Sequence record: OP870147.1 | Source of the DNA: Escherichia phage vB_Eco_F31 | Direction: 5' to 3' (one strand) | DNA length: 64,000 nucleotides | Shown: piece by piece, positions 1 through 64,000 of the stretch | Numbering within the stretch: the stretch's first letter is position 1 | Layout: each line of letters begins with the position of its first letter | Notes under the pieces: generated by a model | Seen by the model: the letters and a program-made list of their open reading frames with translations, nothing else | Databases searched by the model: none | Told to the model about the DNA's origin: nothing | Made by a program: the position numbers and the translations under genes

Positions 1-224
<224 letters not shown>

Positions 225-225
<1 letters not shown>

Positions 226-461
226 TGGACGATTTAATTCAAGCTATTAAATCAAACGACCTCGTTGCTACTCGAAAGTTTTTTGAAAGTGCAATGGCAG
301 AAAAAGCGGTTCGTTTGATTGAAGCACGCAAAGCAGAAATCGCTTCTCAATTTTTGATTGAAGGCGAAGAACCTGAAGAAGAAAAGAAAGCTAAAGCTTC
401 GGAAGACGACGCTGATGAAGGCGATGACGACGAAGACGAAGATGATGAGGACGATGAATAA
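225..461 (+). CDS. 67: Prohead core protein gp67
   Basis: 78-aa ORF with acidic D/E-rich C-terminus, position between 20 and 68 as in T4. Confidence 0.75.
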
Positions 462-886
462 TGTATCTTATCCCTGAATCTTATGAATTGGTACTCGAAA
501 ATGTCGAAGCACTTATTCCTGAAGCACAGGGCCGAATCGATGCATTGTCTTCTGCTCTCGATATTGACGATATAAATACTATTATCGAGAACATGCTTGA
601 AACTGAAACGGATTTAGCTGTTGCAATGGCTTCCATTATTAATGAAGAACAGTTAAATGAGTTTATCGTTAAACATGTTTCTTCTCGTGGTGAAGTCACC
701 CGCACTAAAGACCGTAAAACTCGTGAACGTAACGCGTTCCAAACCACTGGTCTTTCTAAAGCAAAACGTAGACAAATCGCTCGTAAGGTCGTTAAAGCTA
801 AAAAAGCTAACCCTTCAGGCCAAGTTAAAGGCTTGCGTAAGCGTAAAAAAGCTCTTAAACGTCGTAAAGCATTAGGATTAAGCTAA
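461..886 (+). CDS. 68: Prohead core protein gp68
   Basis: 141-aa ORF, start overlaps gp67 stop (ATAATG), basic C-terminus; T4 synteny and size. Confidence 0.75.
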
Positions 887-1527
887 TGAATAAACCCGAG
901 TTACTTATTGAAACTTGGGGTCAACCCGGTGAGATTATTGATGGCGTTCCAATGTTGGAATCTCATGATGGAAAAGATTCTGGCTTAAAACCAGGGCTTT
1001 ATATAGAAGGTATTTTTCTTCAGGCAGAGGTTGTTAACCGAAATAAACGTTTATATCCTAAACGCGTTTTGGAAAAAGCAGTAAGTGACTATATTAAAGA
1101 ACAAGTCGCAACCAAACAAGCCCTTGGAGAATTAAACCATCCACCTCGTGCAAATGTTGACCCTATGCAAGCCGCTATCATTATTGAAGATATGTGGTGG
1201 AAAGGAAACGATGTATATGGACGTGCTAGAATTATTGAAGGCGACCATGGTCCCGGCGATAAATTAGCTGCTAATATACGAGCTGGTTGGATTCCAGGTG
1301 TTTCCTCTCGTGGTCTTGGTTCTTTAACCGACACCAATAAAGGGTACCGTATCGTGAACGAAGGATTTAAATTAACCGTCGGCGTAGATGCCGTATGGGG
1401 ACCTTCTGCTCCAGATGCTTGGGTTACTCCTAAACAAATATCAGAATCAGAAAATTCGGTGGAAACCACCAAAAACAGTGCTGATGAAGCATTTAAAGCT
1501 CTCGCAGAGAGTTTAAAAGCATTATAA
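886..1527 (+). CDS. 21: Prohead core scaffold protein and protease gp21
   Basis: 213-aa ORF, start overlaps gp68 stop; size and position match T4 gp21. Confidence 0.85.
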   Translation: MNKPELLIETWGQPGEIIDGVPMLESHDGKDSGLKPGLYIEGIFLQAEVVNRNKRLYPKRVLEKAVSDYIKEQVATKQALGELNHPPRANVDPMQAAIIIEDMWWKGNDVYGRARIIEGDHGPGDKLAANIRAGWIPGVSSRGLGSLTDTNKGYRIVNEGFKLTVGVDAVWGPSAPDAWVTPKQISESENSVETTKNSADEAFKALAESLKAL

Positions 1528-1530
1528 ATA
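1523..1530 (+). promoter_or_regulatory. Late promoter TATAAATA (gene 22)
   Basis: Exact TATAAATA 31 nt upstream of the gene 22 ATG. Confidence 0.6.
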
Positions 1531-1560
1531 ATAATGTAATCTAAACCACAGGACACTAAA

Positions 1561-2373
1561 ATGATCAAAGAACAACTTTTGAAAGAAGCTCAGAACATCG
1601 AGACTTCAGTTGCTCTTAATAGTGTTTTCGAATCAGTAGAACTGTCTCCGGACGTTAAAGCTAATTTCAGCACTGTATTCGAAGCCACCGTTAAGCAGGA
1701 AGCAGTCAAACTGGCTGAATCTCATATCAAAGCCATCGCCGAAAAGGCCGAAGAAGAAGTTGAAAAGGCCAAAGAAGATGCTGAAGAGAAAGCTGATAAA
1801 AAATTGGCTGAACAAGCTTCTAAATTCCTAGACCATCTTGCAAAAGAATGGCTCGCAGAAAACCAAATCGCAGTTGATAAAGGCATTAAAGCTGATTTGT
1901 TCGAATCCATGCTTGGTGGTCTGAAAGAACTGTTTGTTGAACATAACGTTGTTGTTCCAGAAGAATCTGTAGATGTTGTAGCAGAAATGGAAGAAGAGCT
2001 GGCCGAACATAAAGAAGAAACCGCTCGTTTGTTCGAAGAAGTTACCAAACGTGATGCATATATCAATTACGTTCAGCGTGAAACCGCTATTAATGAAAGC
2101 GTAAAAGACCTGACTGAATCTCAGAAAGAAAAAGTTATTGGCCTGGTTGAAGGTATGGATTATTCTGACGCATTTGGTACTAAGTTAACTGCTATTGTAG
2201 AAATGGTTAAAGGTTCTACTAAAGAAGAAGCCGCTATTACCGAAAGTATAAATACAGTTGACAATGACGCTGCCGGTCTTAATTTTGTTGCCGAAGCAGT
2301 TGACACTACCACAACTCAGGTAGAACAGAATTCTAATGTAAGTTTATATGCGAAAGTCGCATCTCGTTTCTAA
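1561..2373 (+). CDS. 22: Prohead core scaffold protein gp22
   Basis: 270-aa acidic coiled-coil-like ORF preceded by TATAAATA at 1523-1530; T4 synteny. Confidence 0.85.
   Translation: MIKEQLLKEAQNIETSVALNSVFESVELSPDVKANFSTVFEATVKQEAVKLAESHIKAIAEKAEEEVEKAKEDAEEKADKKLAEQASKFLDHLAKEWLAENQIAVDKGIKADLFESMLGGLKELFVEHNVVVPEESVDVVAEMEEELAEHKEETARLFEEVTKRDAYINYVQRETAINESVKDLTESQKEKVIGLVEGMDYSDAFGTKLTAIVEMVKGSTKEEAAITESINTVDNDAAGLNFVAEAVDTTTTQVEQNSNVSLYAKVASRF
2247..2254 (+). promoter_or_regulatory. Late promoter TATAAATA inside 3' end of gene 22 (gene 23)
   Basis: Exact TATAAATA ~137 nt upstream of the gene 23 ATG. Confidence 0.5.
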
Positions 2374-2390
2374 TTTAAAGGTTAACACAA

Positions 2391-3959
2391 ATGACTACTA
2401 TCAAAACTAAAGCTCAGCTCGTAGACAAATGGAAAGAACTGCTGGAAGGTGAAGGCCTGCCGGAAATCGCTAATAGCAAGCAGGCTATTATCGCTAAAAT
2501 CTTCGAAAACCAGGAAAAAGATTTCGAAGTATCCCCTGAATATAAAGACGAGAAAATCGCTCAGGCATTTGGTTCTTTCTTGACCGAAGCTGAAATTGGT
2601 GGTGACCATGGTTATAATGCTCAGAACATCGCAGCAGGTCAAACCTCTGGTGCAGTAACCCAAATTGGGCCGGCAGTTATGGGTATGGTTCGTCGTGCTA
2701 TTCCTAATCTGATCGCTTTTGATATTTGTGGTGTTCAGCCTATGAACAGCCCTACCGGTCAGGTATTTGCTCTCCGTGCAGTATATGGTAAAGACCCTAT
2801 CGCTGCTGGCGCTAAAGAAGCTTTCCATCCGATGTATGCCCCAGACGCGATGTTCTCTGGTCAGGGTGCTGCTAAGAAATTCCCAGCTCTGGCTGCTGAC
2901 ACTACTACTGTTGTAGGTGATATCTATACTCACTTCTTCCAAGAAACTGGTACTGTATATCTGCAAGCTTCTGCTGTCGTAACACTTGATTCTAGTGCAA
3001 CTGATGCAGCTAAATTAGATGCAGAAGTTAAGAAACAAATGGAAGCTGGTGCACTGGTAGAAATCGCTGAAGGTATGGCTACTTCTATCGCTGAACTCCA
3101 GGAAGGTTTCAACGGTTCTACCGATAACCCATGGAATGAAATGGGCTTCCGTATCGATAAACAAGTTATCGAAGCTAAATCTCGCCAGCTGAAAGCTGCT
3201 TACTCTATCGAATTAGCACAAGACCTCCGTGCAGTACACGGTATGGATGCTGATGCTGAACTGAGCGGTATTCTGGCTACAGAAATTATGCTAGAAATCA
3301 ACCGTGAAGTTGTTGATTGGATTAACTACTCAGCACAGGTTGGTAAATCCGGTATGACCCTGACTCCGGGTTCTAAAGCTGGTGTATTTGACTTCCAGGA
3401 CCCGATTGATATCCGTGGTGCTCGTTGGGCCGGTGAAAGCTTTAAATCTCTGTTGTTCCAGATTGATAAAGAAGCAGTTGAAATTGCTCGTCAAACCGGT
3501 CGTGGTGAAGGTAACTTCATTATCGCTTCCCGTAACGTAGTTAACGTACTGGCTTCAGTTGATACTGGTATTTCTTACGCTGCACAGGGTCTGGCTTCTG
3601 GTTTTAATACCGACACTACTAAGTCTGTATTTGCCGGTGTACTTGGTGGTAAATACCGCGTATACATCGACCAGTATGCTAAACAGGATTACTTCACCGT
3701 TGGTTACAAAGGCGCTAACGAAATGGATGCAGGTATTTACTATGCTCCTTACGTTGCACTTACCCCGCTGCGTGGTTCCGATCCTAAGAACTTCCAGCCG
3801 GTAATGGGCTTTAAAACTCGTTACGGTATCGGTGTTAACCCGTTTGCTGAAAGTTCCCTGCAGGCTCCAGGTGCTCGCATCCAGTCCGGTATGCCATCTA
3901 TCCTGAACAGCCTTGGTAAGAACGCTTACTTCCGCCGTGTATATGTAAAAGGCATCTAA
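2391..3959 (+). CDS. 23: Major capsid protein gp23
   Basis: 522-aa ORF; N-terminus MTTIKTKAQLVDKWKELLEGEGLPEIANSKQAIIAKIFENQEKDF and C-terminus ...GKNAYFRRVYVKGI recognised as near-identical to T4 gp23; followed by UUCG hairpin terminator. Confidence 0.97.
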   Translation: MTTIKTKAQLVDKWKELLEGEGLPEIANSKQAIIAKIFENQEKDFEVSPEYKDEKIAQAFGSFLTEAEIGGDHGYNAQNIAAGQTSGAVTQIGPAVMGMVRRAIPNLIAFDICGVQPMNSPTGQVFALRAVYGKDPIAAGAKEAFHPMYAPDAMFSGQGAAKKFPALAADTTTVVGDIYTHFFQETGTVYLQASAVVTLDSSATDAAKLDAEVKKQMEAGALVEIAEGMATSIAELQEGFNGSTDNPWNEMGFRIDKQVIEAKSRQLKAAYSIELAQDLRAVHGMDADAELSGILATEIMLEINREVVDWINYSAQVGKSGMTLTPGSKAGVFDFQDPIDIRGARWAGESFKSLLFQIDKEAVEIARQTGRGEGNFIIASRNVVNVLASVDTGISYAAQGLASGFNTDTTKSVFAGVLGGKYRVYIDQYAKQDYFTVGYKGANEMDAGIYYAPYVALTPLRGSDPKNFQPVMGFKTRYGIGVNPFAESSLQAPGARIQSGMPSILNSLGKNAYFRRVYVKGI

Positions 3960-3983
3960 TCTTAATTGATTAAATCTTATTTT

Positions 3984-4008
3984 GGGAGACTTCGGTCTCC
4001 CATTTTTG
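3984..4008 (+). terminator. Intrinsic terminator after gene 23 (UUCG tetraloop hairpin + U-tract)
   Basis: GGGAGACttcgGTCTCCCatttttgg. Confidence 0.75.
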
Positions 4009-4011
4009 GTT

Positions 4012-4281
4012 TTATTTCTGTGCAATTTCGATGTAAGTTTTCAAAATATTTTGCCAATTAGGCATACCTTCTTGGACATATGCTGGAGAACCGTCTTTGT
4101 TTTTGAATGATGCAAGTTTATCAGTGGCCCAATAACCTTTAGCTCGAGCTTCAGAATCAACTTTCATCCATACTTTGTTGAAGGCATTACCATTAACTTT
4201 TGCACCATATTTTTCTACTAACTTAACTGCTTCAGCTTCCAGAACTTTTAAAGTATCTCTTAAGAAACGTGCTTTAGTCAT
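4012..4281 (-). CDS. Hypothetical 89-aa protein, antisense to the late capsid genes, in the slot occupied by segD in T4
   Basis: ORF with RBS GAGGAG upstream of ATG and its own early-type promoter at 4312-4341; no recognisable similarity from memory. Confidence 0.5.
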   Translation of the reverse strand: MTKARFLRDTLKVLEAEAVKLVEKYGAKVNGNAFNKVWMKVDSEARAKGYWATDKLASFKNKDGSPAYVQEGMPNWQNILKTYIEIAQK

Positions 4282-4311
4282 TTTGTTTACTCCTCTGTAG
4301 TTGATAAGTCT

Positions 4312-4341
4312 ATAGTATCACATACCAAATACGTTGTAAAC
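4312..4341 (-). promoter_or_regulatory. Early promoter (GTTTAC-N18-TACTAT) for the 4012..4281 gene
   Basis: Minus strand GTTTACaacgtatttggtatgtgaTACTAT; back-to-back with late promoter P24. Confidence 0.5.
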
Positions 4342-4347
4342 AATCTT

Positions 4348-4355
4348 TATAAATA
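4348..4355 (+). promoter_or_regulatory. Late promoter TATAAATA (gene 24)
   Basis: Exact TATAAATA 28 nt upstream of the gene 24 ATG. Confidence 0.6.
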
Positions 4356-4382
4356 ATCTATATCACATAAGGAAAAAATGCA

Positions 4383-5666
4383 ATGAGTAAAATCCAAAAA
4401 TTATTGCGTGAATCTACAACGTCTACTAGCAACTCAATTGGTCGCCCAAATCTCGTTGCTTTGACTCGCGCTACGACTAAATTAATATATTCTGACATTG
4501 TAGCAACACAAAGAACTAATCAACCTGTTGCTGCTTTTTATGGTATCAAATATCTTAACCCAGACAACGAATTCACATTTAAAACCGGTGCTACTTATGC
4601 TGGCGAAGTTGGATATGTAGACCGAGAAAAAATTACTGAACTCACAGAAGAATCAAAAGTCACACTAAATAAAGGTGATTTTTTCAAATATAATAATATC
4701 GTCTATAAAGTGTTAGAAGATACACCATTTGCAGATATTCAAGAAAGTGATCTAGAATTAGCTCTTCAGATTGCAGTCGTTCATTTAAAGGTACGGTTAT
4801 TTTCAGATGCAGCGGTAACAAGCAAATTTGAAAGCTCTGATAGCGAAATTTCTGATGCAAGATTCCAGATTAATAAATGGCAAACTTCAGTCAAATCTCG
4901 CAAACTTAAAACTGGTCTCACGGTTGAATTAGCGCAAGATTTGGAAGCGAATGGATTTGATGCCCCTAACTTCTTAGAGGATTTGCTTGCTACTGAAATG
5001 GCTGATGAAATTAATAAAGATATTCTTCAGTCTTTAATTACTGTATCGAAACGTTATAAAGTTACTGGAATTACTGACACCGGATTTATTGACTTGAGCT
5101 ATGCATCCGCTCCAGAAGCAGGTCGTTCATTATATCGAATGGTGTGTGAAATGGTATCACACATTCAAAAAGAGACAACTTATACTGCAACGTTTTGTGT
5201 AGCCTCAGCTCGTGCAGCTGCTATTCTTGCTGCTTCTGGTTGGTTAAAACATAAGCCAGAAGATGACAAGTATCTTTCACAAAATGCTTATGGATTCTTG
5301 GCAAATGGATTACCTCTTTACTGCGATACCAACAGCCCGTTAGATTATGTTATTGTGGGTGTTGTAGAAAATCTCGGCGAAAAAGAAATTGTAGGGTCCA
5401 TCTTTTATGCTCCATACACTGAAGGAGTAGATTTAGATGACCCAGAACATGTCGGTGCTTTTAAAGTTGTAGTTGATCCAGAAAGCTTGCAACCGTCTAT
5501 CGGATTATTGGTTAGATATGCCTTATCAGCAAATCCTTACACAGTAGCAAAAGATGAAAAAGAAGCGAGAATAATTGATGGCGGGGACATGGATAAAATG
5601 GCAGGACGTTCAGACTTGTCTGTTTTACTCGGTGTTAAGCTACCAAAAATTATCATTGATGAATAA
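4383..5666 (+). CDS. 24: Capsid vertex protein gp24
   Basis: 427-aa ORF, paralog-like relative of gp23, preceded by TATAAATA at 4348-4355, followed by bidirectional hairpin; T4 synteny. Confidence 0.9.
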   Translation: MSKIQKLLRESTTSTSNSIGRPNLVALTRATTKLIYSDIVATQRTNQPVAAFYGIKYLNPDNEFTFKTGATYAGEVGYVDREKITELTEESKVTLNKGDFFKYNNIVYKVLEDTPFADIQESDLELALQIAVVHLKVRLFSDAAVTSKFESSDSEISDARFQINKWQTSVKSRKLKTGLTVELAQDLEANGFDAPNFLEDLLATEMADEINKDILQSLITVSKRYKVTGITDTGFIDLSYASAPEAGRSLYRMVCEMVSHIQKETTYTATFCVASARAAAILAASGWLKHKPEDDKYLSQNAYGFLANGLPLYCDTNSPLDYVIVGVVENLGEKEIVGSIFYAPYTEGVDLDDPEHVGAFKVVVDPESLQPSIGLLVRYALSANPYTVAKDEKEARIIDGGDMDKMAGRSDLSVLLGVKLPKIIIDE

Positions 5667-5696
5667 AAAAAAAAAGGGACCGTAAGGTCCCTTTTT
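5664..5696. terminator. Bidirectional terminator between gene 24 (+) and rnlB (-)
   Basis: aaaaaaaaaaGGGACCgtaaGGTCCCttttt: hairpin flanked by A10 and T5. Confidence 0.75.
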
Positions 5697-5698
5697 CG

Positions 5699-6697
5699 TT
5701 ATGATACTAATTCAATCCATGCAGGACGCAGAACATCTTGCACCATTCGGACTAATTCTTTCTTAACAAGATTCGGATTATCAGATGATGTTAATACAAT
5801 ACCTTCACGAGAAGTTTCTTCCAGAATATCTTGAACAGTCAATCCCATCACTTTGCCAAAATCTTTTGGCGTTACAGTCCCAATCTTAGAAATCACATTA
5901 TTAACACGATTTAATGTAACATAACAAGCTAGAACATCAAGTAAGTTTTTGTCAATTTCGGTTAATGGAACCTGAGTTTTAATAGGCTTATCAGACTTTT
6001 TCTTTTCACTGAATTTAGAGTTCTTGCACTTAATAGCTACACGAGTACCGTTTGGCAGCCATTTAGGGAAACAGGGCTTCAGAACATAACCTTCCGCAGT
6101 ATTATTACCAATAACATTAGCATCAAATACGCAATTATTTGCTTCGACAAGGTCTTCTGACGCAGTAGCATTATAAGCGGCTAAGACAGAATCAAGGTCG
6201 TTTGGAATCATGATAAGAGCATCAAATGTGCCACGACCAAGCATTGGTGCCATTTTAAAACCGAATTCATTACAGAAATCTTGCATTTCATAATCGGTCA
6301 AATACGTATTATCACCACTTTCTGTATTGATAAGGATATCGAACACATAAAAATCTTTTTCACCGTAGTCAACACCTTTCTGGATTCCACCACCGGCGAA
6401 TTCACCGAATACTTGATATGATACGGCTCGAGCTGTGTACATGAATTCCTGAACGGCTTTAATAGCTTTATCATACTTCTTGAGTACGATTTCATAACCA
6501 TAAAAATCTTCTGCTGGAAGAATAGGGCCTGTGCGCTTGGCGCATGTGACGTTGTCACGTTCAATTATTAACGAGAAGTTAGTCCCATGGATTTTCTCAC
6601 GTGCTACCCAAACACCAGTAGTCAAACCATTAGTGTAGAGTTTTTCAATAAACTTAGAGTTGTAGTGGTTTTCAAGACTGCTGTATTTCTTAAACAT
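5699..6697 (-). CDS. rnlB: RNA ligase 2 (Rnl2)
   Basis: 332-aa ORF; [21 protein letters not shown]...[17 protein letters not shown] (nucleotidyltransferase KxHG motif), C-terminus ...[11 protein letters not shown] matches T4 Rnl2 as recalled. Confidence 0.92.
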
Positions 6698-6813
6698 AAA
6701 TCACCATTATAAATAATATCAAAATAATTAGCAGAGACTCTGTCTCCGACCAGATGTTTAATTTGAATGGATAGAACCTAGATTCATTATACCATCAAAA
6801 AATGTAAAGCATA

Positions 6814-7065
6814 TTAGAACTTGATTTCTATCCAATGACCATCACGCTGGTCGTGATTAATTTTATACTGAAAGCCATTATCACGTAACCACTGCCCGAC
6901 TTGCTCAGTGATAGTTAAATCATTCTTTGACGGGTAGTACGTGAATTGTGTCTGGCCTTTATCAGCGGCTTTCTCTGCCATCACAGAGAAGTTAGTAATA
7001 AAATCACTCAACAAATTAGCTTTAGTGGCCAGAGCCCTTTCTCTTAATTCCTGTGCAAAACTCAT
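6814..7065 (-). CDS. Hypothetical protein (T4 24.2 position)
   Basis: 83-aa ORF between rnlB and hoc. Confidence 0.5.
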   Translation of the reverse strand: MSFAQELRERALATKANLLSDFITNFSVMAEKAADKGQTQFTYYPSKNDLTITEQVGQWLRDNGFQYKINHDQRDGHWIEIKF

Positions 7066-7262
7066 TTCTTCACCTTTTTGTTAATCAAACGTTTACGGTA
7101 TACAACTTTTTCTTTTGCTTTAAACTTTGACCGAGCTGTCTCGGCTTTAGTCCATAGTAATCCAACTTCTTTAGGTTGTAAACCGATTTTTTGAGCAATT
7201 TCTACGAATGAAAATCCCGCCTCATGTAATGTATAAACTTCAACTTCAGCTCTCATAATCAA
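7062..7262 (-). CDS. Hypothetical small basic protein, possible helix-turn-helix (T4 24.3 position)
   Basis: 66-aa ORF, stop overlaps next start; segment FSFVEIAQKIGLQPKEV resembles an HTH. Confidence 0.45.
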   Translation of the reverse strand: MIMRAEVEVYTLHEAGFSFVEIAQKIGLQPKEVGLLWTKAETARSKFKAKEKVVYRKRLINKKVKK

Positions 7263-7335
7263 TCCCGTATTATTTGGTTTGTGCCATTATATACATCAAT
7301 CTCAAGATGTGTTTTGTATGCTTTAAAAACGAAGA

Positions 7336-7353
7336 AAGGGGCCGAAGCCCCTT
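7336..7353 (-). terminator. Terminator after hoc
   Basis: Minus strand AAGGGGCuucgGCCCCUU followed by U-rich tract. Confidence 0.6.
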
Positions 7354-7357
7354 ACGA

Positions 7358-8776
7358 TTATGGATATGTATAGATGATACCAGTTTCCAAAGCAGTTTTA
7401 TGGATGATGTATCCATTACGTGATTCTTGAACATCAACTTCTGGATAATCTTTCATCATCTTCTGAAGAGTGTAACGATGCAGGTAGTATTTACTATCTG
7501 GATCTTCAGTTTTCCAATCTTTACCTTCTTCAGTCATTTTTTGGATTTCATCCATAACCCACCATCCGCACCAGATGTAAGCTGAAGTACGATGTGGAAG
7601 AGGATGAACATAAGGTAATTCACCTTCTGGTTCTGGAGCAACTTTATCGGTTACCTGAACTTGACCTTCTGCTGTAATAGTTTTGCTATCGTAATCAGTT
7701 GCAGTAATAGTTGCAGTAACTTCAATAGTTTGACTTCCAATAGATGAGGTATCAACGGTATATACATTAGTTGACCCTTCTACAGGAGAAGAATCTTTCT
7801 TCCATGAATACTCAATTTGCGCTTCTTCTGGAGCATCAGTGACATTAGCGGTAAATGTAGCCGAAGCATCTTGCTGAACGTTAATAGAAGGAGGAGTCAA
7901 TGTAACCCGTGGATTCATTGTCTTCTTATTAACCGTTAATGATACTTCATTCGAAGTAACTTCCTTTGCATCATAATCTGTCGCGGTTACTTGGGCTACA
8001 CACTTAATTCTTTTTACTCCACTTGTAGTCGGAGTATAGCTAAATGTAGAGTTAGTTTCTCCACCAACCTGTGAATCATCTACATACCACTGATACGTAG
8101 CAGACGCTCCAACCGGTTGAGAAGCTAAGGCAGCAGTAAATTGAACTGGGGTTCCAATTACTCCGGCTGAAGGACTATTGGGAGTTACTGCCAACGTAGT
8201 TGTCTGTGTCTTTTTATTAACAGTCAGTGACACTTCATTAGAAGTAACGCTTAGTGCGTCATAATCTGTTGCGGTTACTTGGGCTACACATTTAATTTTT
8301 TTAACTCCGCTTGTGGTAGGAGTGTAATTGAATGTAGCAGAAGTTGCTTCGCCAACAGGAGAATCATCTACATACCATTGATAAGTAGCGTTTGCGCCTG
8401 ATGGCTGCGAAGCTAAAGCGGCGGTAAATTCAATAGCTGTTCCTATTACTCCAGCGTCAGGGCTATTAGGAGTTACAGCTAAGGTAGTCGTTTGTGTCTT
8501 GTTTTGAACTGTGATAGTTGTAGTAGCTTCTGCTGTTTCAGCTTCAGCGTCTGGAACTGTATTTGTTGCAACTACTTTAATAGTCTTTTGACCGGCAGGT
8601 CCTTTTAGTACATAACTAAAAGTTGCTTCAGCTCCATCTTGTGGAACATCATCCACAGACCAAGCATATGTAATAGGTCCATCTCCAGTTTGACCACTGG
8701 GTGTAGCAGTAAACTGCTTAGTCTCATCTATAACTCCAGTAGGTGTTTTAGGAGTTATATCAACTGTAAAAGCCAT
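7358..8776 (-). CDS. hoc: Highly immunogenic outer capsid protein Hoc with an extra tandemly duplicated Ig-like domain
   Basis: 472-aa ORF; N-terminus MAFTVDITPKTPTGVIDETKQFTATPSGQTG and C-terminus ...IIHKTALETGIIYTYP match T4 Hoc; two ~96-aa internal repeats. Confidence 0.85.
   Translation of the reverse strand: MAFTVDITPKTPTGVIDETKQFTATPSGQTGDGPITYAWSVDDVPQDGAEATFSYVLKGPAGQKTIKVVATNTVPDAEAETAEATTTITVQNKTQTTTLAVTPNSPDAGVIGTAIEFTAALASQPSGANATYQWYVDDSPVGEATSATFNYTPTTSGVKKIKCVAQVTATDYDALSVTSNEVSLTVNKKTQTTTLAVTPNSPSAGVIGTPVQFTAALASQPVGASATYQWYVDDSQVGGETNSTFSYTPTTSGVKRIKCVAQVTATDYDAKEVTSNEVSLTVNKKTMNPRVTLTPPSINVQQDASATFTANVTDAPEEAQIEYSWKKDSSPVEGSTNVYTVDTSSIGSQTIEVTATITATDYDSKTITAEGQVQVTDKVAPEPEGELPYVHPLPHRTSAYIWCGWWVMDEIQKMTEEGKDWKTEDPDSKYYLHRYTLQKMMKDYPEVDVQESRNGYIIHKTALETGIIYTYP
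7931..8506 (-). repeat. Tandem in-frame duplication (2 x ~288 bp) encoding two ~85% identical Ig-like domains within hoc
   Basis: aa 91-186 and 187-282 of Hoc both read (N/Q)K(K)TQTTTLAVTPNSP.AGVIGT...ATYQWYVDDS...TSGVK.IKCVAQVTATDYDA..VTSNEVSLTV; DNA near 8215-8250 and 7927-7960 nearly identical. Confidence 0.8.
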
Positions 8777-8785
8777 AACTTATCC

Positions 8786-9454
8786 TTATTTTAATGTTAT
8801 GAAAGAAGAATTACGAGTTTCACGAATTAGAACTGATCCATCGCGATTAATATAATAAATTAAGCTAAATAATGTTTGGTGAGCAGAAGCATGCACAAAA
8901 CTAGTTGGGCGAGATTTCCAATCTGGGGTTTCGGCTATCCATTGATAAATCCACCAAGGAACAGTAACATATCCTGGGCCTTTGCCTAATTTAATGAGTG
9001 TAGGACTAAAATTTTCAGGCAGAACAAATTTTACTTCTTTATTTACCTCTGGTTCAGGCTCTTTTTCGGATTCAACAATCTGAGTAATTGCTTCTTCGAA
9101 TTTATCATGGTCGAATTCTTTTTCTTGTTCGACAACTTCTAATACTTCAACTTGTTCTGTTGGAGAATCAAACAACAGAATAGCTTCTTCTTTAACTTCT
9201 TCGTTGGTGAAATTAACACCGTCCACATCATCTGCGGCAGTAATTAAATCGGTGATAGATAATCCATCAGTTTCAGGTAATGGTTCATCAGCCAGTGCGT
9301 TAAGAGCTTCTTCGATATCAATAACAATATTATCGAATGATTTTGTTTTCTTAACACTAATGCCAAATTGTTCCGCATATTCAAACAGTTTAGCTTTGGC
9401 TTCCTTTTTATCAGAAAGAGCACGTAACTCTTCAATATAGTCTTTATCGATCAT
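8786..9454 (-). CDS. inh: Inhibitor of prohead protease Inh
   Basis: 222-aa ORF between hoc and uvsW as in T4 (T4 Inh ~226 aa); call by synteny and size. Confidence 0.6.
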   Translation of the reverse strand: MIDKDYIEELRALSDKKEAKAKLFEYAEQFGISVKKTKSFDNIVIDIEEALNALADEPLPETDGLSITDLITAADDVDGVNFTNEEVKEEAILLFDSPTEQVEVLEVVEQEKEFDHDKFEEAITQIVESEKEPEPEVNKEVKFVLPENFSPTLIKLGKGPGYVTVPWWIYQWIAETPDWKSRPTSFVHASAHQTLFSLIYYINRDGSVLIRETRNSSFITLK

Positions 9455-9466
9455 GATATTTCCTCA

Positions 9467-9474
9467 TTATAAAT
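9467..9474 (+). promoter_or_regulatory. Late promoter TATAAATA (uvsW)
   Basis: Exact TATAAATA 31 nt upstream of the uvsW ATG. Confidence 0.55.
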
Positions 9475-9504
9475 ATAACTATATTTATTACATGGTAATT
9501 TGAC

Positions 9505-11019
9505 ATGACTGACATTAAAGTACATTTTTATGATTTTAGTCACGTGCGCATTGAATGCGACGAAAGTACGTTTTACGAACTTCGTGACTTTTTTAGCTTT
9601 GAAGCTGACGGGTATAAATTTAACCCAAAATATCGCTATGGGCAATGGGATGGTAGAATTCGACTTTTAGATTACAATCGTTTGTTACCATATGGACTTG
9701 TAGGACAAATAAAAAAGTTCTGTAACAATATGAGTTATTCTGTATGGATTGACCCTAAAATCTTTGAGACTGAAGACCTTACCAGGGAAGATTTTGACGC
9801 ATGGCTTTCTAAACAAGAAATTTATTCTGGCAACGCCAAAATTGAACCACATTGGTATCAAAAAGATGCAGTATATGAAGGACTAGTTAATCGTCGTCGA
9901 ATTTTAAACCTTCCGACATCAGCAGGTAAATCACTAATCCAAGCACTTTTAGCTCGGTATTATCTAGAGAACTATGAAGGTAAAATTCTCATTATCGTCC
10001 CTACAACAGCATTGACAACCCAGATGGCTAATGATTTTGTTGATTATCGCTTGTTTAGTCATTCGATGATTAAGAAAATTGGCGGTGGTGCTGATAAAGC
10101 GGACAAATCTAAAAACGACGCTCCAATTATTGTTGGCACATGGCAAACGGTAGTTAAGCAGCCTAAAGAATGGTTCTCTCAGTTCGGTATGATGATGAAC
10201 GATGAATGCCACTTAGCAACAGGCAAAAGTATTTCTTCAATCATCTCAGGATTAAATAATTGTATGTTTAAATTCGGTTTATCCGGCTCATTAAGAGACG
10301 GAAAAGCCAATGTAATGCAGTACGTAGGAATGTTCGGTGAAATCTTCCGTCCTGTTAGCACGTCTAAATTAATGGAAGATGGACAAGTAACTGAGCTTAA
10401 GATTAATAGTATTTTCCTTCGTTATCCGGACGAATTCGCCACCAAATTAAAAGGTAAAACATACCAAGAAGAAGTTAAAATTATTACCGGACTAAAACGT
10501 CGTACAAAGTGGATTGCTCAACTTTCGGTCAAATTGGCTAAGAAAGACGAGAACGCCTTTGTAATGTTTAAACATGTTACACACGGTAAAGAAATATTTG
10601 AAGCTATTAAAGAGCTTGGATACGAAAAAGTTTATTACGTATCAGGTGAAGTTGATACTGAAACACGTAACGCGCTTAAAGTCATGGCAGAAAATGGTAA
10701 AGGCATTATTATTGTCGCATCATATGGAGTATTCTCTACTGGTATTTCAGTCAAGAATCTTCATCATGTTATTTTTGCCCATGGTGTTAAATCAAAAATT
10801 ATCGTACTTCAAACCGTAGGTCGCGTGCTTCGTAAGCATGGTTCTAAAGCTGTTGCTACAGTTTGGGATCTCATCGACGATGCAGGTGTAAAACCTAAAT
10901 CATTAAATACTAAAAAGAAGTATACTCATCTTAATTACTTGTTAAAACACGGTATTGATCGTATCCAACGTTACGCTGATGAGAAATTTAACTATGTAAT
11001 GAAAACAATTAATTTATAA
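9505..11019 (+). CDS. uvsW: UvsW DNA/RNA helicase
   Basis: 504-aa ORF with helicase motifs (NLPTSAGKS Walker A, DECH box); T4 synteny; TATAAATA at 9467-9474. Confidence 0.9.
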   Translation: MTDIKVHFYDFSHVRIECDESTFYELRDFFSFEADGYKFNPKYRYGQWDGRIRLLDYNRLLPYGLVGQIKKFCNNMSYSVWIDPKIFETEDLTREDFDAWLSKQEIYSGNAKIEPHWYQKDAVYEGLVNRRRILNLPTSAGKSLIQALLARYYLENYEGKILIIVPTTALTTQMANDFVDYRLFSHSMIKKIGGGADKADKSKNDAPIIVGTWQTVVKQPKEWFSQFGMMMNDECHLATGKSISSIISGLNNCMFKFGLSGSLRDGKANVMQYVGMFGEIFRPVSTSKLMEDGQVTELKINSIFLRYPDEFATKLKGKTYQEEVKIITGLKRRTKWIAQLSVKLAKKDENAFVMFKHVTHGKEIFEAIKELGYEKVYYVSGEVDTETRNALKVMAENGKGIIIVASYGVFSTGISVKNLHHVIFAHGVKSKIIVLQTVGRVLRKHGSKAVATVWDLIDDAGVKPKSLNTKKKYTHLNYLLKHGIDRIQRYADEKFNYVMKTINL

Positions 11020-11033
11020 GGGCTTCGGCCCTT
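11018..11033 (+). other. Intercistronic UUCG hairpin overlapping the uvsW stop codon, no U-tract
   Basis: AAGGGCttcgGCCCTT followed by the uvsW.1 RBS. Confidence 0.5.
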
Positions 11034-11044
11034 AGGAGATAAAA

Positions 11045-11275
11045 ATGGTACTTGAATTTAAACAATTTTTATACGAAGCATCTATTGACGAATTCATGGG
11101 TAAAATTGCTAGTTGTCATACCCTAGAAGGGCTTGAAGAATTGGAAGCTTATTATAAGAAACGTATAAAAGAAACGGAATTAAAAGATACAGATGATATT
11201 TCTGTCAGGGATGCCTTAGCAGGTAAGCGTGCCGAACTTGAAGGCGATGATGAGGATGTGGAAGAAGACTTCTAA
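11045..11275 (+). CDS. uvsW.1: UvsW.1 small acidic protein
   Basis: 76-aa ORF directly after uvsW, RBS GGAGAT, same size as T4 UvsW.1. Confidence 0.7.
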   Translation: MVLEFKQFLYEASIDEFMGKIASCHTLEGLEELEAYYKKRIKETELKDTDDISVRDALAGKRAELEGDDEDVEEDF

Positions 11276-11333
11276 TTAAAAAAAGGCCCGACCTTTTTGG
11301 AAGGGCCAAAAACCATAGGCAAAAAAGGTAACA

Positions 11334-11502
11334 CTATAGTAAAAGTTGGGTTTCGTTCAATTGCTCTTCTGAACTTTCTGAAACCGGCAATTGTTGGACA
11401 TAGTTATAACAAGGACCAGGATGTGCTGGGCCTTTGTCTGTTTCAACAACCAATGTAGAATCGATTGGAGTTTTACAGACAACACAAATCTTATCTGACA
11501 TG
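11334..11502 (-). pseudogene. Small ORF with strong RBS interrupted by an apparent +1 nt frameshift (19-aa frame; ~55 aa if corrected)
   Basis: AGGAGG 5 nt upstream of ATG at 11502; frame stops after MSDKICVVCKTPIDFYIGC; removing one T of the TTT run restores ...DSTLVVETDKGPAHPGPCYNYVQQLPVSESSEEQLNETQLLL*. Confidence 0.3.
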
Positions 11503-11533
11503 ATTGCCTCCTAAGTTGAAATTACATATCTAT

Positions 11534-11758
11534 TTATACAACTCTCATATGCATATCAATGCCCATATCTTTAGAATAAAAATATTCATCAAGATATCCG
11601 GCAAATTTTCCTTTAATATAAAGGACGTCTTCACCACACGGGTGGTCTGCCAGGATACGAATATCCTGACGACGTAGACGATACTTTTCCATTAAGAATT
11701 TAATTTCAGTTTCAAATTCTTCGTCATTATTAAAGGCATCTTCAATTGAATAACGCAT
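11534..11758 (-). CDS. Hypothetical protein (T4 uvsY.-2 position)
   Basis: 74-aa ORF immediately downstream of uvsY with overlapping stop/start. Confidence 0.6.
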   Translation of the reverse strand: MRYSIEDAFNNDEEFETEIKFLMEKYRLRRQDIRILADHPCGEDVLYIKGKFAGYLDEYFYSKDMGIDMHMRVV

Positions 11759-12171
11759 TATTGCCCCGCTTCAAATTCTCGCATATCCTGGATATGTTTA
11801 AGTGCAAAACTACGAGACTTAACTGCGTCAAGTGCACCACTACAGAACTCAAGTAAAATTCCCCAGTATTGTAAAGTAGTCTCTATTTTAAGCACATCTT
11901 TATCTGCAGCCAGGACAGTTTTCATTTCAGATTTCTCGTATCGGTCCATACTGAATTCATCACCGTCACCTCGTCCCGAGTAGTAGTCTAATCTTGCTTT
12001 TAGAGCAGTTTTCTTCTGAGTCTCTATACGCAACATTTCTTTACGAATAAATGAGTGCTTACGTAGCCATTTGCTGTATAACTTAACATTATTCGCCGTC
12101 TCATATTGCAACTTTGTCATATCAATAGCTAAGTCTGCGTCTAACTCTTCCTGTAAATCTTCCAGCTTCAT
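11758..12171 (-). CDS. uvsY: UvsY recombination mediator
   Basis: 137-aa ORF; ...KLQYE.ANNV.LYSKWL...EMLRIE.QKK.ALKARLDYYSGRGDGDEFSMDRYEKSEMKTVL matches T4 UvsY; MotA-box middle promoter upstream. Confidence 0.93.
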   Translation of the reverse strand: MKLEDLQEELDADLAIDMTKLQYETANNVKLYSKWLRKHSFIRKEMLRIETQKKTALKARLDYYSGRGDGDEFSMDRYEKSEMKTVLAADKDVLKIETTLQYWGILLEFCSGALDAVKSRSFALKHIQDMREFEAGQ

Positions 12172-12225
12172 AATATTCTCTCTTTAACTAATAATCTCCC
12201 GGCTGTATCGGAAGGACCTAAAACC

Positions 12226-12250
12226 ATTATACATAGGTTGCCTTGAAGCA
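12226..12250 (-). promoter_or_regulatory. MotA-dependent middle promoter for uvsY
   Basis: Minus strand aTGCTTCAaggcaacctatgTATAAT: MotA box, 12-nt gap, -10. Confidence 0.55.
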
Positions 12251-12649
12251 TTACACTCTATTGCTTGACGCTAACTGAAGTTTAATTTGTTCAATATCGT
12301 CAGGGTTGTCTACGACCGAAAATCTAATCTCTACTATAACCGTATAGTCATCATATACTGGCGTTACACTTACAGAAAGTTTGTCGATGCGTGGCTCATA
12401 GTTACGAACAGCTGCCTGGATATTACGCTCAATCGTATCGGCTGTAAGTGGTGTCATGTTCTCGAAAAGTTCATCGACCAAATCACATCCAAATTCAGGG
12501 TCGAAGGGGCGTGAGCCTTTTCTAGTTGTCACTATGCCAAGAAGACTATTTTTAATAGAACGAAGTCCTACAGAACGAGCAACGTCCTTGTTCCAATCCA
12601 TACGCATTTCTGGGTCGATATCTGAATAAAGTTTATTGATATTAGACAT
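12251..12649 (-). CDS. 25: Baseplate wedge protein gp25
   Basis: 132-aa ORF, same length as T4 gp25, downstream of gp26 with overlapping stop/start. Confidence 0.85.
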   Translation of the reverse strand: MSNINKLYSDIDPEMRMDWNKDVARSVGLRSIKNSLLGIVTTRKGSRPFDPEFGCDLVDELFENMTPLTADTIERNIQAAVRNYEPRIDKLSVSVTPVYDDYTVIVEIRFSVVDNPDDIEQIKLQLASSNRV

Positions 12650-13275
12650 TATAGTAACTCAAAGAATTCTTTGAGGCCTCGTATTGTGTGAACGTGTGAC
12701 GCCCCACATTTGGGACATTTAATAGGGGTTGCTAGATAAATTGATGGTGATACTAAAAGATTTTTAATATTGATCATGTCATCTTCCGTTATAAGGCCAT
12801 AAAGGTCGTTTATTTCTGCTTCAGTTAAATCTTCAACAGGGATGGACTCTCCATTGACAAAAACGGCCTCAATACATGAAGCAATCATTAATGCGATATT
12901 TTTATCGTCAAATAATTTAGGTTGACGGAACTTAATTTTAATACCGCTGAACGAATACCAGGGATCGGCCTGTTCATCTAATTGAGTGTGCAATAAATTC
13001 ATATAGACTTGAAATGAATGCCCACAGGAACAATTCCAGGTGTGTTCTTGATTCACTTCACCTAATGAATGGGCCCACAGATTTACCAACAATAGCTCGG
13101 CTTCTTGTTTAGTCAAGTTTTTAGCGTTAGAGCAATTAGTGATAATATTGTTCACTGCTGATTCAATAGTACCGGTAGCCCGTGCACCTATGAGTCCTAA
13201 ATATTCTTTTAAAGTAAAGGCTCTACAATTCACTTCTTTATCGCCTAAACGTACGGTAAACGTATATTTGTACAT
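12649..13275 (-). CDS. 26: Baseplate hub protein gp26
   Basis: 208-aa ORF (T4 gp26 208 aa), divergent from gene 51 with overlapping late promoters. Confidence 0.8.
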   Translation of the reverse strand: MYKYTFTVRLGDKEVNCRAFTLKEYLGLIGARATGTIESAVNNIITNCSNAKNLTKQEAELLLVNLWAHSLGEVNQEHTWNCSCGHSFQVYMNLLHTQLDEQADPWYSFSGIKIKFRQPKLFDDKNIALMIASCIEAVFVNGESIPVEDLTEAEINDLYGLITEDDMINIKNLLVSPSIYLATPIKCPKCGASHVHTIRGLKEFFELL

Positions 13276-13293
13276 GTTAACTCCTTTATTGTG

Positions 13294-13305
13294 TATTTAT
13301 AAATA
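13294..13305. promoter_or_regulatory. Overlapping divergent late promoters (TATAAATA on both strands) for genes 26 (-) and 51 (+)
   Basis: tatttataaata: plus TATAAATA 13298-13305, minus TATAAATA 13294-13301. Confidence 0.55.
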
Positions 13306-13322
13306 ATAGAAAAGGAGTAATT

Positions 13323-14075
13323 ATGGCTAATATAATTCGTTGTAAATTACCGGATGGTGTTCATCGTTTTAAGCCGTTCACTGTGGCGGATTATAGAGAC
13401 TTTTTACTAGTTAGAAATGATATCGAACATCGTTCGCCGCAAGAACAAAAAGAAATAATTGCCGATCTGATTGATGATTATTTTGGCGAGTACCCTAAAA
13501 CATGGCAACCATTTATATTCCTGCAAGTTTTTGCAGGCTCTATAGGCAAAACAAAAGTTCCCGTTATTTTCACTTGCCCTAAATGCTCTAAAGAAAAAAC
13601 TGCACCATTTGAGATATATCAAAAAGAACTAGTCGAACCTGAACTTGATGTTGCTGGTATAAAAATACGTTTTTCTTTCCCTGAAAAGTTTTATGACAAC
13701 AAGGCATTAATGATAAGTGAAAACATAAAAGAAATATATTATAATGACAAATGGTACCCATGGAATGATTTGACTGAAGAGAACCAAATCCAAGTAATAG
13801 AAGCAATAGACATTGACTCGCTCGAGAAGGTTATTGCTTCTATGAACCCTATTAATTTGACCCTTAGATTAGGTTGTTGTGAACGTCATGTTAAAACATA
13901 TACTGATATCTTAGAGGTTTTTAAATTGTTAGTTAACCCTGATGAGATTTTTACATTCTATCAGATAAACCATTCACTGGTAAAGAGTCAATACACATTG
14001 GATTCTATTATGCAAATGATTCCTGTTGAACGTGGTATTGCTTTAACATTAGTAGAAAAGGACCATAAAAAATGA
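13323..14075 (+). CDS. 51: Baseplate hub assembly catalyst gp51
   Basis: 250-aa ORF, T4 synteny, TATAAATA at 13298-13305. Confidence 0.8.
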
Positions 14076-15244
14076 AAGTATTCCAACGTCCAGGATATCC
14101 TAACTTAAGCGTTAAATTATACCAAGATTATTCGGCTTGGCAAGAAAATAGATACGTTGAACTCGCTGCAACAATAACAACTTTAACCATGCGAGATTCG
14201 CTATATGGAAGAAATGAAGGGATTCTTCAATTTTATGACACTAAAAACATCCACACTAAAATGGACGGTAGACAGATAGTTCAAATCTCTGTTTCAAATT
14301 CAAACACACCTCTCCAAGTTAGAACTCGAATTTATGGATGTAGACATTATTCTGTGTCTGTGGACTCAAAAGGTGACAATATTATTGCAATTGAGCTTGG
14401 AACAATACATTCTATAGAGAACCTTAAATTTGGGCGACCATTCTTCCCGGACGCAGGCGAATCTATACGTGAAATGTTAGGTGTCATATACAAAGACCGT
14501 GCGTTAATTACTCCGCCAATAAACACTATTAATGCTTATGTTCCTGATATCCCTTGGACAAGCACATTTGATGATTATTTGGCATATGTCAGAGAATTAG
14601 GACTTGCTACAGCGAGTGATAAGTTCGTATTCGTATGGCAAGATATTTTAGGCGTAAACATGATTGACTACGATACTCTTATTGGTCAGGAAGGCATTAA
14701 GATGATTGTAGGTGAGCCAAATACTGTAGGTCAGTATATTCAAGAGCTTGAGTATCCATTAGTATGGGATTTCACCTGGATGACTAAAGCCAACCAATTT
14801 ACAAGAGACCCTATTAAAAACGCCACGATATTCGCTCATTCATTTTTAGATACATCTATTCCGGTTATTGTTACAGGCGATGGTGATAATGCTATTGTTG
14901 TGTCAAGATCAGGTGGATATTCCGAAATGACCTATCGTAATGGATTTGAAGAAGCAAGTCGTCTTCAGACAATGGCTCAATATGACGGATATGCTAAATG
15001 CACTACTACAGGTAATTTTAACATAACGCCTGCTACTAAAATTATATTTGTTGACCAAAAGAACCAATTCAAATCCGAATTTTACGTGGATGAAGTTATT
15101 CATGAGTTATCAAATAACAACTCACAAACTCATCTGTACATGTTTACCAACTCAATGGTGTTAGAACCTGTTAACCCAGTTAAGGTTAAAAATGAACTTA
15201 AATCTGATTCTACCTCTAAAGAAAATAATTCTACCACAGTCTAA
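14072..15244 (+). CDS. 27: Baseplate hub protein gp27
   Basis: 390-aa ORF (T4 gp27 391 aa), start overlaps gp51 stop. Confidence 0.85.
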
Positions 15245-15725
15245 TAAAAAGGTAATGATTCCTAAATTAGGGCTTAAACATTATAATCTTTTAAAGGACG
15301 TTAAAGGTCCTGATGAAAACATGAAAATCTTAGCTGATTCTATTTGTAAAAATATGAGTCCCGCAGATTTTGATTTTGCATGTCTACATATATTGGAATT
15401 TAATAACAAACTTAAGTCTGAAGTTGAAAAAGACGGATTCACATATAAACTAGATGACGTCTATGTATGCCAACGAACAGAATTCCAATTCCAAGGCAAT
15501 ACTTTTTATTTTAGACCTCCAGGCAAATTTGAACAATTCGCTACAATCAGTGAAATGCTATCAAATTGCTTAATAAAAGTTAATGACGAAGAGAAAGAAA
15601 TTTCTTTCCTTGAGATGCCTGCTTTTGTAATCAAATGGGCAGAAGACCTTTCGACAACTATTGCTATTCCAGGCCCTAATGGTCCTATTAAGGGTATAGC
15701 AGAAATTATTGGATTGCTTGAATGA
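15192..15725 (+). CDS. 28: Baseplate hub distal protein gp28
   Basis: 177-aa ORF overlapping 3' end of 27, size equals T4 gp28. Confidence 0.75.
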
Positions 15726-17494
15726 AACCTGAAGAAATGAAATCCATGCGTAGAAATAAGGTCATTGCCGATAATAAACCACAAAAAGTAGCTGCAACAG
15801 CAGCTACCGATTCATTAGAAGCATTGAATGACATTTCATCAAAACTAGACGATGTCCAAGCCGCGTCTGAACTCACATCACAAAGTGTAGAAGATAAAGG
15901 CAATGGAATTATTGAATCAATTGGAGACTTAAAGAATTCGACAGATAATACTGCTGAAGGCACAGAGCTTATCGCAGAAGTTATTGAAAAACAAACTGAA
16001 GTCACTAAAAGTATAAACGAAGTTTCTAGTGCAATAAGCTCTAAGTTAGACCGATTAGCTACATTATTAGAGCAAAAATTACAAACATCTACCGCTATTC
16101 AAAATACAGGAGGCACCTCTCTTGAAGTAATTGAGAACGCGATACCTGTTAAAGTGGTTGAGAACGAAACTTCTGATGAGTTGTTTAAAGCATTACCTAC
16201 ACCTGAAAAGATTGATAATAAGCCAGACGAAGATTTCTTCCCAGTCCCGGTTCAAGAAAGTGCTAATTCTACTTCCGATTCTAAAGGCGGAATTAGCTTT
16301 AAATTGAGCGATAAAATTGCAATGCTCACCAAAACAGTTCAAACCGGGTTTAATAAATCAATATCCATTTCAGACAGAATTGCTGGAATGCTTTTCAAAT
16401 ACACTATAACGGCTGCTATTGAAGCAGCAAAAATGGCCGCACTTATTCTTGGTATTGTTATCGGTATTGATTTATTGATAGTCCATTTCAAATATTGGAC
16501 AGACAAGTTCACTTCTGCCTGGGATTTATTTGATGAAAACTTTACTAAATTCTCCGATGAAGCTAAAGAGTGGGGTAAATTCTTAAGTGATATATTCACT
16601 TCTATTGACTCGATAAAACAAATGTGGGAAGCTGGAGACTGGGGTGGTTTAACCGTTGCTATTGTCAAAGGTGTAGGAACAGCATTAATGAACTTAGGTG
16701 AACTAATTCAATTAGGAATGGCTAAACTCTCCGCGTCTATATTGCGTGCTATAGGTTTTGGTGATACCGCGGACGAAATAGAAGGACGTGCTTTGGAAGG
16801 ATTCCAAGAAACTACTGGGAACAAATTAAAGAAAGAAGACCAAGAGAAAGTCGCTAAATATCAAATGAAGCGTGACGATGGGGAATTAGGAACCGTTTCT
16901 AAAGGTCTTGATATGTTACAACGCGGCAAAACATTCGTTACTAACTGGGTTCGTGGTAATGACAATAAAGAAGAGTTTAGTACAAGTGATGAGCGCGCTG
17001 CGGAATCAGCAAAATTAAAAGAGTTACCTGAAGAGGAGCGTAAAGAGGCGTACATAAAAGCTAATGAAACTCGTGCGGCAATAGTTAGATTTGAGGATTA
17101 TATCGATAAAATCGATATGACTAATCCAGAAAATGCTAAAAACGTCGAGAAGTCTTATGCTGATTTAAGTAAACTTATTAAAGACCCTGAACTTAATAAA
17201 ACTCCTGTTGTTAAAAAGGAAATAGATGCTAGATTTGAAAAGCTAAATAATAAAATGGCTGAAGCCAAAAAGGCTCAGACAACAGTTAAGCCTGAATCTT
17301 CGACTAAATCTCCGGAAGCAAAACAAGTTCAGTCAATAGAGAAAGGACGTGCTTCTGAATCTAAACAACAGCAACCGGTAGCGGCGATTAGTAACACAAA
17401 TAATGTCGTCAAAAAGAATACCGTAGTCCAGAATATGACCCCTGTAACAAGTACAACGGCTCCTGGAATTTTCCATGCCACCGGTGTTAATTAA
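15722..17494 (+). CDS. 29: Baseplate hub / tail length determinator gp29
   Basis: 590-aa ORF (T4 gp29 590 aa), start overlaps gp28 stop. Confidence 0.85.
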   Translation: MKPEEMKSMRRNKVIADNKPQKVAATAATDSLEALNDISSKLDDVQAASELTSQSVEDKGNGIIESIGDLKNSTDNTAEGTELIAEVIEKQTEVTKSINEVSSAISSKLDRLATLLEQKLQTSTAIQNTGGTSLEVIENAIPVKVVENETSDELFKALPTPEKIDNKPDEDFFPVPVQESANSTSDSKGGISFKLSDKIAMLTKTVQTGFNKSISISDRIAGMLFKYTITAAIEAAKMAALILGIVIGIDLLIVHFKYWTDKFTSAWDLFDENFTKFSDEAKEWGKFLSDIFTSIDSIKQMWEAGDWGGLTVAIVKGVGTALMNLGELIQLGMAKLSASILRAIGFGDTADEIEGRALEGFQETTGNKLKKEDQEKVAKYQMKRDDGELGTVSKGLDMLQRGKTFVTNWVRGNDNKEEFSTSDERAAESAKLKELPEEERKEAYIKANETRAAIVRFEDYIDKIDMTNPENAKNVEKSYADLSKLIKDPELNKTPVVKKEIDARFEKLNNKMAEAKKAQTTVKPESSTKSPEAKQVQSIEKGRASESKQQQPVAAISNTNNVVKKNTVVQNMTPVTSTTAPGIFHATGVN

Positions 17495-17502
17495 GGATTA
17501 TT

Positions 17503-18612
17503 ATGATTAGTGTAAAAGAAATAGTAGTAGATGCAAAGGATTTAAATAAAGCAATCCCAGTATCAGAAAGTGCTGGGCAAAGCACTAAAACCGAAACAAC
17601 TACTAAAACTTATGTTGCTCAATTTCCTACAGGAAGAGCAGCCGGAAATGACTCCACAGGAGACTTCCAGGTAACAGACCTTTATAAGAATGGATTATTA
17701 TTTACCGCGTACAATATGTCTGCACGCGATTCAGGATCCCTCAGGAATTTACGTCCGGCATACGCTGGTACTTCATCTAATGGTATCATATCAGATTTAA
17801 CTGATAACGTGAAAGATGCAGTGACTAAATTCTCAAACGGATTGCTTCCTGCCGGAGCTAATAAGTCTACTATAAATAAAACTCCTGTTGCTAATATACT
17901 TTTGCCACGTTCCAAATCTGACGTTGATACAACTTCACATCGTTTTAATGATATCGGTGATAGCCTTATTACTAAAGGTGGAGGTACTGCTACAGGTGTT
18001 TTAAGTAACATTGCTTCTACTGCAGTTTTTGGTGCATTAGATTCTATTACTCAAGGGCTTATGGCTGATAATAACGAACAGATTTATACGACTTCTCGTA
18101 GTATGTATGGCGGTGCTGAGAACCGTACTAAAGTCTTTACATGGGATTTAACTCCGCGTTCAACTGAAGACCTTATGGCTATTATAAACATTTACCAGTA
18201 TTTTAACTATTTCTCATATGGTGAGACTGGTAAATCACAGTACGCCCAAGAGATTAAAAGTTATTTAGACGAATGGTACCGTTCAACGTTTATTGAGCCT
18301 ATGACACCAGACGATGCAGTAAAAAATAAGACATTGTTTGAAAAGATTACTGCGTCATTAACAAATGTATTAGTTGTAAGCAACCCTACAATTTGGATGG
18401 TTAAAAACTTTGGTTATACGTCTAAATTTGATGGATTAACTGACGTATTTGGTCCATGCCAAATACAAAGCGTACGTTTTGATAAAACTCCAAATGGACA
18501 ATTTAATGGTCTTGCTGTTGCTCCTAACTTACCATCAACATTTACGTTAGAGATAACAATGCGAGAAATTATTACATTAAACCGTTCTTCACTTTATGCG
18601 GGGACTTTCTAA
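17503..18612 (+). CDS. 48: Baseplate-tail tube junction protein gp48
   Basis: 369-aa ORF, T4 synteny. Confidence 0.8.
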   Translation: MISVKEIVVDAKDLNKAIPVSESAGQSTKTETTTKTYVAQFPTGRAAGNDSTGDFQVTDLYKNGLLFTAYNMSARDSGSLRNLRPAYAGTSSNGIISDLTDNVKDAVTKFSNGLLPAGANKSTINKTPVANILLPRSKSDVDTTSHRFNDIGDSLITKGGGTATGVLSNIASTAVFGALDSITQGLMADNNEQIYTTSRSMYGGAENRTKVFTWDLTPRSTEDLMAIINIYQYFNYFSYGETGKSQYAQEIKSYLDEWYRSTFIEPMTPDDAVKNKTLFEKITASLTNVLVVSNPTIWMVKNFGYTSKFDGLTDVFGPCQIQSVRFDKTPNGQFNGLAVAPNLPSTFTLEITMREIITLNRSSLYAGTF

Positions 18613-19574
18613 TGTACTCTTTAGAAGAATTTAATAACCAAGCTATAAATGCGGATTTCCAACGAAACAATATGTTTAGTTGTGTATTTGCTACTACCCC
18701 ATCGACCAAATCATCTTCACTAATTTCGTCAATTGGTAGTTTTGCTTATAATAACTTAGGGTTGGATTCAGATTGGCTAGGATTGTCTCAAGGTGATATC
18801 AATCAGGGCGTAACAACCCTGATTACAGCAGGAACACAGAAATTAATTCGAAAATCGGGTGCAAGTAAATATCTGATTGGAGCAATGAGTCAACGTACGG
18901 TACAAAGCTTGTTAGGTGAGTTCACAGTAGGAACTTATCTGATAGACTTCTTCAATATGGCATATAATAATACAGGTTTAATGATTTATTCTGTAAAAAT
19001 GCCTGAGAACCGATTATCTTATGAAACGGATTTCAACTATAACTCCCCGAACATCCGAATTACCGGTCGTGAAATGGACCCGTTAGTAATAAGCTTTAGA
19101 ATGGATTCCGAAGCATCTAACTTTAGAGCAATGCAAGACTGGGTAAACTCAGTCCAAGACCCTGTAACAGGTCTTCGTGCTTTACCACAAGACGTCGAAG
19201 CAGATATTCAGGTTAATTTACACGCACGAAATGGTTTACCACATACCGCTGTCATGTTCACAGGATGTATTCCTGTTAGTGTCTCTTCTCCTGAGTTAAC
19301 GTATGATGGTGATAATCAGATAACAGTTTTTGATGTAACATTTGCTTATCGCGTTATGCAATCAGGTGCTGTAAATAGACAGGCCGCTTTAGAATGGCTG
19401 GAATCAGGACTTATTAGTAGTGTTTCAGGAATGTTTGGAAATAATCAGAATGATTCTGGACTAGGAAGTGCAGTATCAAGACTTTCTAGATTAGGTGGGA
19501 CTGCTGGTGGTGTGTCTAATATAAACACATTGACAGGTGTGGTGAATTCTGCGTCAAGAGTTTTAGGACTATAA
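18612..19574 (+). CDS. 54: Baseplate-tail tube initiator gp54
   Basis: 320-aa ORF (T4 gp54 320 aa), start overlaps gp48 stop, followed by bidirectional hairpin. Confidence 0.85.
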   Translation: MYSLEEFNNQAINADFQRNNMFSCVFATTPSTKSSSLISSIGSFAYNNLGLDSDWLGLSQGDINQGVTTLITAGTQKLIRKSGASKYLIGAMSQRTVQSLLGEFTVGTYLIDFFNMAYNNTGLMIYSVKMPENRLSYETDFNYNSPNIRITGREMDPLVISFRMDSEASNFRAMQDWVNSVQDPVTGLRALPQDVEADIQVNLHARNGLPHTAVMFTGCIPVSVSSPELTYDGDNQITVFDVTFAYRVMQSGAVNRQAALEWLESGLISSVSGMFGNNQNDSGLGSAVSRLSRLGGTAGGVSNINTLTGVVNSASRVLGL

Positions 19575-19575
19575 G

Positions 19576-19600
19576 AAAAAGGGAGACGTTGTCTCCCTTT
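19576..19600. terminator. Bidirectional terminator between gene 54 (+) and the alt operon (-)
   Basis: aaaaaGGGAGACgttGTCTCCCttt. Confidence 0.7.
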
Positions 19601-19606
19601 AGGGGT

Positions 19607-19900
19607 TTATTTACGGAATGAAAGGAATGCTGGTGCTCGGAATGGAGTATCATCTTTAGAGTATTTAACTAATACGACCATTGGTACCTCTGTTTCTAAA
19701 TGACCTGTCACCACACCGATAAAAATTTGATCAGTGTGCTCAGGGTCACGAAAGTTTTTAAGAGGTTCCATAGCAATATGGAATGCACCTGGGAATACTC
19801 GATTCAATTCGTCAATCACAGCTTCGTTAAAAACATCATCCGCTGGGATAGCATCTTCAACTACTAGTTCTTGACCATTAAAGCGAAGCATAGATTTCAT
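19607..19900 (-). CDS. Hypothetical protein downstream of alt (alt.-1-like); start moved to internal ATG
   Basis: ORF-track 19607..19972 would overlap the alt stop and an early promoter; ATG at 19900 has RBS GAGG (MKSMLRFNGQ...). Confidence 0.5.
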   Translation of the reverse strand: MKSMLRFNGQELVVEDAIPADDVFNEAVIDELNRVFPGAFHIAMEPLKNFRDPEHTDQIFIGVVTGHLETEVPMVVLVKYSKDDTPFRAPAFLSFRK

Positions 19901-19924
19901 AACGTTTTCCTCATGTTGTTGATG

Positions 19925-19959
19925 GGATGATAGTATCACACATCCATGTGTTTGTAAAC
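19925..19959 (-). promoter_or_regulatory. Early promoter with 5-bp inverted repeat (GGATG/CATCC) flanking the -10
   Basis: Minus strand GTTTACaaacacatGGATGtgtgaTACTATCATCC. Confidence 0.45.
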
Positions 19960-22046
19960 TATCCTTGGACAAACTTAAACGGAACTGATTCTAAATCCAT
20001 TAAAGATGCTAACAATTTCAAACCTTTAGGTGCACTAGTTTTTTCTACAAATGAGGAGAACGATACCGGCTCATCCGATTCGATTTCACCCGTCATAGCA
20101 ACCACCTCGCCTGTTTCCATGAGAACATCACCATCGTAAATGACAGCTTCGTCCAACTGGTCCGAGGACATGACTTCAGCTTGAATAAATTTAAGGTTGG
20201 ATTCTAAACCTGCACCAGTGTCAGATGACGCATCTGTAATTTTATTTATCTGCAAGAGAATGCCTCTAGGCAAAATAATTTCTTGCTCATTAGGGTGATT
20301 ACTCAATTGGCCTGGATAAATCACGTTAACTTTATGAGCGCCATCAATAGCCCATCCAACATTAACACGAATTTGTTCTGGCGCATGCATAGCGGTACGT
20401 GCCAGGCTAGGAGAAATAGTAACACCTTCATCATTATTGTCAATGTTAAGCTCTTTTCGAACTTCTTCAGGAGCAAGTCCAAGGGCAACGTTCTCTTTAA
20501 ACCCACCGAAAATAATAGGAGCTAGTGAAGTGGAAACATAGTTTCTGAAGTAGAATACCTTATTTTTAACCATTGCTTCGTAAATAGGCATTCTGATAGA
20601 CTGAGCTCTATATAACGTTAGTCCTTCAGGTAAACGGTCTCCATTTAAAAACGCCGAATCAAGACCATCAATAGCGCGTTTAACTTCATCTTCATCTGCA
20701 ACATCGTAAAAATCTGGTTTATAACGACCTAACAACATATTATTGATATCGGTATACGCAGAAGAGGCATATTCGCGAATAGCTCGTTTTTCAGCAACAG
20801 AGTATTGTTTAGGGTCCCGATTCATTGTTATATTAAAGGTGCCTCTAGCCGATTCTCGTGCATAAGTATACATCACATTAGACAAGAACGCTGATTTACG
20901 TTGTTTCCAAGTTTTTTCAGATACTTCAGCTAAAACATCGTCGGCCAGTTGGAAATTATCACGTCTAAAATCTTCAAACCATTCGTCTTTAATAGAGTCC
21001 GCAATTTCGTTTGCAGCTTCAACAAAAGCAGCTAATGCTTTAACAGATGTTGTTTTTTCAGTTTTAATTTTCTTAGCAAACTTTTCTAAAGTTGGCTTAA
21101 TAACACTACCATAAGAAACTTCATCAGCAAATTTAAAGGATTCATCAATACGATTATAAATCTTATTTTCGATATCAGCAACTAAAGTGCCTTTTGCTGT
21201 GGACGATGCTTGGGCTAGTACGATTTCATATGCTTCAGGAAGTAATTCGGCCGTAGCTGGGCCACTAACTTCTTTAGCAGAATTTTCGTATTTCTGGAAT
21301 AACTCACCTTCTTGTCGGTCAGCTTCTAAAGATTGACTTGCTGCAATAGCACGACGAGAAATTTTAGTGCGAGCAATAACAGGTTTATCTTTACGTTTTT
21401 CTTCTACCGCGGCAATAGAACCAGCGATAGCCGTTTCTTTGGTGACCTTTTCACCGGTCTTTTTACTCACATAAACTTCGCCAACATCAGAATCTACTTT
21501 CGTATACAACTCTGTGTTAATGTTAGGGATGCCTTTAATATCTTCAATGTTGGCATTTTTACGAACCATCATCACATAGGTGTGTTTACCTGTGAATTGA
21601 TACATTGCCGACAATACTTTAAAACGACCACCGGTTTTAGTAGAAACTAAACGAGCAAGAAGAGTTTGAAGCTGTTGTCCACGTCCTTTCAATTTCTTGG
21701 TAGGGAACCGGAACAGAACTGCATCCATACGAAGAGCTTTAACCTGTTCATATACTGTATTGAAAATGGTGTTGATTGCATCAATAGGAGCAGGACCAAG
21801 GCCATTTTTCAATTCAGCGAGATTACCCTTTTCAGATAGACTCATAATAACAACATGAGCGTATTTGTCGCCAAGTTTAACTTGTTTTACGGCATCGCCT
21901 TCAGAAAGATAAGAGAATAAGCGAACTACGATGTTTGTATCGATATCACCAATTTTCCAGACTTGTGGAACTTTAGCTTTAGGGTTCAAATTGACGACAG
22001 GAAGACTGCCTTCAGATTCAAACACTTCATTTAATTGTTCAGACAT
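19959..22046 (-). CDS. alt: Alt ADP-ribosyltransferase (RNA polymerase alpha-subunit modifying, packaged protein)
   Basis: 695-aa ORF; recognisable blocks shared with T4 Alt (...VFYFRNYVSTSL..., ...LPRG..V.VNKITDAS..., C-terminal ...PFKFVQG) but more diverged than structural genes. Confidence 0.85.
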   Translation of the reverse strand: MSEQLNEVFESEGSLPVVNLNPKAKVPQVWKIGDIDTNIVVRLFSYLSEGDAVKQVKLGDKYAHVVIMSLSEKGNLAELKNGLGPAPIDAINTIFNTVYEQVKALRMDAVLFRFPTKKLKGRGQQLQTLLARLVSTKTGGRFKVLSAMYQFTGKHTYVMMVRKNANIEDIKGIPNINTELYTKVDSDVGEVYVSKKTGEKVTKETAIAGSIAAVEEKRKDKPVIARTKISRRAIAASQSLEADRQEGELFQKYENSAKEVSGPATAELLPEAYEIVLAQASSTAKGTLVADIENKIYNRIDESFKFADEVSYGSVIKPTLEKFAKKIKTEKTTSVKALAAFVEAANEIADSIKDEWFEDFRRDNFQLADDVLAEVSEKTWKQRKSAFLSNVMYTYARESARGTFNITMNRDPKQYSVAEKRAIREYASSAYTDINNMLLGRYKPDFYDVADEDEVKRAIDGLDSAFLNGDRLPEGLTLYRAQSIRMPIYEAMVKNKVFYFRNYVSTSLAPIIFGGFKENVALGLAPEEVRKELNIDNNDEGVTISPSLARTAMHAPEQIRVNVGWAIDGAHKVNVIYPGQLSNHPNEQEIILPRGILLQINKITDASSDTGAGLESNLKFIQAEVMSSDQLDEAVIYDGDVLMETGEVVAMTGEIESDEPVSFSSFVEKTSAPKGLKLLASLMDLESVPFKFVQG

Positions 22047-22087
22047 AGTGTTTTCCTTTTAGTAATAATTTATATTTATGCCAAAAA

Positions 22088-22103
22088 GAGCCCGAAGGCT
22101 CTT
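22088..22103 (-). terminator. Terminator-like hairpin between the gene 30 cluster and alt
   Basis: Minus strand AGAGCCuucgGGCUCUuuuugg. Confidence 0.55.
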
Positions 22104-22290
22104 AATCCACAATCGGAAGCAAAGTACGATAAACTTCAAAATTAGAGCCTTTTTCGTACTTATCGAAATTGTCCATAAAAATATGATAGGAATCGTTATT
22201 AGGAAAATCTAATATAATCTGAGAGCAAGAGGTGGAAACATCTCCACCATCCTTCTTAGCTACAATAACTGTTTCTAAATAAGCTTTCAT
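22102..22290 (-). CDS. Hypothetical small protein between 30 and alt
   Basis: ORF with ATG overlapping gene 30 stop (TAATG); start chosen at internal Met of ORF-track 22102..22311. Confidence 0.4.
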   Translation of the reverse strand: MKAYLETVIVAKKDGGDVSTSCSQIILDFPNNDSYHIFMDNFDKYEKGSNFEVYRTLLPIVD

Positions 22291-23783
22291 TATAAACCTG
22301 TCTGGGACCACGGTCCAAATACGTCTTCAAACGAATCCGCTTCTGTTTTATCAAAACGGAACCCTTTAATAATTGGAAGGAAAATACCTACAGTTCCTTC
22401 ACGTCCTTTAGAATGAACCCAACCATTGCATTCACAATCAGCGATACGTCCAATTAATTTACCTTCACGAGCTTCGGCCATTAATCGTTCACGGTCCAAA
22501 TCATGACGCTCATCTAAAGGAATAAGAACCTTTACACCATCAACTGTTTTATGAGTTGTATCTTTAAAACCTGAACCACAATCGGTTGTAATACGACGAC
22601 AACGTGATACGAGTTCGACACCACCTAATTTGTTAGGGTCTTTAGAGTGTTCATAGTATCCTACAACTTCTAAAGCGATATCAATAACTTCTTTAAATTT
22701 AATTAGGTTCTTAGAGCGTTTGTTTTCCCAATATGAATCACGGTTTTTAAGGATAATACCTTCAAGACCTTGGTCAACATATTTTTTATAAACCACTTTA
22801 GCTTCGTCAAGATTACGAACTAACTGATTTTCAATTGGCTCAATTCGTTTAAAGCCTTCAGCCATATTTTCAAGAGCAGCAAAACGAACATCGTATTTCT
22901 GACCTTTAATTTTGCCATCAGAATAGACTTCATCTAAAGGAACATAGTCCCAGGCTTGAAGAACCATACCTTCAGCTTCTTTAGGAGAAATAGTCCCTTG
23001 AAGAGATTTATTTGCTAAACCGTTTGAAGTGCTACGGTCCGCAACTTGTACTTCTTCGGATTCTTCATTATCACCAAATAAGAACGACAGGTCATTTCCT
23101 GAGCTCACAGCCTTTTTAATATCAAATGAATGGTAAACTAATTCACCGTCGATTAAAACCCCATTAGGGTGTCTTTCACGAGCTTCTTTAGTCATTTCCA
23201 TTAGTTCATCTGCTAATAGAGTAAGACCATGATATTCGTTGCCGGCACGAGAAAAGAATTGAACACCATCATAGCGAACTTCAGCGAAACAACGAGCACC
23301 ATCGGCTTTTAATTGAGCAAATGCAGGCCATTTAATATTTTTAGTAATCAATTTCTCATCATATGCAGATGCTAACATCTGTGGTTGCAATTGAATAAGT
23401 CCAGGCCACACCTTATTCGCGATAGACACTGAAGCACCTACTTCAAGGTCGCGCATCATTACACGACGAAGGACTTCTACATCATCAGGTTTACCGTCAG
23501 CGATATAACCCATGAGCTCTTTAATTGCAGCATTACCAGTGAGTTTACGAGTGGCTAATGTGAACTCAATAAAATCCAACATGTCATCTAATTCAAGAAG
23601 ACCATACGCTTGAGACCTTTCACCTGGTCCTGGCCATTTCTTAATATAATACTGGATACCACGTGCATATGTTAAACGATACACACGTTCAAGTAATTTG
23701 TTGTCCTTATTTTTCTTAAGGATTTCCTGTTTTGTTTTAGTAGAACCGATCGCAGCTATTTGGTTTAAAATATCTAAAATCAT
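22290..23783 (-). CDS. 30: ATP-dependent DNA ligase gp30
   Basis: 497-aa ORF with adenylation motif KADGAR and N-terminus MILDILNQIAAIGSTKTKQEILKKNKDNKLL resembling T4 DNA ligase. Confidence 0.93.
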   Translation of the reverse strand: MILDILNQIAAIGSTKTKQEILKKNKDNKLLERVYRLTYARGIQYYIKKWPGPGERSQAYGLLELDDMLDFIEFTLATRKLTGNAAIKELMGYIADGKPDDVEVLRRVMMRDLEVGASVSIANKVWPGLIQLQPQMLASAYDEKLITKNIKWPAFAQLKADGARCFAEVRYDGVQFFSRAGNEYHGLTLLADELMEMTKEARERHPNGVLIDGELVYHSFDIKKAVSSGNDLSFLFGDNEESEEVQVADRSTSNGLANKSLQGTISPKEAEGMVLQAWDYVPLDEVYSDGKIKGQKYDVRFAALENMAEGFKRIEPIENQLVRNLDEAKVVYKKYVDQGLEGIILKNRDSYWENKRSKNLIKFKEVIDIALEVVGYYEHSKDPNKLGGVELVSRCRRITTDCGSGFKDTTHKTVDGVKVLIPLDERHDLDRERLMAEAREGKLIGRIADCECNGWVHSKGREGTVGIFLPIIKGFRFDKTEADSFEDVFGPWSQTGL

Positions 23784-24049
23784 TTGATGTCCTCGATTTT
23801 GGTTACGGTTCTATTATAAGCCACTTCATCTAGAAGCGATTTCAGCGTTTTCTGATAAGTTGTAATCCATTTACCGAGTCCTTCAACATAGTATTCTGAA
23901 ATGTAGATGAACCCTTGTTCAACACACTCTTTAAATATTTCTGTGTCTTTTACTGAACGAAACAATGGCCAGTCTCGAAAGAACATGTTAACGTGACCGT
24001 AGTCACGTGTGGTATTTTTGCCATCTGTAATATCATGAACTACAAACAT
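23780..24049 (-). CDS. Hypothetical protein (T4 30.1 position)
   Basis: 89-aa ORF, start overlaps upstream stop. Confidence 0.55.
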   Translation of the reverse strand: MFVVHDITDGKNTTRDYGHVNMFFRDWPLFRSVKDTEIFKECVEQGFIYISEYYVEGLGKWITTYQKTLKSLLDEVAYNRTVTKIEDIK

Positions 24050-24058
24050 AATTAACCC

Positions 24059-24883
24059 TTAACAATTTATAGACCAAGTCCATTTAGACGAATCTAAAGG
24101 AAAGTTTTGAATCGTCCACCACGGCTGCATATCAGTTGGTCCTGGGGTTCGCCAGGTATATGGAGTACGTGTTGTCGAGGGGCCACCAATTTGATTAGGC
24201 CATGCACCTGGACTTGTTGCACCAGATTCTTTAAGCAAATCCGCCAATCGTTTTAAAAGGTCTTCACGATCTGAATCTGAATTATTCTTAGGCAGAACCA
24301 AACGAGATTCAATATCATCCCACGTGTGTACACGTTGTGCAGTACGAGGAATGGCATCACGTTCACCACGAGCCAACCAATAAATCGGTACATTAAGAAT
24401 TTCTGCCGCATGGTCACAATGATGAGCTAAATCGTCAACGTAACAAATTACGTTATATTTTGTTTTAGCTAGTTCGAATAATTGTTCCTTTGAAGAATCA
24501 TGACCACACATCATTACTTCAGAGAAAGCGCCTGGGAACAAAGCATTCAAATTAAATTGTCTATTCAATCGAGCATCAATTGAATCACCTAGCGCCGTCA
24601 CGGCTACAAAATTATAGTCTTCTTTTAGTTTATTGATAACTCGAAGAGCATCAGAATAAGGCGCTAAGTAACGAATAAAATCAGAGCTATTATATTTTTC
24701 TATTAATTGTTTACCAAGGTTATCGTCGGTATTGAACAGTTTACCAGGAGAAATAAATTTTTCGTCCTGAATCATTTTTAAAATATGTTCTAATGGAAGG
24801 TTATATTTTTGGGCAAAATAAGGAAGTCCAGATTGCCAGCTTAAACATACACCATCAATATCAGTCAAAATAGTAGGCTTCAT
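24059..24883 (-). CDS. HAD-superfamily phosphatase-like protein (T4 30.2 position)
   Basis: 274-aa ORF with N-terminal LTDIDGV motif (DxDG(T/V) HAD motif I); W/P-rich C-terminal tail. Confidence 0.55.
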   Translation of the reverse strand: MKPTILTDIDGVCLSWQSGLPYFAQKYNLPLEHILKMIQDEKFISPGKLFNTDDNLGKQLIEKYNSSDFIRYLAPYSDALRVINKLKEDYNFVAVTALGDSIDARLNRQFNLNALFPGAFSEVMMCGHDSSKEQLFELAKTKYNVICYVDDLAHHCDHAAEILNVPIYWLARGERDAIPRTAQRVHTWDDIESRLVLPKNNSDSDREDLLKRLADLLKESGATSPGAWPNQIGGPSTTRTPYTWRTPGPTDMQPWWTIQNFPLDSSKWTWSINC

Positions 24884-25347
24884 AAAGAGTCTCTTAATAG
24901 GTTTAACACGTCAATAAATTCATCTTCAGTTAGTATTGTATCATCTTTTGTTAGGTGGCTGGCCATGCTGTGCTTCAAAATTTTTCCTTTAGAGGCTTGT
25001 AAGGCATCACGAAACCCCTTGTTTTGGATCGCGGCTTCAAAATATGCATTTGTGTATAATTCTTTCCACGCTTCGGAGTATCTTGAAAATGGAACTCCTA
25101 ACCAGAAGAGAGTCCCACGGTCCTGAGCTCTTGCGTAAGACCTTCCAGCTTGCTGTGCAGCCAATCCAGACAACCCAAATATACGTCTTTGTTGTTCAAC
25201 ATTTTTCACCTTACATCCTTGGAGAAATCCTTCAAGACCTCCGAATTGAATACCATCCATAACAAAAGGCCATTGAGCAAAGTTACTTAATGCACATGAC
25301 GGCCACTTGAAATTACTTCTTATTTCTAATTCAGACATCTTTAACAC
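24880..25347 (-). CDS. Hypothetical protein (T4 30.3 position)
   Basis: 155-aa ORF, overlapping stop/start. Confidence 0.55.
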   Translation of the reverse strand: MLKMSELEIRSNFKWPSCALSNFAQWPFVMDGIQFGGLEGFLQGCKVKNVEQQRRIFGLSGLAAQQAGRSYARAQDRGTLFWLGVPFSRYSEAWKELYTNAYFEAAIQNKGFRDALQASKGKILKHSMASHLTKDDTILTEDEFIDVLNLLRDSL

Positions 25348-25549
25348 TTATAATTTCAACATCAGCCCAATGTCCGTATCCAGGTATACGGTCTTCGATA
25401 GATAAATTTCTGTCATTTTTAGGCATTTTAATTGACGTAACGTATGGTTCTAAACGGTTTTCCGCGTAATATGGAAAAACGTCGGTTACACGATAAGTAA
25501 CTTCAATCATTTCCATACCAAACAATTTCTGGATTAATTTATTCAACAT
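25331..25549 (-). CDS. Hypothetical protein
   Basis: 72-aa ORF in 30.x cluster. Confidence 0.45.
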   Translation of the reverse strand: MLNKLIQKLFGMEMIEVTYRVTDVFPYYAENRLEPYVTSIKMPKNDRNLSIEDRIPGYGHWADVEIISVKDV

Positions 25550-25736
25550 GTTTCAACCCTTTAATAGGAGATAACTCTTTACCCATACGTATGTCAGAAG
25601 TCCCATCAACCCATTGAACAGCATACGCTTCATTGATAATTCCAGCGGCAGTTTTAAATTCGTTGAGAACTTTAAAAATCATCCCAGGGATTCCAACACC
25701 TTTTAATTGGACTGTTTGTGCTATTAAAAATTTCAT
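25539..25736 (-). CDS. Hypothetical protein
   Basis: 65-aa ORF in 30.x cluster. Confidence 0.45.
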   Translation of the reverse strand: MKFLIAQTVQLKGVGIPGMIFKVLNEFKTAAGIINEAYAVQWVDGTSDIRMGKELSPIKGLKHVE

Positions 25737-25790
25737 ATTTTTCCACTTACTAAAGAAATCATTATACTCTAATCCGTCCTTGGATGTACA

Positions 25791-26405
25791 CTACTTAATG
25801 AAATTAATTTCTACCGGATGAACAACAGGTTGAGCAGTGATATATTGAGTAATTGCTTTCATGACTAGAGCTTCAGAACCAGGATTTTTCTCAACGAATT
25901 CACGTGCTAGGTTATGAGCTTCGAGTTCACTCAATAAACCGGAACGCTGGCATCCACGGTCTTGAGTACCCTGTTCAGATAAAAGGACTACTACATATTT
26001 TTCATCGTCGTAGGGCTTAGCCAGTTGAGCAAATGTTCCTTTACTTCCAAAAGGAGAGTTATGTCGCCACATCACACCGTGAGGAGTTTCAACCTTCGTA
26101 TATTCGTGCGGTCCATTTTTCTTAGTTTCTTGATGTGGAACTTCATAGACCTTAGGGTTAGGACATTCAATAAAATGCTCATCTAAATCGGTCGAGAATA
26201 TTAAAGTAAAACAATTACTGAATTTACCAACACCGGCCTGATAAATTTTACCTTCAGAAGTTCTAATTTCACAAACTGAGCCGGCATCAGTAACTTCTAA
26301 AACTTCAAAAGGCTCAATAAGGTCATATGAGAACATGTTTTTAAGGCGTGGAGTAATATCCCCATTTTTAAAATTCATTTTATAAAAAGTATTAACTTTA
26401 AACAT
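25791..26405 (-). CDS. Hypothetical protein; start moved to internal ATG with RBS
   Basis: ORF-track start 26435 lies inside hairpin 26418-26433; ATG at 26405 is preceded by GAGGA (MFKVNTFYK...). Confidence 0.5.
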   Translation of the reverse strand: MFKVNTFYKMNFKNGDITPRLKNMFSYDLIEPFEVLEVTDAGSVCEIRTSEGKIYQAGVGKFSNCFTLIFSTDLDEHFIECPNPKVYEVPHQETKKNGPHEYTKVETPHGVMWRHNSPFGSKGTFAQLAKPYDDEKYVVVLLSEQGTQDRGCQRSGLLSELEAHNLAREFVEKNPGSEALVMKAITQYITAQPVVHPVEINFIK

Positions 26406-26417
26406 AATTTCCTCAGT

Positions 26418-26433
26418 GGGAGCCGAAGCTCCC
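26418..26433 (-). other. Intercistronic UUCG hairpin between two 30.x genes, no U-tract
   Basis: Minus strand GGGAGCuucgGCUCCC directly upstream of RBS GAGGA. Confidence 0.5.
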
Positions 26434-26440
26434 AATTAAT

Positions 26441-26806
26441 TTAGATATCAAATTCGTTAAGAACTACATCAAAGATTGCTTCGAGATGTTCAGGTTTAGC
26501 TCGGTTACTCAGGATATGACGAATCCAAGTTTTAACCAGAAGTTTACGATTAACACCATTCCAGCAAGGATGAGTACCTAAATCACGCTGACGGAAATCA
26601 TCATCTAATGCAATTTTAAAATTTGAACCTTCCATCGTGATTGAAACCGTGATACCATTTTCAAATCGCATATAAACGTAATTAGGAGTCATGCACTGTT
26701 CGATTTCACAAACTGTACCGTTTTCGTGTTTCCATAAGCAAATAACTTCAGAAGAACCAGCAATACCGTTAGAAACATATTTACGTTCGAAGTTGGTGTA
26801 GTTCAT
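26441..26806 (-). CDS. Hypothetical protein
   Basis: 121-aa ORF with early promoter 26835-26876 upstream. Confidence 0.55.
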   Translation of the reverse strand: MNYTNFERKYVSNGIAGSSEVICLWKHENGTVCEIEQCMTPNYVYMRFENGITVSITMEGSNFKIALDDDFRQRDLGTHPCWNGVNRKLLVKTWIRHILSNRAKPEHLEAIFDVVLNEFDI

Positions 26807-26834
26807 TTTATTCTCCAGATGTTTAAGTTGTTTG

Positions 26835-26876
26835 TTGGTACAGGTCTATAATAACATAACCTGTACCAAAGTAAAC
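26835..26876 (-). promoter_or_regulatory. Early promoter with perfect 10-bp inverted repeat flanking the -10
   Basis: Plus TTGGTACAGGtctataataacataaCCTGTACCAAagGTAAAC; minus GTTTAC-N17-TATTAT. Confidence 0.55.
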
Positions 26877-26880
26877 TGGT

Positions 26881-27249
26881 TTATGCAACTTTAATCCAAT
26901 TGTCTAAATTTAAAACACCTTTGGCTTTCATTTTTTCTATCAGGTTATCTGCTGTAATGCGTCCATTTTGATACCATGTAACATCTTCAGAGTAACCAGT
27001 TTCTTCGTCAACATATGTTTCTGAACGAATTTTACCGGTAATAATAGTTTTTAATTCGTATGTGTCACCTGTGAAAAAGTTTGCTAACACAATTTTCCAA
27101 GAGAAATCATCAGAAGGACCTTCAGGGGTCATACAACCTACGAACTCAAATTGCTCTTTGTATAACATCCACTGGAATTCTTTAATTTCGATAGCTTTAT
27201 AACCATCGTGGTCTTTACATTTGATGTATGAGTTCAGATTGATTTTCAT
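26881..27249 (-). CDS. Hypothetical protein
   Basis: 122-aa ORF with early promoter 27292-27320 upstream. Confidence 0.55.
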   Translation of the reverse strand: MKINLNSYIKCKDHDGYKAIEIKEFQWMLYKEQFEFVGCMTPEGPSDDFSWKIVLANFFTGDTYELKTIITGKIRSETYVDEETGYSEDVTWYQNGRITADNLIEKMKAKGVLNLDNWIKVA

Positions 27250-27291
27250 TTTGTTCTCCAGGTTGTTTTATTGATTAGATGGTACAAGTCT

Positions 27292-27320
27292 ATAGTAACA
27301 CATCCTACAGGAGAGTAAAC
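27292..27320 (-). promoter_or_regulatory. Early promoter (GTTTAC-N17-TACTAT)
   Basis: Minus strand GTTTACtctcctgtaggatgtgtTACTAT. Confidence 0.5.
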
Positions 27321-27356
27321 ATCTTTTTAAACTTTTTCTGCCCTAAACGCACAAAA

Positions 27357-27374
27357 GGGAGACCGAAGTCTCCC
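27357..27374 (-). terminator. Terminator after the 59-aa basic protein gene
   Basis: Minus strand GGGAGACuucgGUCUCCCuuuugug. Confidence 0.65.
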
Positions 27375-27379
27375 TAAAA

Positions 27380-27559
27380 TTATGCAACAACCTTTCCAAA
27401 ACGAGAAGCATCATCTCGAAGAACTGCACGTGCTCTGCGCATGATCTTCTCAACTGTTTGATTAATACGAGAGTTCGACCCACGCTTGTATCCAGCGCGT
27501 TTAGAGGTACCATCAACTTTCTTTTCAACTGCTTTCTTTGCTTTAGCTTGTTTTGCCAT
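27380..27559 (-). CDS. Small lysine-rich basic protein (59 aa), not in the ORF track
   Basis: MAKQAKAKKAVEKKVDGTSKRAGYKRGSNSRINQTVEKIMRRARAVLRDDASRFGKVVA*; ends just before UUCG terminator 27357-27374; preferred over overlapping 27343..27528 frame. Confidence 0.5.
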   Translation of the reverse strand: MAKQAKAKKAVEKKVDGTSKRAGYKRGSNSRINQTVEKIMRRARAVLRDDASRFGKVVA

Positions 27560-27854
27560 TATAAATTCTCTTTAAATGAAAATGCAGGACTTATTGACAT
27601 TGCCTGCGCAAGCCCTCAAGGGGAACATAGGTTTTGGATATTTAACGACAGGATAACCATAAACCCGTCATTATACCAACCACGACTTAGACAGATAACC
27701 TTTTTCTGACGCGTGATAGTACAAAATACATTCAAGAGGTACACCGTAAAACTGCCGGGGCCTTAAAACTATAATGATTCGCAAATCATTAATCAGACAG
27801 TTCGACGGCTCCTCGATTTTCTAGCCGCACTTAAGGTAGCGAATCACCTAAAAC

Positions 27855-28103
27855 TTATTTAAGGGTAATAACAAAATGACGTACTGCTTTACGAGCTGCA
27901 GAAGCCAAAGGCTTAGCATATTTCAGTTCATCTTTTGCTTCCAGTTCAGAGGCCAAAGCTGCCTGTACCGGGTTCAGATGTTTGAAATAATGCAGGATTT
28001 CCAGTGCTTCGGCTTCAACATCAATCGACGCGCCGTAGTTTTCGTGACCGTTATTCCATGCGTTTCGTTGCAGTTCAAGAGCGTGTTGTAATTGTTTAAT
28101 CAT
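27855..28103 (-). CDS. rIII: rIII lysis inhibition accessory protein
   Basis: 82-aa ORF MIKQLQHALELQRNAWNNGHENYGASIDVEAEALEIL... matching T4 RIII in size and sequence as recalled. Confidence 0.88.
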   Translation of the reverse strand: MIKQLQHALELQRNAWNNGHENYGASIDVEAEALEILHYFKHLNPVQAALASELEAKDELKYAKPLASAARKAVRHFVITLK

Positions 28104-28227
28104 TTTAAATTCTCAATTCGAGATAATATTTAGTAGCCACGTTCGTCTGAATTTCACCTTCTTTCGACAAGTCTCTCAGTTGTAGGCTACCGCTTAGAAG
28201 AGTGTTCTCTTCATATAGTTATTTATA

Positions 28228-28560
28228 TCACTTATAAAGACACGGAATAGCTTTATAGTGGCATGTTACGAATTTCTGTTTAATTTCTTTAGGTTGTTTA
28301 AGTCCCAAAGCCACAAATGGATGTGGAACATTTCGAATTTGTCCAACTGGTAGTGGAGTCAAATCACCGACTTCAACAAAACCTTCAGGAACATCAGGAC
28401 CTACAGAATGAACTACACATAGTTCAGGAACTTCACCTTGAACACGTTTACCAATCACAAGTCCTGATTCGGTAACTTCTTCATCACCTGCTTGAGCGGG
28501 TTCAGAAACCAGAATGACATATTCACCAACAGCACGAATTGGGAGTTGTACTTCGGACAT
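28228..28560 (-). CDS. 31: Co-chaperonin gp31 (GroES analogue for capsid folding)
   Basis: 110-aa [37 protein letters not shown]...[10 protein letters not shown] near-identical to T4 gp31; MotA-box middle promoter upstream. Confidence 0.95.
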
Positions 28561-28590
28561 CTTATTTCCTTGTTGTTTGACGATAGATTA

Positions 28591-28615
28591 ATAATACCAT
28601 ACTATTCGTAAAGCA
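28591..28615 (-). promoter_or_regulatory. MotA-dependent middle promoter for gene 31
   Basis: Minus strand aTGCTTTAcgaatagtatggTATTAT: MotA box, 11-nt gap, -10. Confidence 0.55.
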
Positions 28616-28617
28616 TA

Positions 28618-28926
28618 TTACATAAGAAGCAAACGTTCTACCGGAGTACCATCAACCGAAATTACTTTATCAAGGCGGAAAGAACGCCACTGACCTAACT
28701 TGGTATCGAATGCTCGAACTGATTCACGAGGTTCAGAACGAACTTCTGATGCCGGATTGTTATTTTCATATTTGACTTCAAGTTCATCGCGAGAAGCAAA
28801 CATAGTGCGTACCTCACCGTTAGCCTTTTCAAATACAACACAATGAACGCCTACAGACAGAATAGTTTTAATACGTTCACGAAGAACCATAGTTTCTTGT
28901 TCAGTTAAAATCATATTATTCACCAC
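28618..28926 (-). CDS. Hypothetical protein (T4 31.1 position)
   Basis: 102-aa ORF between cd and 31. Confidence 0.55.
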   Translation of the reverse strand: MVNNMILTEQETMVLRERIKTILSVGVHCVVFEKANGEVRTMFASRDELEVKYENNNPASEVRSEPRESVRAFDTKLGQWRSFRLDKVISVDGTPVERLLLM

Positions 28927-29497
28927 AAAAGTTTCGGATTTGTTCCCAATTCAGAGAACGAAGATTATTACGAGAGTACTGAATTACTTCAATACCGGCT
29001 TGTTTTAGAATGTCTGCCCAATTTTCAGGAGATCGGTCGTATAATTCTGCATATACAACCTTTTTAATACCTGACTGTGTAATAGCTTTAGTGCAATCAG
29101 GACACGGAGAAAGCGTCGTATATAACGTAGCACCTTCAATAGAATTACCTTTACGAGCTGCAAATAAAATTGCATTCAGTTCAGCATGGATTTCATTATT
29201 AGCAGACCATGCACTATGAGCGGCCCGATGTTCTTTAGCCAAAACAAAATTATCCACCCGTCCAAATGCTGTAGTGCCTTCTTTATGCCCAGCAACGATG
29301 ACCGGGCTTGGTTTATTCTTCAACCAACCGTTTTCGGATGCATGTTCGCAACAGTTTGTACCACCTGAAGGAGAGCCATTATAACCTGTAGAAATAATGC
29401 GTCCATCTTTTTCAATGACGGCGCCAACTTTCCATGAACAACATTTTGATTCTTGAGAAATCAGATATGCAATCTGAAGGTATGTGCTAGCTTTCAT
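28916..29497 (-). CDS. cd: dCMP deaminase
   Basis: 193-aa ORF; zinc-binding cytidine/dCMP deaminase motifs HAELNAI and SPCPDC; matches T4 Cd length. Confidence 0.93.
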   Translation of the reverse strand: MKASTYLQIAYLISQESKCCSWKVGAVIEKDGRIISTGYNGSPSGGTNCCEHASENGWLKNKPSPVIVAGHKEGTTAFGRVDNFVLAKEHRAAHSAWSANNEIHAELNAILFAARKGNSIEGATLYTTLSPCPDCTKAITQSGIKKVVYAELYDRSPENWADILKQAGIEVIQYSRNNLRSLNWEQIRNFCGE

Positions 29498-30489
29498 TAT
29501 TGAACCTTATTAATATAAGTTAACAGCTCTTTAGTTTGTTCCCAACTGATGCACGCATCGGTAACGGAAACGCCATAGGACATATTATCAGAAATTTTTT
29601 GATTTCCTTCATGTAGGAACGATTCTATCATAATTCCTTTGACCAAATCATTAGCTGCTAAATTTTTACCAATACCAATTTGATTGCTATAATGCCCATC
29701 AGCGTTTGCATGGCTACAGTCAACCATTACATAATGATTCAGACCTACTGCCCTTGCTTTGTTAGAAGCTTCTTGAATATCAGAAGAATGATAGTTCGGG
29801 CCGTTGGTCCCGCCACGCAATACGATATGCGTATTCTGATTACCTTCAGCTTCAACAATGCCTACAGTACCATCGACGTCCATACCCATATACCGATGAG
29901 GCCAGGCGGCACTATACATCGCGTCTGTAGCTACTTTAATAGAACCATTGGTTGCGTTCTTGAAGCCTACGCACATCGGTAGACCTGAAGCAATTTCACG
30001 ATGTGTCTGACTTTCAGTCGTACGGGCACCAATAGCAACCCATGAGAAAATACCAGAAAGATACTTAATCGTGAATGGGTCTAATACTTCAGTTGCTAAT
30101 GGAAGTCCCATACGTAGAAGTTTACGACACAATGTTCGTGCAACTATAAGACCGTGGTTCATATCAAAACTTCCGTCAAGATATGGATCATTTACAAGAC
30201 CTTTCCAACCTACGGTAGTTCGAGGCTTTTCAAAATAAACGCGCATCACTAACAGAACATTAGGAAGACGAGTTTGAAGTTCAGCCAGACGTTTGCCGTA
30301 TTCAACAGCAGCAATAGGGTCATGAATTGAACAAGGACCTACAACAATAAGTTTGCGTGGGTCTTCACCGTTCATAATCGAATTAACTTGTTCGCGATGA
30401 GAAGCCACTTGTGATGCGTAAGCTTCCGACAAAGGAATAATCTCGGCCAGTTCTTTTGGAGAAATAAGTTTTCCGACGACAGGTAACAT
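29497..30489 (-). CDS. 3-deoxy-D-arabino-heptulosonate-7-phosphate (DAHP) synthase, class I (AroF/G/H-like)
   Basis: 330-aa ORF with hallmark blocks VVGPCSIHDP, RVYFEKPRTTVGWKGL, IGARTTESQ.HRE.ASGL, GFKN.T.G.IKVA, HANA like E. coli AroG; not part of the T4 reference gene set as I recall it. Confidence 0.85.
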   Translation of the reverse strand: MLPVVGKLISPKELAEIIPLSEAYASQVASHREQVNSIMNGEDPRKLIVVGPCSIHDPIAAVEYGKRLAELQTRLPNVLLVMRVYFEKPRTTVGWKGLVNDPYLDGSFDMNHGLIVARTLCRKLLRMGLPLATEVLDPFTIKYLSGIFSWVAIGARTTESQTHREIASGLPMCVGFKNATNGSIKVATDAMYSAAWPHRYMGMDVDGTVGIVEAEGNQNTHIVLRGGTNGPNYHSSDIQEASNKARAVGLNHYVMVDCSHANADGHYSNQIGIGKNLAANDLVKGIMIESFLHEGNQKISDNMSYGVSVTDACISWEQTKELLTYINKVQ

Positions 30490-30609
30490 AACAATCCTTA
30501 GGAGATATAAACAGATTCTGATTCAACAATACCTTTAACCGGATTAGACAGGCTAAGTTGGTAGTGCTCAGATTTATGACCATTCTCGATAGTAATGAGA
30601 TAGCTCTCA

Positions 30610-30846
30610 TTATAGTGTTCCATATACTCGAGTTGCTTCAACTAAACCGTCACTGCCTAATTTAAGGCTAGTAATCTGGTCACCATCTTTAGGATTAACG
30701 ATTATGAGAAAAGAACGTGGAGATTCTTGAATAACTCGTAATGTTGCATCCTGGAAACGTTCAGACACTTTATTGATGAGTGCTTGAGCAAATTCTTTTA
30801 CTTTAATCTGAAATTCGTGTACTGTAATTGGATTTTCACTTAGCAT
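30610..30846 (-). CDS. Hypothetical protein
   Basis: 78-aa ORF with early promoter 30866-30905 upstream. Confidence 0.5.
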   Translation of the reverse strand: MLSENPITVHEFQIKVKEFAQALINKVSERFQDATLRVIQESPRSFLIIVNPKDGDQITSLKLGSDGLVEATRVYGTL

Positions 30847-30865
30847 TTCGATTTCCTCATTGTAT

Positions 30866-30905
30866 TGGTAGAGTTATAGTATCACAACTCCACCATGTTG
30901 TAAAC
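30866..30905 (-). promoter_or_regulatory. Early promoter with 8-bp inverted repeat (one mismatch) flanking the -10
   Basis: Plus TGGTAGAGttatagtatcacaaCTCCACCAtgttGTAAAC. Confidence 0.5.
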
Positions 30906-30907
30906 CA

Positions 30908-31183
30908 TTAAATTGCTTTGCATTCAATTTTTTGTGTACCGAAATTGATATCGCATTGGATAACTAAATCACCGTCAAGATCAAATACCACTATGACGTG
31001 TGCAGACCCAGGGAGAAGAGTAATAGCAATAGAATCTACTTGGTCTGGGAGCAAAGCATTGAGTACATGAGTTAGTTGAGCATGAACTCTGAGTTCGGCT
31101 GCATTATCAAGCACTTCAAACATATTATTAGCAATAATCTGACTGAAGACTACCTTTACAATTTCAGAATATTTAGGGAACAT
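30908..31183 (-). CDS. Hypothetical protein
   Basis: 91-aa ORF. Confidence 0.5.
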   Translation of the reverse strand: MFPKYSEIVKVVFSQIIANNMFEVLDNAAELRVHAQLTHVLNALLPDQVDSIAITLLPGSAHVIVVFDLDGDLVIQCDINFGTQKIECKAI

Positions 31184-31190
31184 AATTACC

Positions 31191-31415
31191 TCAGTGTACA
31201 GTATTTACTTTAACTCGAACAACAAATCGCTCGGTCGGTTCACCTACAGGAACAAACTCTACATGATATTCACCTTTGTAACGAGTATTCAGGTCATTAC
31301 GAATTCCTGCGAGTTTGTTGATTAATGTAGGACTCATATTAAGTCCCACTAGTTTACGAAGCATTTTGTATGCTTCATCTTCGATTTCATGATGTTTATC
31401 GTACATAGTTTTCAT
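31191..31415 (-). CDS. Hypothetical protein
   Basis: 74-aa ORF. Confidence 0.5.
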   Translation of the reverse strand: MKTMYDKHHEIEDEAYKMLRKLVGLNMSPTLINKLAGIRNDLNTRYKGEYHVEFVPVGEPTERFVVRVKVNTVH

Positions 31416-31586
31416 TTAACCATTCAATTGCCTGGTCGACGTTATCAAATATACCGCCGTCCAAACGTTCTTCACGCTCATAGTCCAGCACATCAATACC
31501 GAACTGTCCATTTACTAAAGGCCAGGCTACAAACAAATATTCTTTATGATGTTCGATGGCCTCAATCACTTCATATAATCGTTTCA

Positions 31587-31587
<1 letters not shown>
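31396..31587 (-). CDS. Hypothetical protein
   Basis: 63-aa ORF directly downstream of pseT with overlapping stop/start. Confidence 0.45.
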
Positions 31588-32673
<1,086 letters not shown>

Positions 32674-32674
<1 letters not shown>

Positions 32675-32973
32675 TATTTGATTCCTAAGAAAGCTTCAAG
32701 AATACGAATGTTGAGTTCGCGCCGGTCTTTATTAATTTCAGCAACGTTTTTATTAATTGACGTACTTCTAACGTTTGAAGAAATAAATTTAATCATATGA
32801 CTTTTGAGTTGTTGCAAATCCAACCCTTTTTCTTTAGCAGCTTTACGAAGAGCTTTACCTGCTTCATCTAGTGCTTTTGCCGCATCTTTATCATAATTGC
32901 CAAGTGACATTCCGCGGCAGATATCAATATACTCATCAGACCGTTTGATGTAATTCTCTAGTAATGTTTTCAT
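32674..32973 (-). CDS. Hypothetical protein
   Basis: 99-aa ORF with early promoter 32997-33031 upstream. Confidence 0.5.
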
Positions 32974-32996
32974 TTAGATTTCCTCAATTATCCATA

Positions 32997-33031
32997 GGAG
33001 CATTATACTCTGCTCCCGAGAGTTTGTAAAC
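32997..33031 (-). promoter_or_regulatory. Early promoter with 6-bp inverted repeat flanking a consensus TATAAT
   Basis: Plus GGAGCAttatactcTGCTCCcgagagtttGTAAAC. Confidence 0.55.
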
Positions 33032-33255
33032 TATTTTACTAAAGATTCAATATACTCATGAAGAGCTTTAGTCGCTACTGCCCACTTATTCTGATATTCA
33101 TTTTTCAGATTAGCACGAGACTGAACTAACAAGCGGTCATTAGTCGGAGGCAAAGATTCTAATCGTTGAATCTGGCGTCCATAAATCATAGCCGCCATTT
33201 CAGATTCATAGATAAGCCCTTTAATGTATTCATGCTGTTCTTTAGTCATTGGCAT
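33031..33255 (-). CDS. Hypothetical protein
   Basis: 74-aa ORF. Confidence 0.45.
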   Translation of the reverse strand: MPMTKEQHEYIKGLIYESEMAAMIYGRQIQRLESLPPTNDRLLVQSRANLKNEYQNKWAVATKALHEYIESLVK

Positions 33256-33536
33256 TTTTCCTCTTTTAAACCACTACGATAATAACATAACATAGTCTTC
33301 TGGTCATGTATATATCTTTTTACGTCGTTTAACCAGATACGAAATTCTTGAGAGTCTTCAAATGGCATTCCAACCCACGGATTACCATCAATAACCTTTA
33401 CTTGCCATTTCTGGTTGTATTCGGAAATAGGCGTAGGCCATGAAGGATGTAAAGTTTCTTTAGGGCTTACTGGCACATCCTGAGTACATCCAACTAGGAG
33501 ACCAATAGATAATACAGCCACAGTTAATTTAATCAT
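33246..33536 (-). CDS. Outer-membrane spanin lipoprotein (o-spanin; T4 PseT.2 equivalent)
   Basis: 96-aa ORF with signal peptide and lipobox MIKLTVAVLSIGLLVGC; immediately downstream of i-spanin with ATGA overlap. Confidence 0.7.
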   Translation of the reverse strand: MIKLTVAVLSIGLLVGCTQDVPVSPKETLHPSWPTPISEYNQKWQVKVIDGNPWVGMPFEDSQEFRIWLNDVKRYIHDQKTMLCYYRSGLKEEKCQ

Positions 33537-33889
33537 TCTGAGAGCTTCCTGAGGTCTTCTGCAAAGGAATCGAAGGACCTGTTGATTTGTTTTTCGACCA
33601 ATCCTGGTTTACTTGCCACCACGTTCTTCTTCTTCGAATCCTTACGGAGCTTTTCATTTTCGGCCTTAAGTTGGTCAGCTAAAACACGATTCTTATAAGT
33701 CATTTCTTCGATTGACTGATATTGAGCTTTGAAGTCGTCTAATACTTTAGCATTGTTTTTAGCAGTCTCTTTAACAGAAGCTAATTCAGTATTCAACGAA
33801 TCAACTTTGTTGTTTAAGATAACTATTGTTATAGTAGAAACTAGAGCAAAAGCTGCTACTATAGCATAAATCGGATTTACTTTAAGCAT
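33533..33889 (-). CDS. Inner-membrane spanin (i-spanin; T4 PseT.3 equivalent)
   Basis: 118-aa ORF with N-terminal TM helix (IYAIVAAFALVSTITIVIL) followed by coiled-coil-like periplasmic region. Confidence 0.7.
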   Translation of the reverse strand: MLKVNPIYAIVAAFALVSTITIVILNNKVDSLNTELASVKETAKNNAKVLDDFKAQYQSIEEMTYKNRVLADQLKAENEKLRKDSKKKNVVASKPGLVEKQINRSFDSFAEDLRKLSE

Positions 33890-34377
33890 GTTTTAATAAT
33901 CTCAATGATTTCATCTCGGGATAATCCATTGATAAGAACGGTTTTCAAACCATCACACTGGATTTTGTACGATTCAAACAATACACACAACTCTTCTGCT
34001 GTATGATATGGACTTGAAATTCCGAGGCGGTTGAATTTGTCGGTAAGAGGGTCGCAAATAATGTAGAATTTTATACCTGCGATATGTACGTTTGGTTGAC
34101 TAATATTAACGAAAACATTAGCGTCATATTTAGTCAAATTGTTTTGAAGAAATTCTACCATGGCATTAACTGCTTCTGGCATCGCTTCGCGTTTCTCTTC
34201 AGCGTATCGGGTGGAATACTCTTTTTGTTTTACTTTCTTTTTAAGATTTTTGGCCAGTGTAACACGTAGGTCAGTAAGATAACCAACTGGACGTCCTTTC
34301 TTAAAGACTCGGATTCCGTCAGTTGTGTCTCCAAAAGCGGTTACGACCATATCATTAGTAATCAATTGCATATTCAT
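33877..34377 (-). CDS. alc: Probable Alc (inhibitor of host transcription on cytosine DNA)
   Basis: 166-aa ORF adjacent to rnlA on the pseT side, same size as T4 Alc (167 aa); call by synteny and size. Confidence 0.55.
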   Translation of the reverse strand: MNMQLITNDMVVTAFGDTTDGIRVFKKGRPVGYLTDLRVTLAKNLKKKVKQKEYSTRYAEEKREAMPEAVNAMVEFLQNNLTKYDANVFVNISQPNVHIAGIKFYIICDPLTDKFNRLGISSPYHTAEELCVLFESYKIQCDGLKTVLINGLSRDEIIEIIKTCLK

Positions 34378-34389
34378 AATTTTCTCCTC

Positions 34390-34437
34390 GTGTTATTGAT
34401 AAAAGCCATAGTAACACCTTCCTTGGTGTTTGTAAAC
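34390..34437 (-). promoter_or_regulatory. Early promoter (GTTTAC-N18-TACTAT) for alc-like gene, weaker inverted repeat
   Basis: Plus GTGTTAttgataaaagccatagTAACACcttccttggtgtttGTAAAC. Confidence 0.45.
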
Positions 34438-34439
34438 CA

Positions 34440-35573
<1,134 letters not shown>

Positions 35574-35619
35574 TCAGTTAGTTTTTTTAAATTGTACCAC
35601 AATCCTTGTGGTATGTAAA

Positions 35620-36030
35620 CTACTTTTTCTTATGTTGGATATTCCAAGGCGGGTTGAACTTTTTGATAAAAAGTGGTTCTTCAAGGTCCATTGTTGCGAT
35701 GGTCATTGAACCAAGTTCGTTGGTGACTGAAAGGTCAAAACATTGGCGGGCCCAGAATTCAACCTTTTTGCCTTGCATTAAGGCATCCAAAATCATAAGT
35801 GATTTTCTTGAATCTGAAGTCTGGTCTTTTCGATTTATGGCTGTTCGATAATAGTTAATGCGTTTCTTTAAATTCTTGGTTTTACCAATATACACGAGTT
35901 CGTCATCTATAGCAATAGCATATATGACATTTTTCTTATTAGGGACATCAACTGTTTTAATTGTTGCATCTTCTAATAGCTCCAATTCTGTATATTTAAT
36001 AAAGGAATATTCGGCGGCGATATCTTTCAT
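35620..36030 (-). CDS. denA: Endonuclease II
   Basis: 136-aa ORF (T4 DenA 136 aa) with GIY-YIG-like block IYAIAIDDELVYIGKTKNLKKRINYY. Confidence 0.85.
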   Translation of the reverse strand: MKDIAAEYSFIKYTELELLEDATIKTVDVPNKKNVIYAIAIDDELVYIGKTKNLKKRINYYRTAINRKDQTSDSRKSLMILDALMQGKKVEFWARQCFDLSVTNELGSMTIATMDLEEPLFIKKFNPPWNIQHKKK

Positions 36031-36038
36031 AATAAAGT

Positions 36039-36052
36039 GGGACCGAAGTCCC
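36039..36052 (-). other. Intercistronic UUCG hairpin between nrdB and denA
   Basis: Minus strand GGGACuucgGUCCC between nrdB stop (36057) and denA start (36030). Confidence 0.5.
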
Positions 36053-36056
36053 GTCC

Positions 36057-37247
36057 TTAGAAATATTTTTTGTATGAATTGATTACATTTTGGTCTACAT
36101 CATTATCAATTTGTGCGACAAGATAAGAACTGATTTCAACTTCTTGTGGGGCTGCTTGAACCAAATCAGAGTTCAAATACTCACGAATCCATGGAATAGG
36201 ATGACGAGTTGATACGTCTTTAAGAGGACATGGCAGACCACAACTACGCATACGAGACACGGTAAGATAATCCACAAATTCACTTAGGATTTTAACATTT
36301 AGACCTGGAAGAGCACCATCTTTAAACAAGTGTTCAGCCCATTCTTTTTCTTGAGCGTTAACTTCCATGAAAATATCAACTGCTTCTTGTTCACACTCTT
36401 GAGCAATTTTGACCCATTCATCACCGTCTTCGCCATCTTGTAAAGCACGAATAATATATTGAGTGCCCTTGAGGTGGAGCTGTTCATCACGAGCAATGAA
36501 CTTCATAATCTTGGCATTACCTTCCATGATTTCCATATTCTTGTGGAAGTTAAAGGTGCATGCGAAAGATACATAAAAACGAATAGCTTCTAAGGCATTA
36601 ATAACGTGCAAACAGAGGTAAAGAGATTTCATTAGCTCACGCTTCCAATATGTCTCATGCTCAATAGCATCTTCAATAACGTCTTCGTCTGCATTAATTT
36701 CTTTTTGGTATTCGATATCAGCTTTAGCGTTTTCCCAATAACGAGCTTTAACCAGAACATCATCATAATATCGTCCGATAGATTCGGCACGCTTCATAAT
36801 AGCTTCATCTAATACAATCTCATCAAACACCTTCGATGGATCTGTATAAAGATTTCGCATAATATGAGTATATGAACGAGAGTGAATAGTTTCACTGAAA
36901 GTCCATGTAGCAACCCATGTATCTAATGAAGGGTCTGAAAGCAATGACATAAGTACCGCAGATGGTGCTCTACCTTGGATAGAATCTAATAATGATTGAT
37001 ACTTAAGGTTGTTGGTAAAGATGTCCTGTTGGAACTGTGGAAGCTTATTAAACTGGGCCGAATCCAACATCAAGTTTACTTCCTCGGGACGCCAAAAGAA
37101 CGAGAGCTGCTTTTCGATAAGCTCTTCAAAAACTTTATGACGCTGAATATCATACCGTGCGAGGCCAAGACCAGAACCAAAGAACATCGGTTCGTTCAAA
37201 ACATCGACTTGTTGTGTGTTAAAAACTGTACTCATTATATTTCTCAC
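36057..37247 (-). CDS. nrdB: Ribonucleotide reductase small subunit NrdB (uninterrupted, no intron)
   Basis: 396-aa continuous ORF with class Ia R2 features; directly downstream of nrdA. Confidence 0.92.
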   Translation of the reverse strand: MRNIMSTVFNTQQVDVLNEPMFFGSGLGLARYDIQRHKVFEELIEKQLSFFWRPEEVNLMLDSAQFNKLPQFQQDIFTNNLKYQSLLDSIQGRAPSAVLMSLLSDPSLDTWVATWTFSETIHSRSYTHIMRNLYTDPSKVFDEIVLDEAIMKRAESIGRYYDDVLVKARYWENAKADIEYQKEINADEDVIEDAIEHETYWKRELMKSLYLCLHVINALEAIRFYVSFACTFNFHKNMEIMEGNAKIMKFIARDEQLHLKGTQYIIRALQDGEDGDEWVKIAQECEQEAVDIFMEVNAQEKEWAEHLFKDGALPGLNVKILSEFVDYLTVSRMRSCGLPCPLKDVSTRHPIPWIREYLNSDLVQAAPQEVEISSYLVAQIDNDVDQNVINSYKKYF

Positions 37248-37289
37248 TTAGTTATTAACTCATCCATGAGTAAATTATAATAAAAAGTC

Positions 37290-39545
37290 TTAAAGCTTAC
37301 AAGCAGAACAATCTTCTGCTTTAGGTGTTTCTAATTCATAGTCGTCTGTACCAGACCCATCACGAGTGTTATGATAGTAGAGGTTTTTTCCGCCAAAGTA
37401 CCAGAAGTAAAGCAGATCGTCAAGCATTACTGACATTGGCACTTTACCTTTCTCAAATACTGCAGGGTCATAGTAAGTATTAGCAGAAGCAGATTGGCAC
37501 ACCCATTTCAACATGATAGCAACTTGGGTCAAATAAGGTTTATTACCTTTCTTAGCAAGTTTCCACGCGTAATCGTAAAGACTCATGTTATGTTCGATAT
37601 TAGGAACAACCTGTCGGAAGTTGCCTTCTTTAGATTCTTTAATACTTACTGGACCACGTGGTGGCTCAATCCCGTTTGTAGAGTTTGATACTTGACTGCT
37701 TGACTCACAAGGCATGAGTGCAGACAACGTTGAGTTACGAATTCCATGTTCTTTGAGTTCAGCTCGAAGTTCTTCCCAGTCACAGACGTAGTTCGGGGCT
37801 GCGATTTGGTCAATCTTTTTATTGTACCAGTCGATAGGTAATTCGCCTCTAGACCATTTAGTGTCTGAATAATACTCGCAACATCCTTTTTCTTTGGCGA
37901 GTTTGATTGATGCTTTGATAAGGCCATATTGTAATCTCTCAAACAATTCATGAGTCAAATCGTTAGCGTCTTCATATGAAGCAAAGTTAGAAGCTAACCA
38001 TGCAGCATAGTTCGTAACACCAACACCAAGATTACGACGCTTTTTAGCTTTTAAAGCTTCTGGAACCGGATAATCTTGATAGTCTAACAGGTTATCAAGT
38101 GCACGTACTTGTACTTCAGCAAGTTCATTAATTTTATCTTGGTCTTGCCAATCAAATTTATCTAATACAAAAGCAGATAATGTGCATAAACCAATTTCAG
38201 CATCAGGACCATTCACATCATTAGTTGGAATAGCGATTTCACAACATAAGTTACTCTGACGAATTGGAGCTTTTTCACGAATAAACGGAGTGTAGTTATT
38301 CGTGTTATCAACAAACTGTGGATAAATTCGAGCAGTACCAGAGCGTTCAGTCATGAACAATTCAAAGAGTTCTAGTGCTTTGATTCTTTTCTTTCTGATT
38401 GTTGGGTCTTTTTCAGCTTTCTCATAAAGCTCACGGAATTTATCTTGATCTTCAAAGAACGAGTAGTATAGTTCGCCTGACATTTCGTGAGGGCTAAATA
38501 AAGTAATATAATCATTTTTACCAAGGCGTTCCATCATAAGGTCATTAATCTGAATTCCGTAGTCCATATGCCGAATACGGTTTTCATCCACGCCTTTGTT
38601 ATTTTTCAGAACTAATAGGTTCTCTACTTCTAAGTGCCACATCGGATAATACGCTGTAGCAGCACCACCACGAATACCACCTTGAGAACAAGATTTTACT
38701 GCAGTTTGGAAATGTTTCCAGAATGGAATAACGCCCGTATGTCGAACTTCACCCATACCGATCTTAGAACCTTCTGCACGAAGCATACCAACGTTGATAC
38801 CAATACCAGCTCGTTTAGAAATATATTCAATAATTGATGCTGAAGTTTTGTTAATAGATTTTAACGAATCACCGGCTTCAATAACTACACAACTAGAGAA
38901 CTGGCGAGTTGGAGTACGAGCACCTGCCATAATTGGGGTTGGCAATGAAACTTGATGAGTAGAAACGGCATCATAAAAACGAATAATATGTTTCAAACGG
39001 TCATGAGTTTCGTCTTGATGCAATGCCATGCCAATAGCCATGATAGCAAACTGTGGAGTTTCATAAATCTTCCCAGTTGTTTTATCTTTAACTAGATATT
39101 TTTCTTTAAGCTGCATAGCACCAGCATAAGTCAGGTCAAAGTCTCGTTCATGTTTAATCTGTGAATCGAGATAAATGATTTCTTCTGCTGAATATTGAGA
39201 CAACATCTCAGGGTCATATTTGCCTTCATTAACACAATAAGAAATATGGTCGATAAAAGCAGGCGGTTCAAACTGCCCATATACATCTTTACGAAGTGCA
39301 AACATTAGCCCTTTGGCGGCGACATACTGATAATCAGGTTCTTCGACAGAAATCGAGTTAGCTGCAACTTTAATACAAATCTTCTGGATATCTTTGGTGC
39401 TCATCCCGTCGACAAGATGGGTCTTAATTTCTTCGTACAATTCATATGGGTCGATTTGTGTTCCTTCACATTGCCAGGTCAGAACTTGGATAATTTTCTG
39501 TGCATCAAAATTTTGGGATACGCCACTGCTCTTAGTTACTTGCAT
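37290..39545 (-). CDS. nrdA: Ribonucleotide reductase large subunit NrdA
   Basis: 751-aa ORF (T4 NrdA ~754 aa) with N-terminal ATP-cone and class I catalytic blocks. Confidence 0.93.
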   Translation of the reverse strand: MQVTKSSGVSQNFDAQKIIQVLTWQCEGTQIDPYELYEEIKTHLVDGMSTKDIQKICIKVAANSISVEEPDYQYVAAKGLMFALRKDVYGQFEPPAFIDHISYCVNEGKYDPEMLSQYSAEEIIYLDSQIKHERDFDLTYAGAMQLKEKYLVKDKTTGKIYETPQFAIMAIGMALHQDETHDRLKHIIRFYDAVSTHQVSLPTPIMAGARTPTRQFSSCVVIEAGDSLKSINKTSASIIEYISKRAGIGINVGMLRAEGSKIGMGEVRHTGVIPFWKHFQTAVKSCSQGGIRGGAATAYYPMWHLEVENLLVLKNNKGVDENRIRHMDYGIQINDLMMERLGKNDYITLFSPHEMSGELYYSFFEDQDKFRELYEKAEKDPTIRKKRIKALELFELFMTERSGTARIYPQFVDNTNNYTPFIREKAPIRQSNLCCEIAIPTNDVNGPDAEIGLCTLSAFVLDKFDWQDQDKINELAEVQVRALDNLLDYQDYPVPEALKAKKRRNLGVGVTNYAAWLASNFASYEDANDLTHELFERLQYGLIKASIKLAKEKGCCEYYSDTKWSRGELPIDWYNKKIDQIAAPNYVCDWEELRAELKEHGIRNSTLSALMPCESSSQVSNSTNGIEPPRGPVSIKESKEGNFRQVVPNIEHNMSLYDYAWKLAKKGNKPYLTQVAIMLKWVCQSASANTYYDPAVFEKGKVPMSVMLDDLLYFWYFGGKNLYYHNTRDGSGTDDYELETPKAEDCSACKL

Positions 39546-39841
39546 ATGTCCTCTATATTAAATTCGTCTTTAAAAAGTTTATTAACCACTAGAGCTATTA
39601 TATCACCATGACAGGCTTTTGGTTTACATGTGCATCCCAGACGCATACCACGTAAAGGTTCTAGATGAGCTTTTGTGATTTCTCCACACTTAATTCTCTT
39701 AATAAAATCCTTTTTGAAAAGCTCAATAGCTTCTTCTCGGGAAGAGGCATCCTTGCCTACATAATTTCCCCAGAATGTGCCACGATGAATATTAACATCA
39801 AAATCGGATTTATATTTATTCACAACGCGGCACATTTTCAT
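39536..39841 (-). CDS. Hypothetical Cys-containing protein (T4 nrdA.1 position)
   Basis: 101-aa ORF overlapping nrdA start. Confidence 0.5.
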   Translation of the reverse strand: MKMCRVVNKYKSDFDVNIHRGTFWGNYVGKDASSREEAIELFKKDFIKRIKCGEITKAHLEPLRGMRLGCTCKPKACHGDIIALVVNKLFKDEFNIEDICK

Positions 39842-40095
39842 TACATGTCCTCTGCAATAATTTCTTCGTATTCTTTAGGAGTCAAGACCGTGATATTAAA
39901 ATAAACCAACGGTTCTTTTTCTATACCGAATCCACCACAGAATTCACGATATTCATAAATTCGTTCATGTGAATAACAAATGAATCGTTCACCTTTAACT
40001 GTGATTTCACTATTTGGTGAAGGGATATCCAGTTCACTTGGATTTTTCATTTCAAAAATTGTGGTGCCATATGAATTAATAAAACGTAAAATCAT
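39841..40095 (-). CDS. Hypothetical protein (T4 nrdA.2 position)
   Basis: 84-aa ORF. Confidence 0.5.
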   Translation of the reverse strand: MILRFINSYGTTIFEMKNPSELDIPSPNSEITVKGERFICYSHERIYEYREFCGGFGIEKEPLVYFNITVLTPKEYEEIIAEDM

Positions 40096-40096
40096 T

Positions 40097-40957
40097 TTAT
40101 ACCGCCATTTTAGCTTTGATAGCTGGATGAGATTCGTAATTTTTAAGAACGAAATCAGAATGTGTCATCGTTCCAGTAACCCAGTCCATTTGGATTTTTG
40201 TAGGCCAATTCTCAAAATTACTAGGCCAATTAATTTCAAGAGAACATAACTCTTTAGGTTCACGACGAAGAACTTCTTTGCATTGTTCTACATGATTGCT
40301 GTAGATATGCGTGTTGCCGCCTGAGAACACTAAATCACCTGGGATAAGGTTACACATCTTCGCTACAATATGCGTCAAGGCAGCGTACGAGGCAATGTTG
40401 AACGGCAGGCCCAAGAAAACATCTACACTGCGTTGATACCATTGTAAATCAAGATGCCCATTACGCACATTAAATTGATAGAACATATGACAAGGAGGAA
40501 GAGCCATTTGGTCAATTTCGGCAGGGTTCCATGCAGAAACTATTTGACGACGATCATTAGGAAGAGCTTTAATACGGTCGATAGTTTTGACCAATTGGTC
40601 TACACCACCAAAATCACGCCATTGCTTACCATAAATAGGACCAAGTTCGCCGCTATGATATCCAAGGTCTTTTGCCTGATTTTCATAGTTGTCGTCCCAA
40701 ATAGTTTTACCTTGAATAAGACTACCATGAGTACGAATACGCAAATCATTAACATTGGTAGAACCAGACATGAACCACAGTAACTCGGCAATACAAGCTT
40801 TCCATGCTAATTTCTTAGTTGTTACTGCAGGGAATCCTTTAGTCAGATCCCAACGTAATTTAGTTCCGAACAGGGCAATAGTGCCGGTACCTGTACGGTC
40901 GTCTGTTTCGTAGCCATTTTCTAGGATATCATTAATCAGGTATTGGTATTGTTTCAT
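40097..40957 (-). CDS. td: Thymidylate synthase (uninterrupted, no intron)
   Basis: 286-aa continuous ORF with ThyA active-site block ...ALPPCHMFYQF...; same length as spliced T4 Td. Confidence 0.95.
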   Translation of the reverse strand: MKQYQYLINDILENGYETDDRTGTGTIALFGTKLRWDLTKGFPAVTTKKLAWKACIAELLWFMSGSTNVNDLRIRTHGSLIQGKTIWDDNYENQAKDLGYHSGELGPIYGKQWRDFGGVDQLVKTIDRIKALPNDRRQIVSAWNPAEIDQMALPPCHMFYQFNVRNGHLDLQWYQRSVDVFLGLPFNIASYAALTHIVAKMCNLIPGDLVFSGGNTHIYSNHVEQCKEVLRREPKELCSLEINWPSNFENWPTKIQMDWVTGTMTHSDFVLKNYESHPAIKAKMAV

Positions 40958-41541
40958 TTATAAACGCTCTCAGTAATTTCGGTGAGTTCATCGATTCTGT
41001 AGTAATGAGATTCTACCATAGAACGTTGAAGCATAATATCTTGGATGAAATCTTTATCAAGTTGAACGTCTGAATTAACACGACATTTCTTAATGATTTT
41101 AGTCATCACGATTTCATCGGCATAAGGCAGTGCTTGTTTTAATAAAGCGGGGCCACCAATAACAGATACATCAACATGTTCAGTAGAAAGTTTAAACGGT
41201 ACATCAGTTGCAGGGCTAAACAGGTTAATTTCATCACCTGTTACCAAGGTAATAAATTCAGATTGGGTGATATAGAACCGTGCAAGTTCATCAGTTTTAG
41301 TCCTAGGCAGTTTTCTGGCCATATCAGTGACAACCACATGAGTACGATCTGGGAGTAGACGAGGTAATGATGCAAATGTATTAGCACCCATAACCATTAC
41401 AGTGTTTTTAGTGCGAGCAACAAAGTTACTCATATCTTGTTTGATATGCTTCCATGGAAGTCCATCACCTAATCCAAAAGCATATTCCAGTTTATCATCA
41501 ACTGTTTTAGATGGTGCGCATGCGAATACTAATTTAAGCAT
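40954..41541 (-). CDS. frd: Dihydrofolate reductase; start moved to internal ATG
   Basis: MLKLVFACAP... 195 aa matches T4 Frd N-terminus and length; ORF-track 223-aa version is an upstream extension overlapping the next gene. Confidence 0.88.
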   Translation of the reverse strand: MLKLVFACAPSKTVDDKLEYAFGLGDGLPWKHIKQDMSNFVARTKNTVMVMGANTFASLPRLLPDRTHVVVTDMARKLPRTKTDELARFYITQSEFITLVTGDEINLFSPATDVPFKLSTEHVDVSVIGGPALLKQALPYADEIVMTKIIKKCRVNSDVQLDKDFIQDIMLQRSMVESHYYRIDELTEITESVYK

Positions 41542-41782
41542 TTTTAAGTCCTTTAATAACTTTTTGGATTTGTGATTTAGAAGAAACCAAATCAGTCTGG
41601 ATTTGACAACCATCGGTTGGGTCAAATATTATAACACAAACGCGAGGTTTTGTTGTGTATCGCCCGGACAAATCAAATGCGTCACCAATGAATTCGGCCA
41701 AATCCGGATGGTCTAAATTAACTGAAGTATAAACTTCATATCCGACATCAGCGCCTTGAGAGTATTCAACAACAACATTCAT
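41534..41782 (-). CDS. Hypothetical protein (T4 frd.1 position)
   Basis: 82-aa ORF, 3' end overlaps frd start. Confidence 0.55.
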   Translation of the reverse strand: MNVVVEYSQGADVGYEVYTSVNLDHPDLAEFIGDAFDLSGRYTTKPRVCVIIFDPTDGCQIQTDLVSSKSQIQKVIKGLKNA

Positions 41783-41784
41783 AA

Positions 41785-42048
41785 TTATTTCCTCAGATTT
41801 TTCTTAACAACTTTCCAATCAGCTTTAAACGATTCAACATCAGAGTGGTGAATCCAGAATCCTGCACTTTCACCATCTTCGTAGAGTGGACATCCATCAC
41901 ATTCTTCGTTCCAACCCATTTCACGTAAAGCTTCTTCAGCTTGTTCAAGGAGTTCAGCGTCTTTACCAACGATGTTGAAGTACCATTTACCTCTAACTTC
42001 AGAATCTTTGATGCTCTGGCGTTGCAATCTCATTTTATTCTCCTTCAC
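41785..42048 (-). CDS. Hypothetical protein (T4 frd.2 position)
   Basis: 87-aa ORF with early promoter 42058-42096 upstream. Confidence 0.55.
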   Translation of the reverse strand: MKENKMRLQRQSIKDSEVRGKWYFNIVGKDAELLEQAEEALREMGWNEECDGCPLYEDGESAGFWIHHSDVESFKADWKVVKKNLRK

Positions 42049-42057
42049 TTTTGATTT

Positions 42058-42096
42058 GATAGGGCTACTATAACATAACCCTATCTTGTTATAAAC
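42058..42096 (-). promoter_or_regulatory. Early promoter with 7-bp inverted repeat flanking the -10
   Basis: Plus GATAGGGctactataacataaCCCTATCttgttATAAAC. Confidence 0.5.
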
Positions 42097-42488
42097 TACT
42101 TTTTAAAAGTTTTTTGCAAAAGTTCGATGATTTCGTCGACGTTGGTTTCATCTACGACACAATGTATTTTTGTTACACCTAAAGTTATACCTTCGTTAGT
42201 AGGTTGAGGCTTTACTATATCTACCTCAGTAAAGTATTTGAACTCGTCAGGATAAATCTCAAAATAAGTTTCAATTTCACCACCGGCAGAACATACAGTA
42301 CCATCTTCCATAGTTACACTTACTACGTTTGACGTATCGCTATCATAATCAGGTTCCATTCCGTTTACAACAAAACTAGGCCCATGGAGTTCAATCAATT
42401 TTAACATCTTAGCGTTATTGTGTGGTGCTTCTTGAACAAAGTCATCTTTAAATAAAGGGTTAATGATATAAGATTTTCCGATTTCCAT
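42096..42488 (-). CDS. Hypothetical protein (T4 frd.3 position)
   Basis: 130-aa ORF with early promoter 42518-42546 upstream. Confidence 0.55.
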   Translation of the reverse strand: MEIGKSYIINPLFKDDFVQEAPHNNAKMLKLIELHGPSFVVNGMEPDYDSDTSNVVSVTMEDGTVCSAGGEIETYFEIYPDEFKYFTEVDIVKPQPTNEGITLGVTKIHCVVDETNVDEIIELLQKTFKK

Positions 42489-42517
42489 TTTGATTTCCTC
42501 ATGTTGTTGATAGGTCT

Positions 42518-42546
42518 ATAGTATCATGTTTAAAGGAAAAGTAAAC
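42518..42546 (-). promoter_or_regulatory. Early promoter (GTTTAC-N17-TACTAT) downstream of the gene 32 terminator
   Basis: Minus strand GTTTACttttcctttaaacatgaTACTAT. Confidence 0.5.
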
Positions 42547-42577
42547 AACTTTTTCGGCAATTTACAGATACTCAAAA

Positions 42578-42595
42578 GGGAGACCGAAGTCTCCC
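42578..42595 (-). terminator. Terminator after gene 32
   Basis: Minus strand GGGAGACuucgGUCUCCCuuuuga, identical hairpin to 3984, 27357 and 50902. Confidence 0.7.
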
Positions 42596-42601
42596 AATTT
42601 A

Positions 42602-43504
42602 TTATAGACCAGCTAACAGGTCATCGAGGTCGCCATCATCAGAGGATGAGGTAGAGCTCATGAAGTCATCTTCAGTTTTTGCAGAACTAAAGGCTTCCAT
42701 GTCTTTATCAAAATCGTCAAGGTCAGAAGCAACTTTATCTGCAACAGAAGCTGCTGCGGCTGCTGCACCACCAAGAGCGGCAGTACCAAGAACCTTAGCG
42801 AAAGATTCATTTAATTTTTCAAAGGATTTGAACTGGTCTTTAGCCGTCAAAGTAGTAAGGTCTACCATCTGGTCATATAGTTCTTTCTGGAACGCTTCGT
42901 CATTAATACGAGGAATTTCAGATTGACCCAAGAATTTAGATTCGTCATAGTTGCTAAAACCAGAAACCTGCTTAGCTTTCAGAACGAAGTTGGCACCTTC
43001 AAACGGACAAGTAACATCAACTGGAGTTTCACCCATTTCGGTATCAACAGCAATCATTGCATTGATTTTGTCCCAAATCTTTTTACCGAAACGATATTTA
43101 AATACTTTACCTTCGTTATCTGGAGCTTGAGGGTCTTTAACAACCAGAATATTAGCCCAATAAGAAGTTTTACGTTTCAGTTGAGAATATTCATTTTTGT
43201 TGGTATTGTACAGGTCATTTTTACTAATGTACTGACATACAGGACAAGAGTCGTAATCGCCGTGTGTAGAAGAGCAATTTTCAATATACCATTTACCATT
43301 TTTCTTGAAACCGTGGTTAACAAGAATTGCAAATGGTAGTGCATCATCAGTTTTTGCTGGCAAGAAACGAATTACCGCTTGACCATTACCTGATGCATCT
43401 AGCTTCAGCTTCCATTCGCCTTTATCTTCTGAAGAGAAACCTTTGTTACCGTTCAGTTTAGCCATTTGAGCAGCGAGGTCAGCAGTAGATTTACGTTTAA
43501 ACAT
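42602..43504 (-). CDS. 32: Single-stranded DNA-binding protein gp32
   Basis: 300-aa [39 protein letters not shown]...zinc site [15 protein letters not shown]...acidic C-terminus; near-identical to T4 gp32. Confidence 0.97.
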
Positions 43505-43549
43505 TATATTTACCTTTATTTAGATTATTTAATTTATTTACAGTTGGTT

Positions 43550-43573
43550 GCTACGACACTTATACCTCGTAGC
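43550..43573 (-). promoter_or_regulatory. Hairpin in the gene 32 mRNA leader, candidate translational autoregulation operator (pseudoknot plus AU-rich tract)
   Basis: Minus strand GCUACGAgguauaagugUCGUAGC followed by ~45 nt AU-rich unstructured sequence up to the AUG. Confidence 0.4.
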
Positions 43574-43620
43574 TGGTATGATTTATTTATAAAGTAATTT
43601 TAACACACAAGAAATAAAGC

Positions 43621-44274
43621 TTAATACTTACATGATTTGATTGTTTCTATGAACAATTTCTTAGCAGCATTTCCATCGATTTGAAGTATTTTTCGATATG
43701 CCTTTAATTTGGTAGAATAATTTTGCCAGACTAAATTGTCGGTAAGTTCGTCATGCTTATCTATAATATTCAAGAATGAATCTAACAACAAGAAGGTTTC
43801 AAATGAAATTATATTGCTTTGTAGCAATTTAAATATGTAGCTCGACTGAACTTTATTATTATAATCAAATATCTCTTGAAGCGCACTAACTTCCACTTTC
43901 TTACTGAAATAGTAGATGTTACGTACGTCTTCAGCAAACGTCTCCTTGGCTTGTTTGAGACGTCCAATATATTCCCTATAGAAAACTAATGCATCAGCGT
44001 CTGATATCTCACCGATCCATGCGTCTTGGTTAGCAACTAAGTTGCTTATGAATATCAAGGTGAGTTCCTTCAATTTATATTTCTCTGCTAGTTTTTCAAA
44101 GAAATATTTATCTCGGCGTTTTTGATACGCATTATCCGAAACACGCATGCACCAGTTATATTTGATTACGTCATACCGACCATTAAAATGTTGTTTGCAC
44201 ATCAAGTATAGTTTGTATACCGATTTTCCGTTAATATAACGTTCTCCATCAGGAGGCATGCGTATTTTAATCAT
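43621..44274 (-). CDS. 59: Helicase loader gp59
   Basis: 217-aa ORF MIKIRMPPDGERYINGKSVYKLYLM...KYNWCMRVSD... matching T4 gp59. Confidence 0.95.
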   Translation of the reverse strand: MIKIRMPPDGERYINGKSVYKLYLMCKQHFNGRYDVIKYNWCMRVSDNAYQKRRDKYFFEKLAEKYKLKELTLIFISNLVANQDAWIGEISDADALVFYREYIGRLKQAKETFAEDVRNIYYFSKKVEVSALQEIFDYNNKVQSSYIFKLLQSNIISFETFLLLDSFLNIIDKHDELTDNLVWQNYSTKLKAYRKILQIDGNAAKKLFIETIKSCKY

Positions 44275-44609
44275 AATAAGAAATCTAACGTATTAGTTTT
44301 TTCACCACGAGCAACTGATGGGCGAAGCATGTTTTCGTCAATTGCTTCGCTTGTAATTTTTTCAATAATTCCTGTAGGAATAAATTTAGCAAATTGTGTT
44401 TCTGGAATAGAATTTTCTTCCAAGAAAGCAGTTGTTGCTTCTAAATAAGACATACCAAATTGTTCAACCATGGATTCGATAATGAATCCGTTTTCTTGTC
44501 GGTCAAGCAATTTAGCGATATCATCTTTATCGTGTTTTACTGCTAATTCTTGTTCAGATAAACCGGCCTCATCAACCGGTTTAATATCACTTAGTGAAAA
44601 CTGTGTCAT
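44271..44609 (-). CDS. 33: Late transcription co-activator gp33
   Basis: 112-aa ORF (T4 gp33 112 aa) between dsbA and 59. Confidence 0.85.
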   Translation of the reverse strand: MTQFSLSDIKPVDEAGLSEQELAVKHDKDDIAKLLDRQENGFIIESMVEQFGMSYLEATTAFLEENSIPETQFAKFIPTGIIEKITSEAIDENMLRPSVARGEKTNTLDFLL

Positions 44610-44874
44610 AAAGCTCGACTACCTCTTCGTTTTCAGCTTCAAATTGGTCACGAGCGTCTTTATGATAAAGAGCTAACAAACGATTAAACATTTTTCCATC
44701 GACACCAAGCTCTTCTTTAGCACGAGTACGAATGTCTTTAATCAGTTCATTATAACCAGAAATTTTAAGTTTGTTATCGGAAGCTTCCTTGACTAGTTTA
44801 GCCAGTTCTTCACCATGCACATCTTGATTAAATTCAACTGCTTCTTTCTTAGCCATGTTTACCTCAGAATTCAT
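44587..44874 (-). CDS. dsbA: Double-stranded DNA-binding protein DsbA
   Basis: 95-aa ORF between rnh and 33; call by synteny. Confidence 0.7.
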   Translation of the reverse strand: MNSEVNMAKKEAVEFNQDVHGEELAKLVKEASDNKLKISGYNELIKDIRTRAKEELGVDGKMFNRLLALYHKDARDQFEAENEEVVELYDTVFTK

Positions 44875-45781
44875 TAATTACACTTGTTAATTTAGAAAGA
44901 CCAGATTTTACAAAGTATGAATAAATCTTGCCTTTAGGTTGTGGTTTATATGAGTTATAATACTCTATAATGGTTGAAGCAATATTATCAGGGATATAAT
45001 CAAAATCAATGAGAACCAAATTTTCTTGATACCGTTTATATTCTTCTGCACTTAATAATACTTCAGCTTGAGAACGATCGTTGGCAATTGCTTCAATAAT
45101 CGTTGTTTTCATGCTCGGAGTTCGTTCACCATCAACTCTGGTAAACCAGAAGTCACCACGAACTCGAACCGATGCAACGCCGTCTTTACGGTCACCTTTA
45201 AGAATTTTAGTCATGCAATCAATTTCAGCAGAACCGTTCTTAATTTTAACCCATTTTTTCTGTGGTGGCGACCACTGTTTAACGTTAGGATATTTGTGTA
45301 ATTGTGTAAAGTCACCATCTGATGCAACAATACATACTTTATGTCCGGCTAATGACAAATATTTAGTTAATACACCGATATGGTCATCCGCTTCATACTT
45401 GTCAATATCCATTACAACGTATGGCATGTATTTCTTAATCTCATCAACAACTTGATGGAGTGCAGTAAAATATCCTTCCCAATCCCACTTTGAAGCTTCA
45501 CGATCGGTTTTACGATTTTTCTTGTAATAGTAAGCAAAGTCACGACGCCAATAACCCGAAGTAGCATTATCCATACACAATACAAATTTTGTATAGCCTT
45601 GCTTACGGAACATCACTACGTTTTTACGAATTGAATTCAAGATTACATGGCGAACCATCGGAACGGTAATTTTATCGCCGTCTTCAAAGTTGTTTAATGC
45701 GGCTGCCAATGCAATGTTACTAAAGTCAGCAAGTGCAATACCTTCTTTGTAATCTTCATCCAACATCATTTCTAAATCCAT
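44864..45781 (-). CDS. rnh: RNase H (5'-3' exonuclease / flap endonuclease)
   Basis: 305-aa ORF (T4 Rnh 305 aa) with FEN-family acidic clusters; early promoter 45814-45843 upstream. Confidence 0.9.
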   Translation of the reverse strand: MDLEMMLDEDYKEGIALADFSNIALAAALNNFEDGDKITVPMVRHVILNSIRKNVVMFRKQGYTKFVLCMDNATSGYWRRDFAYYYKKNRKTDREASKWDWEGYFTALHQVVDEIKKYMPYVVMDIDKYEADDHIGVLTKYLSLAGHKVCIVASDGDFTQLHKYPNVKQWSPPQKKWVKIKNGSAEIDCMTKILKGDRKDGVASVRVRGDFWFTRVDGERTPSMKTTIIEAIANDRSQAEVLLSAEEYKRYQENLVLIDFDYIPDNIASTIIEYYNSYKPQPKGKIYSYFVKSGLSKLTSVINEF

Positions 45782-45813
45782 ATGAACCTCTTGTTCAGTT
45801 AGTCAACTTGTCT

Positions 45814-45843
45814 ATAGTAACACACTCATTTGAAAGCGTAAAC
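45814..45843 (-). promoter_or_regulatory. Early promoter for rnh, back-to-back with late promoter P34
   Basis: Minus strand GTTTACgctttcaaatgagtgtgtTACTAT. Confidence 0.5.
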
Positions 45844-45846
45844 TGG

Positions 45847-45854
45847 TATAAATA
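45847..45854 (+). promoter_or_regulatory. Late promoter TATAAATA (gene 34)
   Basis: Exact TATAAATA 31 nt upstream of the gene 34 ATG. Confidence 0.6.
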
Positions 45855-45884
45855 AGTATTATTGAAACAATAAAGGAAAAACGA

Positions 45885-48800
45885 ATGGCCGACATCAAAC
45901 GTAAGTTCAGAGCCGAAGACGGTCTGGACGCCGGTGGCGACAAGATTGTTAACGTAGCATTAGCCGACCGTACAGTAGGTACTGATGGCGTAAACGTTGA
46001 CTTCCTGGTACAAGAAAACACCGTTCAAGTATATGATTCTACGCGTGGATATAACAAAGGATTTGTTGTTCTTTATGACAACCGTTTATATCAAGCAATA
46101 AATGATATCGTGTCTCCTTCCGGGGCATTTAACCTTTTACAATGGCGTGCAGTTCGTACTGATGCACAATGGATAACTGTCGCTTCTGGGACTTATCAAC
46201 TTTCTTCAGGTGAATCTATTTCGGTTAACACTGGTGCCGGCAATGATATGGTTTTCACGTTGCCAAATACGCCGGTTGATGGTGATACTGTTGTTTTGGC
46301 TGATATTGGTGGAAGAACCGGGACAGTTAAAGTACAGATTAACGCGTCTGTGCAGAGTATTTTAAACTTTAGAGGTGAACAAGTTCGTACAGTTTTAATG
46401 ACGCGCCCACGTTCACAACTATTGTTTGTGTTTAGTAATCGTTTGTGGCAGATGTATATTACCGATTATGGTAAAGAATCAATCACTGTTACACCTGCGT
46501 CACCATATCAAGCACAAGCAAATGATTTTATCGTTCGTCGTTTTACTAGTGCAGCACCAATCAACATTACACTTCCACGTAATGCTAACAACGGTGATAT
46601 AATCCACCTAGTTGATTTAGATAAATTAAACCCACTGTATCATACAATTGTTAAAACATTTGATGATACAACGTCTATTGGTGAAGTCGGGACTCATATT
46701 GCCGAAGGCAGAAATGACTCTGACGCGTTTTTTGTTTTTGATGCTGCAAGTAGTTTATGGCGTATATGGGAAGGCGACCAGAAATCGCGTCTTCGTATTA
46801 TCCGTGCGGATTCAAATATTCGTCCAAATGAAGAAGTTCTTATTTTTGGCACAAATAACGCTACAGCCGGAACTATTAATCTTACGCTGCCCACCGGAAT
46901 TTTGAGTGGTGACACTGTTAAAATTTCAATGAACTACATGCGTAAAGGCCAAACAGTAAAAATTAAAGCTGCCGAAGGTGATACAATTGCTTCTTCTGTT
47001 GCATTGCTTCAGTTCCCTAAACGTTCTGAATATCCACCTGATGCTCAATGGGTCTCTGTTACTGAACTAGAATTCAATGGCACTACTTCATATGTTCCTG
47101 TATTAGAATTAGCGTATATCGAAGACACTGATTCTGACACTCACTATTGGGTTGTGCAACAGAATGTCCCTACAGTAGAACGTGTTGATGCCGGAACTGA
47201 TGCTACACGAGCTCGTTTAGGTGTTATTGCTCTTGCTACTCAAGCGCAAGCAAATGCTGATTTAGAGAATACTCCAGCTAAAGAAGTGGCTATTACTCCT
47301 GAAACGTTGGCAAATCGTACAGCAACTGAAGCTCGACGTGGTATCGCTAAAATTGCTACAACAGCACAAGTTAACCAGAATTCCACTGCAGCATTTGTGG
47401 ATGATACTATTGTTACGCCTAAAAAATTAAATGAGCGTACAGCAACTGAAACTCGTCGTGGTCTTGCTGAAATTGCTACTCAGGCTGAAACTGATGCCGG
47501 TCTTGATGACACAACGATTATTACACCTAAGAAATTGCAGGCACGTCAGGGTTCTGAAACACTATCTGGTATAGTTAAATATGTATCAACTACTTCTGCT
47601 ACACCTGCCGCGACTCGTGGAGCTGCAGGTACTAACGTTTATAATAAAACCGTAAATAATTTAACTATTTCTCCTAAAGCCCTTGACCAATATAAAGCAA
47701 CTTATTCTCAACAAGGTGCAGTAATTTTAGCTGTTGATAGTGAAGTAATTGCCGGCCAATCTCAAGCAGGTTATTCTCACGCTGTAGTAACTCCTGAAAC
47801 ACTACATAAGAAAACTTCCACAGATGGACGTATCGGTTTAATTGAAATTGCTACACAAGCAGAAACTAATGCTGGGACTGATTATACACGTGCAGTAACG
47901 CCTAAGACGTTAAATGATAGGAAAGCTACGGAAGGATTATCCGGCATAGCCGAACTTGCTACGCAAGTTGAATTTGATACTGGAACTGATGATACTCGTA
48001 TCTCAACTCCACTGAAAATTAAAACTCATTTTGATTCTTCTGACCGTACCAGTGTTAATTCTGATTCCGGACTTATTGAAGAAGGAACCTTGTGGAACCA
48101 TTATACTCTTGATATTTCTAAAGCAAATGAAACACAACGTGGTACACTTCGAGTAGCGACTCAGACAGAATCTAATGCAGGAACTTTAGATGATGTTCTT
48201 ATTACTCCTAAAAAGCTTTTAGGGACTAAGTCAACTGAAACGTCTGAAGGCGTAATTAAGGTTGCTACTCGGGCCGAAACTGTAACAGGAACTTCTGCTA
48301 ATACTGCTGTATCGCCTAAGAATTTAAAATGGATTGTCCAGAATGAACCAACATGGGCTGCTACTACGGCAATTCGTGGATTCGTTAAAACTTCATCTGG
48401 TTCAATTACATTCGTTGGTGACGATACTCAAGGTAGTACCCAGGATCTGAATCTTTACGAGAAAAATAGTTATGCTATTTCTCCATATGAATTAAACCGT
48501 GTACTTGCTAACTATTTGCCATTAAAAGCAAAAGCTGCTGACGCAAATTTATTAGATGGCATAGATTCATCTCAGTTCATTCGTAGGGATATTGCACAGA
48601 CGGTTAATGGTTCACTAACCTTAACGAAACAAACTAATCTGAGTGCCCCTCTTGTATCATCTAGTACTGCTACATTTGGTGGTTCAGTTTCGGCAAATAG
48701 TACATTAACTATTTCTAATACTGGAACGGCAACTCGTCTGATTTTTGAGAAAGGACCTCAAACTGGAACTAACCCAGCGCAGACGATGTCTATCAGAGTT

Positions 48801-49760
48801 TGGGGAAATGAATTTGGTGGTGGTTCAGATACAACACGTTCTACTGTATTTGAAGTTGGTGATGAAACGTCTAATCATTTTTATTCTCAACGTAATAAAG
48901 ATGGGAATATAGCGTTTAGCATTAATGGTACTGTGATGCCAATAAACATTAATGCTTCCGGTTTGATGAATGTTAATGGCGTTGCAACATTTGGTCGTTC
49001 AGTTACTGCTAATGGCGAATTCATTAGTAAGTCTGCAAATGCTTTCAGAGCAATTAGTGGTGATTACGGATTCTTTATTCGTAATGACGCTGCTAATACC
49101 TATTTTATGCTCACTGCATCAGGCGATCAGACCGGCGGATTTAACGGATTACGTCCTTTAGCTATTAATAATGCATCCGGCCAAGTAACGATTGGTGAAG
49201 GCTTAATCATTGCCAAAGGTGCTACTATAAATTCAGGTGGTTTGACTGTTAACTCGAGAATTCGTTCTCAGGGTAATAAAACATCTGATTTATATACCCT
49301 TGCGCCAACATCTGATACTGTAGGATTCTGGTCAATTGATATTAACGATTCAGCCACTTATAACCAGTTCCCAGGTTATTTTAAAATGGTTGAAAAAACT
49401 AATGAAGTGACTGGGCTTCCATACTTAGAACGTGGCGAAGAAGTTAAATCTCCTGGTACATTGACTCAGTTTGGTAATACACTTGATTCACTTTACCAAG
49501 ATTGGATTACTTATCCAACAACTCCAGAAGCACGTACAACCCGTTGGACACGTACATGGCAGAAAACTAAAAATTCTTGGTCAAGTTTTGTTCAGGTATT
49601 TGATGGTGGAAACCCTCCTCAACCTTCTGATATTGGTGCTTTACCTTCTGATAATGCAACAATCGGAAACTTGACAATAAGGGATTTCTTAAGGATTGGT
49701 AATGTCCGCATTATTCCAGACCCTGTGAATAAATCTGTTAAATTCGAGTGGATTGAATAA
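45885..49760 (+). CDS. 34: Long tail fibre proximal subunit gp34
   Basis: 1291-aa ORF (T4 gp34 ~1289 aa), repetitive beta-rich sequence, TATAAATA at 45847-45854. Confidence 0.93.
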   Translation: MADIKRKFRAEDGLDAGGDKIVNVALADRTVGTDGVNVDFLVQENTVQVYDSTRGYNKGFVVLYDNRLYQAINDIVSPSGAFNLLQWRAVRTDAQWITVASGTYQLSSGESISVNTGAGNDMVFTLPNTPVDGDTVVLADIGGRTGTVKVQINASVQSILNFRGEQVRTVLMTRPRSQLLFVFSNRLWQMYITDYGKESITVTPASPYQAQANDFIVRRFTSAAPINITLPRNANNGDIIHLVDLDKLNPLYHTIVKTFDDTTSIGEVGTHIAEGRNDSDAFFVFDAASSLWRIWEGDQKSRLRIIRADSNIRPNEEVLIFGTNNATAGTINLTLPTGILSGDTVKISMNYMRKGQTVKIKAAEGDTIASSVALLQFPKRSEYPPDAQWVSVTELEFNGTTSYVPVLELAYIEDTDSDTHYWVVQQNVPTVERVDAGTDATRARLGVIALATQAQANADLENTPAKEVAITPETLANRTATEARRGIAKIATTAQVNQNSTAAFVDDTIVTPKKLNERTATETRRGLAEIATQAETDAGLDDTTIITPKKLQARQGSETLSGIVKYVSTTSATPAATRGAAGTNVYNKTVNNLTISPKALDQYKATYSQQGAVILAVDSEVIAGQSQAGYSHAVVTPETLHKKTSTDGRIGLIEIATQAETNAGTDYTRAVTPKTLNDRKATEGLSGIAELATQVEFDTGTDDTRISTPLKIKTHFDSSDRTSVNSDSGLIEEGTLWNHYTLDISKANETQRGTLRVATQTESNAGTLDDVLITPKKLLGTKSTETSEGVIKVATRAETVTGTSANTAVSPKNLKWIVQNEPTWAATTAIRGFVKTSSGSITFVGDDTQGSTQDLNLYEKNSYAISPYELNRVLANYLPLKAKAADANLLDGIDSSQFIRRDIAQTVNGSLTLTKQTNLSAPLVSSSTATFGGSVSANSTLTISNTGTATRLIFEKGPQTGTNPAQTMSIRVWGNEFGGGSDTTRSTVFEVGDETSNHFYSQRNKDGNIAFSINGTVMPININASGLMNVNGVATFGRSVTANGEFISKSANAFRAISGDYGFFIRNDAANTYFMLTASGDQTGGFNGLRPLAINNASGQVTIGEGLIIAKGATINSGGLTVNSRIRSQGNKTSDLYTLAPTSDTVGFWSIDINDSATYNQFPGYFKMVEKTNEVTGLPYLERGEEVKSPGTLTQFGNTLDSLYQDWITYPTTPEARTTRWTRTWQKTKNSWSSFVQVFDGGNPPQPSDIGALPSDNATIGNLTIRDFLRIGNVRIIPDPVNKSVKFEWIE

Positions 49761-49768
49761 GAGGTATT

Positions 49769-50896
49769 ATGGAAAAATTTATGGCTAAGTTTAGACAAGG
49801 ATACGTCCAAACGCCATTTTTATCGGAAAGCAATTCAGTACGATTTAAATTAAGCATAGCGGGCTCTTGTCCGCTATCAACATCTCCTACTTATATTAAG
49901 TTCCAAGATAATCCACTTGGTTCCCAGGTTTTTTCTGTTGGATTAAACGTTCGTGTAATAAATCCTACAACAGGTGCAGTAGTTGAATCTAAGTCATATA
50001 ATTTCTCTACTGAAAACGACGCCACGTCAAGTGCATTTGTTACTTTCATGGACACATATGCTTCAAATTTTATATTTGCTCTTGTTACTAACGCTAAAAC
50101 AAACTTTCCACCTGAAGTTCTTGCATGGTTTACTAAAGCTGGGAGTTCTGCTATTCCATTAGCTCAACAAGTTTTAAATATAGTGGACATTTCTTATTCG
50201 GCATTTTATATTTCTGGTAAGAATGCTATAGCACTAGAACATATTAAGTATAGTAATAAGAAAACTTCAACCGACTATAGTACACCACTTGATGTTGTGT
50301 ACGACACGATCGATGATATTGGCGCTACTGGCTTCCCTAGACGTACGTATGAATCGTCAGACACATTTTTATCTGCTGTTGGAGGTACTAATAATGAAAT
50401 TAAAAGGATGCCTACAACATCCATTATTACACCTCTCGCTGGGTATAAATTGAAGCCTGGAGATTTCCTTTATATGAAATTCCAACTAATGGCTGATGTC
50501 GATTTGTTAGCACAAGGGACGACACGACTTTCTATTCGTTTCTTTAAATCTCCTTCTACTTCACCTATTTCATTTAAGGATATAAACTTTGATGGGGGCG
50601 CAGGTGAATGGAAGATATATGAAGACTACATAGAAATTCCTGCTGGTGCTGACGGGTTCACGATTTATTGTTATCGTACAGCTCCAGTCGGGCAAGGTGG
50701 ATTAAGAAACGTTATATTCACTGAAGTATCATGTAATGGAAGCGTTTCAAAACCTGCCGAGTTTGGTATAAATGGTATTCGTGTAAATTATGTTTCAGAA
50801 TCTTTAAGTGCCCCAGACATAATGACATTACCTACTCAATCTTCAACCGATACTGGTAAGGTATTTGGTCAAGAATTTAAAGAAGCGTCAGAATAA
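49769..50896 (+). CDS. 35: Long tail fibre hinge connector gp35
   Basis: 375-aa ORF, T4 synteny, followed by UUCG hairpin terminator. Confidence 0.85.
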   Translation: MEKFMAKFRQGYVQTPFLSESNSVRFKLSIAGSCPLSTSPTYIKFQDNPLGSQVFSVGLNVRVINPTTGAVVESKSYNFSTENDATSSAFVTFMDTYASNFIFALVTNAKTNFPPEVLAWFTKAGSSAIPLAQQVLNIVDISYSAFYISGKNAIALEHIKYSNKKTSTDYSTPLDVVYDTIDDIGATGFPRRTYESSDTFLSAVGGTNNEIKRMPTTSIITPLAGYKLKPGDFLYMKFQLMADVDLLAQGTTRLSIRFFKSPSTSPISFKDINFDGGAGEWKIYEDYIEIPAGADGFTIYCYRTAPVGQGGLRNVIFTEVSCNGSVSKPAEFGINGIRVNYVSESLSAPDIMTLPTQSSTDTGKVFGQEFKEASE

Positions 50897-50901
50897 ATTT
50901 A

Positions 50902-50925
50902 GGGAGACTTCGGTCTCCCATTTTT
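50902..50925 (+). terminator. Terminator after gene 35
   Basis: GGGAGACttcgGTCTCCCatttttg. Confidence 0.75.
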
Positions 50926-50926
50926 G

Positions 50927-50934
50927 TATAAATA
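50927..50934 (+). promoter_or_regulatory. Late promoter TATAAATA (gene 36)
   Basis: Exact TATAAATA 25 nt upstream of the gene 36 ATG, right after the gene 35 terminator. Confidence 0.6.
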
Positions 50935-50958
50935 TGGTATACATATAAGGAGACAACT

Positions 50959-51624
50959 ATGGCCGATTTAAAAGCTGGTAGTACAACTGGCGGCGCTGTT
51001 ATATGGCATCAAGGTAATTTCCCTTTAATGCCAGCAGGTGATGACGTCCTGTATAAAACGTTTAAACTCTATTCAGAATATAATAAACCACAAGCTGCTG
51101 ATAATGATTTCGTTTCTAAAGCTAATGGTGGTACTTACGCTTCAAAGGTAACATTTAACAGTGGCGTGCAAATACCATATGCTATAAACAATACAAACCA
51201 AAGCGGTATTTTTCCTGGTAACGGTGATGCAGCTACTTTTGTTACAGCAAATATTGATATTGTTTCATGGTACGGTATTGGTTTTAAATCATCACAAGGA
51301 ACAGCTGGTAGAACTGTAGTAATCAATACACGTAATGGTGATATTAATACAAAAGGCGTTGTATCTGCTTCAGGACAAGTAAGAAGCGATATGACTGCTC
51401 CGGTTGCAGCAAATGATCTCACAAGAAAAGATTATGTTGATGGAAGAATAAATATTGTTACGGATAACGCAAATTCCCGTGTATTGCGTAAAGGCGATAC
51501 CATGACTGGTACTTTAACAGCACCAAACTTTTTCTCACAGAATCCGGCGTCTGAGGCTAATCATGTTCCTCGTTTCGACCAGATTGTAATTAAAGATTCT
51601 GTTCAAGATTTCGGCTATTATTAA
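50959..51624 (+). CDS. 36: Long tail fibre distal connector gp36
   Basis: 221-aa ORF (T4 gp36 221 aa), TATAAATA at 50927-50934. Confidence 0.88.
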
Positions 51625-51632
51625 GAGGACTT

Positions 51633-54600
51633 ATGGCTACATTAAAACAGATACAATTTAAAAGAAGCAAAGTAGCAGGAGTTAATCCTACTGCAGCACA
51701 ATTAGCCGAAGGCGAATTAGCGATAAACTTAAAAGATCGAACTCTTTTTACTAAAGATGACCTCGGTAATATTATTAGCCTAGGCTTTGCTAAGGGTGGG
51801 GATATTAACGGTAATGTAACTCAAACTGGTGATTATTTACAAAACGGCACATATAATCTCAATGGAAATCAGTTTGTTTATGCAGGAAAATACATTGAAT
51901 TTTTACCTAAAACCACTGGAAATGGCGCTTGGGCTAACCAACATTCGAATAAAGCCCCTATCTTTACAGATTTAAGTTCAACTACTTCTGTTTCAGAATA
52001 CCATCCACTGATTAAACAACGCTATAAAGATGGAACTTTTTCTGCTGGTACATTAGTAAACGAAGGTAGTTTTAAATTCCATTATATTGATGAAACCGGG
52101 ACTTCAAAATACTGGACTTTTAATCGAAACGGTAATTTTCAAGTTGATTCCGGAAGTTTATTAGTATCTAATGGATATTTAGTTACTCAAAGTAATATTG
52201 AAACTAAAGCTGGTTCTTTAATTGGTCCTAAAGTTATTACCAAAAATATCAATGTGAGCACTAAATCTTGGGACACTAATATTGATACTGCATATGATTT
52301 AGTTTCATTACCGACTTGGCACTATACTCCAACCGAAACAGATTTGGATACTAATGGTATAAACTACCTTCGTAAATTCCGCGGACACGTTTCTTCTGCT
52401 ATTTTCCATGAAGTTGCTGATGCTCGTTCAGGTAAACCACAGAATATTTCGTATTGGACGGGACGTAATGCTGAAGTTTATCAATGGTCTTATACCACAG
52501 ATGGGCGTATGTCTGTTGCTAATTCGATAGGTATAGGTCTTGCTGATGTTGGTGACCAAGGACGTTATCCATTGGTTTCGTTTGGTAAAGGTATTGCAAT
52601 TGGTGACAATGATACTGGTATTAAATGGGTTCGTGACGGGGTTATCGATTTAGTTGCGAATGGTATTTCTGCCGGCACTATTCTTAATAACGGTATTAAC
52701 AGTACTAAAAAATTGATGGTTGGTTATAGTCGAGATTCTGGTTCTACTTGGGATTACCCAAATAACAACCAAGCAATGTTTACTGCGCGTACCGATGTTG
52801 ATGGTAATAATAACGGTGACGGTCAGACTCATATTGGTTATAGCAGCAATGCCAAGATGTATCACTATTTCCGTGGTACAGGTCGGATGTCCGTTAGTAT
52901 GGGCGATGGACTTCTTGTTGAGCCTGGCATTTTAGATATTAAGACTGGTTCAAATTCGTTAAATTTGCGTGCTGATGGTACCATCGCTTCTGTTCAAACG
53001 TTAAAACTTAATAATGGATTATATTTTAATGGCGATGGAACTAATGCTTCTCTAGTTTTTAAAGCAGCTTCAGGTATTGATGGCACTAAGCAAATCATGT
53101 GGGAAGGCGGTACTCGAGCAGGTCAGAATAAGAGTTATGTAACGGCTAAAGCATGGGGTAATTCATTTAATGCCACTGGTGATAAATCTCGTGAAACTGT
53201 ATTTGAAGTTAGTGACGGGCATGGATACCATTTTTATTCTCAACGTGTAGCTCCTGCGCCTGGTTCTACCGTTGGACCTATTCAATTTCGAGTTAATGGT
53301 GGTTTATTAACTTCAGGTAGTATTGTTACTTCTGGTTCTATTACAACTGAATCTTCTTTAAGTGTTAATAATGGCATGTCAGTAAATGGACAAGCTAAAT
53401 TCGGTGGAACAGCCGACGCATTAAGAATTTGGAACGCTGAATACGGCGCTATTTTCCGACGTTCAGAAACAAGTCTGTACATTATTCCGACTCCTAAAGA
53501 TGCCGGTGAAAGTGGTGGAATAAGTAATCTTCGCCCGTTTTATATCAATTTAGGCGATGGCCAAGTTTCTATGGACCATGTAGTAGATATCGGCGGTGGT
53601 AGATTTAAAGTAGATACAACCGGTACTACGGCTGGTCAACGCATAACAGTAAATATGGCATCAGATGCTATTAGAATAAATGCTCCAACACAAAAGTCTT
53701 CTAACTTCATTCAAGGACGTAAAGCAGATGTTCCGAAATGGTATTTAGGTATTGGCGATGGTGGCAACGTCGTTCGTATGCACAGCTACACATATTCACA
53801 TGGTATTGCATTAAACTCTGATTCTGTCGATATTACTAAACCATTAAAAGTTGGAAATGCTCAATTCGGTACTGATGGTAACATCACTGGAGGCACTGGT
53901 AACTTTGCTAACTTGAATACCACAATAAATAACCTTAAGACGGATATTGTCTCGAGTTACCCAATTGGTGCTCCGATTCCTTGGCCTACTGATACACCTC
54001 CTGAAGGTTATGCCATAATGGAAGGTCAAACATTTGATGCTGGCTTGTATCCTAAGTTAGCTGCGGTGTATCCTTCCGGCTCTCTGCCTGATATGCGTGG
54101 TCAAACTATCAAGGGTAAACCATCTGGGCGTGCTGTATTGAGTACAGAAGCAGACGGTGTTAAGTCACATAGCCATAGTGCAAGTGCATCAAGCACAGAT
54201 TTGGGTACTAAGACCACGTCAAGTTTTGATTATGGTACTAAGACGACAAGTAGCTTCGACTATGGTACTAAGACCAGCAATACCACTGGTAATCATAACC
54301 ATACAGTGAGTGGTAATACTGGTTCCGCTGGTGCGCACCAACACGCGCGTTCAGGCCCTCAGATACAAGGCGGCGTACCACAAGGCGGCGTACCCACTAG
54401 CATATTCTATGATGGATACAATAGTGCGGGACCAAACGGCAACGCTAAAATCACTGGATCCGTGAGCGGTGCTCCTGCATCGTCGAATATGGCCAAAACT
54501 TCTTCAGACGGTGCCCACACCCATAGTTGGTCAGGAACTACTAGCGCTACGGGTAACCATGCTCATACTGTGGGTATCGGTGCCCATACACATACTGTAG

Positions 54601-54728
54601 GTATTGGTGCCCACTCTCATTCGGTAGCGATTGGTTCCCATGGACATACAATAACTGTAAATGCCACAGGAAATACAGAAAATACTGTTAAAAACGTTGC
54701 TTTTAACTATATCGTTCGTTTAGCATAA
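51633..54728 (+). CDS. 37: Long tail fibre distal subunit gp37 (receptor-binding tip)
   Basis: 1031-aa ORF; C-terminal region carries repeated His-x-His boxes ([55 protein letters not shown]) as in T4-type gp37. Confidence 0.93.
54205..54294 (+). repeat. Three tandem 30-nt in-frame repeats in gp37 ([10 protein letters not shown] x2, then [10 protein letters not shown])
   Basis: ggtactaagaccacgtcaagttttgattat / ggtactaagacgacaagtagcttcgactat / ggtactaagaccagcaataccactggtaat. Confidence 0.8.
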
Positions 54729-54734
54729 GGAGAA

Positions 54735-54754
54735 GGGACTTCGGTCCCTTTTTA
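54735..54754 (+). terminator. Terminator/attenuator hairpin between genes 37 and 38
   Basis: GGGACttcgGTCCCttttta. Confidence 0.6.
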
Positions 54755-54758
54755 TAAT

Positions 54759-55310
54759 ATGAAACTCTATCACTATTATTTTGACACTAAAGAATTTTAC
54801 AAAGAAGAAAATTATAAACCATTAAAAGGCGTAGGATTTCCGGCTCATTCGACACCAAAAAAACCTTTAGACCCTAAAGAAGGCTATGCTGTTGTATTTG
54901 ATGAACGCGAACAAGAATGGGTATATGTTGAAGACCATCGTGGAAAAACAGTATGGACTTATGATAAGCAAAAAATTGTTATTGACACTCCAGGTGCTCT
55001 TCAAAATGTTACTACAGAAGAACCTGGTGAATTTGACATTTGGACCGGTGACGGGTGGAAGGAAGATGAAGCATATAAACGCGTAGTTCAACGTGATAAG
55101 AAAATTCATGAACTCTATAAATTATTCAGTGTTTTAAGTTCTCTTATTGACGCAGAGGTTGCTAATAGAGAAGAAAAACGAAAATTTAAAGAGCTCAAAA
55201 AATTCTTTGCCCTTTTAGAAAAACATGAACATCTTGGCGGCGAATTCCCTAAATTCCCTGATCTTGAAAACAAATCTATTATCAAAGCGATTATAAATAT
55301 CTTTAAGTAA
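54759..55310 (+). CDS. 38: Tail fibre assembly chaperone gp38 (T4-type)
   Basis: 183-aa ORF MKLYHYYFDTKEFYKEENYKP.KG.G.PAHST.KKPL.PKEGYAVVFDER...FALLEKHEHLGGEFP matching T4 gp38. Confidence 0.93.
   Translation: MKLYHYYFDTKEFYKEENYKPLKGVGFPAHSTPKKPLDPKEGYAVVFDEREQEWVYVEDHRGKTVWTYDKQKIVIDTPGALQNVTTEEPGEFDIWTGDGWKEDEAYKRVVQRDKKIHELYKLFSVLSSLIDAEVANREEKRKFKELKKFFALLEKHEHLGGEFPKFPDLENKSIIKAIINIFK
55292..55299 (+). promoter_or_regulatory. Late promoter TATAAATA (holin t)
   Basis: Exact TATAAATA 21 nt upstream of the t ATG. Confidence 0.55.
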
Positions 55311-55319
55311 GGAGGTATT

Positions 55320-55979
55320 ATGGCAACACCAAAAGTATCATTTTCGCCTAGTGATATTCTATTTGGGTTGCTAGATCGTATTTTCAAAGATAACGCTACT
55401 GGAAAGGTTTTAATGTCCCGAGTAGCGGTAATTATTCTTTTGTTCCTAATGGCACTAATATGGTACAAAGGAAGTATTTTGCTGGATTATTATGTAAGAT
55501 CTAAGTATGATACTTATACTGAAATAATCCAAAAAGAACGAGCTTTACGTTTTGAATCTGCGGCTCTAGAACAACTGCAAATAGTTCATATCTCATCTGG
55601 TGCAGATTTTAGTGCTGTGTATTCTTTCAGACCTAAAAACTTAAATTATTTCGTCGACCTTATAGCTTATGAAGGCAAACTGCCTAGCACAATTTCTGAA
55701 AAGTCCCTTGGGGGATTCCCGGTGGATAAAACGGCCAATGAATATATAATTCATTTAAGTGGCCGTCATTTCTCGTCTAAATCAGAATTTGCATTTTTGC
55801 CTACAAAATCTAAAACTGCCGAACTTTCTTATATGTATAGTTGTCCATACTTTAATTTGGATAACATCTATGCTGGAACTGTGACGATGTATTGGTATAA
55901 GGGGAATAATATACTTGAGGAAGATCGCTTAGCAGCTATATGCAACCAAGCGGTCCGAATACTAGGAAGGGCTAAATAA
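55320..55979 (+). CDS. t: Holin T
   Basis: 219-aa ORF ...SFSPSDILFG.LDR.FKDNATGKVL.SRVAV.ILLF.MA..WY... matching T4 T; TATAAATA at 55292-55299. Confidence 0.95.
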   Translation: MATPKVSFSPSDILFGLLDRIFKDNATGKVLMSRVAVIILLFLMALIWYKGSILLDYYVRSKYDTYTEIIQKERALRFESAALEQLQIVHISSGADFSAVYSFRPKNLNYFVDLIAYEGKLPSTISEKSLGGFPVDKTANEYIIHLSGRHFSSKSEFAFLPTKSKTAELSYMYSCPYFNLDNIYAGTVTMYWYKGNNILEEDRLAAICNQAVRILGRAK

Positions 55980-56252
55980 TTAGTTGTTAGAATACATCGC
56001 TAAATGACGATAAATATTTTCAAAACCTTCATTGAATTCACTAATCAGTGTTTTCTTTTCTTCGGCAGTTAAATTTGTAATTAGTTTTCTAAAAGAATTC
56101 TGATTTAGCTGCCGACCATCTTTTTTAATTCCAATCTCATTCAAGAATCCGATGAAACTTGCTCGGTCTTCAACAATATCTTCCCTAGAGAATTTAATCA
56201 AAATAGAAGCAATAGTAATAATTTCACGTACAATTTCAATATCTTTATTCAT
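55980..56252 (-). CDS. asiA: Anti-sigma-70 factor AsiA
   Basis: 90-aa ORF MNKDIEIVREIITIASILIKFSREDIVEDRASFIGFLNEIG... matching T4 AsiA; early promoter 56287-56316. Confidence 0.95.
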   Translation of the reverse strand: MNKDIEIVREIITIASILIKFSREDIVEDRASFIGFLNEIGIKKDGRQLNQNSFRKLITNLTAEEKKTLISEFNEGFENIYRHLAMYSNN

Positions 56253-56286
56253 AACGTTTTATTCATTCCACTTAATTGATAGGAGT

Positions 56287-56316
56287 ATAGTACCATTATC
56301 AGTGTTGATTGTAAAC
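56287..56316 (-). promoter_or_regulatory. Early promoter for asiA
   Basis: Minus strand GTTTACaatcaacactgataatggTACTAT. Confidence 0.5.
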
Positions 56317-56449
56317 GGCTTTTTCCACGCTTTTAACGTAATCAATGTAGTCTTCCTGTTCATACGAGTGTAAGACCAAGAATTGAACTAATAGTTCATT
56401 ATAGACTAAAGCCTCACGCTCACGTTCGGCCTCTACTACGTTCTGAAGA

Positions 56450-56749
56450 TTATGACTCATATCGTTCCTTATAACTATCAATATAGTCCTGTATGTCGAA
56501 AAACGACATTTCATATTCTAGGGCGTTAAGAGCCCGTTCTTCAGTATAGTCAGAACCAAAGACGATAGTGATTTCGCCAGGCTTCATGTGATTGAAATCG
56601 ACACTAAAAGGAATACGAGAACATACTTCGTCTGCCATATCTACGATAACACTACGACACACTTCTCGGTTAACCTGATAAAGCTCTGCAAGTTCTTCAC
56701 ATCGAATAACAAGTTCAGTGGCAGGTTTTTCTTTGATTTTAGTAAGCAT
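56450..56749 (-). CDS. Acidic protein next to asiA, candidate Arn-like protein; start uncertain (56749 or 56836)
   Basis: 99-aa D/E-rich frame from internal Met of ORF-track 56450..56836; T4 has arn at this position; sequence identity not verified. Confidence 0.35.
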   Translation of the reverse strand: MLTKIKEKPATELVIRCEELAELYQVNREVCRSVIVDMADEVCSRIPFSVDFNHMKPGEITIVFGSDYTEERALNALEYEMSFFDIQDYIDSYKERYES

Positions 56750-56832
56750 AGTCTTTACCCTTATGTTTTTGTTTGCGTTTAGATTGAAGTTCTGATTTCT
56801 TCTTGTCCTTATGGACAGAAGCCTTATTGAAA

Positions 56833-57051
56833 TCATGTTTTGCTACAAGATTGTTCATAATGATTTATAACCTCATTTAAACATTTGTCTGTGAAAGAAA
56901 ACTTTTTAGCCACAGAACATTCGATAATGTGCTCTTTCAAATCTTTAGAGTCAGTATAACCCATCTCAGTAATAAAGTGGCGAATTAAAGCTTTATTCTT
57001 ATCATTAACAGAATTAAAATAATCTGCTTTAGAATCAATTATTCTCATCAT
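56833..57051 (-). CDS. Hypothetical protein
   Basis: 72-aa ORF, overlapping stop/start chain. Confidence 0.45.
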   Translation of the reverse strand: MMRIIDSKADYFNSVNDKNKALIRHFITEMGYTDSKDLKEHIIECSVAKKFSFTDKCLNEVINHYEQSCSKT

Positions 57052-57316
57052 CTAATTTCCTTAATTGATATTGCAACGAGCTAATAATTTCTTCGTTCAT
57101 TTTAATATACATGTCGCGCAAGAAAGGTTTTAACCCATCACGAATAATTGCTAACGTATCACCTTTACATAAATTAACCAAATAAGGATGGTCTAAAGCA
57201 TCCCAACCAGGCTGATTAGCATACATACCATAATTTTCTTCCATCATAGCATTCAGGCGTTTGATATGATTAATGTGGGCTTCAATAGCATCAATCTGGA
57301 GTTGTTTAAGATTCAT
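57035..57316 (-). CDS. Hypothetical protein
   Basis: 93-aa ORF. Confidence 0.45.
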   Translation of the reverse strand: MNLKQLQIDAIEAHINHIKRLNAMMEENYGMYANQPGWDALDHPYLVNLCKGDTLAIIRDGLKPFLRDMYIKMNEEIISSLQYQLRKLDDENN

Positions 57317-57777
57317 TAGTAAAGATCCTCAGAGTAAAGTTCTTTTTCATTACCACCACGTTCAATACGTACTTGTCCAGCGTAAGTTGCAATAATCATT
57401 GCTTCTTCACGTGTCCAATAATTACTATATTGGTCAATAAACCCTTGGTCATCATCACAAACTTGTTGAGTAACTAATTGAGGTTTAACTACATCTAAAA
57501 CTTCTGCCATATCTTTAGAATAATGACGAGCACCCGGAATAATAAGAGTTCGTCCATCTTTTAATTTAAAACGGTTGGCTGCGCAGACAATTCGTCGTTG
57601 ATACTTTTGGTTTTCATCCCAATACAGAGTCTGCCAACAGATTTCAGGAACTTCATCTAAAACATTTTGTTCTGTATATTCACCACCGTAAGAAGCTAAT
57701 TTAGCAGCCAGACTTTCCGGAGTCTCACGAGATAAAGCTTTATCTAACAGAGCTAAACGTTCTTTAAAAGTTTTCAT
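57316..57777 (-). CDS. Hypothetical protein
   Basis: 153-aa ORF, ATGA overlaps with neighbours. Confidence 0.5.
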
Positions 57778-58103
57778 TTAAACCATCCTTTAATACGTTG
57801 CCAAATAGATTTTTGTGCTTGTTTATTTACACCAATCGAACGAATAACCGGTTGTGACTGCTGATATTCTTTATAATCTTCTTTATAGATTTCGTAAGCT
57901 GCATCAACAAATGAACTGATCGCTGCCATGTAGTTTTTACGAAGGCCAAATGGCGCGTCATTATTTTCACGAATAACCGTATATTGGCCTGCTTTAATCT
58001 TTACAATTGTCCCTAAATAAGCCCCGTGGTACCAAATATCCCATCCTTCCTGAGTAGGTTCTGCACATTTACGAAGTTCGTTAATAATATTCAGCTTATT
58101 CAT
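57774..58103 (-). CDS. Hypothetical protein
   Basis: 109-aa ORF directly downstream of motA. Confidence 0.5.
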
Positions 58104-58113
58104 TATGTATTCC

Positions 58114-58746
58114 TCACAGTACGTTAGTTACAAGGGTAATGATTTCTTTGGACACATTAGGGAAGTCAATGTAAGTATATTTACCACCGATCTTAATCTT
58201 AACATCATTTTCAAGAGAAGTAAACAGCTTTGATTCAGTTTCTGACATGTTGTATGCAAAGATTCTAAGAGAACCGTCTCGACGAATTTCGATCTGACGA
58301 ATACCTAGAACTCGTTTTGCAAATCGAACTTCCAAGTTACTACGGTTTTCACCAATTTCTTTAACTTCAACTTTATCTTTAATATTTTCAAAAACAAAGT
58401 TTGCTAATTCATGCATTTCAGGAGTAACTCCACGTGCTTTTCTAGTGTTACGTTTCTGAAGAAGTTCTGGAGCATTTTCTTGGGCAAAGAGGTCTGCAGC
58501 TTTTTGGATAATATCCATTGCTTCGCCTGTTGCTACAAGTCCATCACCGGATTTTTCGACTAAACCTTTCTTAATCAATACACCAATGTTAGAGTTAACA
58601 ACCGATGCATTGTATTCTGCTTCCAGAGCTTCACGGACATTGGCAGCAGTGGTGAAGTTGTTCTTAATGATATAAACCATTATTGCAGCAGTTTTTTCAT
58701 TCAGAACGTTTTCAGAAGCTTTGATGATGTAAGTAACTTTAGACAT
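58114..58746 (-). CDS. motA: MotA middle-transcription activator
   Basis: 210-aa ORF MSKVTYIIKASENVLNEKTAAIMVYIIKNNFTTAANVREA...SNIGVLIKKGLVEKSGDGL matching T4 MotA; early promoter 58784-58812. Confidence 0.93.
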   Translation of the reverse strand: MSKVTYIIKASENVLNEKTAAIMVYIIKNNFTTAANVREALEAEYNASVVNSNIGVLIKKGLVEKSGDGLVATGEAMDIIQKAADLFAQENAPELLQKRNTRKARGVTPEMHELANFVFENIKDKVEVKEIGENRSNLEVRFAKRVLGIRQIEIRRDGSLRIFAYNMSETESKLFTSLENDVKIKIGGKYTYIDFPNVSKEIITLVTNVL

Positions 58747-58783
58747 TTTATTTCTCCAAATTAGTACTTGTTTTGATAGGTCT

Positions 58784-58812
58784 ATAATATCATGTTTGAA
58801 GCAAAAGTAAAC
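58784..58812 (-). promoter_or_regulatory. Early promoter for motA
   Basis: Minus strand GTTTACttttgcttcaaacatgaTATTAT. Confidence 0.55.
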
Positions 58813-58850
58813 TTTATTTTGGGCTCTTTTTCCAAAAGCCCTGGTAAAAT

Positions 58851-59066
58851 TTACAAACTCATTTCTTTAATAAGGCCAATAAGTTTTGCCTTTTTAGAAC
58901 GAAGCTTTTCTAAATGATGTCCATTTGAACCGCGAACCACTAAAGAATTGATTTCAACTTCTAAGAAATTTAATTCTTCAACAAGTGCTTTACGGGGAGC
59001 ATTCATACCAGGTTTAACTTTACCGAAACGAGTAGTTGTGTTTTGGGTTAATTTCATTTTAGACAT
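58851..59066 (-). CDS. Hypothetical small basic protein
   Basis: 71-aa ORF with early promoter 59106-59134 nearly identical to the motA promoter. Confidence 0.5.
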   Translation of the reverse strand: MSKMKLTQNTTTRFGKVKPGMNAPRKALVEELNFLEVEINSLVVRGSNGHHLEKLRSKKAKLIGLIKEMSL

Positions 59067-59105
59067 TTTATTTCTCCAATTTGGTTGTTTTGTTTTGATA
59101 GGTCT

Positions 59106-59134
59106 ATAATATCATGTTTGAAGCACGTGTAAAC
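59106..59134 (-). promoter_or_regulatory. Early promoter for the 58851..59066 gene (near-duplicate of the motA promoter)
   Basis: Minus strand GTTTACacgtgcttcaaacatgaTATTAT. Confidence 0.5.
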
Positions 59135-59161
59135 TGTTTTGTGAGGAAAAAATGCACAAAA

Positions 59162-59177
59162 GGGAGCCAAAGCTCCC
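59162..59177 (-). terminator. Terminator after gene 52
   Basis: Minus strand GGGAGCuuugGCUCCCuuuugugc. Confidence 0.6.
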
Positions 59178-59253
59178 TAATCATGTTTGTCCAACCAATA
59201 TAGCCAAATCACTAGTGCAGCTATTGCACTGAGAAATCCTAAGGCTAGGGCAC

Positions 59254-60579
59254 TCAAAGTGCCTCCAAGTCTTTAGTGTACTCTGTCACAACATCAGTAG
59301 ACTTCCAATACTCATTTTCTTCTTTCTTAGCTTTAGCTTCTTCTGCTAGTTTACGTGCTTCATCGGAAGTGATATGGAAGATGTTAAGACCTACCAGTTT
59401 ATCGACATGTTCTTTATACATTTCGATTTGTGCTAGCTCTTCAGTCAAAGCTTTACGAGTCTTGCCCTGAATCACAATTTCACCGTTGATAACTTTTTTG
59501 ATGAAGTGTGCCTTAGCAAAAGCCAGTTTAAATGCTTTTTCAGATTCAAGGATTTTGTTATCAATACGTTTCTGAACGTAAGTCTTACGGACTTCAACAA
59601 AATCTTTGATTAAGTCCACTACGTTATCATAGACCGCTAATTTACCCTTTTCATTAATCACTGTGATGTTTTGTGAACGACGTTCGATGAGACTAAAATC
59701 TTTCATGATTTTTTCATGACGTAGCTCTTCATCATCAGGAAGCGAGTACTCTTTACGGAACTTCACCTTAAACCCAAAGCCGTGTTCACCACAATCATCT
59801 TCCCATGAGATTAGACCTTTGTCTTCTAACGGGTCAAGAACCTTACTCACATACGTTTCACGGTCGAATTTATATGGGATTTCAGTTATCTGCATTTGAG
59901 TGCGAGATGTGAACTTATATGTTCCGTGAATCTCATAGCGCCCATCAACTTCATGTACTTCACCACGGAATTCTGGGAATTCAACTTTTGGCTTAGTGAC
60001 ATTTTTACCTTGAAGAGCTTGTAATACAGCCTTTTTGACTGATTTAAAACTATGAGGCAGAATATTTGTTGCGTAACCGGTTGCAATACCAGAGACGCCA
60101 TTCAAAAGAACTGTCGGAATAATAGGAAGATAGAATTTTGGTGGAACATGTTCTTTATCTTCATGAGCTGGAGCATATTCAGTATCTTTATATACGTTAT
60201 AGAAATTTTTACTTACACGAGCAAAAATATAACGAGATGCTGCAGCTTTTTGGACTGTTCTAGAACCAAAGTTGCCTTGGCCATCTAACAGTGGATAGTT
60301 GTTGTTCCATGTGTTAGCCATCAATGCACCTGCATCTTGTGCAGAAGATTCACCATGGTGATAACCTAAATCTGCAACACCGCCTGCAATTGACGCAAGT
60401 TTATGAAATTTTTCTTTATTACCACGAGCCAAATCTAACGCACGATGAACCACAAAACGTTGAACCGGCTTAAATCCATCAATCATGTTTGGGATTGCAC
60501 GGTTTTCAACGGTGTACATAGCATATGCTAAGGCTTCGTTATCAATAATACTTTTTAGATTACGAGAATTCAATTGCAT
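59254..60579 (-). CDS. 52: DNA topoisomerase II medium subunit gp52
   Basis: 441-aa ORF (T4 gp52 ~441 aa) with type II topoisomerase A-subunit-like blocks; T4 synteny between motA and ndd. Confidence 0.88.
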   Translation of the reverse strand: MQLNSRNLKSIIDNEALAYAMYTVENRAIPNMIDGFKPVQRFVVHRALDLARGNKEKFHKLASIAGGVADLGYHHGESSAQDAGALMANTWNNNYPLLDGQGNFGSRTVQKAAASRYIFARVSKNFYNVYKDTEYAPAHEDKEHVPPKFYLPIIPTVLLNGVSGIATGYATNILPHSFKSVKKAVLQALQGKNVTKPKVEFPEFRGEVHEVDGRYEIHGTYKFTSRTQMQITEIPYKFDRETYVSKVLDPLEDKGLISWEDDCGEHGFGFKVKFRKEYSLPDDEELRHEKIMKDFSLIERRSQNITVINEKGKLAVYDNVVDLIKDFVEVRKTYVQKRIDNKILESEKAFKLAFAKAHFIKKVINGEIVIQGKTRKALTEELAQIEMYKEHVDKLVGLNIFHITSDEARKLAEEAKAKKEENEYWKSTDVVTEYTKDLEAL

Positions 60580-60585
60580 ATTTTC

Positions 60586-60724
60586 ACCATATTAATGAAC
60601 TAATAACCATTATAACATCTGAAATGAAAAGCACTACTTGGATTAGTCCAAACATCACACCGTAGTACAGAACCGTAAGCAACAACAAGAGCCCGAAGGC
60701 TCCTGCTAAGATTTTCTTAATCAT
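60586..60724 (-). CDS. Small hydrophobic membrane peptide (46 aa)
   Basis: MIKKILAGAFGLLLLLTVLYYGVMFGLIQVVLFISDVIMVISSLIW*; ATG overlaps upstream stop (TAATG); position of T4 ac/stp; below ORF-track cutoff. Confidence 0.4.
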
Positions 60725-60870
60725 TACTCACCTTTTAACACGTTAAAAAGAGCTAAGACCGCTAAGGTGCCTTGTGATACGGCCTGTTGAAATACTGTTG
60801 TTTCGCTTGTAACTAAAGTGTTAACGAATAAAACCGACCAACACAGCAATGCAATAATCCATGCTACCAT
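60724..60870 (-). CDS. Small hydrophobic membrane peptide (48 aa)
   Basis: MVAWIIALLCWSVLFVNTLVTSETTVFQQAVSQGTLAVLALFNVLKGE*; RBS GAGG; below ORF-track cutoff. Confidence 0.4.
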   Translation of the reverse strand: MVAWIIALLCWSVLFVNTLVTSETTVFQQAVSQGTLAVLALFNVLKGE

Positions 60871-60922
60871 TTTAATTACCTCAAAAATAAATTAAAGGCC
60901 CAACTTAATAGGCCCGTATAAA

Positions 60923-61369
60923 TTAGTAACTCTGCAGAATGAATTTGAAATTATCAGCCAGAAGACGGTTCATTTCAGTGAGTGTTTGATATTCTGATGT
61001 ATGGTTGCGAGTGAATGTCAGAGCCAATTGACCTTTACCATAACCAGTGGTCAGTGGTTTCATGTTCTTAGCTGCAACAAAGATTACATCATATTCAATA
61101 TTGTTAGTGCCCATGGTACGGGCTAGTTGCGAACGGCCTTGACGAATGTGAGAAAGAATTGCATCCAACCCTTGTTTAGAACGTTGACGTCCTACAAAGA
61201 ATCGTGCTGCTACTTGTCGCCAATCAGATGAACCTTTAACAAAGAAGTAAAAACCTTCACGAGAACGAAACTCTTTAGAAACTTCAGAACCGTATTCACC
61301 ATTACGAACTACTGCAACAACTTCACCACCAACTGCCAGAAGGTCTTTACGAGTTAAATATTTGGACAT
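60923..61369 (-). CDS. ndd: Nucleoid disruption protein Ndd
   Basis: 148-aa ORF with ...FYVGNQRSKQG..A.LSHIRQ.RSQLART...KMKPLTTG.GKGQLAL.FTRNH.SEYQTL.EMNR.LADNFKF.LQ.Y matching T4 Ndd. Confidence 0.92.
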
Positions 61370-61406
61370 GCTAATTTCCTCAATTGATTAATGTTTTTGT
61401 AATCCA

Positions 61407-61441
61407 TGAGAGCATTATACTCTGCTCTCAAGAGTTTGTAC
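61407..61441 (-). promoter_or_regulatory. Promoter for ndd with 8-bp inverted repeat flanking a consensus TATAAT
   Basis: Plus TGAGAGCAttatactcTGCTCTCAagagtttgtac; -35 is TTGTAC rather than GTTTAC. Confidence 0.45.
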
Positions 61442-61445
61442 AATT

Positions 61446-61646
61446 TTATTCGGCTATATCAGAACGTTCAAAAAGCTCTTCAACAGTTAAACATTCAGTG
61501 TCATCTTCAATAAAGAATCGAGTCCAACACGTTGGGGCGATACAGTTATGAGTTTGTCCGGCGATAGAAGCTACACGAATAAGCTGCTGGCCATTATTCA
61601 GGACAAATTTTTCACCAATTTCAACATCTTTAAAAAGCTTAGCCAT
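61446..61646 (-). CDS. Hypothetical protein
   Basis: 66-aa ORF with early promoter 61667-61704. Confidence 0.5.
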   Translation of the reverse strand: MAKLFKDVEIGEKFVLNNGQQLIRVASIAGQTHNCIAPTCWTRFFIEDDTECLTVEELFERSDIAE

Positions 61647-61666
61647 TTTGTGTTCCTCATGTTTCA

Positions 61667-61704
61667 GTAGGACTACTATACCATAATCCTACCTTGTTGT
61701 AAAC
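61667..61704 (-). promoter_or_regulatory. Early promoter with 6-bp inverted repeat flanking the -10
   Basis: Plus GTAGGActactataccataaTCCTACcttgttGTAAAC. Confidence 0.5.
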
Positions 61705-61896
61705 AATTAAATTACATTAAAATATGTTAAAGCCAACCATGTTCCAGTGAACGAACATGCGATGTAAAACCACGCATCACAAATTGTTCTTAGTACAATA
61801 AGAAGTGCATTTTTCATAAGTACCTCAACACAATTGAAAATATTATACAAATCATTGGGATACTAAGCAACCATATTCCTATCCACATTTTAGAGC

Positions 61897-62160
61897 TCAT
61901 ATCTCAACTTCCGCGAGTTCCATATATCCTTTGTTGATAACCTCTTTAAGGTCTTTAGAAAGAATAACACCAAAATGGTCGTTCATATGTCCATTAACTA
62001 AACGAGTTATTTCGGCTTCAGATGACATATAAGGCACGTCTGAGTCCCAATGAGATAGTCCCAAATGGGTATAAATCATCCCTTCGTCATCTGCGGTGTT
62101 GTACATTGAAACAAATTCGCCTGTTACTTTATGTTTTGCGTAGAAAAATTTAAATTTCAT
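61897..62160 (-). CDS. Hypothetical protein
   Basis: 87-aa ORF with early promoter 62180-62216. Confidence 0.5.
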   Translation of the reverse strand: MKFKFFYAKHKVTGEFVSMYNTADDEGMIYTHLGLSHWDSDVPYMSSEAEITRLVNGHMNDHFGVILSKDLKEVINKGYMELAEVEI

Positions 62161-62179
62161 GATGTTATCCTCTTTTAGA

Positions 62180-62216
62180 TAGGACTACTATATCATAGTC
62201 CTACTTAGTTGTAAAT
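62180..62216 (-). promoter_or_regulatory. Early promoter with 7-bp inverted repeat flanking the -10
   Basis: Plus TAGGACTactatatcatAGTCCTActtagttGTAAAT. Confidence 0.45.
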
Positions 62217-62228
62217 ACTTTTATGAAA

Positions 62229-62786
62229 TTAAAGATGAAGATACCAACCGTTATAGTTGCTCTTGCGGACGATTTTCTTTAGGTCTTCATGGTCTCCCAC
62301 GAACTTTATAGAATAAGAGAAGACGTCAGGTGAGGTTTCTTTGACATTCAATATAATAATACAGTCAGCGACTCGATGATTAAGGAAGGGCCCTATGTTG
62401 ATTCCGTTGCCACCCGGATAATCACCACTGTATCCTGTGGTAACGGAAATCCATTTAGAATCCATCTGGTGTGTCTTGACTTCTACACGAATTCCACAAT
62501 ACTTGGGATGGGCTAACACGTCCCATGCATACGTGTATGGGTCTTCTACGTCTTCAATACCTTTATTAACATATCCGTCTAGCCAATTTGCTACTACATA
62601 CTCTGCAAAGACCGCAACCTTACAACGTCGAACTACATCTTCTTTGTTTTGGTCAGGATTTTGGCTCAGGGAATACCGAGCAGTGTCAGCAATCTTCACC
62701 TTCATTTCACTAGTCAAAAACTCATTCGACAGGATAAATGTCGGAAGATTCTTCAGCCTCAACAGCCCCAAGTTCGTCTTTACCAT
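62229..62786 (-). CDS. denB: Endonuclease IV; start moved to internal ATG
   Basis: Frame from MVKTNLGLL... gives 185 aa, the T4 DenB length; ORF-track 206-aa version overlaps the upstream ORF. Confidence 0.7.
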   Translation of the reverse strand: MVKTNLGLLRLKNLPTFILSNEFLTSEMKVKIADTARYSLSQNPDQNKEDVVRRCKVAVFAEYVVANWLDGYVNKGIEDVEDPYTYAWDVLAHPKYCGIRVEVKTHQMDSKWISVTTGYSGDYPGGNGINIGPFLNHRVADCIIILNVKETSPDVFSYSIKFVGDHEDLKKIVRKSNYNGWYLHL

Positions 62787-63009
62787 AGATACCTCTGATG
62801 TGTAGTTCGCCAAAATAAATGCGGTCTCCTTCTTCAAGATAGTTAGCATCTACCGGTGGGATTTCAATAACAACTTCGTCGCATTCTAACCAGCCGTAGT
62901 GTGCATCGCCAGGATGTTTTACCAATTTAGCGCAATAAACTGATTTACACTTATGATGACCACGAAGATTAGCAATTTTGGATTCTGATACGTCAAATGG
63001 ATGAATCAT
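62722..63009 (-). CDS. Hypothetical protein between rIIB and denB
   Basis: 95-aa ORF, 3' end overlaps denB start. Confidence 0.5.
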   Translation of the reverse strand: MIHPFDVSESKIANLRGHHKCKSVYCAKLVKHPGDAHYGWLECDEVVIEIPPVDANYLEEGDRIYFGELHIRGIYGKDELGAVEAEESSDIYPVE

Positions 63010-63029
63010 AATTACCCCTAAAGAAAAAA

Positions 63030-63045
63030 GGGGACCGAAGTCCCC
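63030..63045 (-). terminator. Terminator after rIIB
   Basis: Minus strand GGGGACuucgGUCCCCuuuuuucuuu. Confidence 0.7.
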
Positions 63046-63050
63046 AATTA

Positions 63051-63998
63051 TTATTCTGCAAATAATTCAGTAACGTCTGAAATTACTTCATAACGACATG
63101 TACGCATCTTAGCATCACCATAGTCAACTGGGATGGATACAACATCACGTGGATGAACTTTAACCTTAACAACTTTATCTGAGCTAGAACCAAAGTAACG
63201 AATATACGATTTAGCACAAACATGTAGACCACGGGAACAAGTTTGAGTATCATCATCGTTAACACGAGTCCGAGGCATTGAAACAACTTTACCTGGTGAG
63301 TTATCAAATGTACCGCTATAACAGTCTAAATAGTCCTTACGAACTACTTTCCACGCATAGAAATACCCATCTTCAGTGATTTCAATATCATTTGCAACCA
63401 AGAAGTCGAATAAACGTTGTACAGCTTTTTCGCTTGGGTTTTCTAACAGGTTTTCAAGGAATGGCAGATAGAATTTAAAGTCTTCACCTTTTTCCATGGA
63501 ATCAATAATACGGTTAACCAGCCCTGAACGAATCTCTATACCTTGATAAAATAAACTACCACCTTCAATAGTAACATTACCATCAACAAACTTAGTAATA
63601 GCTTTCTTGATGTTAATAAGTTCGACAGCTTTACTAAGGTTTCCTGCGACCAGATTAGCTTTAATTTCTTCAAAATTTGCATGACTTGATGGGGTCGCAT
63701 TGTATGCTACGCGTCCTTCAATAATTGAAATAAATTTAGATGACGCGTTCCATACGATTTCAGGACGATGTCCGCCGATAATAGGTTCATCATTTTCTGG
63801 AACTTCTTCGATTACATAAGAGGCATCGTTTGCTTCAGGGACAACGCCTTCTGCTTTAAAATTCTTAACAATCTTACGAAGAGTATCTGTTGAAATGTCG
63901 AAGTAATCGGCAATTTCTTTACGAGTCCATTTGCCTGATTTGACCAGGCCGTAAGCTTCTAACTGTTCTTCTTGGGACAAGCATTTGATATTGTACAT
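63051..63998 (-). CDS. rIIB: rIIB rapid-lysis/exclusion membrane-associated protein
   Basis: 315-aa ORF MYNIKCL...GGSLFYQ.IE.RSGLV.RI.DSMEKGE.F.FY.PFLENLLENPS.KAV.RLFDFLVANDIEITEDGYFYAWKVVR...DNSPGKVV.MPRTRVNDDDTQTCSRGLHVC.KSYIRYFGSS.D.VVKVKVHPRDVVSIP.DY.DAKMRTC.YEV matching T4 RIIB. Confidence 0.95.
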   Translation of the reverse strand: MYNIKCLSQEEQLEAYGLVKSGKWTRKEIADYFDISTDTLRKIVKNFKAEGVVPEANDASYVIEEVPENDEPIIGGHRPEIVWNASSKFISIIEGRVAYNATPSSHANFEEIKANLVAGNLSKAVELINIKKAITKFVDGNVTIEGGSLFYQGIEIRSGLVNRIIDSMEKGEDFKFYLPFLENLLENPSEKAVQRLFDFLVANDIEITEDGYFYAWKVVRKDYLDCYSGTFDNSPGKVVSMPRTRVNDDDTQTCSRGLHVCAKSYIRYFGSSSDKVVKVKVHPRDVVSIPVDYGDAKMRTCRYEVISDVTELFAE

Positions 63999-64000
63999 AA

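Follow-up and report, generated by a model that had tools for sequence, protein, structure and literature searches.

A small basic protein gene in a predicted early-promoter cassette between capsid genes 23 and 24 of a Mosigvirus, with relatives in T4-like and rV5-like phages

Gene content of the gene 23/24 locus

The window analyzed here, a 64-kb stretch of Escherichia phage vB_Eco_F31 (OP870147.1), belongs to a Mosigvirus (RB69-like) genome. Positions 3900-4420 were 99.8% identical to phage PhAPEC2, and a DNA search found 120 phage records covering at least 80% of that interval. Most Mosigvirus records contained two places matching this query. The features of the locus, all between or within the two capsid genes, are as follows:

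2391..3959, plus strand: gene 23, encoding the major capsid protein; borders the slot on the left
3983..4012, plus strand: intrinsic terminator of gene 23, an 8-bp GC-rich hairpin (3983-4002) followed by a T run
4012..4281, minus strand: 89-aa ORF with its stop codon, orthologue of RB69ORF188c and member of phrog_6003
4279-4281, minus strand: ATG start codon of the ORF, read from the sequence
4290..4295, minus strand: Shine-Dalgarno sequence GAGGAG, 8 nt upstream of the ATG, read from the sequence
4312..4341, minus strand: predicted T4-type early (sigma-70) promoter of the ORF, from direct reading, a consensus scan and a motif count
4312-4317, minus strand: -10 box TACTAT of this promoter, with an upstream TGn
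4336-4341, minus strand: -35 box GTTTAC(A) of this promoter
4348..4355, plus strand: late promoter box TATAAATA of gene 24, which itself starts 28 nt downstream, at 4383
4383..5666, plus strand: gene 24, encoding the capsid vertex protein; borders the slot on the right

A first-pass annotation had described an 89-aa minus-strand ORF with a good ribosome-binding site and its own promoter, back-to-back with the late promoter of gene 24. Both parts of that description were borne out, the ORF with exactly the sequence quoted there and the promoter by direct reading as well as by the consensus scan. The ORF fills the spacer that runs from the gene 23 terminator, whose hairpin bounds the cassette downstream, to the late promoter of gene 24. 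Its overlap with late coding sequence is zero, so that calling it antisense to the most highly transcribed late region was an overstatement; it would be antisense only to transcripts reading through from gene 23 to gene 24.

Promoter architecture

The consensus scan read the predicted promoter of the ORF as TTTACA-17-TACTAT with an upstream TG. Across the 64-kb window the motif GTTTAC-N16-19-TAYNAT was matched 14 times, in every case on the minus strand, against 0.58 matches expected from shuffled sequences, and the match upstream of the ORF is therefore not attributable to chance. It has the attributes of a T4-type early promoter, namely the -35 box, a spacer of 17-18 nt, a -10 box with TGn, an A/T-rich upstream region and placement on the early-gene strand, and it appears to be an ordinary member of the early-promoter class of this phage, with transcription predicted to start near 4305. 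Elsewhere in the window, an early-promoter motif at 7154-7183 (minus strand) lies inside a 66-aa 24.3-like ORF (7062-7262, minus strand), where it may act as an internal promoter for the downstream 24.2-like ORF (6814-7065, minus strand).

The early -35 box and the late box, on opposite strands and back-to-back, are 6 nt apart, and the late box probably sits where the A/T-rich (UP-like) upstream element of the early promoter would be. In an alignment of four orthologous loci (with VR7, JS98, and 04086), the -35 sequence GTTTACA and the complementary late box were invariant and a -10-like box was retained. An SD-like sequence was found at the same place in homologous loci, and the terminator hairpin was common to the orthologous loci, the stem in VR7 differing in sequence and still pairing.

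A conserved protein family

The ORF product matched the phrog_6003 profile over its full length (residues 1-89 of 90 profile positions, E = 2.1e-45). This family, which carries the label unknown function, was also matched by the JS98 homologue and by the homologues P0016, P0021, and P0023, the last two of them divergent. The existence of the gene is not new, as it has been annotated as hypothetical since the RB69 genome: existing record annotations of the ORF read “hypothetical protein” only, and the PhAPEC2 orthologue is annotated “similar to RB69ORF188c.” In the literature, strings reading “ORF188c” in PMC1524935 proved to denote ORFs of 44RR and RB49, not of RB69, and were set aside. The gene was absent from what literature searches on RB69 and Mosigvirus transcriptomes and on accessory-gene screens returned, and these searches gave neither transcript or protein data for it nor Mosigvirus RNA data. 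Two homologues bear functional names, “NADPH-dependent curcumin reductase CurA” for P0006 (a JGI name) and “glycosyl hydrolase family 25” for H65 of phage EAWsc9, and the searches made here gave no support for either.

By tblastn, the protein was found in about 240 phage records, half of them at least 80% identical (the Mosigvirus type) and half less than 60% identical; more than 200 records annotate it. Homologues in Dhakavirus (JS98 and 04086), Gaprivervirus (VR7), and uncultured T4-like phages shared the slot, the strand, and the promoter layout, and a scan of IMG/VR gave nine loci of Dhakavirus/Gaprivervirus-type identity. A profile search of 1.84 billion representative proteins listed 10 at an E value of at most 0.001, mostly full-length or fragmentary members of the family; two giant hits (P0022 and P0024) were rejected as artefacts, being Big_2/filamin repeat proteins in which weak scores sum up.

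Between the window and Dhakavirus, Gaprivervirus, and the uncultured T4-like phages, identity was 30-38% for the ORF product. For the two named genera it was 30-37%, with gp23 at 84% and gp24 at 70%, and the ORF protein evolves fast. Full-length homologues of about 30% identity nevertheless keep their length and frame in at least five lineages, and codon analysis gave pN < pS in every pair compared. The sole pair with unsaturated synonymous sites, JS98 versus 04086, gave a pN of 0.047 and a pS of 0.276, for a dN/dS of 0.14. By these comparisons the ORF is a real, conserved, and selectively constrained protein gene. Its history departs from that of the capsid genes, since the two are of different types in the phage that carries P0006: there gp23 and gp24 were 91-94% identical to those of VR7 and JS98 (91-92% for a Dhakavirus-like gp23), and the ORF was of the Mosigvirus type, 62% identical to that of the window and 29-30% to those of VR7 and JS98.

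Frameshifted copies of the ORF occur in phages mogra and 310Ecol104PP. In mogra (L024 201-469) the loss of one nucleotide from an A5 run breaks the frame into two annotated CDSs, and this could be either a true loss-of-function allele or a homopolymer sequencing error. Because this lesion is a single base in such a run, we give the frameshifted copies little weight as evidence of dispensability, and they suggest only weakly that the gene may be dispensable.

Predicted structure of the ORF product

The protein is small and basic (pI 9.6), and 10 of 11 family members have a pI of 9.2-9.8 and no Cys. It is predicted to be soluble and cytoplasmic, without Cys, a signal peptide, or a membrane segment, and its earlier description as a small soluble-looking protein with no GIY-YIG or HNH motif agreed with a Pfam scan, which found neither domain. 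AlphaFold modeled it as an alpha-alpha-beta-hairpin-alpha fold with a mean pLDDT of 93. In a viral structure library, the sole Foldseek match was a member of the same family, as an independently predicted model (TM 0.85), and a Foldseek search of the PDB gave no match at E < 1. Six polar residues (N30, G31, N32, N35, S57, and Q70) are invariant; their role could be purely structural.

Sequence searches of the PDB, with the single sequence and with the family profile, returned only chance-level matches (an RFC1 BRCT domain and designed helical proteins), and scans with Pfam, NCBIfam, and PADLOC gave nothing above threshold. An RFC1-like BRCT domain was rejected on the score of the single sequence (E = 0.076) and of the family profile (E = 0.93), and the BRCT topology of beta-alpha-beta-beta-alpha-beta-alpha does not fit the predicted one. 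Pfam DUF4859 was likewise rejected, at 17.9 bits against a gathering threshold of 22.6 and with a match of any kind in 2 of 14 family members. Homology and structure-prediction searches, proposed in the first-pass annotation as a way to examine the protein, yielded a family and a confident fold but no homology or structural match that would give a function.

Homologues in rV5-like phages

Divergent family members were not confined to T4-like phages: P0021, P0026, P0027, and a homologue in ABPH49 lie in Vequintavirinae-like (rV5-like) genomes, where they sit within long series of small ORFs that share one strand and have no known domains. At the one such locus inspected for it (contig L007), the family gene had its own sigma-70-like promoter, TTGAAT-17-TATTAT, and a hairpin terminator, and stood beside other small units of this kind. 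In the rV5-like loci examined, no gene called near the ORF had a nuclease domain, and no capsid-domain gene was called. The occurrence of the family in rV5-like phages, with a promoter and terminator of its own at that one locus, separates it from a capsid-specific role.

Occupancy of the slot in other phages

Comparison with T4 confirmed that the slot is the one in which T4 carries segD, on the same minus strand as the ORF. The accompanying view of the slot as hypervariable did not hold for this lineage, as the same family occupies it across Mosigvirus, Dhakavirus, Gaprivervirus, and their uncultured relatives, with homologues between genes 23 and 24 in the latter two genera and in uncultured contigs answering the question of whether other T4-like phages carry the gene at this place. 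In other genera (Tequatrovirus Sf21, Karamvirus myPSH1140, and Jiaodavirus KP182) the slot is empty and about 83 bp long; the terminator hairpin leads straight to TATAAATA, with no GTAAAC box or early promoter, and the promoter therefore belongs to the inserted cassette and not to the backbone. In Acinetobacter phage KARL-1, gene 24 is immediately preceded by a Hef-like endonuclease gene that lies on the opposite strand. On this evidence the spacer between genes 23 and 24 acts as a well-delimited landing pad that is either empty or holds the ORF cassette, a SegD-like gene, or both. Beside the slot, two tandem copies of gene 24 (24a and 24b) were seen in Dhakavirus, Gaprivervirus, and related uncultured phages (loci L002, L003, L008, and L011); the window has one copy.

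Like the ORF, T4 segD lies on the minus strand behind homologous upstream sequence, TATTTATAAAG-TT-A/GTTTACA ... TGnTAYTAT, and is followed by a similar gene 23 terminator hairpin, although the proteins are unrelated, segD encoding a free-standing GIY-YIG homing endonuclease. In the T4 sequence (L005 7233-7300, minus strand), TATTTATAAAGTTATTTACA-N17-TATTAT with TGn matched the Mosigvirus promoter in both position and sequence. According to a 2010 review, no segD-specific promoter had been identified (PMC2988022).

Association with SegD-like homing endonuclease genes

In Mosigvirus LF82-35, the slot holds a homologue of the ORF together with an annotated homing endonuclease gene whose product is 58% identical to T4 SegD. 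In Dhakavirus 04086 (OR842557; L004 2771-3442), we identified an unannotated SegD-like ORF of 223 aa that starts 3 nt after the stop codon of the family gene, the same distance as in LF82-35, and SegD-like genes also adjoin the ORF in IME08 and ATK47. (Gene 23 of 04086, at L004 3502-5061, is annotated as a truncated CDS; the full 519-aa ORF is present.) With SegD-like genes adjoining it in several genomes, the ORF is not the counterpart of segD, and its presence beside the endonuclease gene in these four phages argues that the ORF is the resident and the endonuclease gene the invader.

LF82-35 was also informative about how alleles move. Its DNA matched the window at 97% identity over gene 23 and at 94.6% over the stretch from the promoter to the end of gene 24, and showed no DNA similarity in the block of ORF plus endonuclease gene (L015 1171-2100). 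The ORF product in this block was 97% identical to that of 04086 and 32% identical to that of the window. The upstream junction of the exchange falls at the ribosome-binding site and ATG, between a common ...ACAGAGGAG and the ATG, and the downstream junction lies near the stop codon of gene 23. A Dhakavirus-type ORF allele and the endonuclease gene were thus swapped together into a Mosigvirus backbone, and the block looks like a co-conversion tract of endonuclease homing. Recombination at a conserved promoter and stem-loop would also fit, as in the promoter early stem-loop (PeSL) cassettes of T4-type phages (PMC2839356).

These observations bear on the possibility that the ORF is tied to a homing endonuclease, either as a remnant of one or as a passenger that SegD-like co-conversion keeps (for instance, because it carries or adjoins the homing site) at no benefit to the phage. 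The arrival of the LF82-35 allele in company with an endonuclease gene, the placement of SegD-like genes directly after or adjoining the ORF in four phages, and the way T4 segD occupies this slot, likewise oriented and preceded by a homologous promoter-like sequence, all speak for such a tie. We nonetheless consider it unlikely. As to a degenerate remnant, which the first-pass annotation had named as an outcome that would count against its reading, profile comparison of the ORF family with T4 SegD gave a probability of 2%, neither GIY-YIG nor HNH was found, and the two genes exist side by side, so that neither can be a remnant of the other. As to a passenger, 38 records have a SegD-like gene with 80% or more identity to the LF82-35 copy, as opposed to about 240 with the ORF, the ORF is under purifying selection, and the rV5-like loci have no called nuclease-domain gene near it.

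Comparison with known cassettes and a candidate function

The locus is best described as a self-contained early cassette, consisting of a predicted promoter, a ribosome-binding site, and the 89-aa ORF, that is inserted in the spacer bounded by the terminator of gene 23 and the late promoter of gene 24. Support is good for the gene, for its early promoter, and for its nature as a cassette. It resembles the PeSL ORFan cassettes of T4-type phages (Arbiol et al. 2010, PMC2839356) in having a strong sigma-70-like early promoter with A/T-rich sequence upstream, a Shine-Dalgarno sequence, an orphan ORF that is small and probably non-essential, and a boundary marked by a GC-rich stem-loop. Differences are that it lies within the conserved late head-gene module and not in a hyperplastic region, that it is a single cassette and not an array, and that the stem-loop, instead of being part of the promoter, is supplied by the gene 23 terminator beyond the distal end of the ORF. 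Here a promoter and a stem-loop do bound the ORF, and the LF82-35 junction, which falls between the -10/SD region and the ATG, is equally explicable by endonuclease-driven co-conversion; PeSL crossovers were reported at the same kind of position (PMC2839356). The homologue on L007, with its own sigma-70 promoter and hairpin terminator, is likewise reminiscent of phage morons, which are autonomous promoter-gene-terminator units defined in temperate lambdoid phages and expressed from the prophage (PMC2839356), whereas the ORF is an early gene of a lytic phage. In kind, then, this is an ordinary, already annotated accessory gene, an early-promoter ORFan cassette of T4-type phages.

What such a gene might do is suggested by its likeness to a class of T4 proteins. 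Early in infection, T4 makes small proteins for host takeover and counter-defence, among them AsiA, Arn, Dmd, and Acb2/Vs.4. Taken as a class, these match the ORF in size (about 60-95 aa), in early expression, which is predicted in its case, in apparent dispensability, and in being fast-diverging and patchily distributed. The ORF product has no match in sequence or in structure among solved structures. Anti-restriction proteins that mimic DNA are acidic, in contrast to the basic ORF family. Unmodified host RNA polymerase would transcribe the ORF in the first minutes of infection, and its product would act stoichiometrically by binding a host macromolecule; the positive charge kept across very divergent alleles would favour nucleic acid or an acidic protein surface as the partner. 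The product would then be a dispensable factor in host takeover or counter-defence, and the accessory, anti-defence, or takeover function suggested in the first-pass annotation is plausible. This reading draws on resemblance of class (size, timing, rapid divergence, and horizontal spread) and not on homology, and we hold the full statement, in which an early, dispensable, basic cytoplasmic protein serves takeover or counter-defence by binding host nucleic acid or an acidic protein, with moderate confidence. If the protein is directed at the host or its defences, it would add a family without known structural relatives to the small phage effectors.

A wider and more tentative proposal is that phrog_6003 may be an unrecognized family of early effectors, with a fold absent from solved structures, that is shared horizontally between T4-like and rV5-like coliphages and neutralizes a conserved component or defence system of E. 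coli, its alleles being shuffled between genera by SegD-like endonucleases. If so, endonuclease homing would be a vehicle for the exchange of counter-defence alleles. Two points alone are new here, and both mildly so: the link of allele exchange with endonuclease homing, and the promoter-like sequence that precedes T4 segD.

Alternative roles for the locus

Each of the rival explanations, including the tie to a homing endonuclease considered above, is contradicted by at least one line of evidence. The selected function could reside in the DNA or RNA, the ORF being incidental: early transcription would block the gene 24 late promoter or produce antisense RNA, and so keep genes 23 and 24 from being expressed too early or by read-through. 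With 6 nt between the early -35 box and TATAAATA, the two forms of the polymerase cannot bind at once. The minus-strand copy of the terminator hairpin still forms and has no U tract after it, and early transcripts may therefore run antisense into gene 23, which may have an effect at the RNA level. The same layout also recurs in the window, where an early promoter at 45814-45843 (minus strand) stands back-to-back with a late TATAAATA box at 45847-45854 (plus strand), this pair being flanked by an rnh-like gene (44864-45781, minus strand) and a gene 34-like long tail fibre gene (45885-49760, plus strand). An Rfam scan of 3900-4450 found no match near threshold. We judge a role of this kind to be improbable, as purifying selection acts on the protein and its predicted fold is confident, rV5-like phages carry the family too, at places far from capsid genes, and many T4-like genera, along with Tequatrovirus Sf21, have neither the promoter nor the ORF in the slot.

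A role as an accessory to head assembly, such as a chaperone or regulator of gp23 or gp24, would explain the linkage to the two genes, for wherever a T4-like genome carries the ORF, in three or more named genera as well as uncultured lineages, it lies strictly between them. Such a role is still very doubtful, given that the ORF is on the opposite strand behind an early and not a late promoter and that T4, Sf21, Karamvirus, and Jiaodavirus lack it despite having homologous genes 23 and 24. The rV5-like homologues, moreover, lie in small-ORF arrays with no capsid-domain gene called in the loci examined, and the PhAPEC2 record labels the neighbours of the ORF as structural virion proteins and not the ORF itself. 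Finally, a chance reading frame in an AT-rich spacer, which the shortness of the ORF and its exclusively “hypothetical protein” labels might suggest, is refuted by the comparative data, namely full-length homologues of about 30% identity with the same length and frame in at least five lineages and pN < pS, as well as by a pLDDT of 93 and the match to phrog_6003 at E = 2e-45.

Follow-up and report, generated by a model that had tools for sequence, protein, structure and literature searches.

The five-domain Hoc of Escherichia phage vB_Eco_F31 very probably stems from an old tandem duplication of an Ig-like module

The head decoration protein Hoc is present as ~155 fibres per capsid, and the four-domain fibre of T4 has been published at a length of ~180 A. 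In a survey of 650 Hoc homologues, Fokine et al. 2023 (PMC10385173) described strings of one to ten Ig-like domains, ten being the number in the Hoc of Muldoon, and remarked on the 'great variability' of Hoc even among close relatives of T4. The Hoc of phiPNJ-9 has three domains and is without D3; its domain 2 binds MUC2 via S183-L184-T185 (PMC11853027). In the four-domain Hoc of phiPNJ-6, the gene of which shares 90% DNA identity with the gene described here, MUC2 is bound by domain 1, not by domain 2 (PMC11150434). As phiPNJ-9 and Muldoon illustrate, the number of Ig domains varies in T4-like Hoc proteins, and mucin-binding sites reside in individual domains.

An extra Ig-like domain in Hoc is likewise already known, having been annotated long ago for RB30. 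The features of the RB30 hoc record (AY101183) include 'Region: immunoglobulin-like domain', the statement that an intragenic repeat yields an additional immunoglobulin-like domain, and a repeat_region at 367-944, and the GenBank record of Escherichia phage moskry has a repeat_region at the place homologous to the repeat considered below. Our literature search, made in a limited library, found no paper behind the RB30 hoc record; it also found no account of a series of one, two or three domain-2 modules, nor of non-orthology of 'domain 2' among four-domain Hocs, which is weak evidence.

Here, the hoc gene of Escherichia phage vB_Eco_F31 is examined in a stretch of 64,000 nucleotides from sequence record OP870147.1, referred to as the window, the first 24 kb of which are 98.4% identical to moskry (species Mosigvirus mar005p1). 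In a preliminary description, the Ig-like domain that this gene has beyond T4 was taken to result from a recent duplication. Such a domain is not new, given the RB30 and moskry annotations and the variable domain number noted in the literature; its age and its distribution among phages are taken up below. The gene is very probably a common five-domain allele, encoding four Ig-like domains and a capsid-binding domain, that arose from an old in-frame duplication. The one new point to emerge from the sequence comparisons concerns the single 'domain 2' of four-domain Hocs, which appears to be paralogue A in some (RB14, ATK47), paralogue B in others (T4, RB3) and a chimera running from A to B in the rest.

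Identity and domain layout of the window Hoc

The preliminary assignment of the open reading frame to hoc, and the length of its product, agree with homology searches and with synteny (Table 1). T4 Hoc (PDB 5vf3 chain Z) is a phmmer match to the window protein with E = 2.9e-222, and PHROG 1149, 'Hoc-like head decoration', matches it with E = 7e-138, while Pfam places a PKD domain at aa 195-253 and Ig_3 / I-set at aa 289-373. The gene order around hoc is rnlB - 24.2 - 24.3 - hoc - inh - uvsW, as in T4 and moskry, so that hoc has inh on one side and 24.3/24.2/rnlB on the other, as expected for the late head-gene region. The N-terminal part of the protein is a string of Ig-like domains, as indicated by the Pfam PKD/Ig matches, by the structure model described below and by the multi-Ig chains that it retrieves with Foldseek. 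Its C-terminal domain aligns with that of T4 Hoc with few substitutions, the HPLPHR segment included, and the PHROG Hoc families match this part by itself with E = 1.9e-54. The computed pI is 4.5 for the whole protein and 4.2 for unit A.

Table 1. Features of the hoc gene and its product, with positions in the window
Feature	Position	Strand	Remarks
hoc CDS	7358..8776	minus	472 aa + stop; from the list of open reading frames
Ig-like domain 1 (aa 1-90)	8507..8776	minus	aligns with T4 Hoc 1-90
Unit A (aa 91-186), first domain-2-type Ig-like domain	8219..8506	minus	repeat; without separate T4 counterpart
Unit B (aa 187-282), second domain-2-type Ig-like domain	7931..8218	minus	counterpart of T4 domain 2
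Ig-like domain 3 (aa 283-378)	7643..7930	minus	aligns with T4 187-282; Pfam Ig_3 / I-set
C-terminal capsid-binding domain (aa 379-472)	7361..7642	minus	aligns with T4 283-376; PHROG
TRF tandem DNA repeat	7919..8500	.	period 288 nt, 2.0 copies, 78% matches, score 705
S183-L184-T185, end of unit A	8222..8230	minus	same residues as the phiPNJ-9 MUC2 site (PMC11853027)
S279-L280-T281, end of unit B	7934..7942	minus	second copy of the SLT motif

T4 Hoc has 376 aa, in agreement with the preliminary description; this is its length in PDB 5vf3 chain Z and also in NC_000866, where hoc spans 110187-111317 (1131 nt). The window protein aligns with it in two blocks, window 1-111 with T4 1-111 and window 189-472 with T4 93-376, and therefore has exactly one 96-aa unit beyond T4. 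The extra domain-2-type Ig-like domain is thus present as claimed, in the form of an in-frame 288-nt tandem repeat, and the alignment shows T4 to have a single unit and not both repeats. In other respects, the two genes belong to the same family, lie at the same position and are colinear over D1, D3 and the capsid-binding domain at about 90% nt identity, although T4 carries segE between inh and uvsW and the window does not. Each repeat had been said to match T4 domain 2, and both do, albeit unequally: unit B is identical to it at 93% of amino acids and 91% of nucleotides, whereas unit A reaches 84% amino acid identity.

The boundaries first proposed for the repeats, aa 91-186 and 187-282, stand, but their identity had been put slightly too high, at about 85%: 79 of the 96 residues (82%) are the same (BLASTP E = 2e-56). 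The DNA copies had been described as still very similar, yet they are identical at only 219/288 nt (76%), with the differences falling 12/11/46 on codon positions 1/2/3. Once aligned, domain 3 shares about 35-41% identity with units A and B, and the TATDYD motif is common to all three. The linkers flanking the unit read TVQNKT / TVNKKT.

Tandem repeats are prone to mis-assembly, and the hoc records of T6 and KNP5 look damaged, so that a repeat expanded by the assembler might be suspected. The two copies, however, differ at 69/288 nt, which allows reads to be placed uniquely, and an assembler cannot collapse or expand copies that are 24% different. Moreover, the reading frame is intact with both copies under purifying selection, and the same 1419-nt structure is found in many independent assemblies as well as in the single-gene RB30 record. 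An assembly artefact is accordingly very improbable.

Domain prediction had been suggested as a check on the Ig-like character of the repeats, and its outcome is favorable, for the Pfam PKD/Ig matches are joined by an AF2 model, built on an alignment of 30 sequences of 472 aa, in which residues 1-378 form four all-beta domains with pLDDT mostly 80-94 over 10-residue blocks (81-93 in domain 1). In the model, the strand pattern of unit A (strands E99-187) recurs 96 residues on in unit B, from which each 96-aa repeat is predicted to be one complete beta-sandwich domain. A Foldseek search of the PDB with the window Hoc returned chains of four or five Ig/cadherin-type domains; RB49 Hoc (3SHS) was absent from the first 50 PDB matches, and global TM-scores are meaningless for Hoc, which is a flexible chain. 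The modeled C-terminal domain was set aside on account of its pLDDT of 40-64, a low value that stems from the shallow alignment, all 30 sequences being >86% identical.

Age of the duplication

The closest described counterpart is the Hoc of RB30 (AY101183.1, AAM52483.1), which also has 472 aa and whose gene is 91% identical in nucleotides and colinear over 1419 nt, with the tandem 288-nt repeat and the domain layout as in the window. RB30 is a Tequatrovirus and the window phage a Mosigvirus; nucleotide identity between the two is 86% in unit A and 90% in unit B.

Two adjacent, in-frame copies of equal length (288 nt), with 82% identity in protein, could be taken to reflect a recent duplication of domain 2 in the window phage's own lineage, as was originally proposed. 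Divergence estimates by the method of Nei-Gojobori argue strongly against such an event. Units A and B of the window differ by a dN of 0.131 and a dS of 1.19 (dN/dS 0.11), whereas between the Mosigvirus window and T4, domain 1 has a dN of 0.064 and a dS of 0.25, and domain 3 together with the C-terminal domain a dN of 0.058 and a dS of 0.34. The synonymous divergence between the repeats is therefore three to five times that of the flanking hoc sequence. Within seven two-unit genes, the medians for A against B are a dN of 0.15 and a dS of 1.04, and between phages the median dS is 0.37 for A-A, 0.39 for B-B, 0.25 for D1-D1 and 0.21 for D3+C.

Furthermore, a matrix of nucleotide identities shows that the units cluster by position across phages, not by genome. 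Window unit A matches unit 1 of RB30, PP01 and UGKSEcP1 at 86-87% of nucleotides, against 76% for its neighbor B. For window unit B, identity to the second or only unit of other phages is 90-95%, with 94-95% for the single units of Mosigvirus mar009P5 and NicPhage. Each window copy is nearer the copy at the same position in RB30, PP01, HP3 and fPS-90 than its own neighbor, and this matrix, together with 23 diagnostic sites, separates A from B in 7/7 two-unit genes, some mosaic patches apart. The paralogues are thus neither mutually closest nor low in dS, as a recent lineage-specific duplication would have left them, and about one in three related phage records shows the same architecture. Together, these observations make a recent duplication in this lineage highly improbable.

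On the evidence of these comparisons, the synonymous divergence between A and B is near saturation and the duplication appears to be old. The dS values and the grouping by position further indicate that it took place before any of the sampled T4-type hoc alleles had diversified. Both copies have been retained under purifying selection, and would hence both be functional domains.

An upper bound is suggested by RB69 Hoc (471 aa), with which an alignment had also been recommended. This protein too has five domains, and its C-terminal domain is 100% identical in amino acids to that of the window, but identity between its two middle domains is only 42%, compared with 82% for units A and B of the window. 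Both window units are nearer RB69 unit 1 (51-54%) than RB69 unit 2 (~40%), and the duplication appears to be younger than the split from the RB69-type Hoc.

Five-domain Hocs with a conserved C-terminal domain are also found in Dhakavirus IME341 (472 aa) and Jiaodavirus ValerieMcCarty02 (468 aa). In these two, however, the paired domain is of the D3 type (58% identical) and not, as in the window, of the domain-2 type; the Hoc of Jiaodavirus 15882-6 (374 aa) has a single D3-type domain. To judge from the alignments, the extra domains of RB69, IME341 and ValerieMcCarty02 differ in origin from that of the window, and the D3-type pairing in other genera points to gain and loss of Ig modules of about 96 aa as a recurrent mode of Hoc evolution.

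Module number in T4-type hoc genes and the single-unit genes

Of the 662 phage records matching hoc, 60 were sampled evenly. The gene is 1419 nt long in 22 of these (RB30, PP01, HP3 and fPS-90 among them), about 1131 nt in 29 (T4, T6, RB3, RB14, RB68 and others) and 1707 nt in two (UGKSEcP1 and YUEEL01, with three units and 568 aa). The two-unit gene is therefore not peculiar to the window phage; going by this sample, a five-domain Hoc would be carried by roughly a third of sequenced T4-type coliphages, with about half having one unit and few having three. The Hocs of UGKSEcP1 and YUEEL01 are built from the same 96-aa tandem module, unit 1 being A-type and unit 2 mostly B-type, but a third unit (type C, 81% identical to B in amino acids) gives them six domains as against five in the window. 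A similar distribution is seen among the best 120 protein clusters (90% identity), of which 79 have 376 aa, 29 have 472 aa and 8 have 568-570 aa; odd lengths of 377, 378 and 468 aa also occur among them. Some public hoc records look damaged, that of T6 being split into two CDS and that of KNP5, of 2072 nt, having no more than a short CDS.

The window gene belongs with the two-unit genes in that its 472-aa product has an in-frame pair of 96-aa domain-2-type domains between D1 and D3, and in that its units 1 and 2 are orthologous to those of the other two-unit genes. Among its nearest relatives, moskry, vB_EQ1, G53 and WFbE185 are colinear with the 24-kb query at ~98% identity, whereas APCEc01, FL18, AV110 and mar005P1, equally close to it at ~98%, fall about 288 bp short, and module number thus varies inside one species. 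The hoc genes of AV110 and mar009P5 are 1131 nt long. The hoc gene of moskry is 94% identical to that of the window in unit A and 99-100% identical in the rest of the gene, and in the Hoc of P0116 (378 aa), unit B is fused to the tail of D3 at the TATDYD motif, with loss of domain 3.

Eight single-unit hoc genes were typed at the DNA level by means of 23 nt sites that separate A from B. RB14 and ATK47 are A-type at all diagnostic sites, and RB3 is B-type behind the D1-side linker. A switch from A to B lies between nt 29 and 75 in T4, mar009P5 and NicPhage, and between nt 107 and 128 in HY03, while Kha5h is a mosaic that runs from B to A and back to B. In T4, the first ~30 nt of the unit are A-type, nt 75-224 are B-type and nt 255-256 are A-type again; in the summary classification, T4 domain 2 is placed as paralogue B, with RB3.

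At the protein level, the linker residue is the only fixed difference between A and B, and relaxed thresholds give six positions; as most of these fall within the central loop (unit aa 50-57), they serve to type the loop but are too few to place breakpoints. The 79 single-unit protein clusters comprise about 45 with an A-type central loop and about 28 with a B-type loop. An attempt to type units by thirds against window A and B, which yielded AAB and ABB chimeras, was dropped, since it depended on few residues and a context-dependent linker, and was superseded by the DNA diagnostic sites. When unit B by itself was run with phmmer against 1.84 billion representatives in order to count domain-2-type modules per Hoc, giant multi-Ig proteins, some matching in as many as 39 stretches, crowded the list, which was uninformative on the history of Hoc.

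The preliminary description implied that the T4 state is ancestral and the window phage derived. This direction is questionable, since four-domain Hocs carry A, B or A-to-B chimeras, and loss from a two-unit gene would fit at least as well. We give an even chance to the broader proposition that a two-unit gene was ancestral to all sampled T4-type hoc and that the four-domain genes, T4's included, are repeated deletion products. It would account for single-unit genes that are paralogue A, paralogue B or A-to-B chimeras with differing breakpoints, although a simple A-B deletion produces neither the B-to-A-to-B mosaic of Kha5h nor the A-type bases of T4 at nt 255-256. The pairwise divergences are likewise in keeping with it: RB14 and RB3 differ by a dS of 0.98 in the unit and 0.13-0.25 in the flanks, and ATK47 and NicPhage by 0.95 compared with 0.17-0.39, while NicPhage hoc equals the window hoc without unit A (dS of 0.06 in D1, 0.10 in D3+C and 0.15 between its unit and B). 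Both loop types are present among the 79 clusters, as noted above, but diagnostic positions in the protein are few because of mosaicism, the DNA-level typing covers eight single-unit genes, and the first two of its sites sit in the linker and are context-dependent. Rooting with RB69 does not polarize the tree either, for its unit 1 is 51-54% identical to A and B alike, which bounds the age of the split and gives no direction. For T4 in particular, descent of the four-domain Hoc by secondary deletion from an ancestral A-B gene, with a 'domain 2' that is non-orthologous among four-domain Hocs, is advanced tentatively, its probability falling a little short of one half.

Alternatively, A and B might be two long-standing allele classes of one domain 2 that were joined by unequal crossover during co-infection. 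T4-type phages recombine freely and exchange of hoc is patchy, short homology would be supplied by the flanking linkers (TVQNKT / TVNKKT), and pure A-type and pure B-type single-unit genes do both occur with similar flanks. Yet such a fusion needs two classes with a dS of about 1 to be kept long-term within 288 nt alone while the flanks were homogenized, and tandem paralogues account more simply for the three-unit genes and for the preponderance of the A-to-B direction among chimeras. We consider an allelic origin unlikely.

According to the favored explanation, an old in-frame duplication, the 288-nt module of Ig-like domain 2 would have been duplicated in tandem to give A and B, which would then have diverged to synonymous saturation with both under purifying selection. 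Module number would since have been polymorphic (one, two, three) in T4-type hoc, even within species. The most likely cause would be the highly recombinogenic replication of T4-type phages, which may lead to unequal homologous crossing-over between modules, and co-infecting phages would also swap hoc segments. Footprints of recombination are visible in the join of P0116, in the A-to-B chimeras with their different breakpoints and in the unit A patch of moskry, and these are patterns of the kind expected from an A-B tandem that has undergone unequal crossing-over many times.

Implications for the Hoc fibre

In the window Hoc, the frame is intact, two conserved Ig-like modules are present and the capsid-binding domain is conserved. 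From its near-identical C-terminal domain we infer that, like T4 Hoc, one monomer would sit at the center of each gp23 hexamer on the mature capsid. Extrapolation from the published T4 value of ~180 A suggests that each fibre would be one Ig module longer, at roughly 220 A, with 155 additional acidic Ig modules per virion, and each fibre would gain a second adhesive module of the domain-2 type together with a second SLT motif. A longer fibre and altered adherence are plausible by analogy. A gain in mucin binding through the second domain 2 can be hypothesized but is not assured, because MUC2 binding by the Hoc of phiPNJ-6 resides in domain 1, not in domain 2.

As a discovery, the extra domain carries little weight, being a known and common variant, and the residual interest lies in the population picture. 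Work on Hoc display or mucus adherence in therapeutic 'T4-like' phages would have to reckon with forms of 376, 472 and 568 aa even within a species, and two four-domain Hocs may differ in which paralogue serves as their 'domain 2'. The hoc locus would also offer a clean natural case of copy-number change of a protein module by recombination in a lytic phage. If T4 is indeed a deletion product, module number (1-3) would serve as a rapid control on fibre length and adhesion that unequal recombination resets even inside a species, and results on mucin or E. coli binding by domain 2 would not be transferable between look-alike phages.

Module loss and probable local exchange within hoc

In the 378-aa Hoc of protein cluster P0116, aa 1-269 and aa 364-472 of the window protein are joined, such that the first domain (D1) and units A and B are followed directly by the tail of domain 3. 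The join falls at TATDYD, a motif common to units A, B and domain 3, and domain 3 was removed by recombination between non-adjacent modules. When the window's hoc is compared with that of phage moskry, identity across D1, unit B, domain 3 and the C-terminal domain is 99-100%, whereas unit A is only 94% identical, and this localized drop indicates a patch exchange within that one module.

Coordinates of features in and around hoc
Feature	Record	Position	Description
hoc	window	7358-8776 (-)	472 aa
Unit A of hoc	window	8219-8506	aa 91-186
Tandem repeat	window	7691-7719	12-13 nt, 2.3 copies, within domain 3 of hoc
Gap between inh and uvsW	window	9455-9504	50 bp, in place of T4's segE
RB69 hoc	NC_004928	112612-114027	471 aa, five domains
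T4-type hoc	MG010123.1	18688-20103	472 aa, 91% identity

Small features and irregular public records

The moskry record likewise annotates a repeat_region for the small tandem repeat in domain 3. Outside hoc, T4, unlike the window, carries a homing endonuclease gene, segE, between inh and uvsW.

Several public records of hoc are irregular. In T6 (NC_054907), the gene is annotated as two overlapping CDS spanning 1132 nt, probably owing to a frameshift, while the hoc region of KNP5 (NC_055713) measures 2072 nt and its CDS only 588 nt; both look like sequencing or assembly trouble, or disruption, in the repeat region. MG010123.1, a 32-kb record, is probably mislabelled or contaminated, since its T4-type hoc sits under the name 'Staphylococcus phage SAJK-IND'. 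The taxonomy line of HP3 (NC_041919), a phage with a two-unit hoc, gives the genus Rosemountvirus, yet HP3 is T4-like.

Hoc across genera

Independently, the Hocs of Dhakavirus and Jiaodavirus (IME341, ValerieMcCarty02) have two D3-type domains in tandem, with 58% identity to one another, and Klebsiella phage 15882-6 encodes a four-domain relative (374 aa) in which one of the two is missing.

In Tequatrovirus records, most matches to hoc have 90-95% DNA identity; for the 24 kb around it (window 1-24000), most fall at 80-90%. This difference points either to exchange of the Ig-coding part of the gene between Mosigvirus and Tequatrovirus or to unusually strong conservation of that part.

RB69 Hoc is, like that of the window, a five-domain protein, and its C-terminal capsid-binding domain is identical to the window's (100% protein, 96% DNA identity), whereas identity to the window's Ig domains reaches only about 40-54%. 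Given this disparity, Hoc is a mosaic, in which a conserved anchor is combined with Ig modules that are either fast-evolving or exchanged.

Follow-up and report, generated by a model that had tools for sequence, protein, structure and literature searches.

Stem-loops embedded in the early promoters of a Mosigvirus phage: probable 3′ hairpins for read-through transcripts

Why does the −10 hexamer of an early phage promoter lie in the loop of an inverted repeat, and why at some early promoters and not at others? The question is raised by Escherichia phage vB_Eco_F31 (OP870147.1), of which one stretch of 64,000 nucleotides (the window) was analyzed. The original prediction had named eight minus-strand promoters there in which short complementary arms bracket the −10. 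These inverted repeats are confirmed as real, non-random and conserved.

The promoters are of the strong early σ70 type, with −35 and −10 boxes 17±1 nt apart. Their motif, GTTTAC-N17/18-TAYWRT, is expected 0.25 times in the window and matches it 15 times, always on the minus strand. The original prediction counted 16 such promoters; 15 sites are exact matches, and three further sites that it used have a variant −35 (GTTTAT at 42096, ATTTAC at 62216 and TTGTAC at 61443). It left out the matches at 35620, 34437 and 7183, the last of which is intragenic. The set that we tested has 18 promoters. The 25 nt on the 5′ side of the −35 are 74% A+T, compared with 62% across the window, and an ATG follows 26–44 nt past the −10. 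The flanking ORFs encode 36–206 aa and most are "hypothetical" in the annotation of the relative JK45. The T4 orthologue of the promoter at 30905 is the annotated early promoter Pe133295.

All eight inverted repeats were found in place and with the arms described. Seven of them are stable as sense-strand RNA, with folding energies of −11.4 to −17.9 kcal/mol and z-scores of −3.7 to −7.4 relative to dinucleotide shuffles, and G·U pairs extend six of the eight stems. As an example, the hairpin TTGGTACAGGT/ACCTGTACCAA (26835..26869, minus strand, as for all features given here) surrounds the −10 TATTAT at 26848–26853 with an RNA minimum free energy of −17.9 kcal/mol (z −4.8); its promoter lies between 30.8-like and 30.7-like genes, and the upstream stop codon is 4 nt ahead of the −35. 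At the cd.3-like/cd.2 junction, TGGTGGAGTT/AACTCTACCA (30866..30895; −10 TACTAT at 30876–30881; −16.9 kcal/mol, z −5.5) does have the one mismatch that had been reported, except that on the sense strand it pairs as an internal G·U wobble. GGGAGC/GCTCCT (32996..33017; TATAAT at 33002–33007; −11.4 kcal/mol, z −3.7) belongs to a promoter whose −35 is overlapped by the upstream stop codon. The remaining stable hairpins are GATAGGGTT/AGCCCTATC (42058..42085; −35 GTTTAT, −10 TATAGT at 42067–42072; −16.3 kcal/mol, z −7.4), TGAGAGC/GCTCTCA (61407..61430; −35 TTGTAC, −10 TATAAT at 61414–61419; −12.6 kcal/mol, z −3.7), GGTAGGATT/AGTCCTACT with G·U pairs (61666..61693; −10 TATAGT at 61675–61680; −13.6 kcal/mol, z −4.4), and GTAGGACT/AGTCCTAT (62179..62204; −35 ATTTAC, −10 TATAGT at 62187–62192; −13.2 kcal/mol, z −4.4).

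The eighth site, GGATG/CATCC at 19925..19945 (−10 at 19930–19935), is at the alt/alt.-3 junction. It folds at −4.7 kcal/mol with a z-score of −0.6, which taken alone cannot be separated from chance in dinucleotide shuffles, and its bracket pairing competes with a spacer-internal ACACA/TGTGT stem. Two further promoters have stem-loops inside the spacer, neither of which was in the earlier list: ACCACAAggaTTGTGGT at 35595..35613 (−8.3 kcal/mol) in promoter 35620–35591 at the denA/rnlA junction, where the upstream stop overlaps the −35, and AACACCaaggaaGGTGTT at 34413..34430 (−7.3 kcal/mol) in promoter 34437–34408 at the rnlA/alc junction.

To measure the excess over chance, each spacer was paired with the downstream flanks of the other promoters, a flank-swap permutation that preserves the composition at each position. 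Watson–Crick stems of at least 5 bp are present in 10 of the 18 window promoters against 3.6 expected (P = 2.5e-4), and stems of at least 6 bp in 5 of the 18 against 1.05 (P = 1.2e-3). The mean duplex energy for these 18 is −7.4 kcal/mol, compared with −4.5 kcal/mol in the permutations (P < 5e-5). A larger comparison took in 80 related T-even loci (1.5 Mb), where 30 of 146 promoter clusters have stems of at least 7 bp against 12.1 expected (permutation P < 2e-4). The count against motif-preserving controls, a check that had been set beforehand, thus gives a clear excess both in the window and in the related loci.

The stems also keep a fixed register: 4 nt separate the end of the 5′ arm from the hexamer, and the 3′ arm follows the hexamer directly, which leaves a 10-nt loop (the 4-nt extended −10 plus the hexamer) in 19 of 28 clusters. 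In the unselected alignment of 146 promoters the covariation between arms is 0.210, compared with 0.155±0.009 in shuffles, none of 500 being as high, and it is above all slid-register controls. Fixed register, covariation and compensatory changes together bear out the proposal that selection acts on a structure of conserved geometry and not on a particular arm sequence. The arms do differ between sites, but they are less free than had been assumed because the 3′ arms lie within a semi-conserved element after the −10, AGNCCTATCAA.

What distinguishes the promoters with a stem-loop from those without is the gene upstream. In the window, strong embedded stem-loops are found at 9 of the 11 promoters that a stop codon abuts and at none of the 6 others (P = 0.0023). 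Among the 146 clusters, any embedded stem-loop is present in 64 of 97 abutting ones and in 16 of 49 others (P = 1.9e-4); the link to context is strong and not absolute, as 33 of the 97 have none at the thresholds used. Energies of −10 kcal/mol or lower are reached by 31% of abutting promoters and by 0 of 25 that a terminator precedes (Mann–Whitney P = 1.5e-4). Strong hairpins are limited to promoters at whose −35 a co-directional upstream ORF ends; promoters preceded by a canonical terminator (0/25) or by a divergent gene have none. Bracket hairpins and canonical upstream terminators never co-occur in the cd-anchored set (0/22/17/36, P = 0.0017), an exclusion that is weaker in the full data set (P = 0.067). 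For the related loci, ORFs and terminators were called by simple rules.

The window offers direct examples of this complementarity. The hairpin-less promoter 27320–27292 has a canonical intrinsic terminator, GGGAGACTTCGGTCTCCC+TTTTG, upstream at 27352..27374; an identical one at 42573..42595 precedes the hairpin-less promoter 42546–42518, and AGGGAGCTTTGGCTCCCT+TTTG at 59157..59178 precedes the hairpin-less promoter 59134–59106. The early promoter at 45814..45843 has no embedded hairpin; the gene upstream of it is divergent, on the plus strand, and would not be expected to send read-through transcripts across it. The same holds for promoter 4312–4341, which also has a divergent gene upstream. 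The structure is, as originally described, a feature of a subset, and these five promoters had correctly been placed outside it.

Our proposal is that promoter and stem-loop form a composite element of the PeSL (promoter-early stem-loop) type in a Mosigvirus (an RB69-like T-even phage), the stem-loop providing a 3′ hairpin for read-through transcripts, a reading that we give a probability of about 0.7. An RNA hairpin would form in sense transcripts that read through from upstream promoters, just past the point where the preceding early gene stops. Where two co-directional early genes lie so close together that the upstream stop codon touches the −35, no room is left for a separate terminator, and the hairpin would therefore use the only positions of the next promoter whose sequence is not constrained. 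Its 5′ arm would occupy the half of the spacer nearer the −35 (about −28 to −18) and its 3′ arm the discriminator and start region (about −6 to +4), with the constrained 10 nt of extended −10 and hexamer left as the loop. Such squeezing would explain both the conserved geometry and the restriction to a subset of promoters. RNAs from the embedded promoter would have the 3′ arm alone and stay unstructured.

The most likely role for such a hairpin is to define or protect the 3′ end of the upstream message, presumably as an attenuator, as a barrier to 3′ exonucleases after cleavage or termination further downstream, or as both. Efficient intrinsic termination by the embedded hairpins is unlikely. 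The 8 nt that follow the 3′ arm have a mean of 1.3 T and none of 35 hairpins has 5 or more, a terminator scan flagged none of them, and the GC-rich hairpin followed by a U-tract of a Rho-independent terminator is not what is found here; without a U-tract after the 3′ arm, the hairpin is not an efficient canonical intrinsic terminator. Some termination or attenuation of upstream transcription may still occur, for which the complementarity with canonical terminators argues and against which the missing U-tract speaks. Another point against the proposed reading is that the 5′ arm would be opened for a short time by any ribosome terminating at the stop codon next to it.

Could the hairpin instead serve the downstream gene? 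Since both arms are present in read-through RNAs only, RNA structure could discriminate transcripts by their origin and alter the translation, the RNase E access or the stability of the downstream cistron, a logic with a T4 precedent in e, soc, 49 and I-TevI. The relatives give this some substance: their spacer slot also provides the 5′ arm of stems that sequester the Shine–Dalgarno (SD) sequence, at least 9 bp long in 15 of 144 clusters against 0.34 expected, and early-promoter stems covering the SD are found in relatives and in T4 (alc, alt.-3) as a separate class. At the eight window sites, however, the 3′ arm ends near +3 to +9, some 12–30 nt ahead of the SD, with the start codon 26–44 nt past the −10, and therefore the ribosome-binding site is not sequestered. 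This alternative, which also leaves the complementarity with upstream canonical terminators unexplained, we consider unlikely.

A broader version, which we also regard as unlikely and offer as speculation, is a general "transcript-origin" code of T-even early regions, in which the spacer would be the 5′ strand of a helix and its 3′ partner, discriminator or SD, would be set by the outcome required. With the discriminator as partner, the result would be a stop or insulator independent of a U-tract, at which RNA polymerase still carrying σ70 would pause on the embedded −10, the σ-dependent pause replacing the kinetic role of the missing U-tract. With the SD as partner, alc and alt.-3 would be translated only from their own early promoter. 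To our knowledge, neither gating of the e/soc type at early promoters nor pause-assisted termination without a U-tract has been described.

The evolution of the sites bears on a third possibility, that they are DNA-level sites or scars of the PeSL-mediated modular shuffling that Arbiol and Comeau proposed, with no RNA function. Promoters 42058, 61667 and 62180 are paralogous copies of each other, as are 61407 and 32997, so the eight sites are not independent inventions. PeSL elements are reported to recombine and to give mini-circles (PMC2839356; PMC4122927), and according to the T4 record the Pe133.3 loop was once reported as its inverted complement. The copies in the window differ by compensatory changes, such as the A-U to G-C change between 61407 and its paralogue 32997 (TGAGAGC/GCTCTCA vs. 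GGGAGC/GCTCCT). The orthologue of the 26835..26869 promoter is T4 Pe129.9, with TGGTACAGG/CCTGTACCG, and those of 30866..30895 have GGTAGAGTT/AGCTCTACC (T4 Pe133.3) and GGTAGGACT/AGTCCTACC; orthologues, both of these T4 promoters among them, retain the stem by way of compensatory and G·U changes. Across orthologues and paralogues we observe the series GGTGGAG/CTCTACC, GGTAGAG/CTCTACC and GGTAGGAC/GTCCTACC, and the pair CCGGAAGT/ACTTCCGG and CTGGAAG/CTTCCAG. At the alt/alt.-3 junction, orthologues have spacer-internal, bracket or SD-pairing stems, that is, the stem-loop is kept while its class switches between genera. RB49 promoters 119937, 114786 and 112374 also bracket the −10. The embedded stem-loops are conserved across Tevenvirinae, T4 included. 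Such compensatory and G·U-biased changes, together with an energy asymmetry between sense and antisense, indicate selection on an RNA helix. Flipped-loop variants number 0 among 52 hairpins in 81 sequences, and homologous exchange relies on shared promoter sequence and does not call for an inverted repeat. That the stems are recombination sites or scars is quite improbable.

The original prediction had favored a DNA cruciform or hairpin that presents the −10, or a factor that recognizes the structure. Such a DNA-level element, which could also be a hairpin in a single strand, might present or modulate the hexamer and tune early-promoter activity or its shut-off. The hexamer is always in the loop and in fixed register, some repeats are perfect over 10–11 bp (e.g. 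26835–26869), and the shut-off mechanism of T4 early promoters is stated to be incompletely understood. Against this, internal mismatches with at least 3 Watson–Crick pairs on either side are G·U on the sense strand in 4 of 4 cases, compared with about 15% in the null; the count is small (4 vs. 0 A·C), and read from the opposite strand each of the four would be an A·C. It may be that conserved promoter bases dictate some of the inner G·U pairs. Of 35 hairpins, 30 fold more stably as sense RNA than as antisense RNA (P = 2e-4). DNA hairpins are weak on each strand, −3 to −10 kcal/mol compared with −11 to −18 kcal/mol for RNA, and their 10–14 nt loops are unfavourable for extrusion; they also have G·T or A·C mismatches. 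In the σ70 open complex the region of the 5′ arm remains duplex. Moreover, the feature follows the upstream gene context and not the promoter sequence, being absent behind terminators and divergent genes, and orthologous sites swap in stem-loops that leave the −10 unenclosed. Transcription from the promoter itself starts past the 5′ arm, which is part of the spacer, and the resulting RNA has the 3′ arm only. We find a DNA-level role very improbable. Barely credible is chance complementarity between G/T-rich spacers and the A/C-rich consensus after the −10: the 3′ arm does overlap AGNCCTATCAA and the weakest site, 19925, is no better than shuffles, but for the set as a whole chance is rejected, both the flank-swap permutations and the slid-register controls being exceeded.

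If the hairpins do serve read-through transcripts, the same 35 bp of a very compact phage genome would both close one message and open the next, and the stop-abutting rule would explain why only some early promoters have structure. In the annotation of T-even phages, a hairpin inside an early promoter would then be assigned to the upstream transcript and not treated as a promoter element; programs that predict terminators from a U-tract will miss such hairpins.

How do these elements compare with known systems? A search of the whole window with the Rfam covariance models gave 0 matches at their gathering thresholds. Like canonical Rho-independent terminators, the embedded hairpins are stable RNA hairpins directly after a gene, with a complementary distribution in the same gene arrays; unlike them, they have no U-tract, their loops are 6–10 nt, and their stems have a lower GC content than the genome's own GGGAGACTTCGGTCTCCC+T4 terminators. 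In T4 e, soc, 49 and I-TevI, a promoter inside a hairpin gives translational control (Uzan & Miller 2010, PMC3014915). There too the DNA for the 5′ strand of the helix contains the promoter, and RNAs started upstream fold while those from the internal promoter do not. The known cases differ in having late promoters and a 3′ strand that covers the SD or AUG, of which the window's 3′ arms stop well short.

The closest match are the PeSLs, which were described in RB49/phi1 and then also in T4/PST and KVP40/nt-1 (Arbiol 2010, PMC2839356; Comeau 2014, PMC4122927). They include stem-loops that overlap the −10, so the idea that nothing of the kind had been described is wrong for the general class. 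Their five positional subclasses include stem-loops between −35 and −10 or overlapping the −10 box (PMC2839356; PMC4122927), and both positions are found in the window, in seven bracket hairpins and two spacer-internal stem-loops, and in RB49 with the same geometry. Shared as well are the AT-rich upstream tract, the early σ70-type promoter with a superimposed or adjacent stem-loop, the SD and start codon of the next small gene, and the intergenic position in early, hyperplastic gene arrays. The published reading, a terminator or attenuator for upstream transcription, is much like the one proposed here; one RB49 stem-loop, the sole PeSL with experimental termination, terminates like rrnB T1 in a reporter (PMC2839356; PMC4122927). 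The differences are that RB49/phi1 stems are polyG/polyC and mostly in the spacer, whereas window stems are of mixed sequence (e.g. TTGGTACAGG, GTAGGAC), for the most part enclose the extended −10 in a loop whose length is fixed at 10 nt, and have no U-tract after them. T-even elements were described as analogues with weaker, more AT-rich stems (PMC2839356), and the 2014 legend puts the T4/PST stems "just upstream of the promoter" (PMC4122927), in contrast to the bracket stems at T4 Pe133.3 and Pe129.9. Mosigvirus elements are absent from both catalogues (PMC2839356; PMC4122927). The embedded hairpins are no new kind of system and belong to the known PeSL class in T4-type phages; they extend the concept to Mosigvirus and to the T4 orthologues, and add to it a defined register, a sense-RNA signature and a placement rule, namely that the stop codon abuts the −35.

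The early genes of the window are on the minus strand, in a gene order syntenic with JK45 and T4 (hoc–uvsW–baseplate hub–alt–30–31–cd–pseT–alc–rnlA–denA–nrd–td–frd–32 and beyond; the early region), and an 8-kb part is 98-99% identical to Mosigvirus-type T-even phages, e.g. vB_EcoM_WFK and JK45. The early promoter motif GTTTAC-N17/18-TAYWRT is found 15 times, 15/15 on the minus strand, when 0.25 occurrences are expected; three further promoters of the original prediction are -35 variants, one or two bases off. An exact motif at 7154-7183 (minus) lies within a small ORF annotated in JK45, with a CCGAGacagCTCGG hairpin after it; it could be an internal promoter or have arisen by chance, and was left out of the context statistics.

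All eight inverted repeats proposed to bracket the -10 hexamer (at 26835, 30866, 32997, 42058, 61407, 61667, 62180 and 19925) are present, with the arms as claimed. Folding as sense-strand RNA gives high stability for 7/8 (-11.4 to -17.9 kcal/mol, z -3.7 to -7.4), and the one at 19925 is weak (-4.7 kcal/mol, z -0.6). The eight sites are partly non-independent, since 42058/61667/62180 and, separately, 61407/32997 are paralogous promoter copies; these copies differ by compensatory changes, such as A-U to G-C between 61407 and 32997.

Because the bases that follow the -10 are themselves semi-conserved (AGNCCTATCAA), as a control we used a flank-swap permutation, in which the spacer of each promoter is paired with the downstream flanks of the other promoters, and position-specific composition is kept. 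The predicted excess of inverted repeats over such a control is confirmed: stems of at least 5 bp occur in 10/18 window promoters when 3.6 are expected (P=2.5e-4), those of at least 6 bp in 5 when 1.05 are expected (P=1.2e-3), and the mean duplex energy is -7.4 versus -4.5 kcal/mol (P<5e-5). Chance or a composition artefact is ruled out by these permutations together with slid-register controls, and there is no Rfam match that would make the hairpins a known RNA family.

The element after the -10, AGNCCTATCAA(C/A)AA, is conserved in most minus-strand early promoters (e.g. 59100-59090, 42512-42502, 4306-4296) and reaches from the discriminator across the start site into the first transcribed bases. 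It is common to promoters with and without hairpins, restricts the 3′ arm, and may be an independent promoter or leader signal.

The claim of a conserved geometry stands, but the geometry is tighter than was claimed, and amounts to a fixed register. In the dominant register the 3′ arm starts directly after the hexamer and exactly 4 nt separate the end of the 5′ arm from it, so that the loop is the 10-nt extended -10 element (NNNN plus hexamer). Among the related phages, this register is used in 15/28 strong hairpin clusters, 19/28 have a 10-nt loop, and off-register hairpin counts are at background. In the RNA folds the stem often runs on into the loop, with TATAGT-type hexamers pairing to a spacer CTAT or TTAT to leave 6-nt loops.

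Where these hairpins occur depends on what lies upstream. For all strong embedded stem-loop promoters of the window, a co-directional ORF upstream ends with a stop codon that touches the -35 (offsets -12 to +1). Two promoters absent from the original prediction, 35620 and 34437, also abut an upstream stop, and carry a stem-loop inside the spacer (-8.3 and -7.3 kcal/mol). Unstructured promoters fall into two groups. Some sit behind a GC-rich hairpin, which is a canonical terminator with a T-run at 27352-27374, 42573-42595 and 59157-59178, and a hairpin at 58821-58841. Others (45843 and 4341) have a divergent plus-strand gene upstream, and therefore no read-through transcript. Altogether, strong embedded stem-loops are found in 9/11 abutting promoters versus 0/6 others (Fisher P=0.0023).

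A terminator cassette, GGGAGACTTCGGTCTCCC (UUCG tetraloop) plus T-run, is present in at least three copies (27352-27374, 42573-42595 and 50902-50919, the last scored bidirectional). Three near-identical, essentially structure-less promoter copies (GCTTCAAACATGATAYTATAGACCTATCAA, about -1 kcal/mol; 59134-59090, 58812-58768 and 42546-42502, minus) are each preceded by a GC-rich hairpin, and resemble a duplicated terminator-plus-promoter unit such as has been invoked for modular shuffling. The spacer-internal stem-loops at 35595-35613 and 34413-34430 (minus) follow a common pattern, CAC(C)-AAGGA(N)-(G)GTG, which recurs in related T-even loci (L022:19813, L031:19910, L019:8819, L046:3596, L010:19231), and the AAGGA-like loop is kept across unrelated promoters and genera. 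At promoter 4341 (region 4341-4280, minus), which has the divergent gene upstream, the -35 box TTGTTTAC is complementary to GTAAACAA, located between the downstream Shine-Dalgarno and the ATG.

For comparison we collected 80 syntenic loci in viral contigs, with dCMP deaminase and gp52 serving as anchors (47-100% anchor identity). These 1.5 Mb contain 326 promoters (236 unique cores, 146 clusters). Bracket stems of at least 7 bp occur in 30/146 clusters versus 12.1 expected (permutation P<2e-4), and any embedded stem-loop in 64/97 stop-abutting clusters versus 16/49 others (P=1.9e-4). In a threshold-free test, using the minimum free energy of the segment from the -35 end to +18, the median for abutting promoters is -7.0 kcal/mol, and 31% of them reach -10 or lower; for promoters preceded by a terminator it is -4.1, and 0/25 reach -10 or lower (P=1.5e-4). 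In the cd-anchored subset, no promoter has both a bracket and a canonical upstream terminator, 22 have the bracket only, 17 the terminator only, and 36 neither (P=0.0017); this exclusion is weaker in the full set (2/31/24/89, P=0.067).

The original prediction of selection on structure is upheld in this set. An unselected fixed-register alignment of the 146 representatives has 43.2% paired cells versus 39.0±0.9 in shuffles, and a covariation score of 0.210 versus 0.155±0.009, with 0/500 shuffles as high; both measures are above every slid-register control. Orthologous promoters show the anticipated covariation between arms, as paralogous copies do. At the cd.3/cd.2 junction the stem is GGTGGAGTT/AACTCTACC in the window, GGTAGAGTT/AGCTCTACC in T4 and relatives, and GGTAGGACT/AGTCCTACC in other phages, that is, two double compensatory changes plus wobble intermediates; further phages have a spacer-internal CACCAcggaTGGTG in place of the bracket. 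Another family has the variants CCGGAAGT/ACTTCCGG, CTGGAAG/CTTCCAG and CTGGAAGT/ACTTCCGG. At the alt/alt.-3 junction a stem-loop is kept, and its class varies by genus (bracket, spacer-internal or Shine-Dalgarno-pairing). These patterns in the sequences point to selection for a hairpin at the gene junction, and not for a particular display of the -10.

Bracket stems are also present in T4 itself, at the early promoters Pe133.3, annotated as such in the T4 record, and Pe129.9. That record (AF158101) includes a misc_feature at 133300-133313, 'inverted complement of previously reported sequence; corrects the early promoter Pe133295', whose 14 bp coincide exactly with the bracket hairpin's loop plus its closing pairs. 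An invertible-loop switch, prompted by this remark, is rejected on the sequences covered: no natural flipped variants were found among 52 hairpins in 81 sequences.

Is the structure one of DNA or of RNA? The original prediction favored a DNA cruciform or hairpin presenting the -10, or a structure-specific factor. All internal mismatches bounded on each side by three or more Watson-Crick pairs are G·U on the sense strand (4/4, versus about 15% in a composition-matched null), and no A·C mismatch, the antisense wobble, is found among the strong stems. The count was still 4 versus 0 after the data were doubled, and with such small numbers it is suggestive only. More weight is carried by the energy asymmetry: when hairpins are defined in a strand-neutral way, 30/35 have a sense RNA that is more stable than its complement (mean -12.0 versus -9.5 kcal/mol, P=2e-4). 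Folded as DNA, the same sequences reach only -3 to -10 kcal/mol with loops of 10-14 nt, which is unfavorable for cruciform extrusion, and the transcript from the embedded promoter carries the 3′ arm only. The structure therefore belongs to the upstream read-through RNA. The cruciform is rejected on the wobble asymmetry, the weak DNA energies and the dependence on upstream context, and the -10-presentation mechanism is not supported.

The simplest reading is that the hairpin would be the 3′ hairpin of the upstream message, placed in the free positions of the next promoter, because it comes directly after the upstream stop, is complementary in occurrence to true terminators, and is absent where there is no read-through. 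It is not a canonical intrinsic terminator: no U-tract follows the 3′ arm (the 8 nt after it contain 1.3 T on average, and 0/35 contain 5 or more), and a terminator scan flagged none of the embedded hairpins. From these two results we infer an attenuator and/or a 3′-exonuclease barrier, rather than an efficient intrinsic terminator. A literature search found no paper mapping T4 transcript ends. Sequestration of a ribosome-binding site at the eight sites is ruled out on distances.

A second class of promoter-embedded helix exists in the relatives and T4, in which the downstream gene's Shine-Dalgarno region is paired with a spacer arm that comes right after GTTTAC (e.g. CCTCGTTTGTT/AACAAACGAGG and ATCCTCATTTTGTTG/CAACAAAATGAGGAT). 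It is found in at least seven related loci (L009:4879, L025:5546, L022:4200, L031:5230, L018:5234, L036:13532, L042:14329 and others) and in T4 at about 136336 and 123093, upstream of alc and alt.-3 respectively. Watson-Crick stems of at least 9 bp occur in 15/144 clusters when 0.34 are expected. At the alc promoter the covariation between arms is strong, but in the window the alc promoter (34437) is without this helix. The class looks like an early-promoter version of the logic of e, soc, 49 and I-TevI, and if that logic holds, the gene would be translated from its own promoter only.

The embedded hairpins are real and conserved, but the suggestion that such a feature is undescribed is not supported. 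Neither a T4 early-transcription review (PMC2988021) nor the RB69 genome paper (PMC1524935) mentions hairpins or inverted repeats in early promoters, which explains the earlier impression. [quoted passage not shown] PeSLs were extended to T4/PST and KVP40/nt-1, with T-even stems described as more variable and, in a figure legend, as just upstream of the promoter (Comeau 2014, PMC4122927). RB49, run through the same pipeline, has mainly GGGGATC…GATCCCC stems inside the spacer, and -10-bracketing stems at 119937, 114786 and 112374. The window's elements share the testable defining features of PeSLs but not the polyG/polyC stem. By this comparison they are a Mosigvirus (and T4) member of the PeSL class. 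What they add to the knowledge of PeSLs is a precise register, a sense-RNA signature, and a rule of occurrence, where a stop codon abuts the -35.

Follow-up and report, generated by a model that had tools for sequence, protein, structure and literature searches.

A ToxI-like unit and conserved RNA folds in the modular spacer between rIII and gene 30.9 of T4-like phages

RESULTS

The spacer between rIII and gene 30.9

The window analyzed here is a 64,000-nucleotide stretch of Escherichia phage vB_Eco_F31 (OP870147.1), a T4-like Mosigvirus whose locus shares 99.9% identity with that of phage vB_EcoM_G53. An interval of 295 bp (27560-27854) separates rIII from the homologue of gene 30.9, and the RNA island that it holds directly adjoins the rIII stop codon. 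The first-pass annotation, made from the letters alone, had placed this interval between rIII and a gene for a 59-aa basic protein, and our gene calls and PHROG matches bore this out. Every gene of the locus, which also includes 30.8, is on the minus strand:

28228-28560, minus strand: gene 31
27855-28103, minus strand: rIII, lysis-inhibition accessory protein of 82 aa (PHROG E 7.6e-43), the gene upstream of the island
27557-27573, minus strand: translation initiation region of 30.9, with a weak SD, AAAGAGAA (27566-27573), and the ATG (27557-27559)
27380-27559, minus strand: gene 30.9 homologue, 59 aa, basic (phrog_1427, E 2.4e-31), the downstream gene

A Pfam search with the gp30.9 homologue returned no family. 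The SD of 30.9 could pair with an upstream UUUUC. In T4 the homologous spacer is 244 bp long (AF158101, 130541-130784) and is without any annotation, and the T4 rIII and 30.9 RNAs are early RNAs (PMC9697503, supplement).

It had also been stated that the interval contains no ORF longer than 18 codons, which is wrong as worded. The ORF listing, in which GTG and TTG starts are counted, shows ORFs of 26 aa (ATG, plus strand), 37 aa (TTG), and 42 aa (GTG); an 83-aa TTG ORF runs antisense to 30.9, and one of these four ORFs is annotated in phage G53. The non-coding status of the interval was still upheld, because no ORF is conserved among relatives and the 1-nt and whole-module indels of the homologues disrupt every frame.

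The interval is a mosaic of independently distributed modules

Comparison with related phages resolves the interval into five modules, A to E, on the minus (sense) strand, which are present, absent, or reordered independently of one another:

27814-27849, minus strand: module A, a single pseudo-ToxI unit, AGGTGATTCGCTACCTTAAGTGCGGCTAGAAAATCG, very probably homologous to the 36-nt ToxI repeat of a type III antitoxin RNA
27732-27816, minus strand: module B, an 85-nt four-helix RNA, with P1 (GAGG/CCTC), P1b (CCGT/ACGG), P2 (AACTGTC/GGCAGTT), and the P3 hairpin (27772-27791)
27670-27731, minus strand: module C, an optional cassette with a putative early promoter, comprising an A-tract (27700-27708), the -35-like GTTATC (27694-27699), an 18-nt spacer, and TGGTATAAT (27670-27678)
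27630-27669, minus strand: module D, an H-type pseudoknot, with P1 formed by GACGGG (27664-27669) and CCTGTC (27647-27652)
27655-27658 and 27630-27633, minus strand: P2 of module D, formed by the loop GGTT and AACC
27634-27646, minus strand: conserved A-rich linker of module D, GTTAAATATCCAA
27613-27623, minus strand: module E1, hairpin CCCCTTGAGGG, followed by a conserved CTTGCG
27584-27607, minus strand: module E2, hairpin GCAGG-CAATGTCAATAAGT-CCTGC with a conserved loop, followed by a U-rich tract

We aligned the spacers of T4, T6, RB69, the Dhaka-, Gapriver-, and Gelderland-viruses, the Yersinia, Pectobacterium, and Klebsiella-type T4-likes, and metagenomic relatives, and found that the modules are conserved in both sequence and structure in related phages. 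The conservation is extreme: identity to T4 reaches 97.6% for B, 100% for D, and 98.5% for E, compared with 85.5% for rIII overall and 66% at its third codon positions. Because the identity of B, D, and E is so far above that of rIII, these modules are either under stronger constraint than the flanking genes or have been exchanged recently.

The module content of the spacer differs from phage to phage. T4 has a diverged A together with B, D, and E and is without C; RB69 has B, C, D, and E and is without A; ESh15 has only C, D, and E and is without A and B; in teqdroes and STML-198 a truncated B accompanies A, D, and E; and in the Klebsiella-type relatives the order of the modules is permuted. 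An additional RNA module, F (135 nt), occurs in the spacer of relatives.

Searches of known RNA families returned nothing for these modules. Rfam gave no match in the interval, either in this window or in eight related loci (E up to 10 or 1), and ARAGORN found no tRNA or tmRNA. Searches of 5,426 E. coli genomes and 72,556 plasmids revealed no bacterial homologue of B, D, E, or F, BLAST of variants of B, D, E, F, and X against the plasmids gave no match, and module F alone gave only noise by BLAST. In the literature, searches on this intergenic region, on T4 small RNAs, and with the sequence strings of the modules found no earlier description.

Module A resembles a single repeat of the toxI array

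BLAST of the whole intergenic region against the E. coli genomes and plasmids named above gave matches to its first ~44 nt (27811-27854) and to no other part. The bacterial matches showed 87-90% identity, belonged mostly to small mobilizable plasmids, and occurred at up to seven places per record. In both records that were inspected, the match fell within a tandem array immediately 5' of an annotated ToxN/AbiQ family toxin gene; the array of P. atrosepticum pPA21A consists of 13 copies of a 37-nt unit, and that of E. coli pTA141-2 consists of 5.6 copies of AGGTGATTTGCTACCTTTAAGTGCAGCTAGAAATTT (36 nt). Module A and the pTA141-2 unit are identical at 31 of 36 positions. Two of the differences together make one compensatory U-A to C-G change in the stem, and a third is a TTT/TT length variant. 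Over 11 phage versions the stem of module A, which is only 3 bp long, is 100% paired, and two of its three pairs covary. The GCUAGAA segment is also kept in module A and, by our own residue-number mapping, which is unchecked against the structure, presumably holds C27 and U28. These two residues of ToxI have been called critical, and the TTT/TT variant has been treated as natural variation of ToxI (PMC3475682). From this sequence comparison we regard it as very probable that module A is homologous to toxI.

The reverse BLAST search, with toxI against phages, returned G53-type Mosigviruses, Gapriverviruses, Klebsiella T4-likes, Kuraviruses, T5-like phages, and others, as well as phiTE, which is the sole record that annotates the feature ("pseudo-ToxI, weak antitoxin to ToxN"). 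The searchable literature contained no mention of a ToxI-like unit in T4-like phages. The window holds one copy of the unit without tandem repetition, and it is therefore a pseudo-ToxI rather than a toxI gene. No toxN gene lies beside it; its neighbors are rIII and 30.9. Rfam 15 also finds no match in a bona fide toxI array, so that module A could not have been detected by Rfam.

ToxN cleaves at AA^AU, and the E. coli motif is GAAAU (PMC10853763). Module A has GAAAAU in its 3' flank, where the E. coli motif would read GAAAU, and UAAAU 8 nt upstream in its 5' flank, where no canonical ToxN site lies directly at the unit boundary. Because the flanking ToxN motifs are imperfect, the precise processing of module A is uncertain. 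The presence of one unit only counts against an anti-ToxN reading of the module, as do the far greater divergence of the copy in T4 (24/36), which is fully sensitive to toxIN, and the absence of A from RB69, which tolerates toxIN better. We also considered module A as the cause of the better toxIN tolerance of RB69 and rejected this, since RB69 is without A.

Module B is a four-helix RNA found in four coliphage lineages

Module B takes the shape of an irregular stem with a side hairpin, in which the internal loops and a 20-nt junction are invariant. In an alignment of 23 distinct sequences, 98.3% of the cells are paired, and compensatory changes are found in 13 of the 25 pairs, compared with no more than 2 in slid controls. 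G-U wobbles on the sense strand occupy 27 cells and A-C only 5; therefore, the constraint acts on the minus-strand RNA. RNAalifold reproduces the fold, and the minimum free energy structure of the single sequence gives the same helices. The covariance model of B finds one copy in the window, at 111 bits. A hammerhead ribozyme, considered by eye on account of a CUGAUUA motif, was rejected because its core does not fit.

Module B is common to four unrelated lineages, and all of its carriers are coliphages; it was not found in the T4-likes of Klebsiella, Serratia, or Yersinia. In the phi92-type phages the whole island lies within a tRNA array. In the Vequintavirinae W70 and LTH01, 14 nt separate B from a downstream tRNA-like gene, and the cluster of ~600 nt in which they lie has no ORF and also contains an rnaD homologue. 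In Kuraviruses it is upstream of terL, with a pseudo-ToxI in the next intergenic region. A scan of bacterial genomes with the B pattern returned one chance match in coding sequence and one Kuravirus contaminant in a MAG.

Module D is a pseudoknot and module E a pair of hairpins

Module D was aligned from 22 distinct sequences across the Tevenvirinae. Its covariation score is 0.404, compared with at most 0.14 in slid controls, and 43 cells are doubly changed, compared with at most 13. Compensatory changes occur in three of the six P1 pairs and five of the seven P2 pairs, and both helices of an H-type pseudoknot are thus retained. P2 is found in the variants TTGGTT/AACCAA, AGTAGTT/AACTACT, TGTGAG/CTCACA, and CAAGGTT/AATCTTG, and the A-rich linker is 13-15 nt long in the different versions, with a conserved CGUUAAAUAUCCAAAA. 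Taking the covariation of the two modules together, we are highly confident that B and D are under selection at the RNA level.

In the T4-likes, D almost always precedes 30.9. It is also found without 30.9, namely, in LTH01, where its neighbor is a tRNA, and in an unrelated viral contig of 94 kb. A loose scan of viral contigs with the D motif gave ~120 loci, all of them chance or coding matches and none with the P1 stem. Several candidate identities were tried and rejected. The preQ1-I riboswitch and the pistol ribozyme, with which D by eye has in common GUUAAAUA and an A-rich tail, received no support from covariance models; the AUGAUG before D was discarded as the start of a conserved uORF or other small ORF because the reading frames differ among phages; and a riboswitch-type alternative pairing between P1 and E2 amounts to only 3-4 bp and is not conserved.

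Modules E1 and E2 span 27584-27623 and contain the two GC-rich palindromes that had been noticed in the predicted leader, both of which we located: CCCCTTGAGGG at 27613-27623, which is E1, and GCTTGCGCAGGC at 27602-27613. By eye, E1 is kept with altered stems in other phages (e.g., CCTCTTAGAGG and CCCTTCGAGGG). The E2 stem is exchanged for GAACTGG/CCAGTTC with the loop unchanged in the Salmonella-phage versions of STML-198 and L192, also by eye and representing one independent event. A CRISPR I-E repeat was considered for E1 because of GTTCCCC followed by a hairpin, and was rejected since the stem is too short and is unconserved in the Klebsiella-phage versions. E2 is weak as an intrinsic terminator, and the terminator scan made no call.

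Module C is an optional cassette with a putative promoter

An extended -10 element had been reported at 27666-27676 with a G as its 5' neighbor. The element is present on the minus strand; its position is 27670-27678 (TGGTATAAT), and the neighboring base is T, so that it reads tTGGTATAATg. Module C thus has TATAAT with the upstream TG, and its predicted transcription start is at ~27663-27665. The -35 hexamer is poor: GTTATC agrees with TTGACA at three of six positions, at a spacing of 18 nt, and for this reason the sigma-70 promoter scan did not call the site. The layout of C nevertheless matches that of a canonical-looking early promoter in the window, AGAAAAAGTAGTTTAC-N18-TACAAT ending at 35599, the layout being an A-tract, then a hexamer resembling GTTTAC, a spacer of 18 nt, and TGG with TAtAAT. 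The cassette is conserved in Mosigvirus, Dhakavirus, T6, and RB69 and is absent in T4, teqdroes, and STML-198.

Because the predicted start lies within the 5' strand of P1 of module D, RNA derived from C cannot form the pseudoknot. By this layout, A, B, and an intact D would be carried only by read-through RNA from the rIII promoters.

Taken by itself, the -10 motif is no more than chance: TGNTATAAT occurs 8 times in the window, compared with 4.8 +/- 2.0 expected. The stability of the whole-leader fold is likewise not unusual relative to shuffled sequences (z = -0.07), which counts against reading the interval as a structured island. What exceeds chance here is conservation and covariation, and the evidence is comparative and does not come from the single sequence.

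DISCUSSION

According to the above-described analysis, we lean toward the explanation that the interval is an accessory non-coding RNA island, early-transcribed, which combines a ToxN-directed antitoxin mimic with further RNA modules and a plug-in promoter. The island would be transcribed on the minus strand within the early rIII-to-30.9 message, and the internal early promoter of module C may be a second source of transcript in this phage. Its modules would fold and exchange independently. C would serve as a plug-in promoter for 30.9 that is missing in some relatives; D and E, lying in the 5' leader of 30.9, may also tune the translation or stability of 30.9; and B and D, as RNAs under strong structural selection, are candidates for decoys or cis-regulators.

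The toxIN system of E. coli aborts T2, T4, and T6, and T4-like phages encode the protein counter-defence TifA (PMC9391042, PMC10853763). Each ToxI unit is a pseudoknot; the units associate with ToxN in a head-to-tail arrangement and obstruct its active site (PMC5086642), and pseudo-ToxI, when abundant, suppresses abortive infection (PMC3475682). The tails of the ToxI pseudoknot lie in the RNA grooves of the endoribonuclease ToxN and in its active site, so a phage-made unit would be expected to substitute for the decaying host ToxI after infection and keep ToxN inactive. Whether module A inhibits ToxN during infection seems to us close to evenly balanced, with the doubt slightly the heavier side. 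Repeat expansion, which has been demonstrated in phiTE, could also start from module A.

The main rival is the one closest to the first-pass annotation, which had proposed a small regulatory RNA or a structured leader behind the extended -10. In that explanation the -10 drives 30.9, and D and E form a leader that acts in cis on the translation or the stability of the mRNA and might, for instance, be an operator for gp30.9, in the manner of the gene 32 leader pseudoknot. Part of the proposal stands, since the interval is on the sense strand of an early transcription unit and has a promoter-like -10 and real RNA structure. C has the architecture of a T4 early promoter, and many relatives conserve it; every T4-like locus that was retrieved with the gp30.9 query and kept its upstream region has D and/or E ahead of 30.9; the weak SD could pair with an upstream pyrimidine run, and in distant relatives UCUCC faces a GGAAGA SD; and gp30.9 is small and basic. 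As it was framed, however, the proposal does not hold. The promoter sits in an optional cassette of ~62 bp, and T4, teqdroes, and STML-198 do without it; the predicted start falls inside P1 of D, so that RNA from this promoter could not make the pseudoknot; and A and B, which make up half of the interval, lie upstream of the promoter and are left unexplained, including the antitoxin-like unit right 3' of the rIII stop codon, which had been missed. Moreover, the modules are found without gene 30.9 in other phage families, in tRNA clusters and beside terL, with D lying apart from 30.9 in LTH01 and the 94-kb contig, and in phi92 the sole gene behind the whole leader is an rIII fragment. We therefore consider a cis-acting leader unlikely as the account of the locus, while noting that it is compatible with A and B being something else.

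In a different reading, the modules, chiefly B and D, are genes for stable small RNAs that are excised by host RNases (RNase P/E, as for T4 rnaC/rnaD) and whose target in trans is some host factor besides ToxN, for example as a sponge for an RNA-binding protein or as a mimic of a CptI/TenpI-type pseudoknot antitoxin. The tRNA-like gene 14 nt downstream of B and the rnaD homologue in the ORF-free cluster of W70 and LTH01, the position of the phi92 island inside a tRNA array, and the restriction of B to phages of one host species across four lineages all agree with such genes, as does D, whose size and architecture (an H-type pseudoknot with a long A-rich loop and A-rich flanks) are those of type III antitoxins (PMC5086642). 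Neither B nor D had a homologue or a tandem-repeat counterpart in the bacterial genomes and plasmids searched, though, and no related Rfam family exists, and we judge this reading improbable, more so than the cis-acting leader. Least probable of all, and in our opinion very nearly negligible, is a role at the DNA level, also suggested by the first-pass annotation as an origin-like or protein-binding region, in which the modules are linker or recombination cassettes like PeSLs, or a replication or protein-binding site, and RNA structure is incidental. The order and presence of the modules do shuffle, the phi92 copy is a circular permutation with a flanking 13-nt direct repeat, as a mini-circle intermediate predicts, and PeSLs and mini-circles are documented in T4-type phages (PMC2839356, PMC4122927). 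Compensatory changes nonetheless retain the pairing, the excess of G-U over A-C is confined to the sense strand, the covariation of the pseudoknot has no DNA rationale, and the conserved unpaired nucleotides are left unexplained. We know of no T4 origin at the rIII-30.9 spacer.

The preferred reading, an RNA island with an antitoxin mimic, is of a known kind, as both a phage RNA mimic of a type III antitoxin and structured phage leader RNAs have precedents. The closest is the pseudo-ToxI of phiTE, likewise a phage-encoded non-coding copy of ToxI repeats in an ORF-free region, which is transcribed in infection in phiTE and suppressed ToxN given enough copies; the 1.5 DNA repeats of the wild type did not suffice until they had expanded (PMC3475682). 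The phasing of the 1.5 repeats precludes a full RNA unit in phiTE, whereas one complete in-phase unit is present here. The validated phiTE copy lies in a tRNA/stable-RNA cluster homologous to the Vequintavirinae cluster that contains B; phiTE belongs to the Vequintavirinae, whereas the present unit belongs to the Straboviridae, lies in the 3' UTR of rIII, and is closer to the E. coli type of toxI. Compared with the ToxI of ToxIN (P. atrosepticum pECA1039 and E. coli plasmids), the unit is alike at 31 of 36 positions with its stem pairing kept by a compensatory change, and the features of ToxIN loci, namely, the tandem array, the adjacent toxN, and the promoter/terminator context, are all absent, which makes it a mimic rather than a toxin-antitoxin locus.

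The other modules have looser parallels. The pseudoknot in the leader of the T4/T2 gene 32 mRNA is a translational operator. D shares with it the H-type fold, the location in the 5' leader of an early or middle T-even gene, and the conservation in T-evens; D differs in its long conserved A-rich linker, in its lack of sequence similarity, and in occurring without its gene in other phages. CptI-type antitoxins are also H-type pseudoknots of ~45 nt, in which the first loop is very short and a long loop is rich in adenine (PMC5086642), and here the likeness of D is architectural only, as the searches with D turned up neither a sequence homologue nor a tandem array nor a cognate toxin. The tRNA cluster of T4 also encodes phage non-coding RNAs, rnaC and rnaD (species 1 and 2), and the rnaD homologue stands beside B in Vequintavirinae; homology of the modules to rnaC/rnaD was tried and rejected, with no sequence similarity found. 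PeSL cassettes resemble module C in being short and intergenic, with an upstream tract rich in A, a -35 resembling TTTACW, and a -10 of the form TAYWAT, and in varying among close relatives (PMC2839356, PMC4122927), and they resemble the locus as a whole in its modular shuffling and in the mini-circle-like permutation of phi92. C differs from them in its poorer -35 (GTTATC), its loose fit to the consensus, and the lack of a G/C stem-loop terminator within C, and A, B, D, and E differ in not being promoter or terminator elements. The terminator scan called no site, and E2 with its U-rich tract is a weak candidate.

Neither the unit in T-even-type phages nor the motifs of B and D seem to have been described in Rfam or in the searchable literature. 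The conflict between ToxIN and T-even phages is a current model of the phage-defence arms race, in which the known T4 counter is the protein TifA. A ToxI mimic in T4-likes (in many of them beside rIII), Kuraviruses, T5-likes, and others has remained unannotated except in phiTE; if it is functional, the mimicking of type III antitoxins with RNA would be common among phages and not a laboratory curiosity. B and D, and F (135 nt) in relatives, are further RNA folds, and the covariation-supported B and D are absent from Rfam. A bolder view is that the whole spacer of T4-likes is a multi-decoy anti-defence RNA array, in which, in addition to the ToxI mimic, each of B, D, and E, as well as F where relatives carry it, would mimic the RNA component or the favored RNA ligand of a different host defence or RNase, for example other type III antitoxin pseudoknots. 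Unrelated phages would swap the modules to suit whatever defences their common host has. No bacterial counterpart of B, D, E, or F was detected in the plasmids and E. coli genomes searched, the decoy idea for them is one of association only, and we think such an array a long shot. If true, it would be an RNA counterpart of the protein anti-defence islands, hidden in the best-studied phage.

Structured elements of related rIII-30.9 spacers

Among related phages, the spacer between rIII and the 30.9 homologue carries a non-coding module, here called F, which is absent from the window. Another small, conserved hairpin, X, occurs in some of the same loci, and in Dhakavirus IME08 an insert stands in place of module A, the ToxI-like unit of the window.

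L004 (VR26) ~690-850 and L174-L193: module F, non-coding, ~135 nt, CGGCAAGTGCATGC...GCTAACGGTGTGCAACAGATAAGAG
L174, L175, L176 and L186, directly past the rIII stop; L157 (PM2) 960-1000; L185: hairpin X
L005 (IME08) 850-924: ~70-nt insert replacing module A

More than 400 phage records hold module F in the rIII-30.9 spacer at 80-99% identity, and its hosts are phages of Klebsiella, Enterobacter, Citrobacter, Serratia and Erwinia together with some E. coli phages. The fold predicted by RNAalifold has 37 pairs, and compensatory changes are seen at 16 of these; the two hairpin loops look complementary, GATGG/CCATC covarying with CAATGA/TCATTG. Module F had no match in Rfam and no homologue among plasmids. 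In hairpin X the loop GUGUACGC is invariant while the stems covary (CCATG/CATGG, CTCTG/CAGAG, CTTTG/CAAAG); its GUGUAC motif is shared with module B, the 85-nt RNA of the window, where it lies within the internal loop that does not vary. The IME08 insert has a hairpin of its own (GCAGGTACC...GATACCTGC) and a -10-like element, CCACTATAAT.

Annotated features in and beside the island

Window 27671-27784, minus strand: 37-codon ORF with a TTG start, annotated in phage vB_EcoM_G53 as hypothetical protein G53_00216
Window 27346-27378, minus strand: strong hairpin GGGAGACTTCGGTCTCCC, then TTTTGTG, directly past the 30.9 stop codon

The ORF covers all of module C (the promoter cassette) and half of module B. 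Because it is not conserved in T4, G53_00216 is probably a mis-annotation. The hairpin after 30.9 is a terminator in the G53 annotation and was not called in our terminator scan of the window; partial Rfam matches to PhrS and BSR0709 at this hairpin were rejected as spurious.

Modules and similar elements at other loci

L156 (phi92) 1170-1500: complete T4-type island, circularly permuted, within the tRNA array
L024 ~6100-6140: pseudoknot CCGGGGTTTAAGGTTATCCTGG...AAAACCT, resembling module D, in the unrelated 94-kb viral contig IMGVR_UViG_3300028388_005362
L200 (Kuravirus XT32) ~590-650 and L155 1198-1286: in Kuraviruses, complete single ToxI-like unit in the terL-portal spacer, with a GAAAUUC ToxN site upstream, and module B in the intergenic spacer that precedes terL
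L154 (W70) ~1500-1610 and L199 (phiTE) ~1090-1190: homologue of the T4 stable RNA rnaD, in Vequintavirinae tRNA clusters

Directly after the phi92 island, the start codon of 30.9 (ATG) is joined to the final ~40 codons of rIII, a fusion that carries the annotation gp113, 'putative rIII', and past it the first 13 nt of the island are repeated (TTTATTGGAGATT); such an arrangement would be the expected remnant of a mini-circle or tandem-duplication intermediate. The D-like pseudoknot is intergenic, with a small gene ~45 nt downstream.

Single ToxI-like units were also found in T5-like, 7-11-like, Vibrio and Salinivibrio phages; these units, those of Kuraviruses and the Kuravirus module B all lack annotation. 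The Vequintavirinae rnaD homologue shares GTAAGTCGTCGGACTGATG...CACAGCAGAAACGGCGCACC with T4 rnaD, and in phiTE the validated pseudo-ToxI, a phage copy of the ToxI antitoxin repeat, lies in the same stable-RNA cluster, adjoining a tRNA 3' fragment. When an authentic 5.6-copy toxI array (L198 1396-1597) was scanned against Rfam 15, no ToxI family match was returned, and mimics of type III antitoxins are therefore invisible to Rfam-based annotation.
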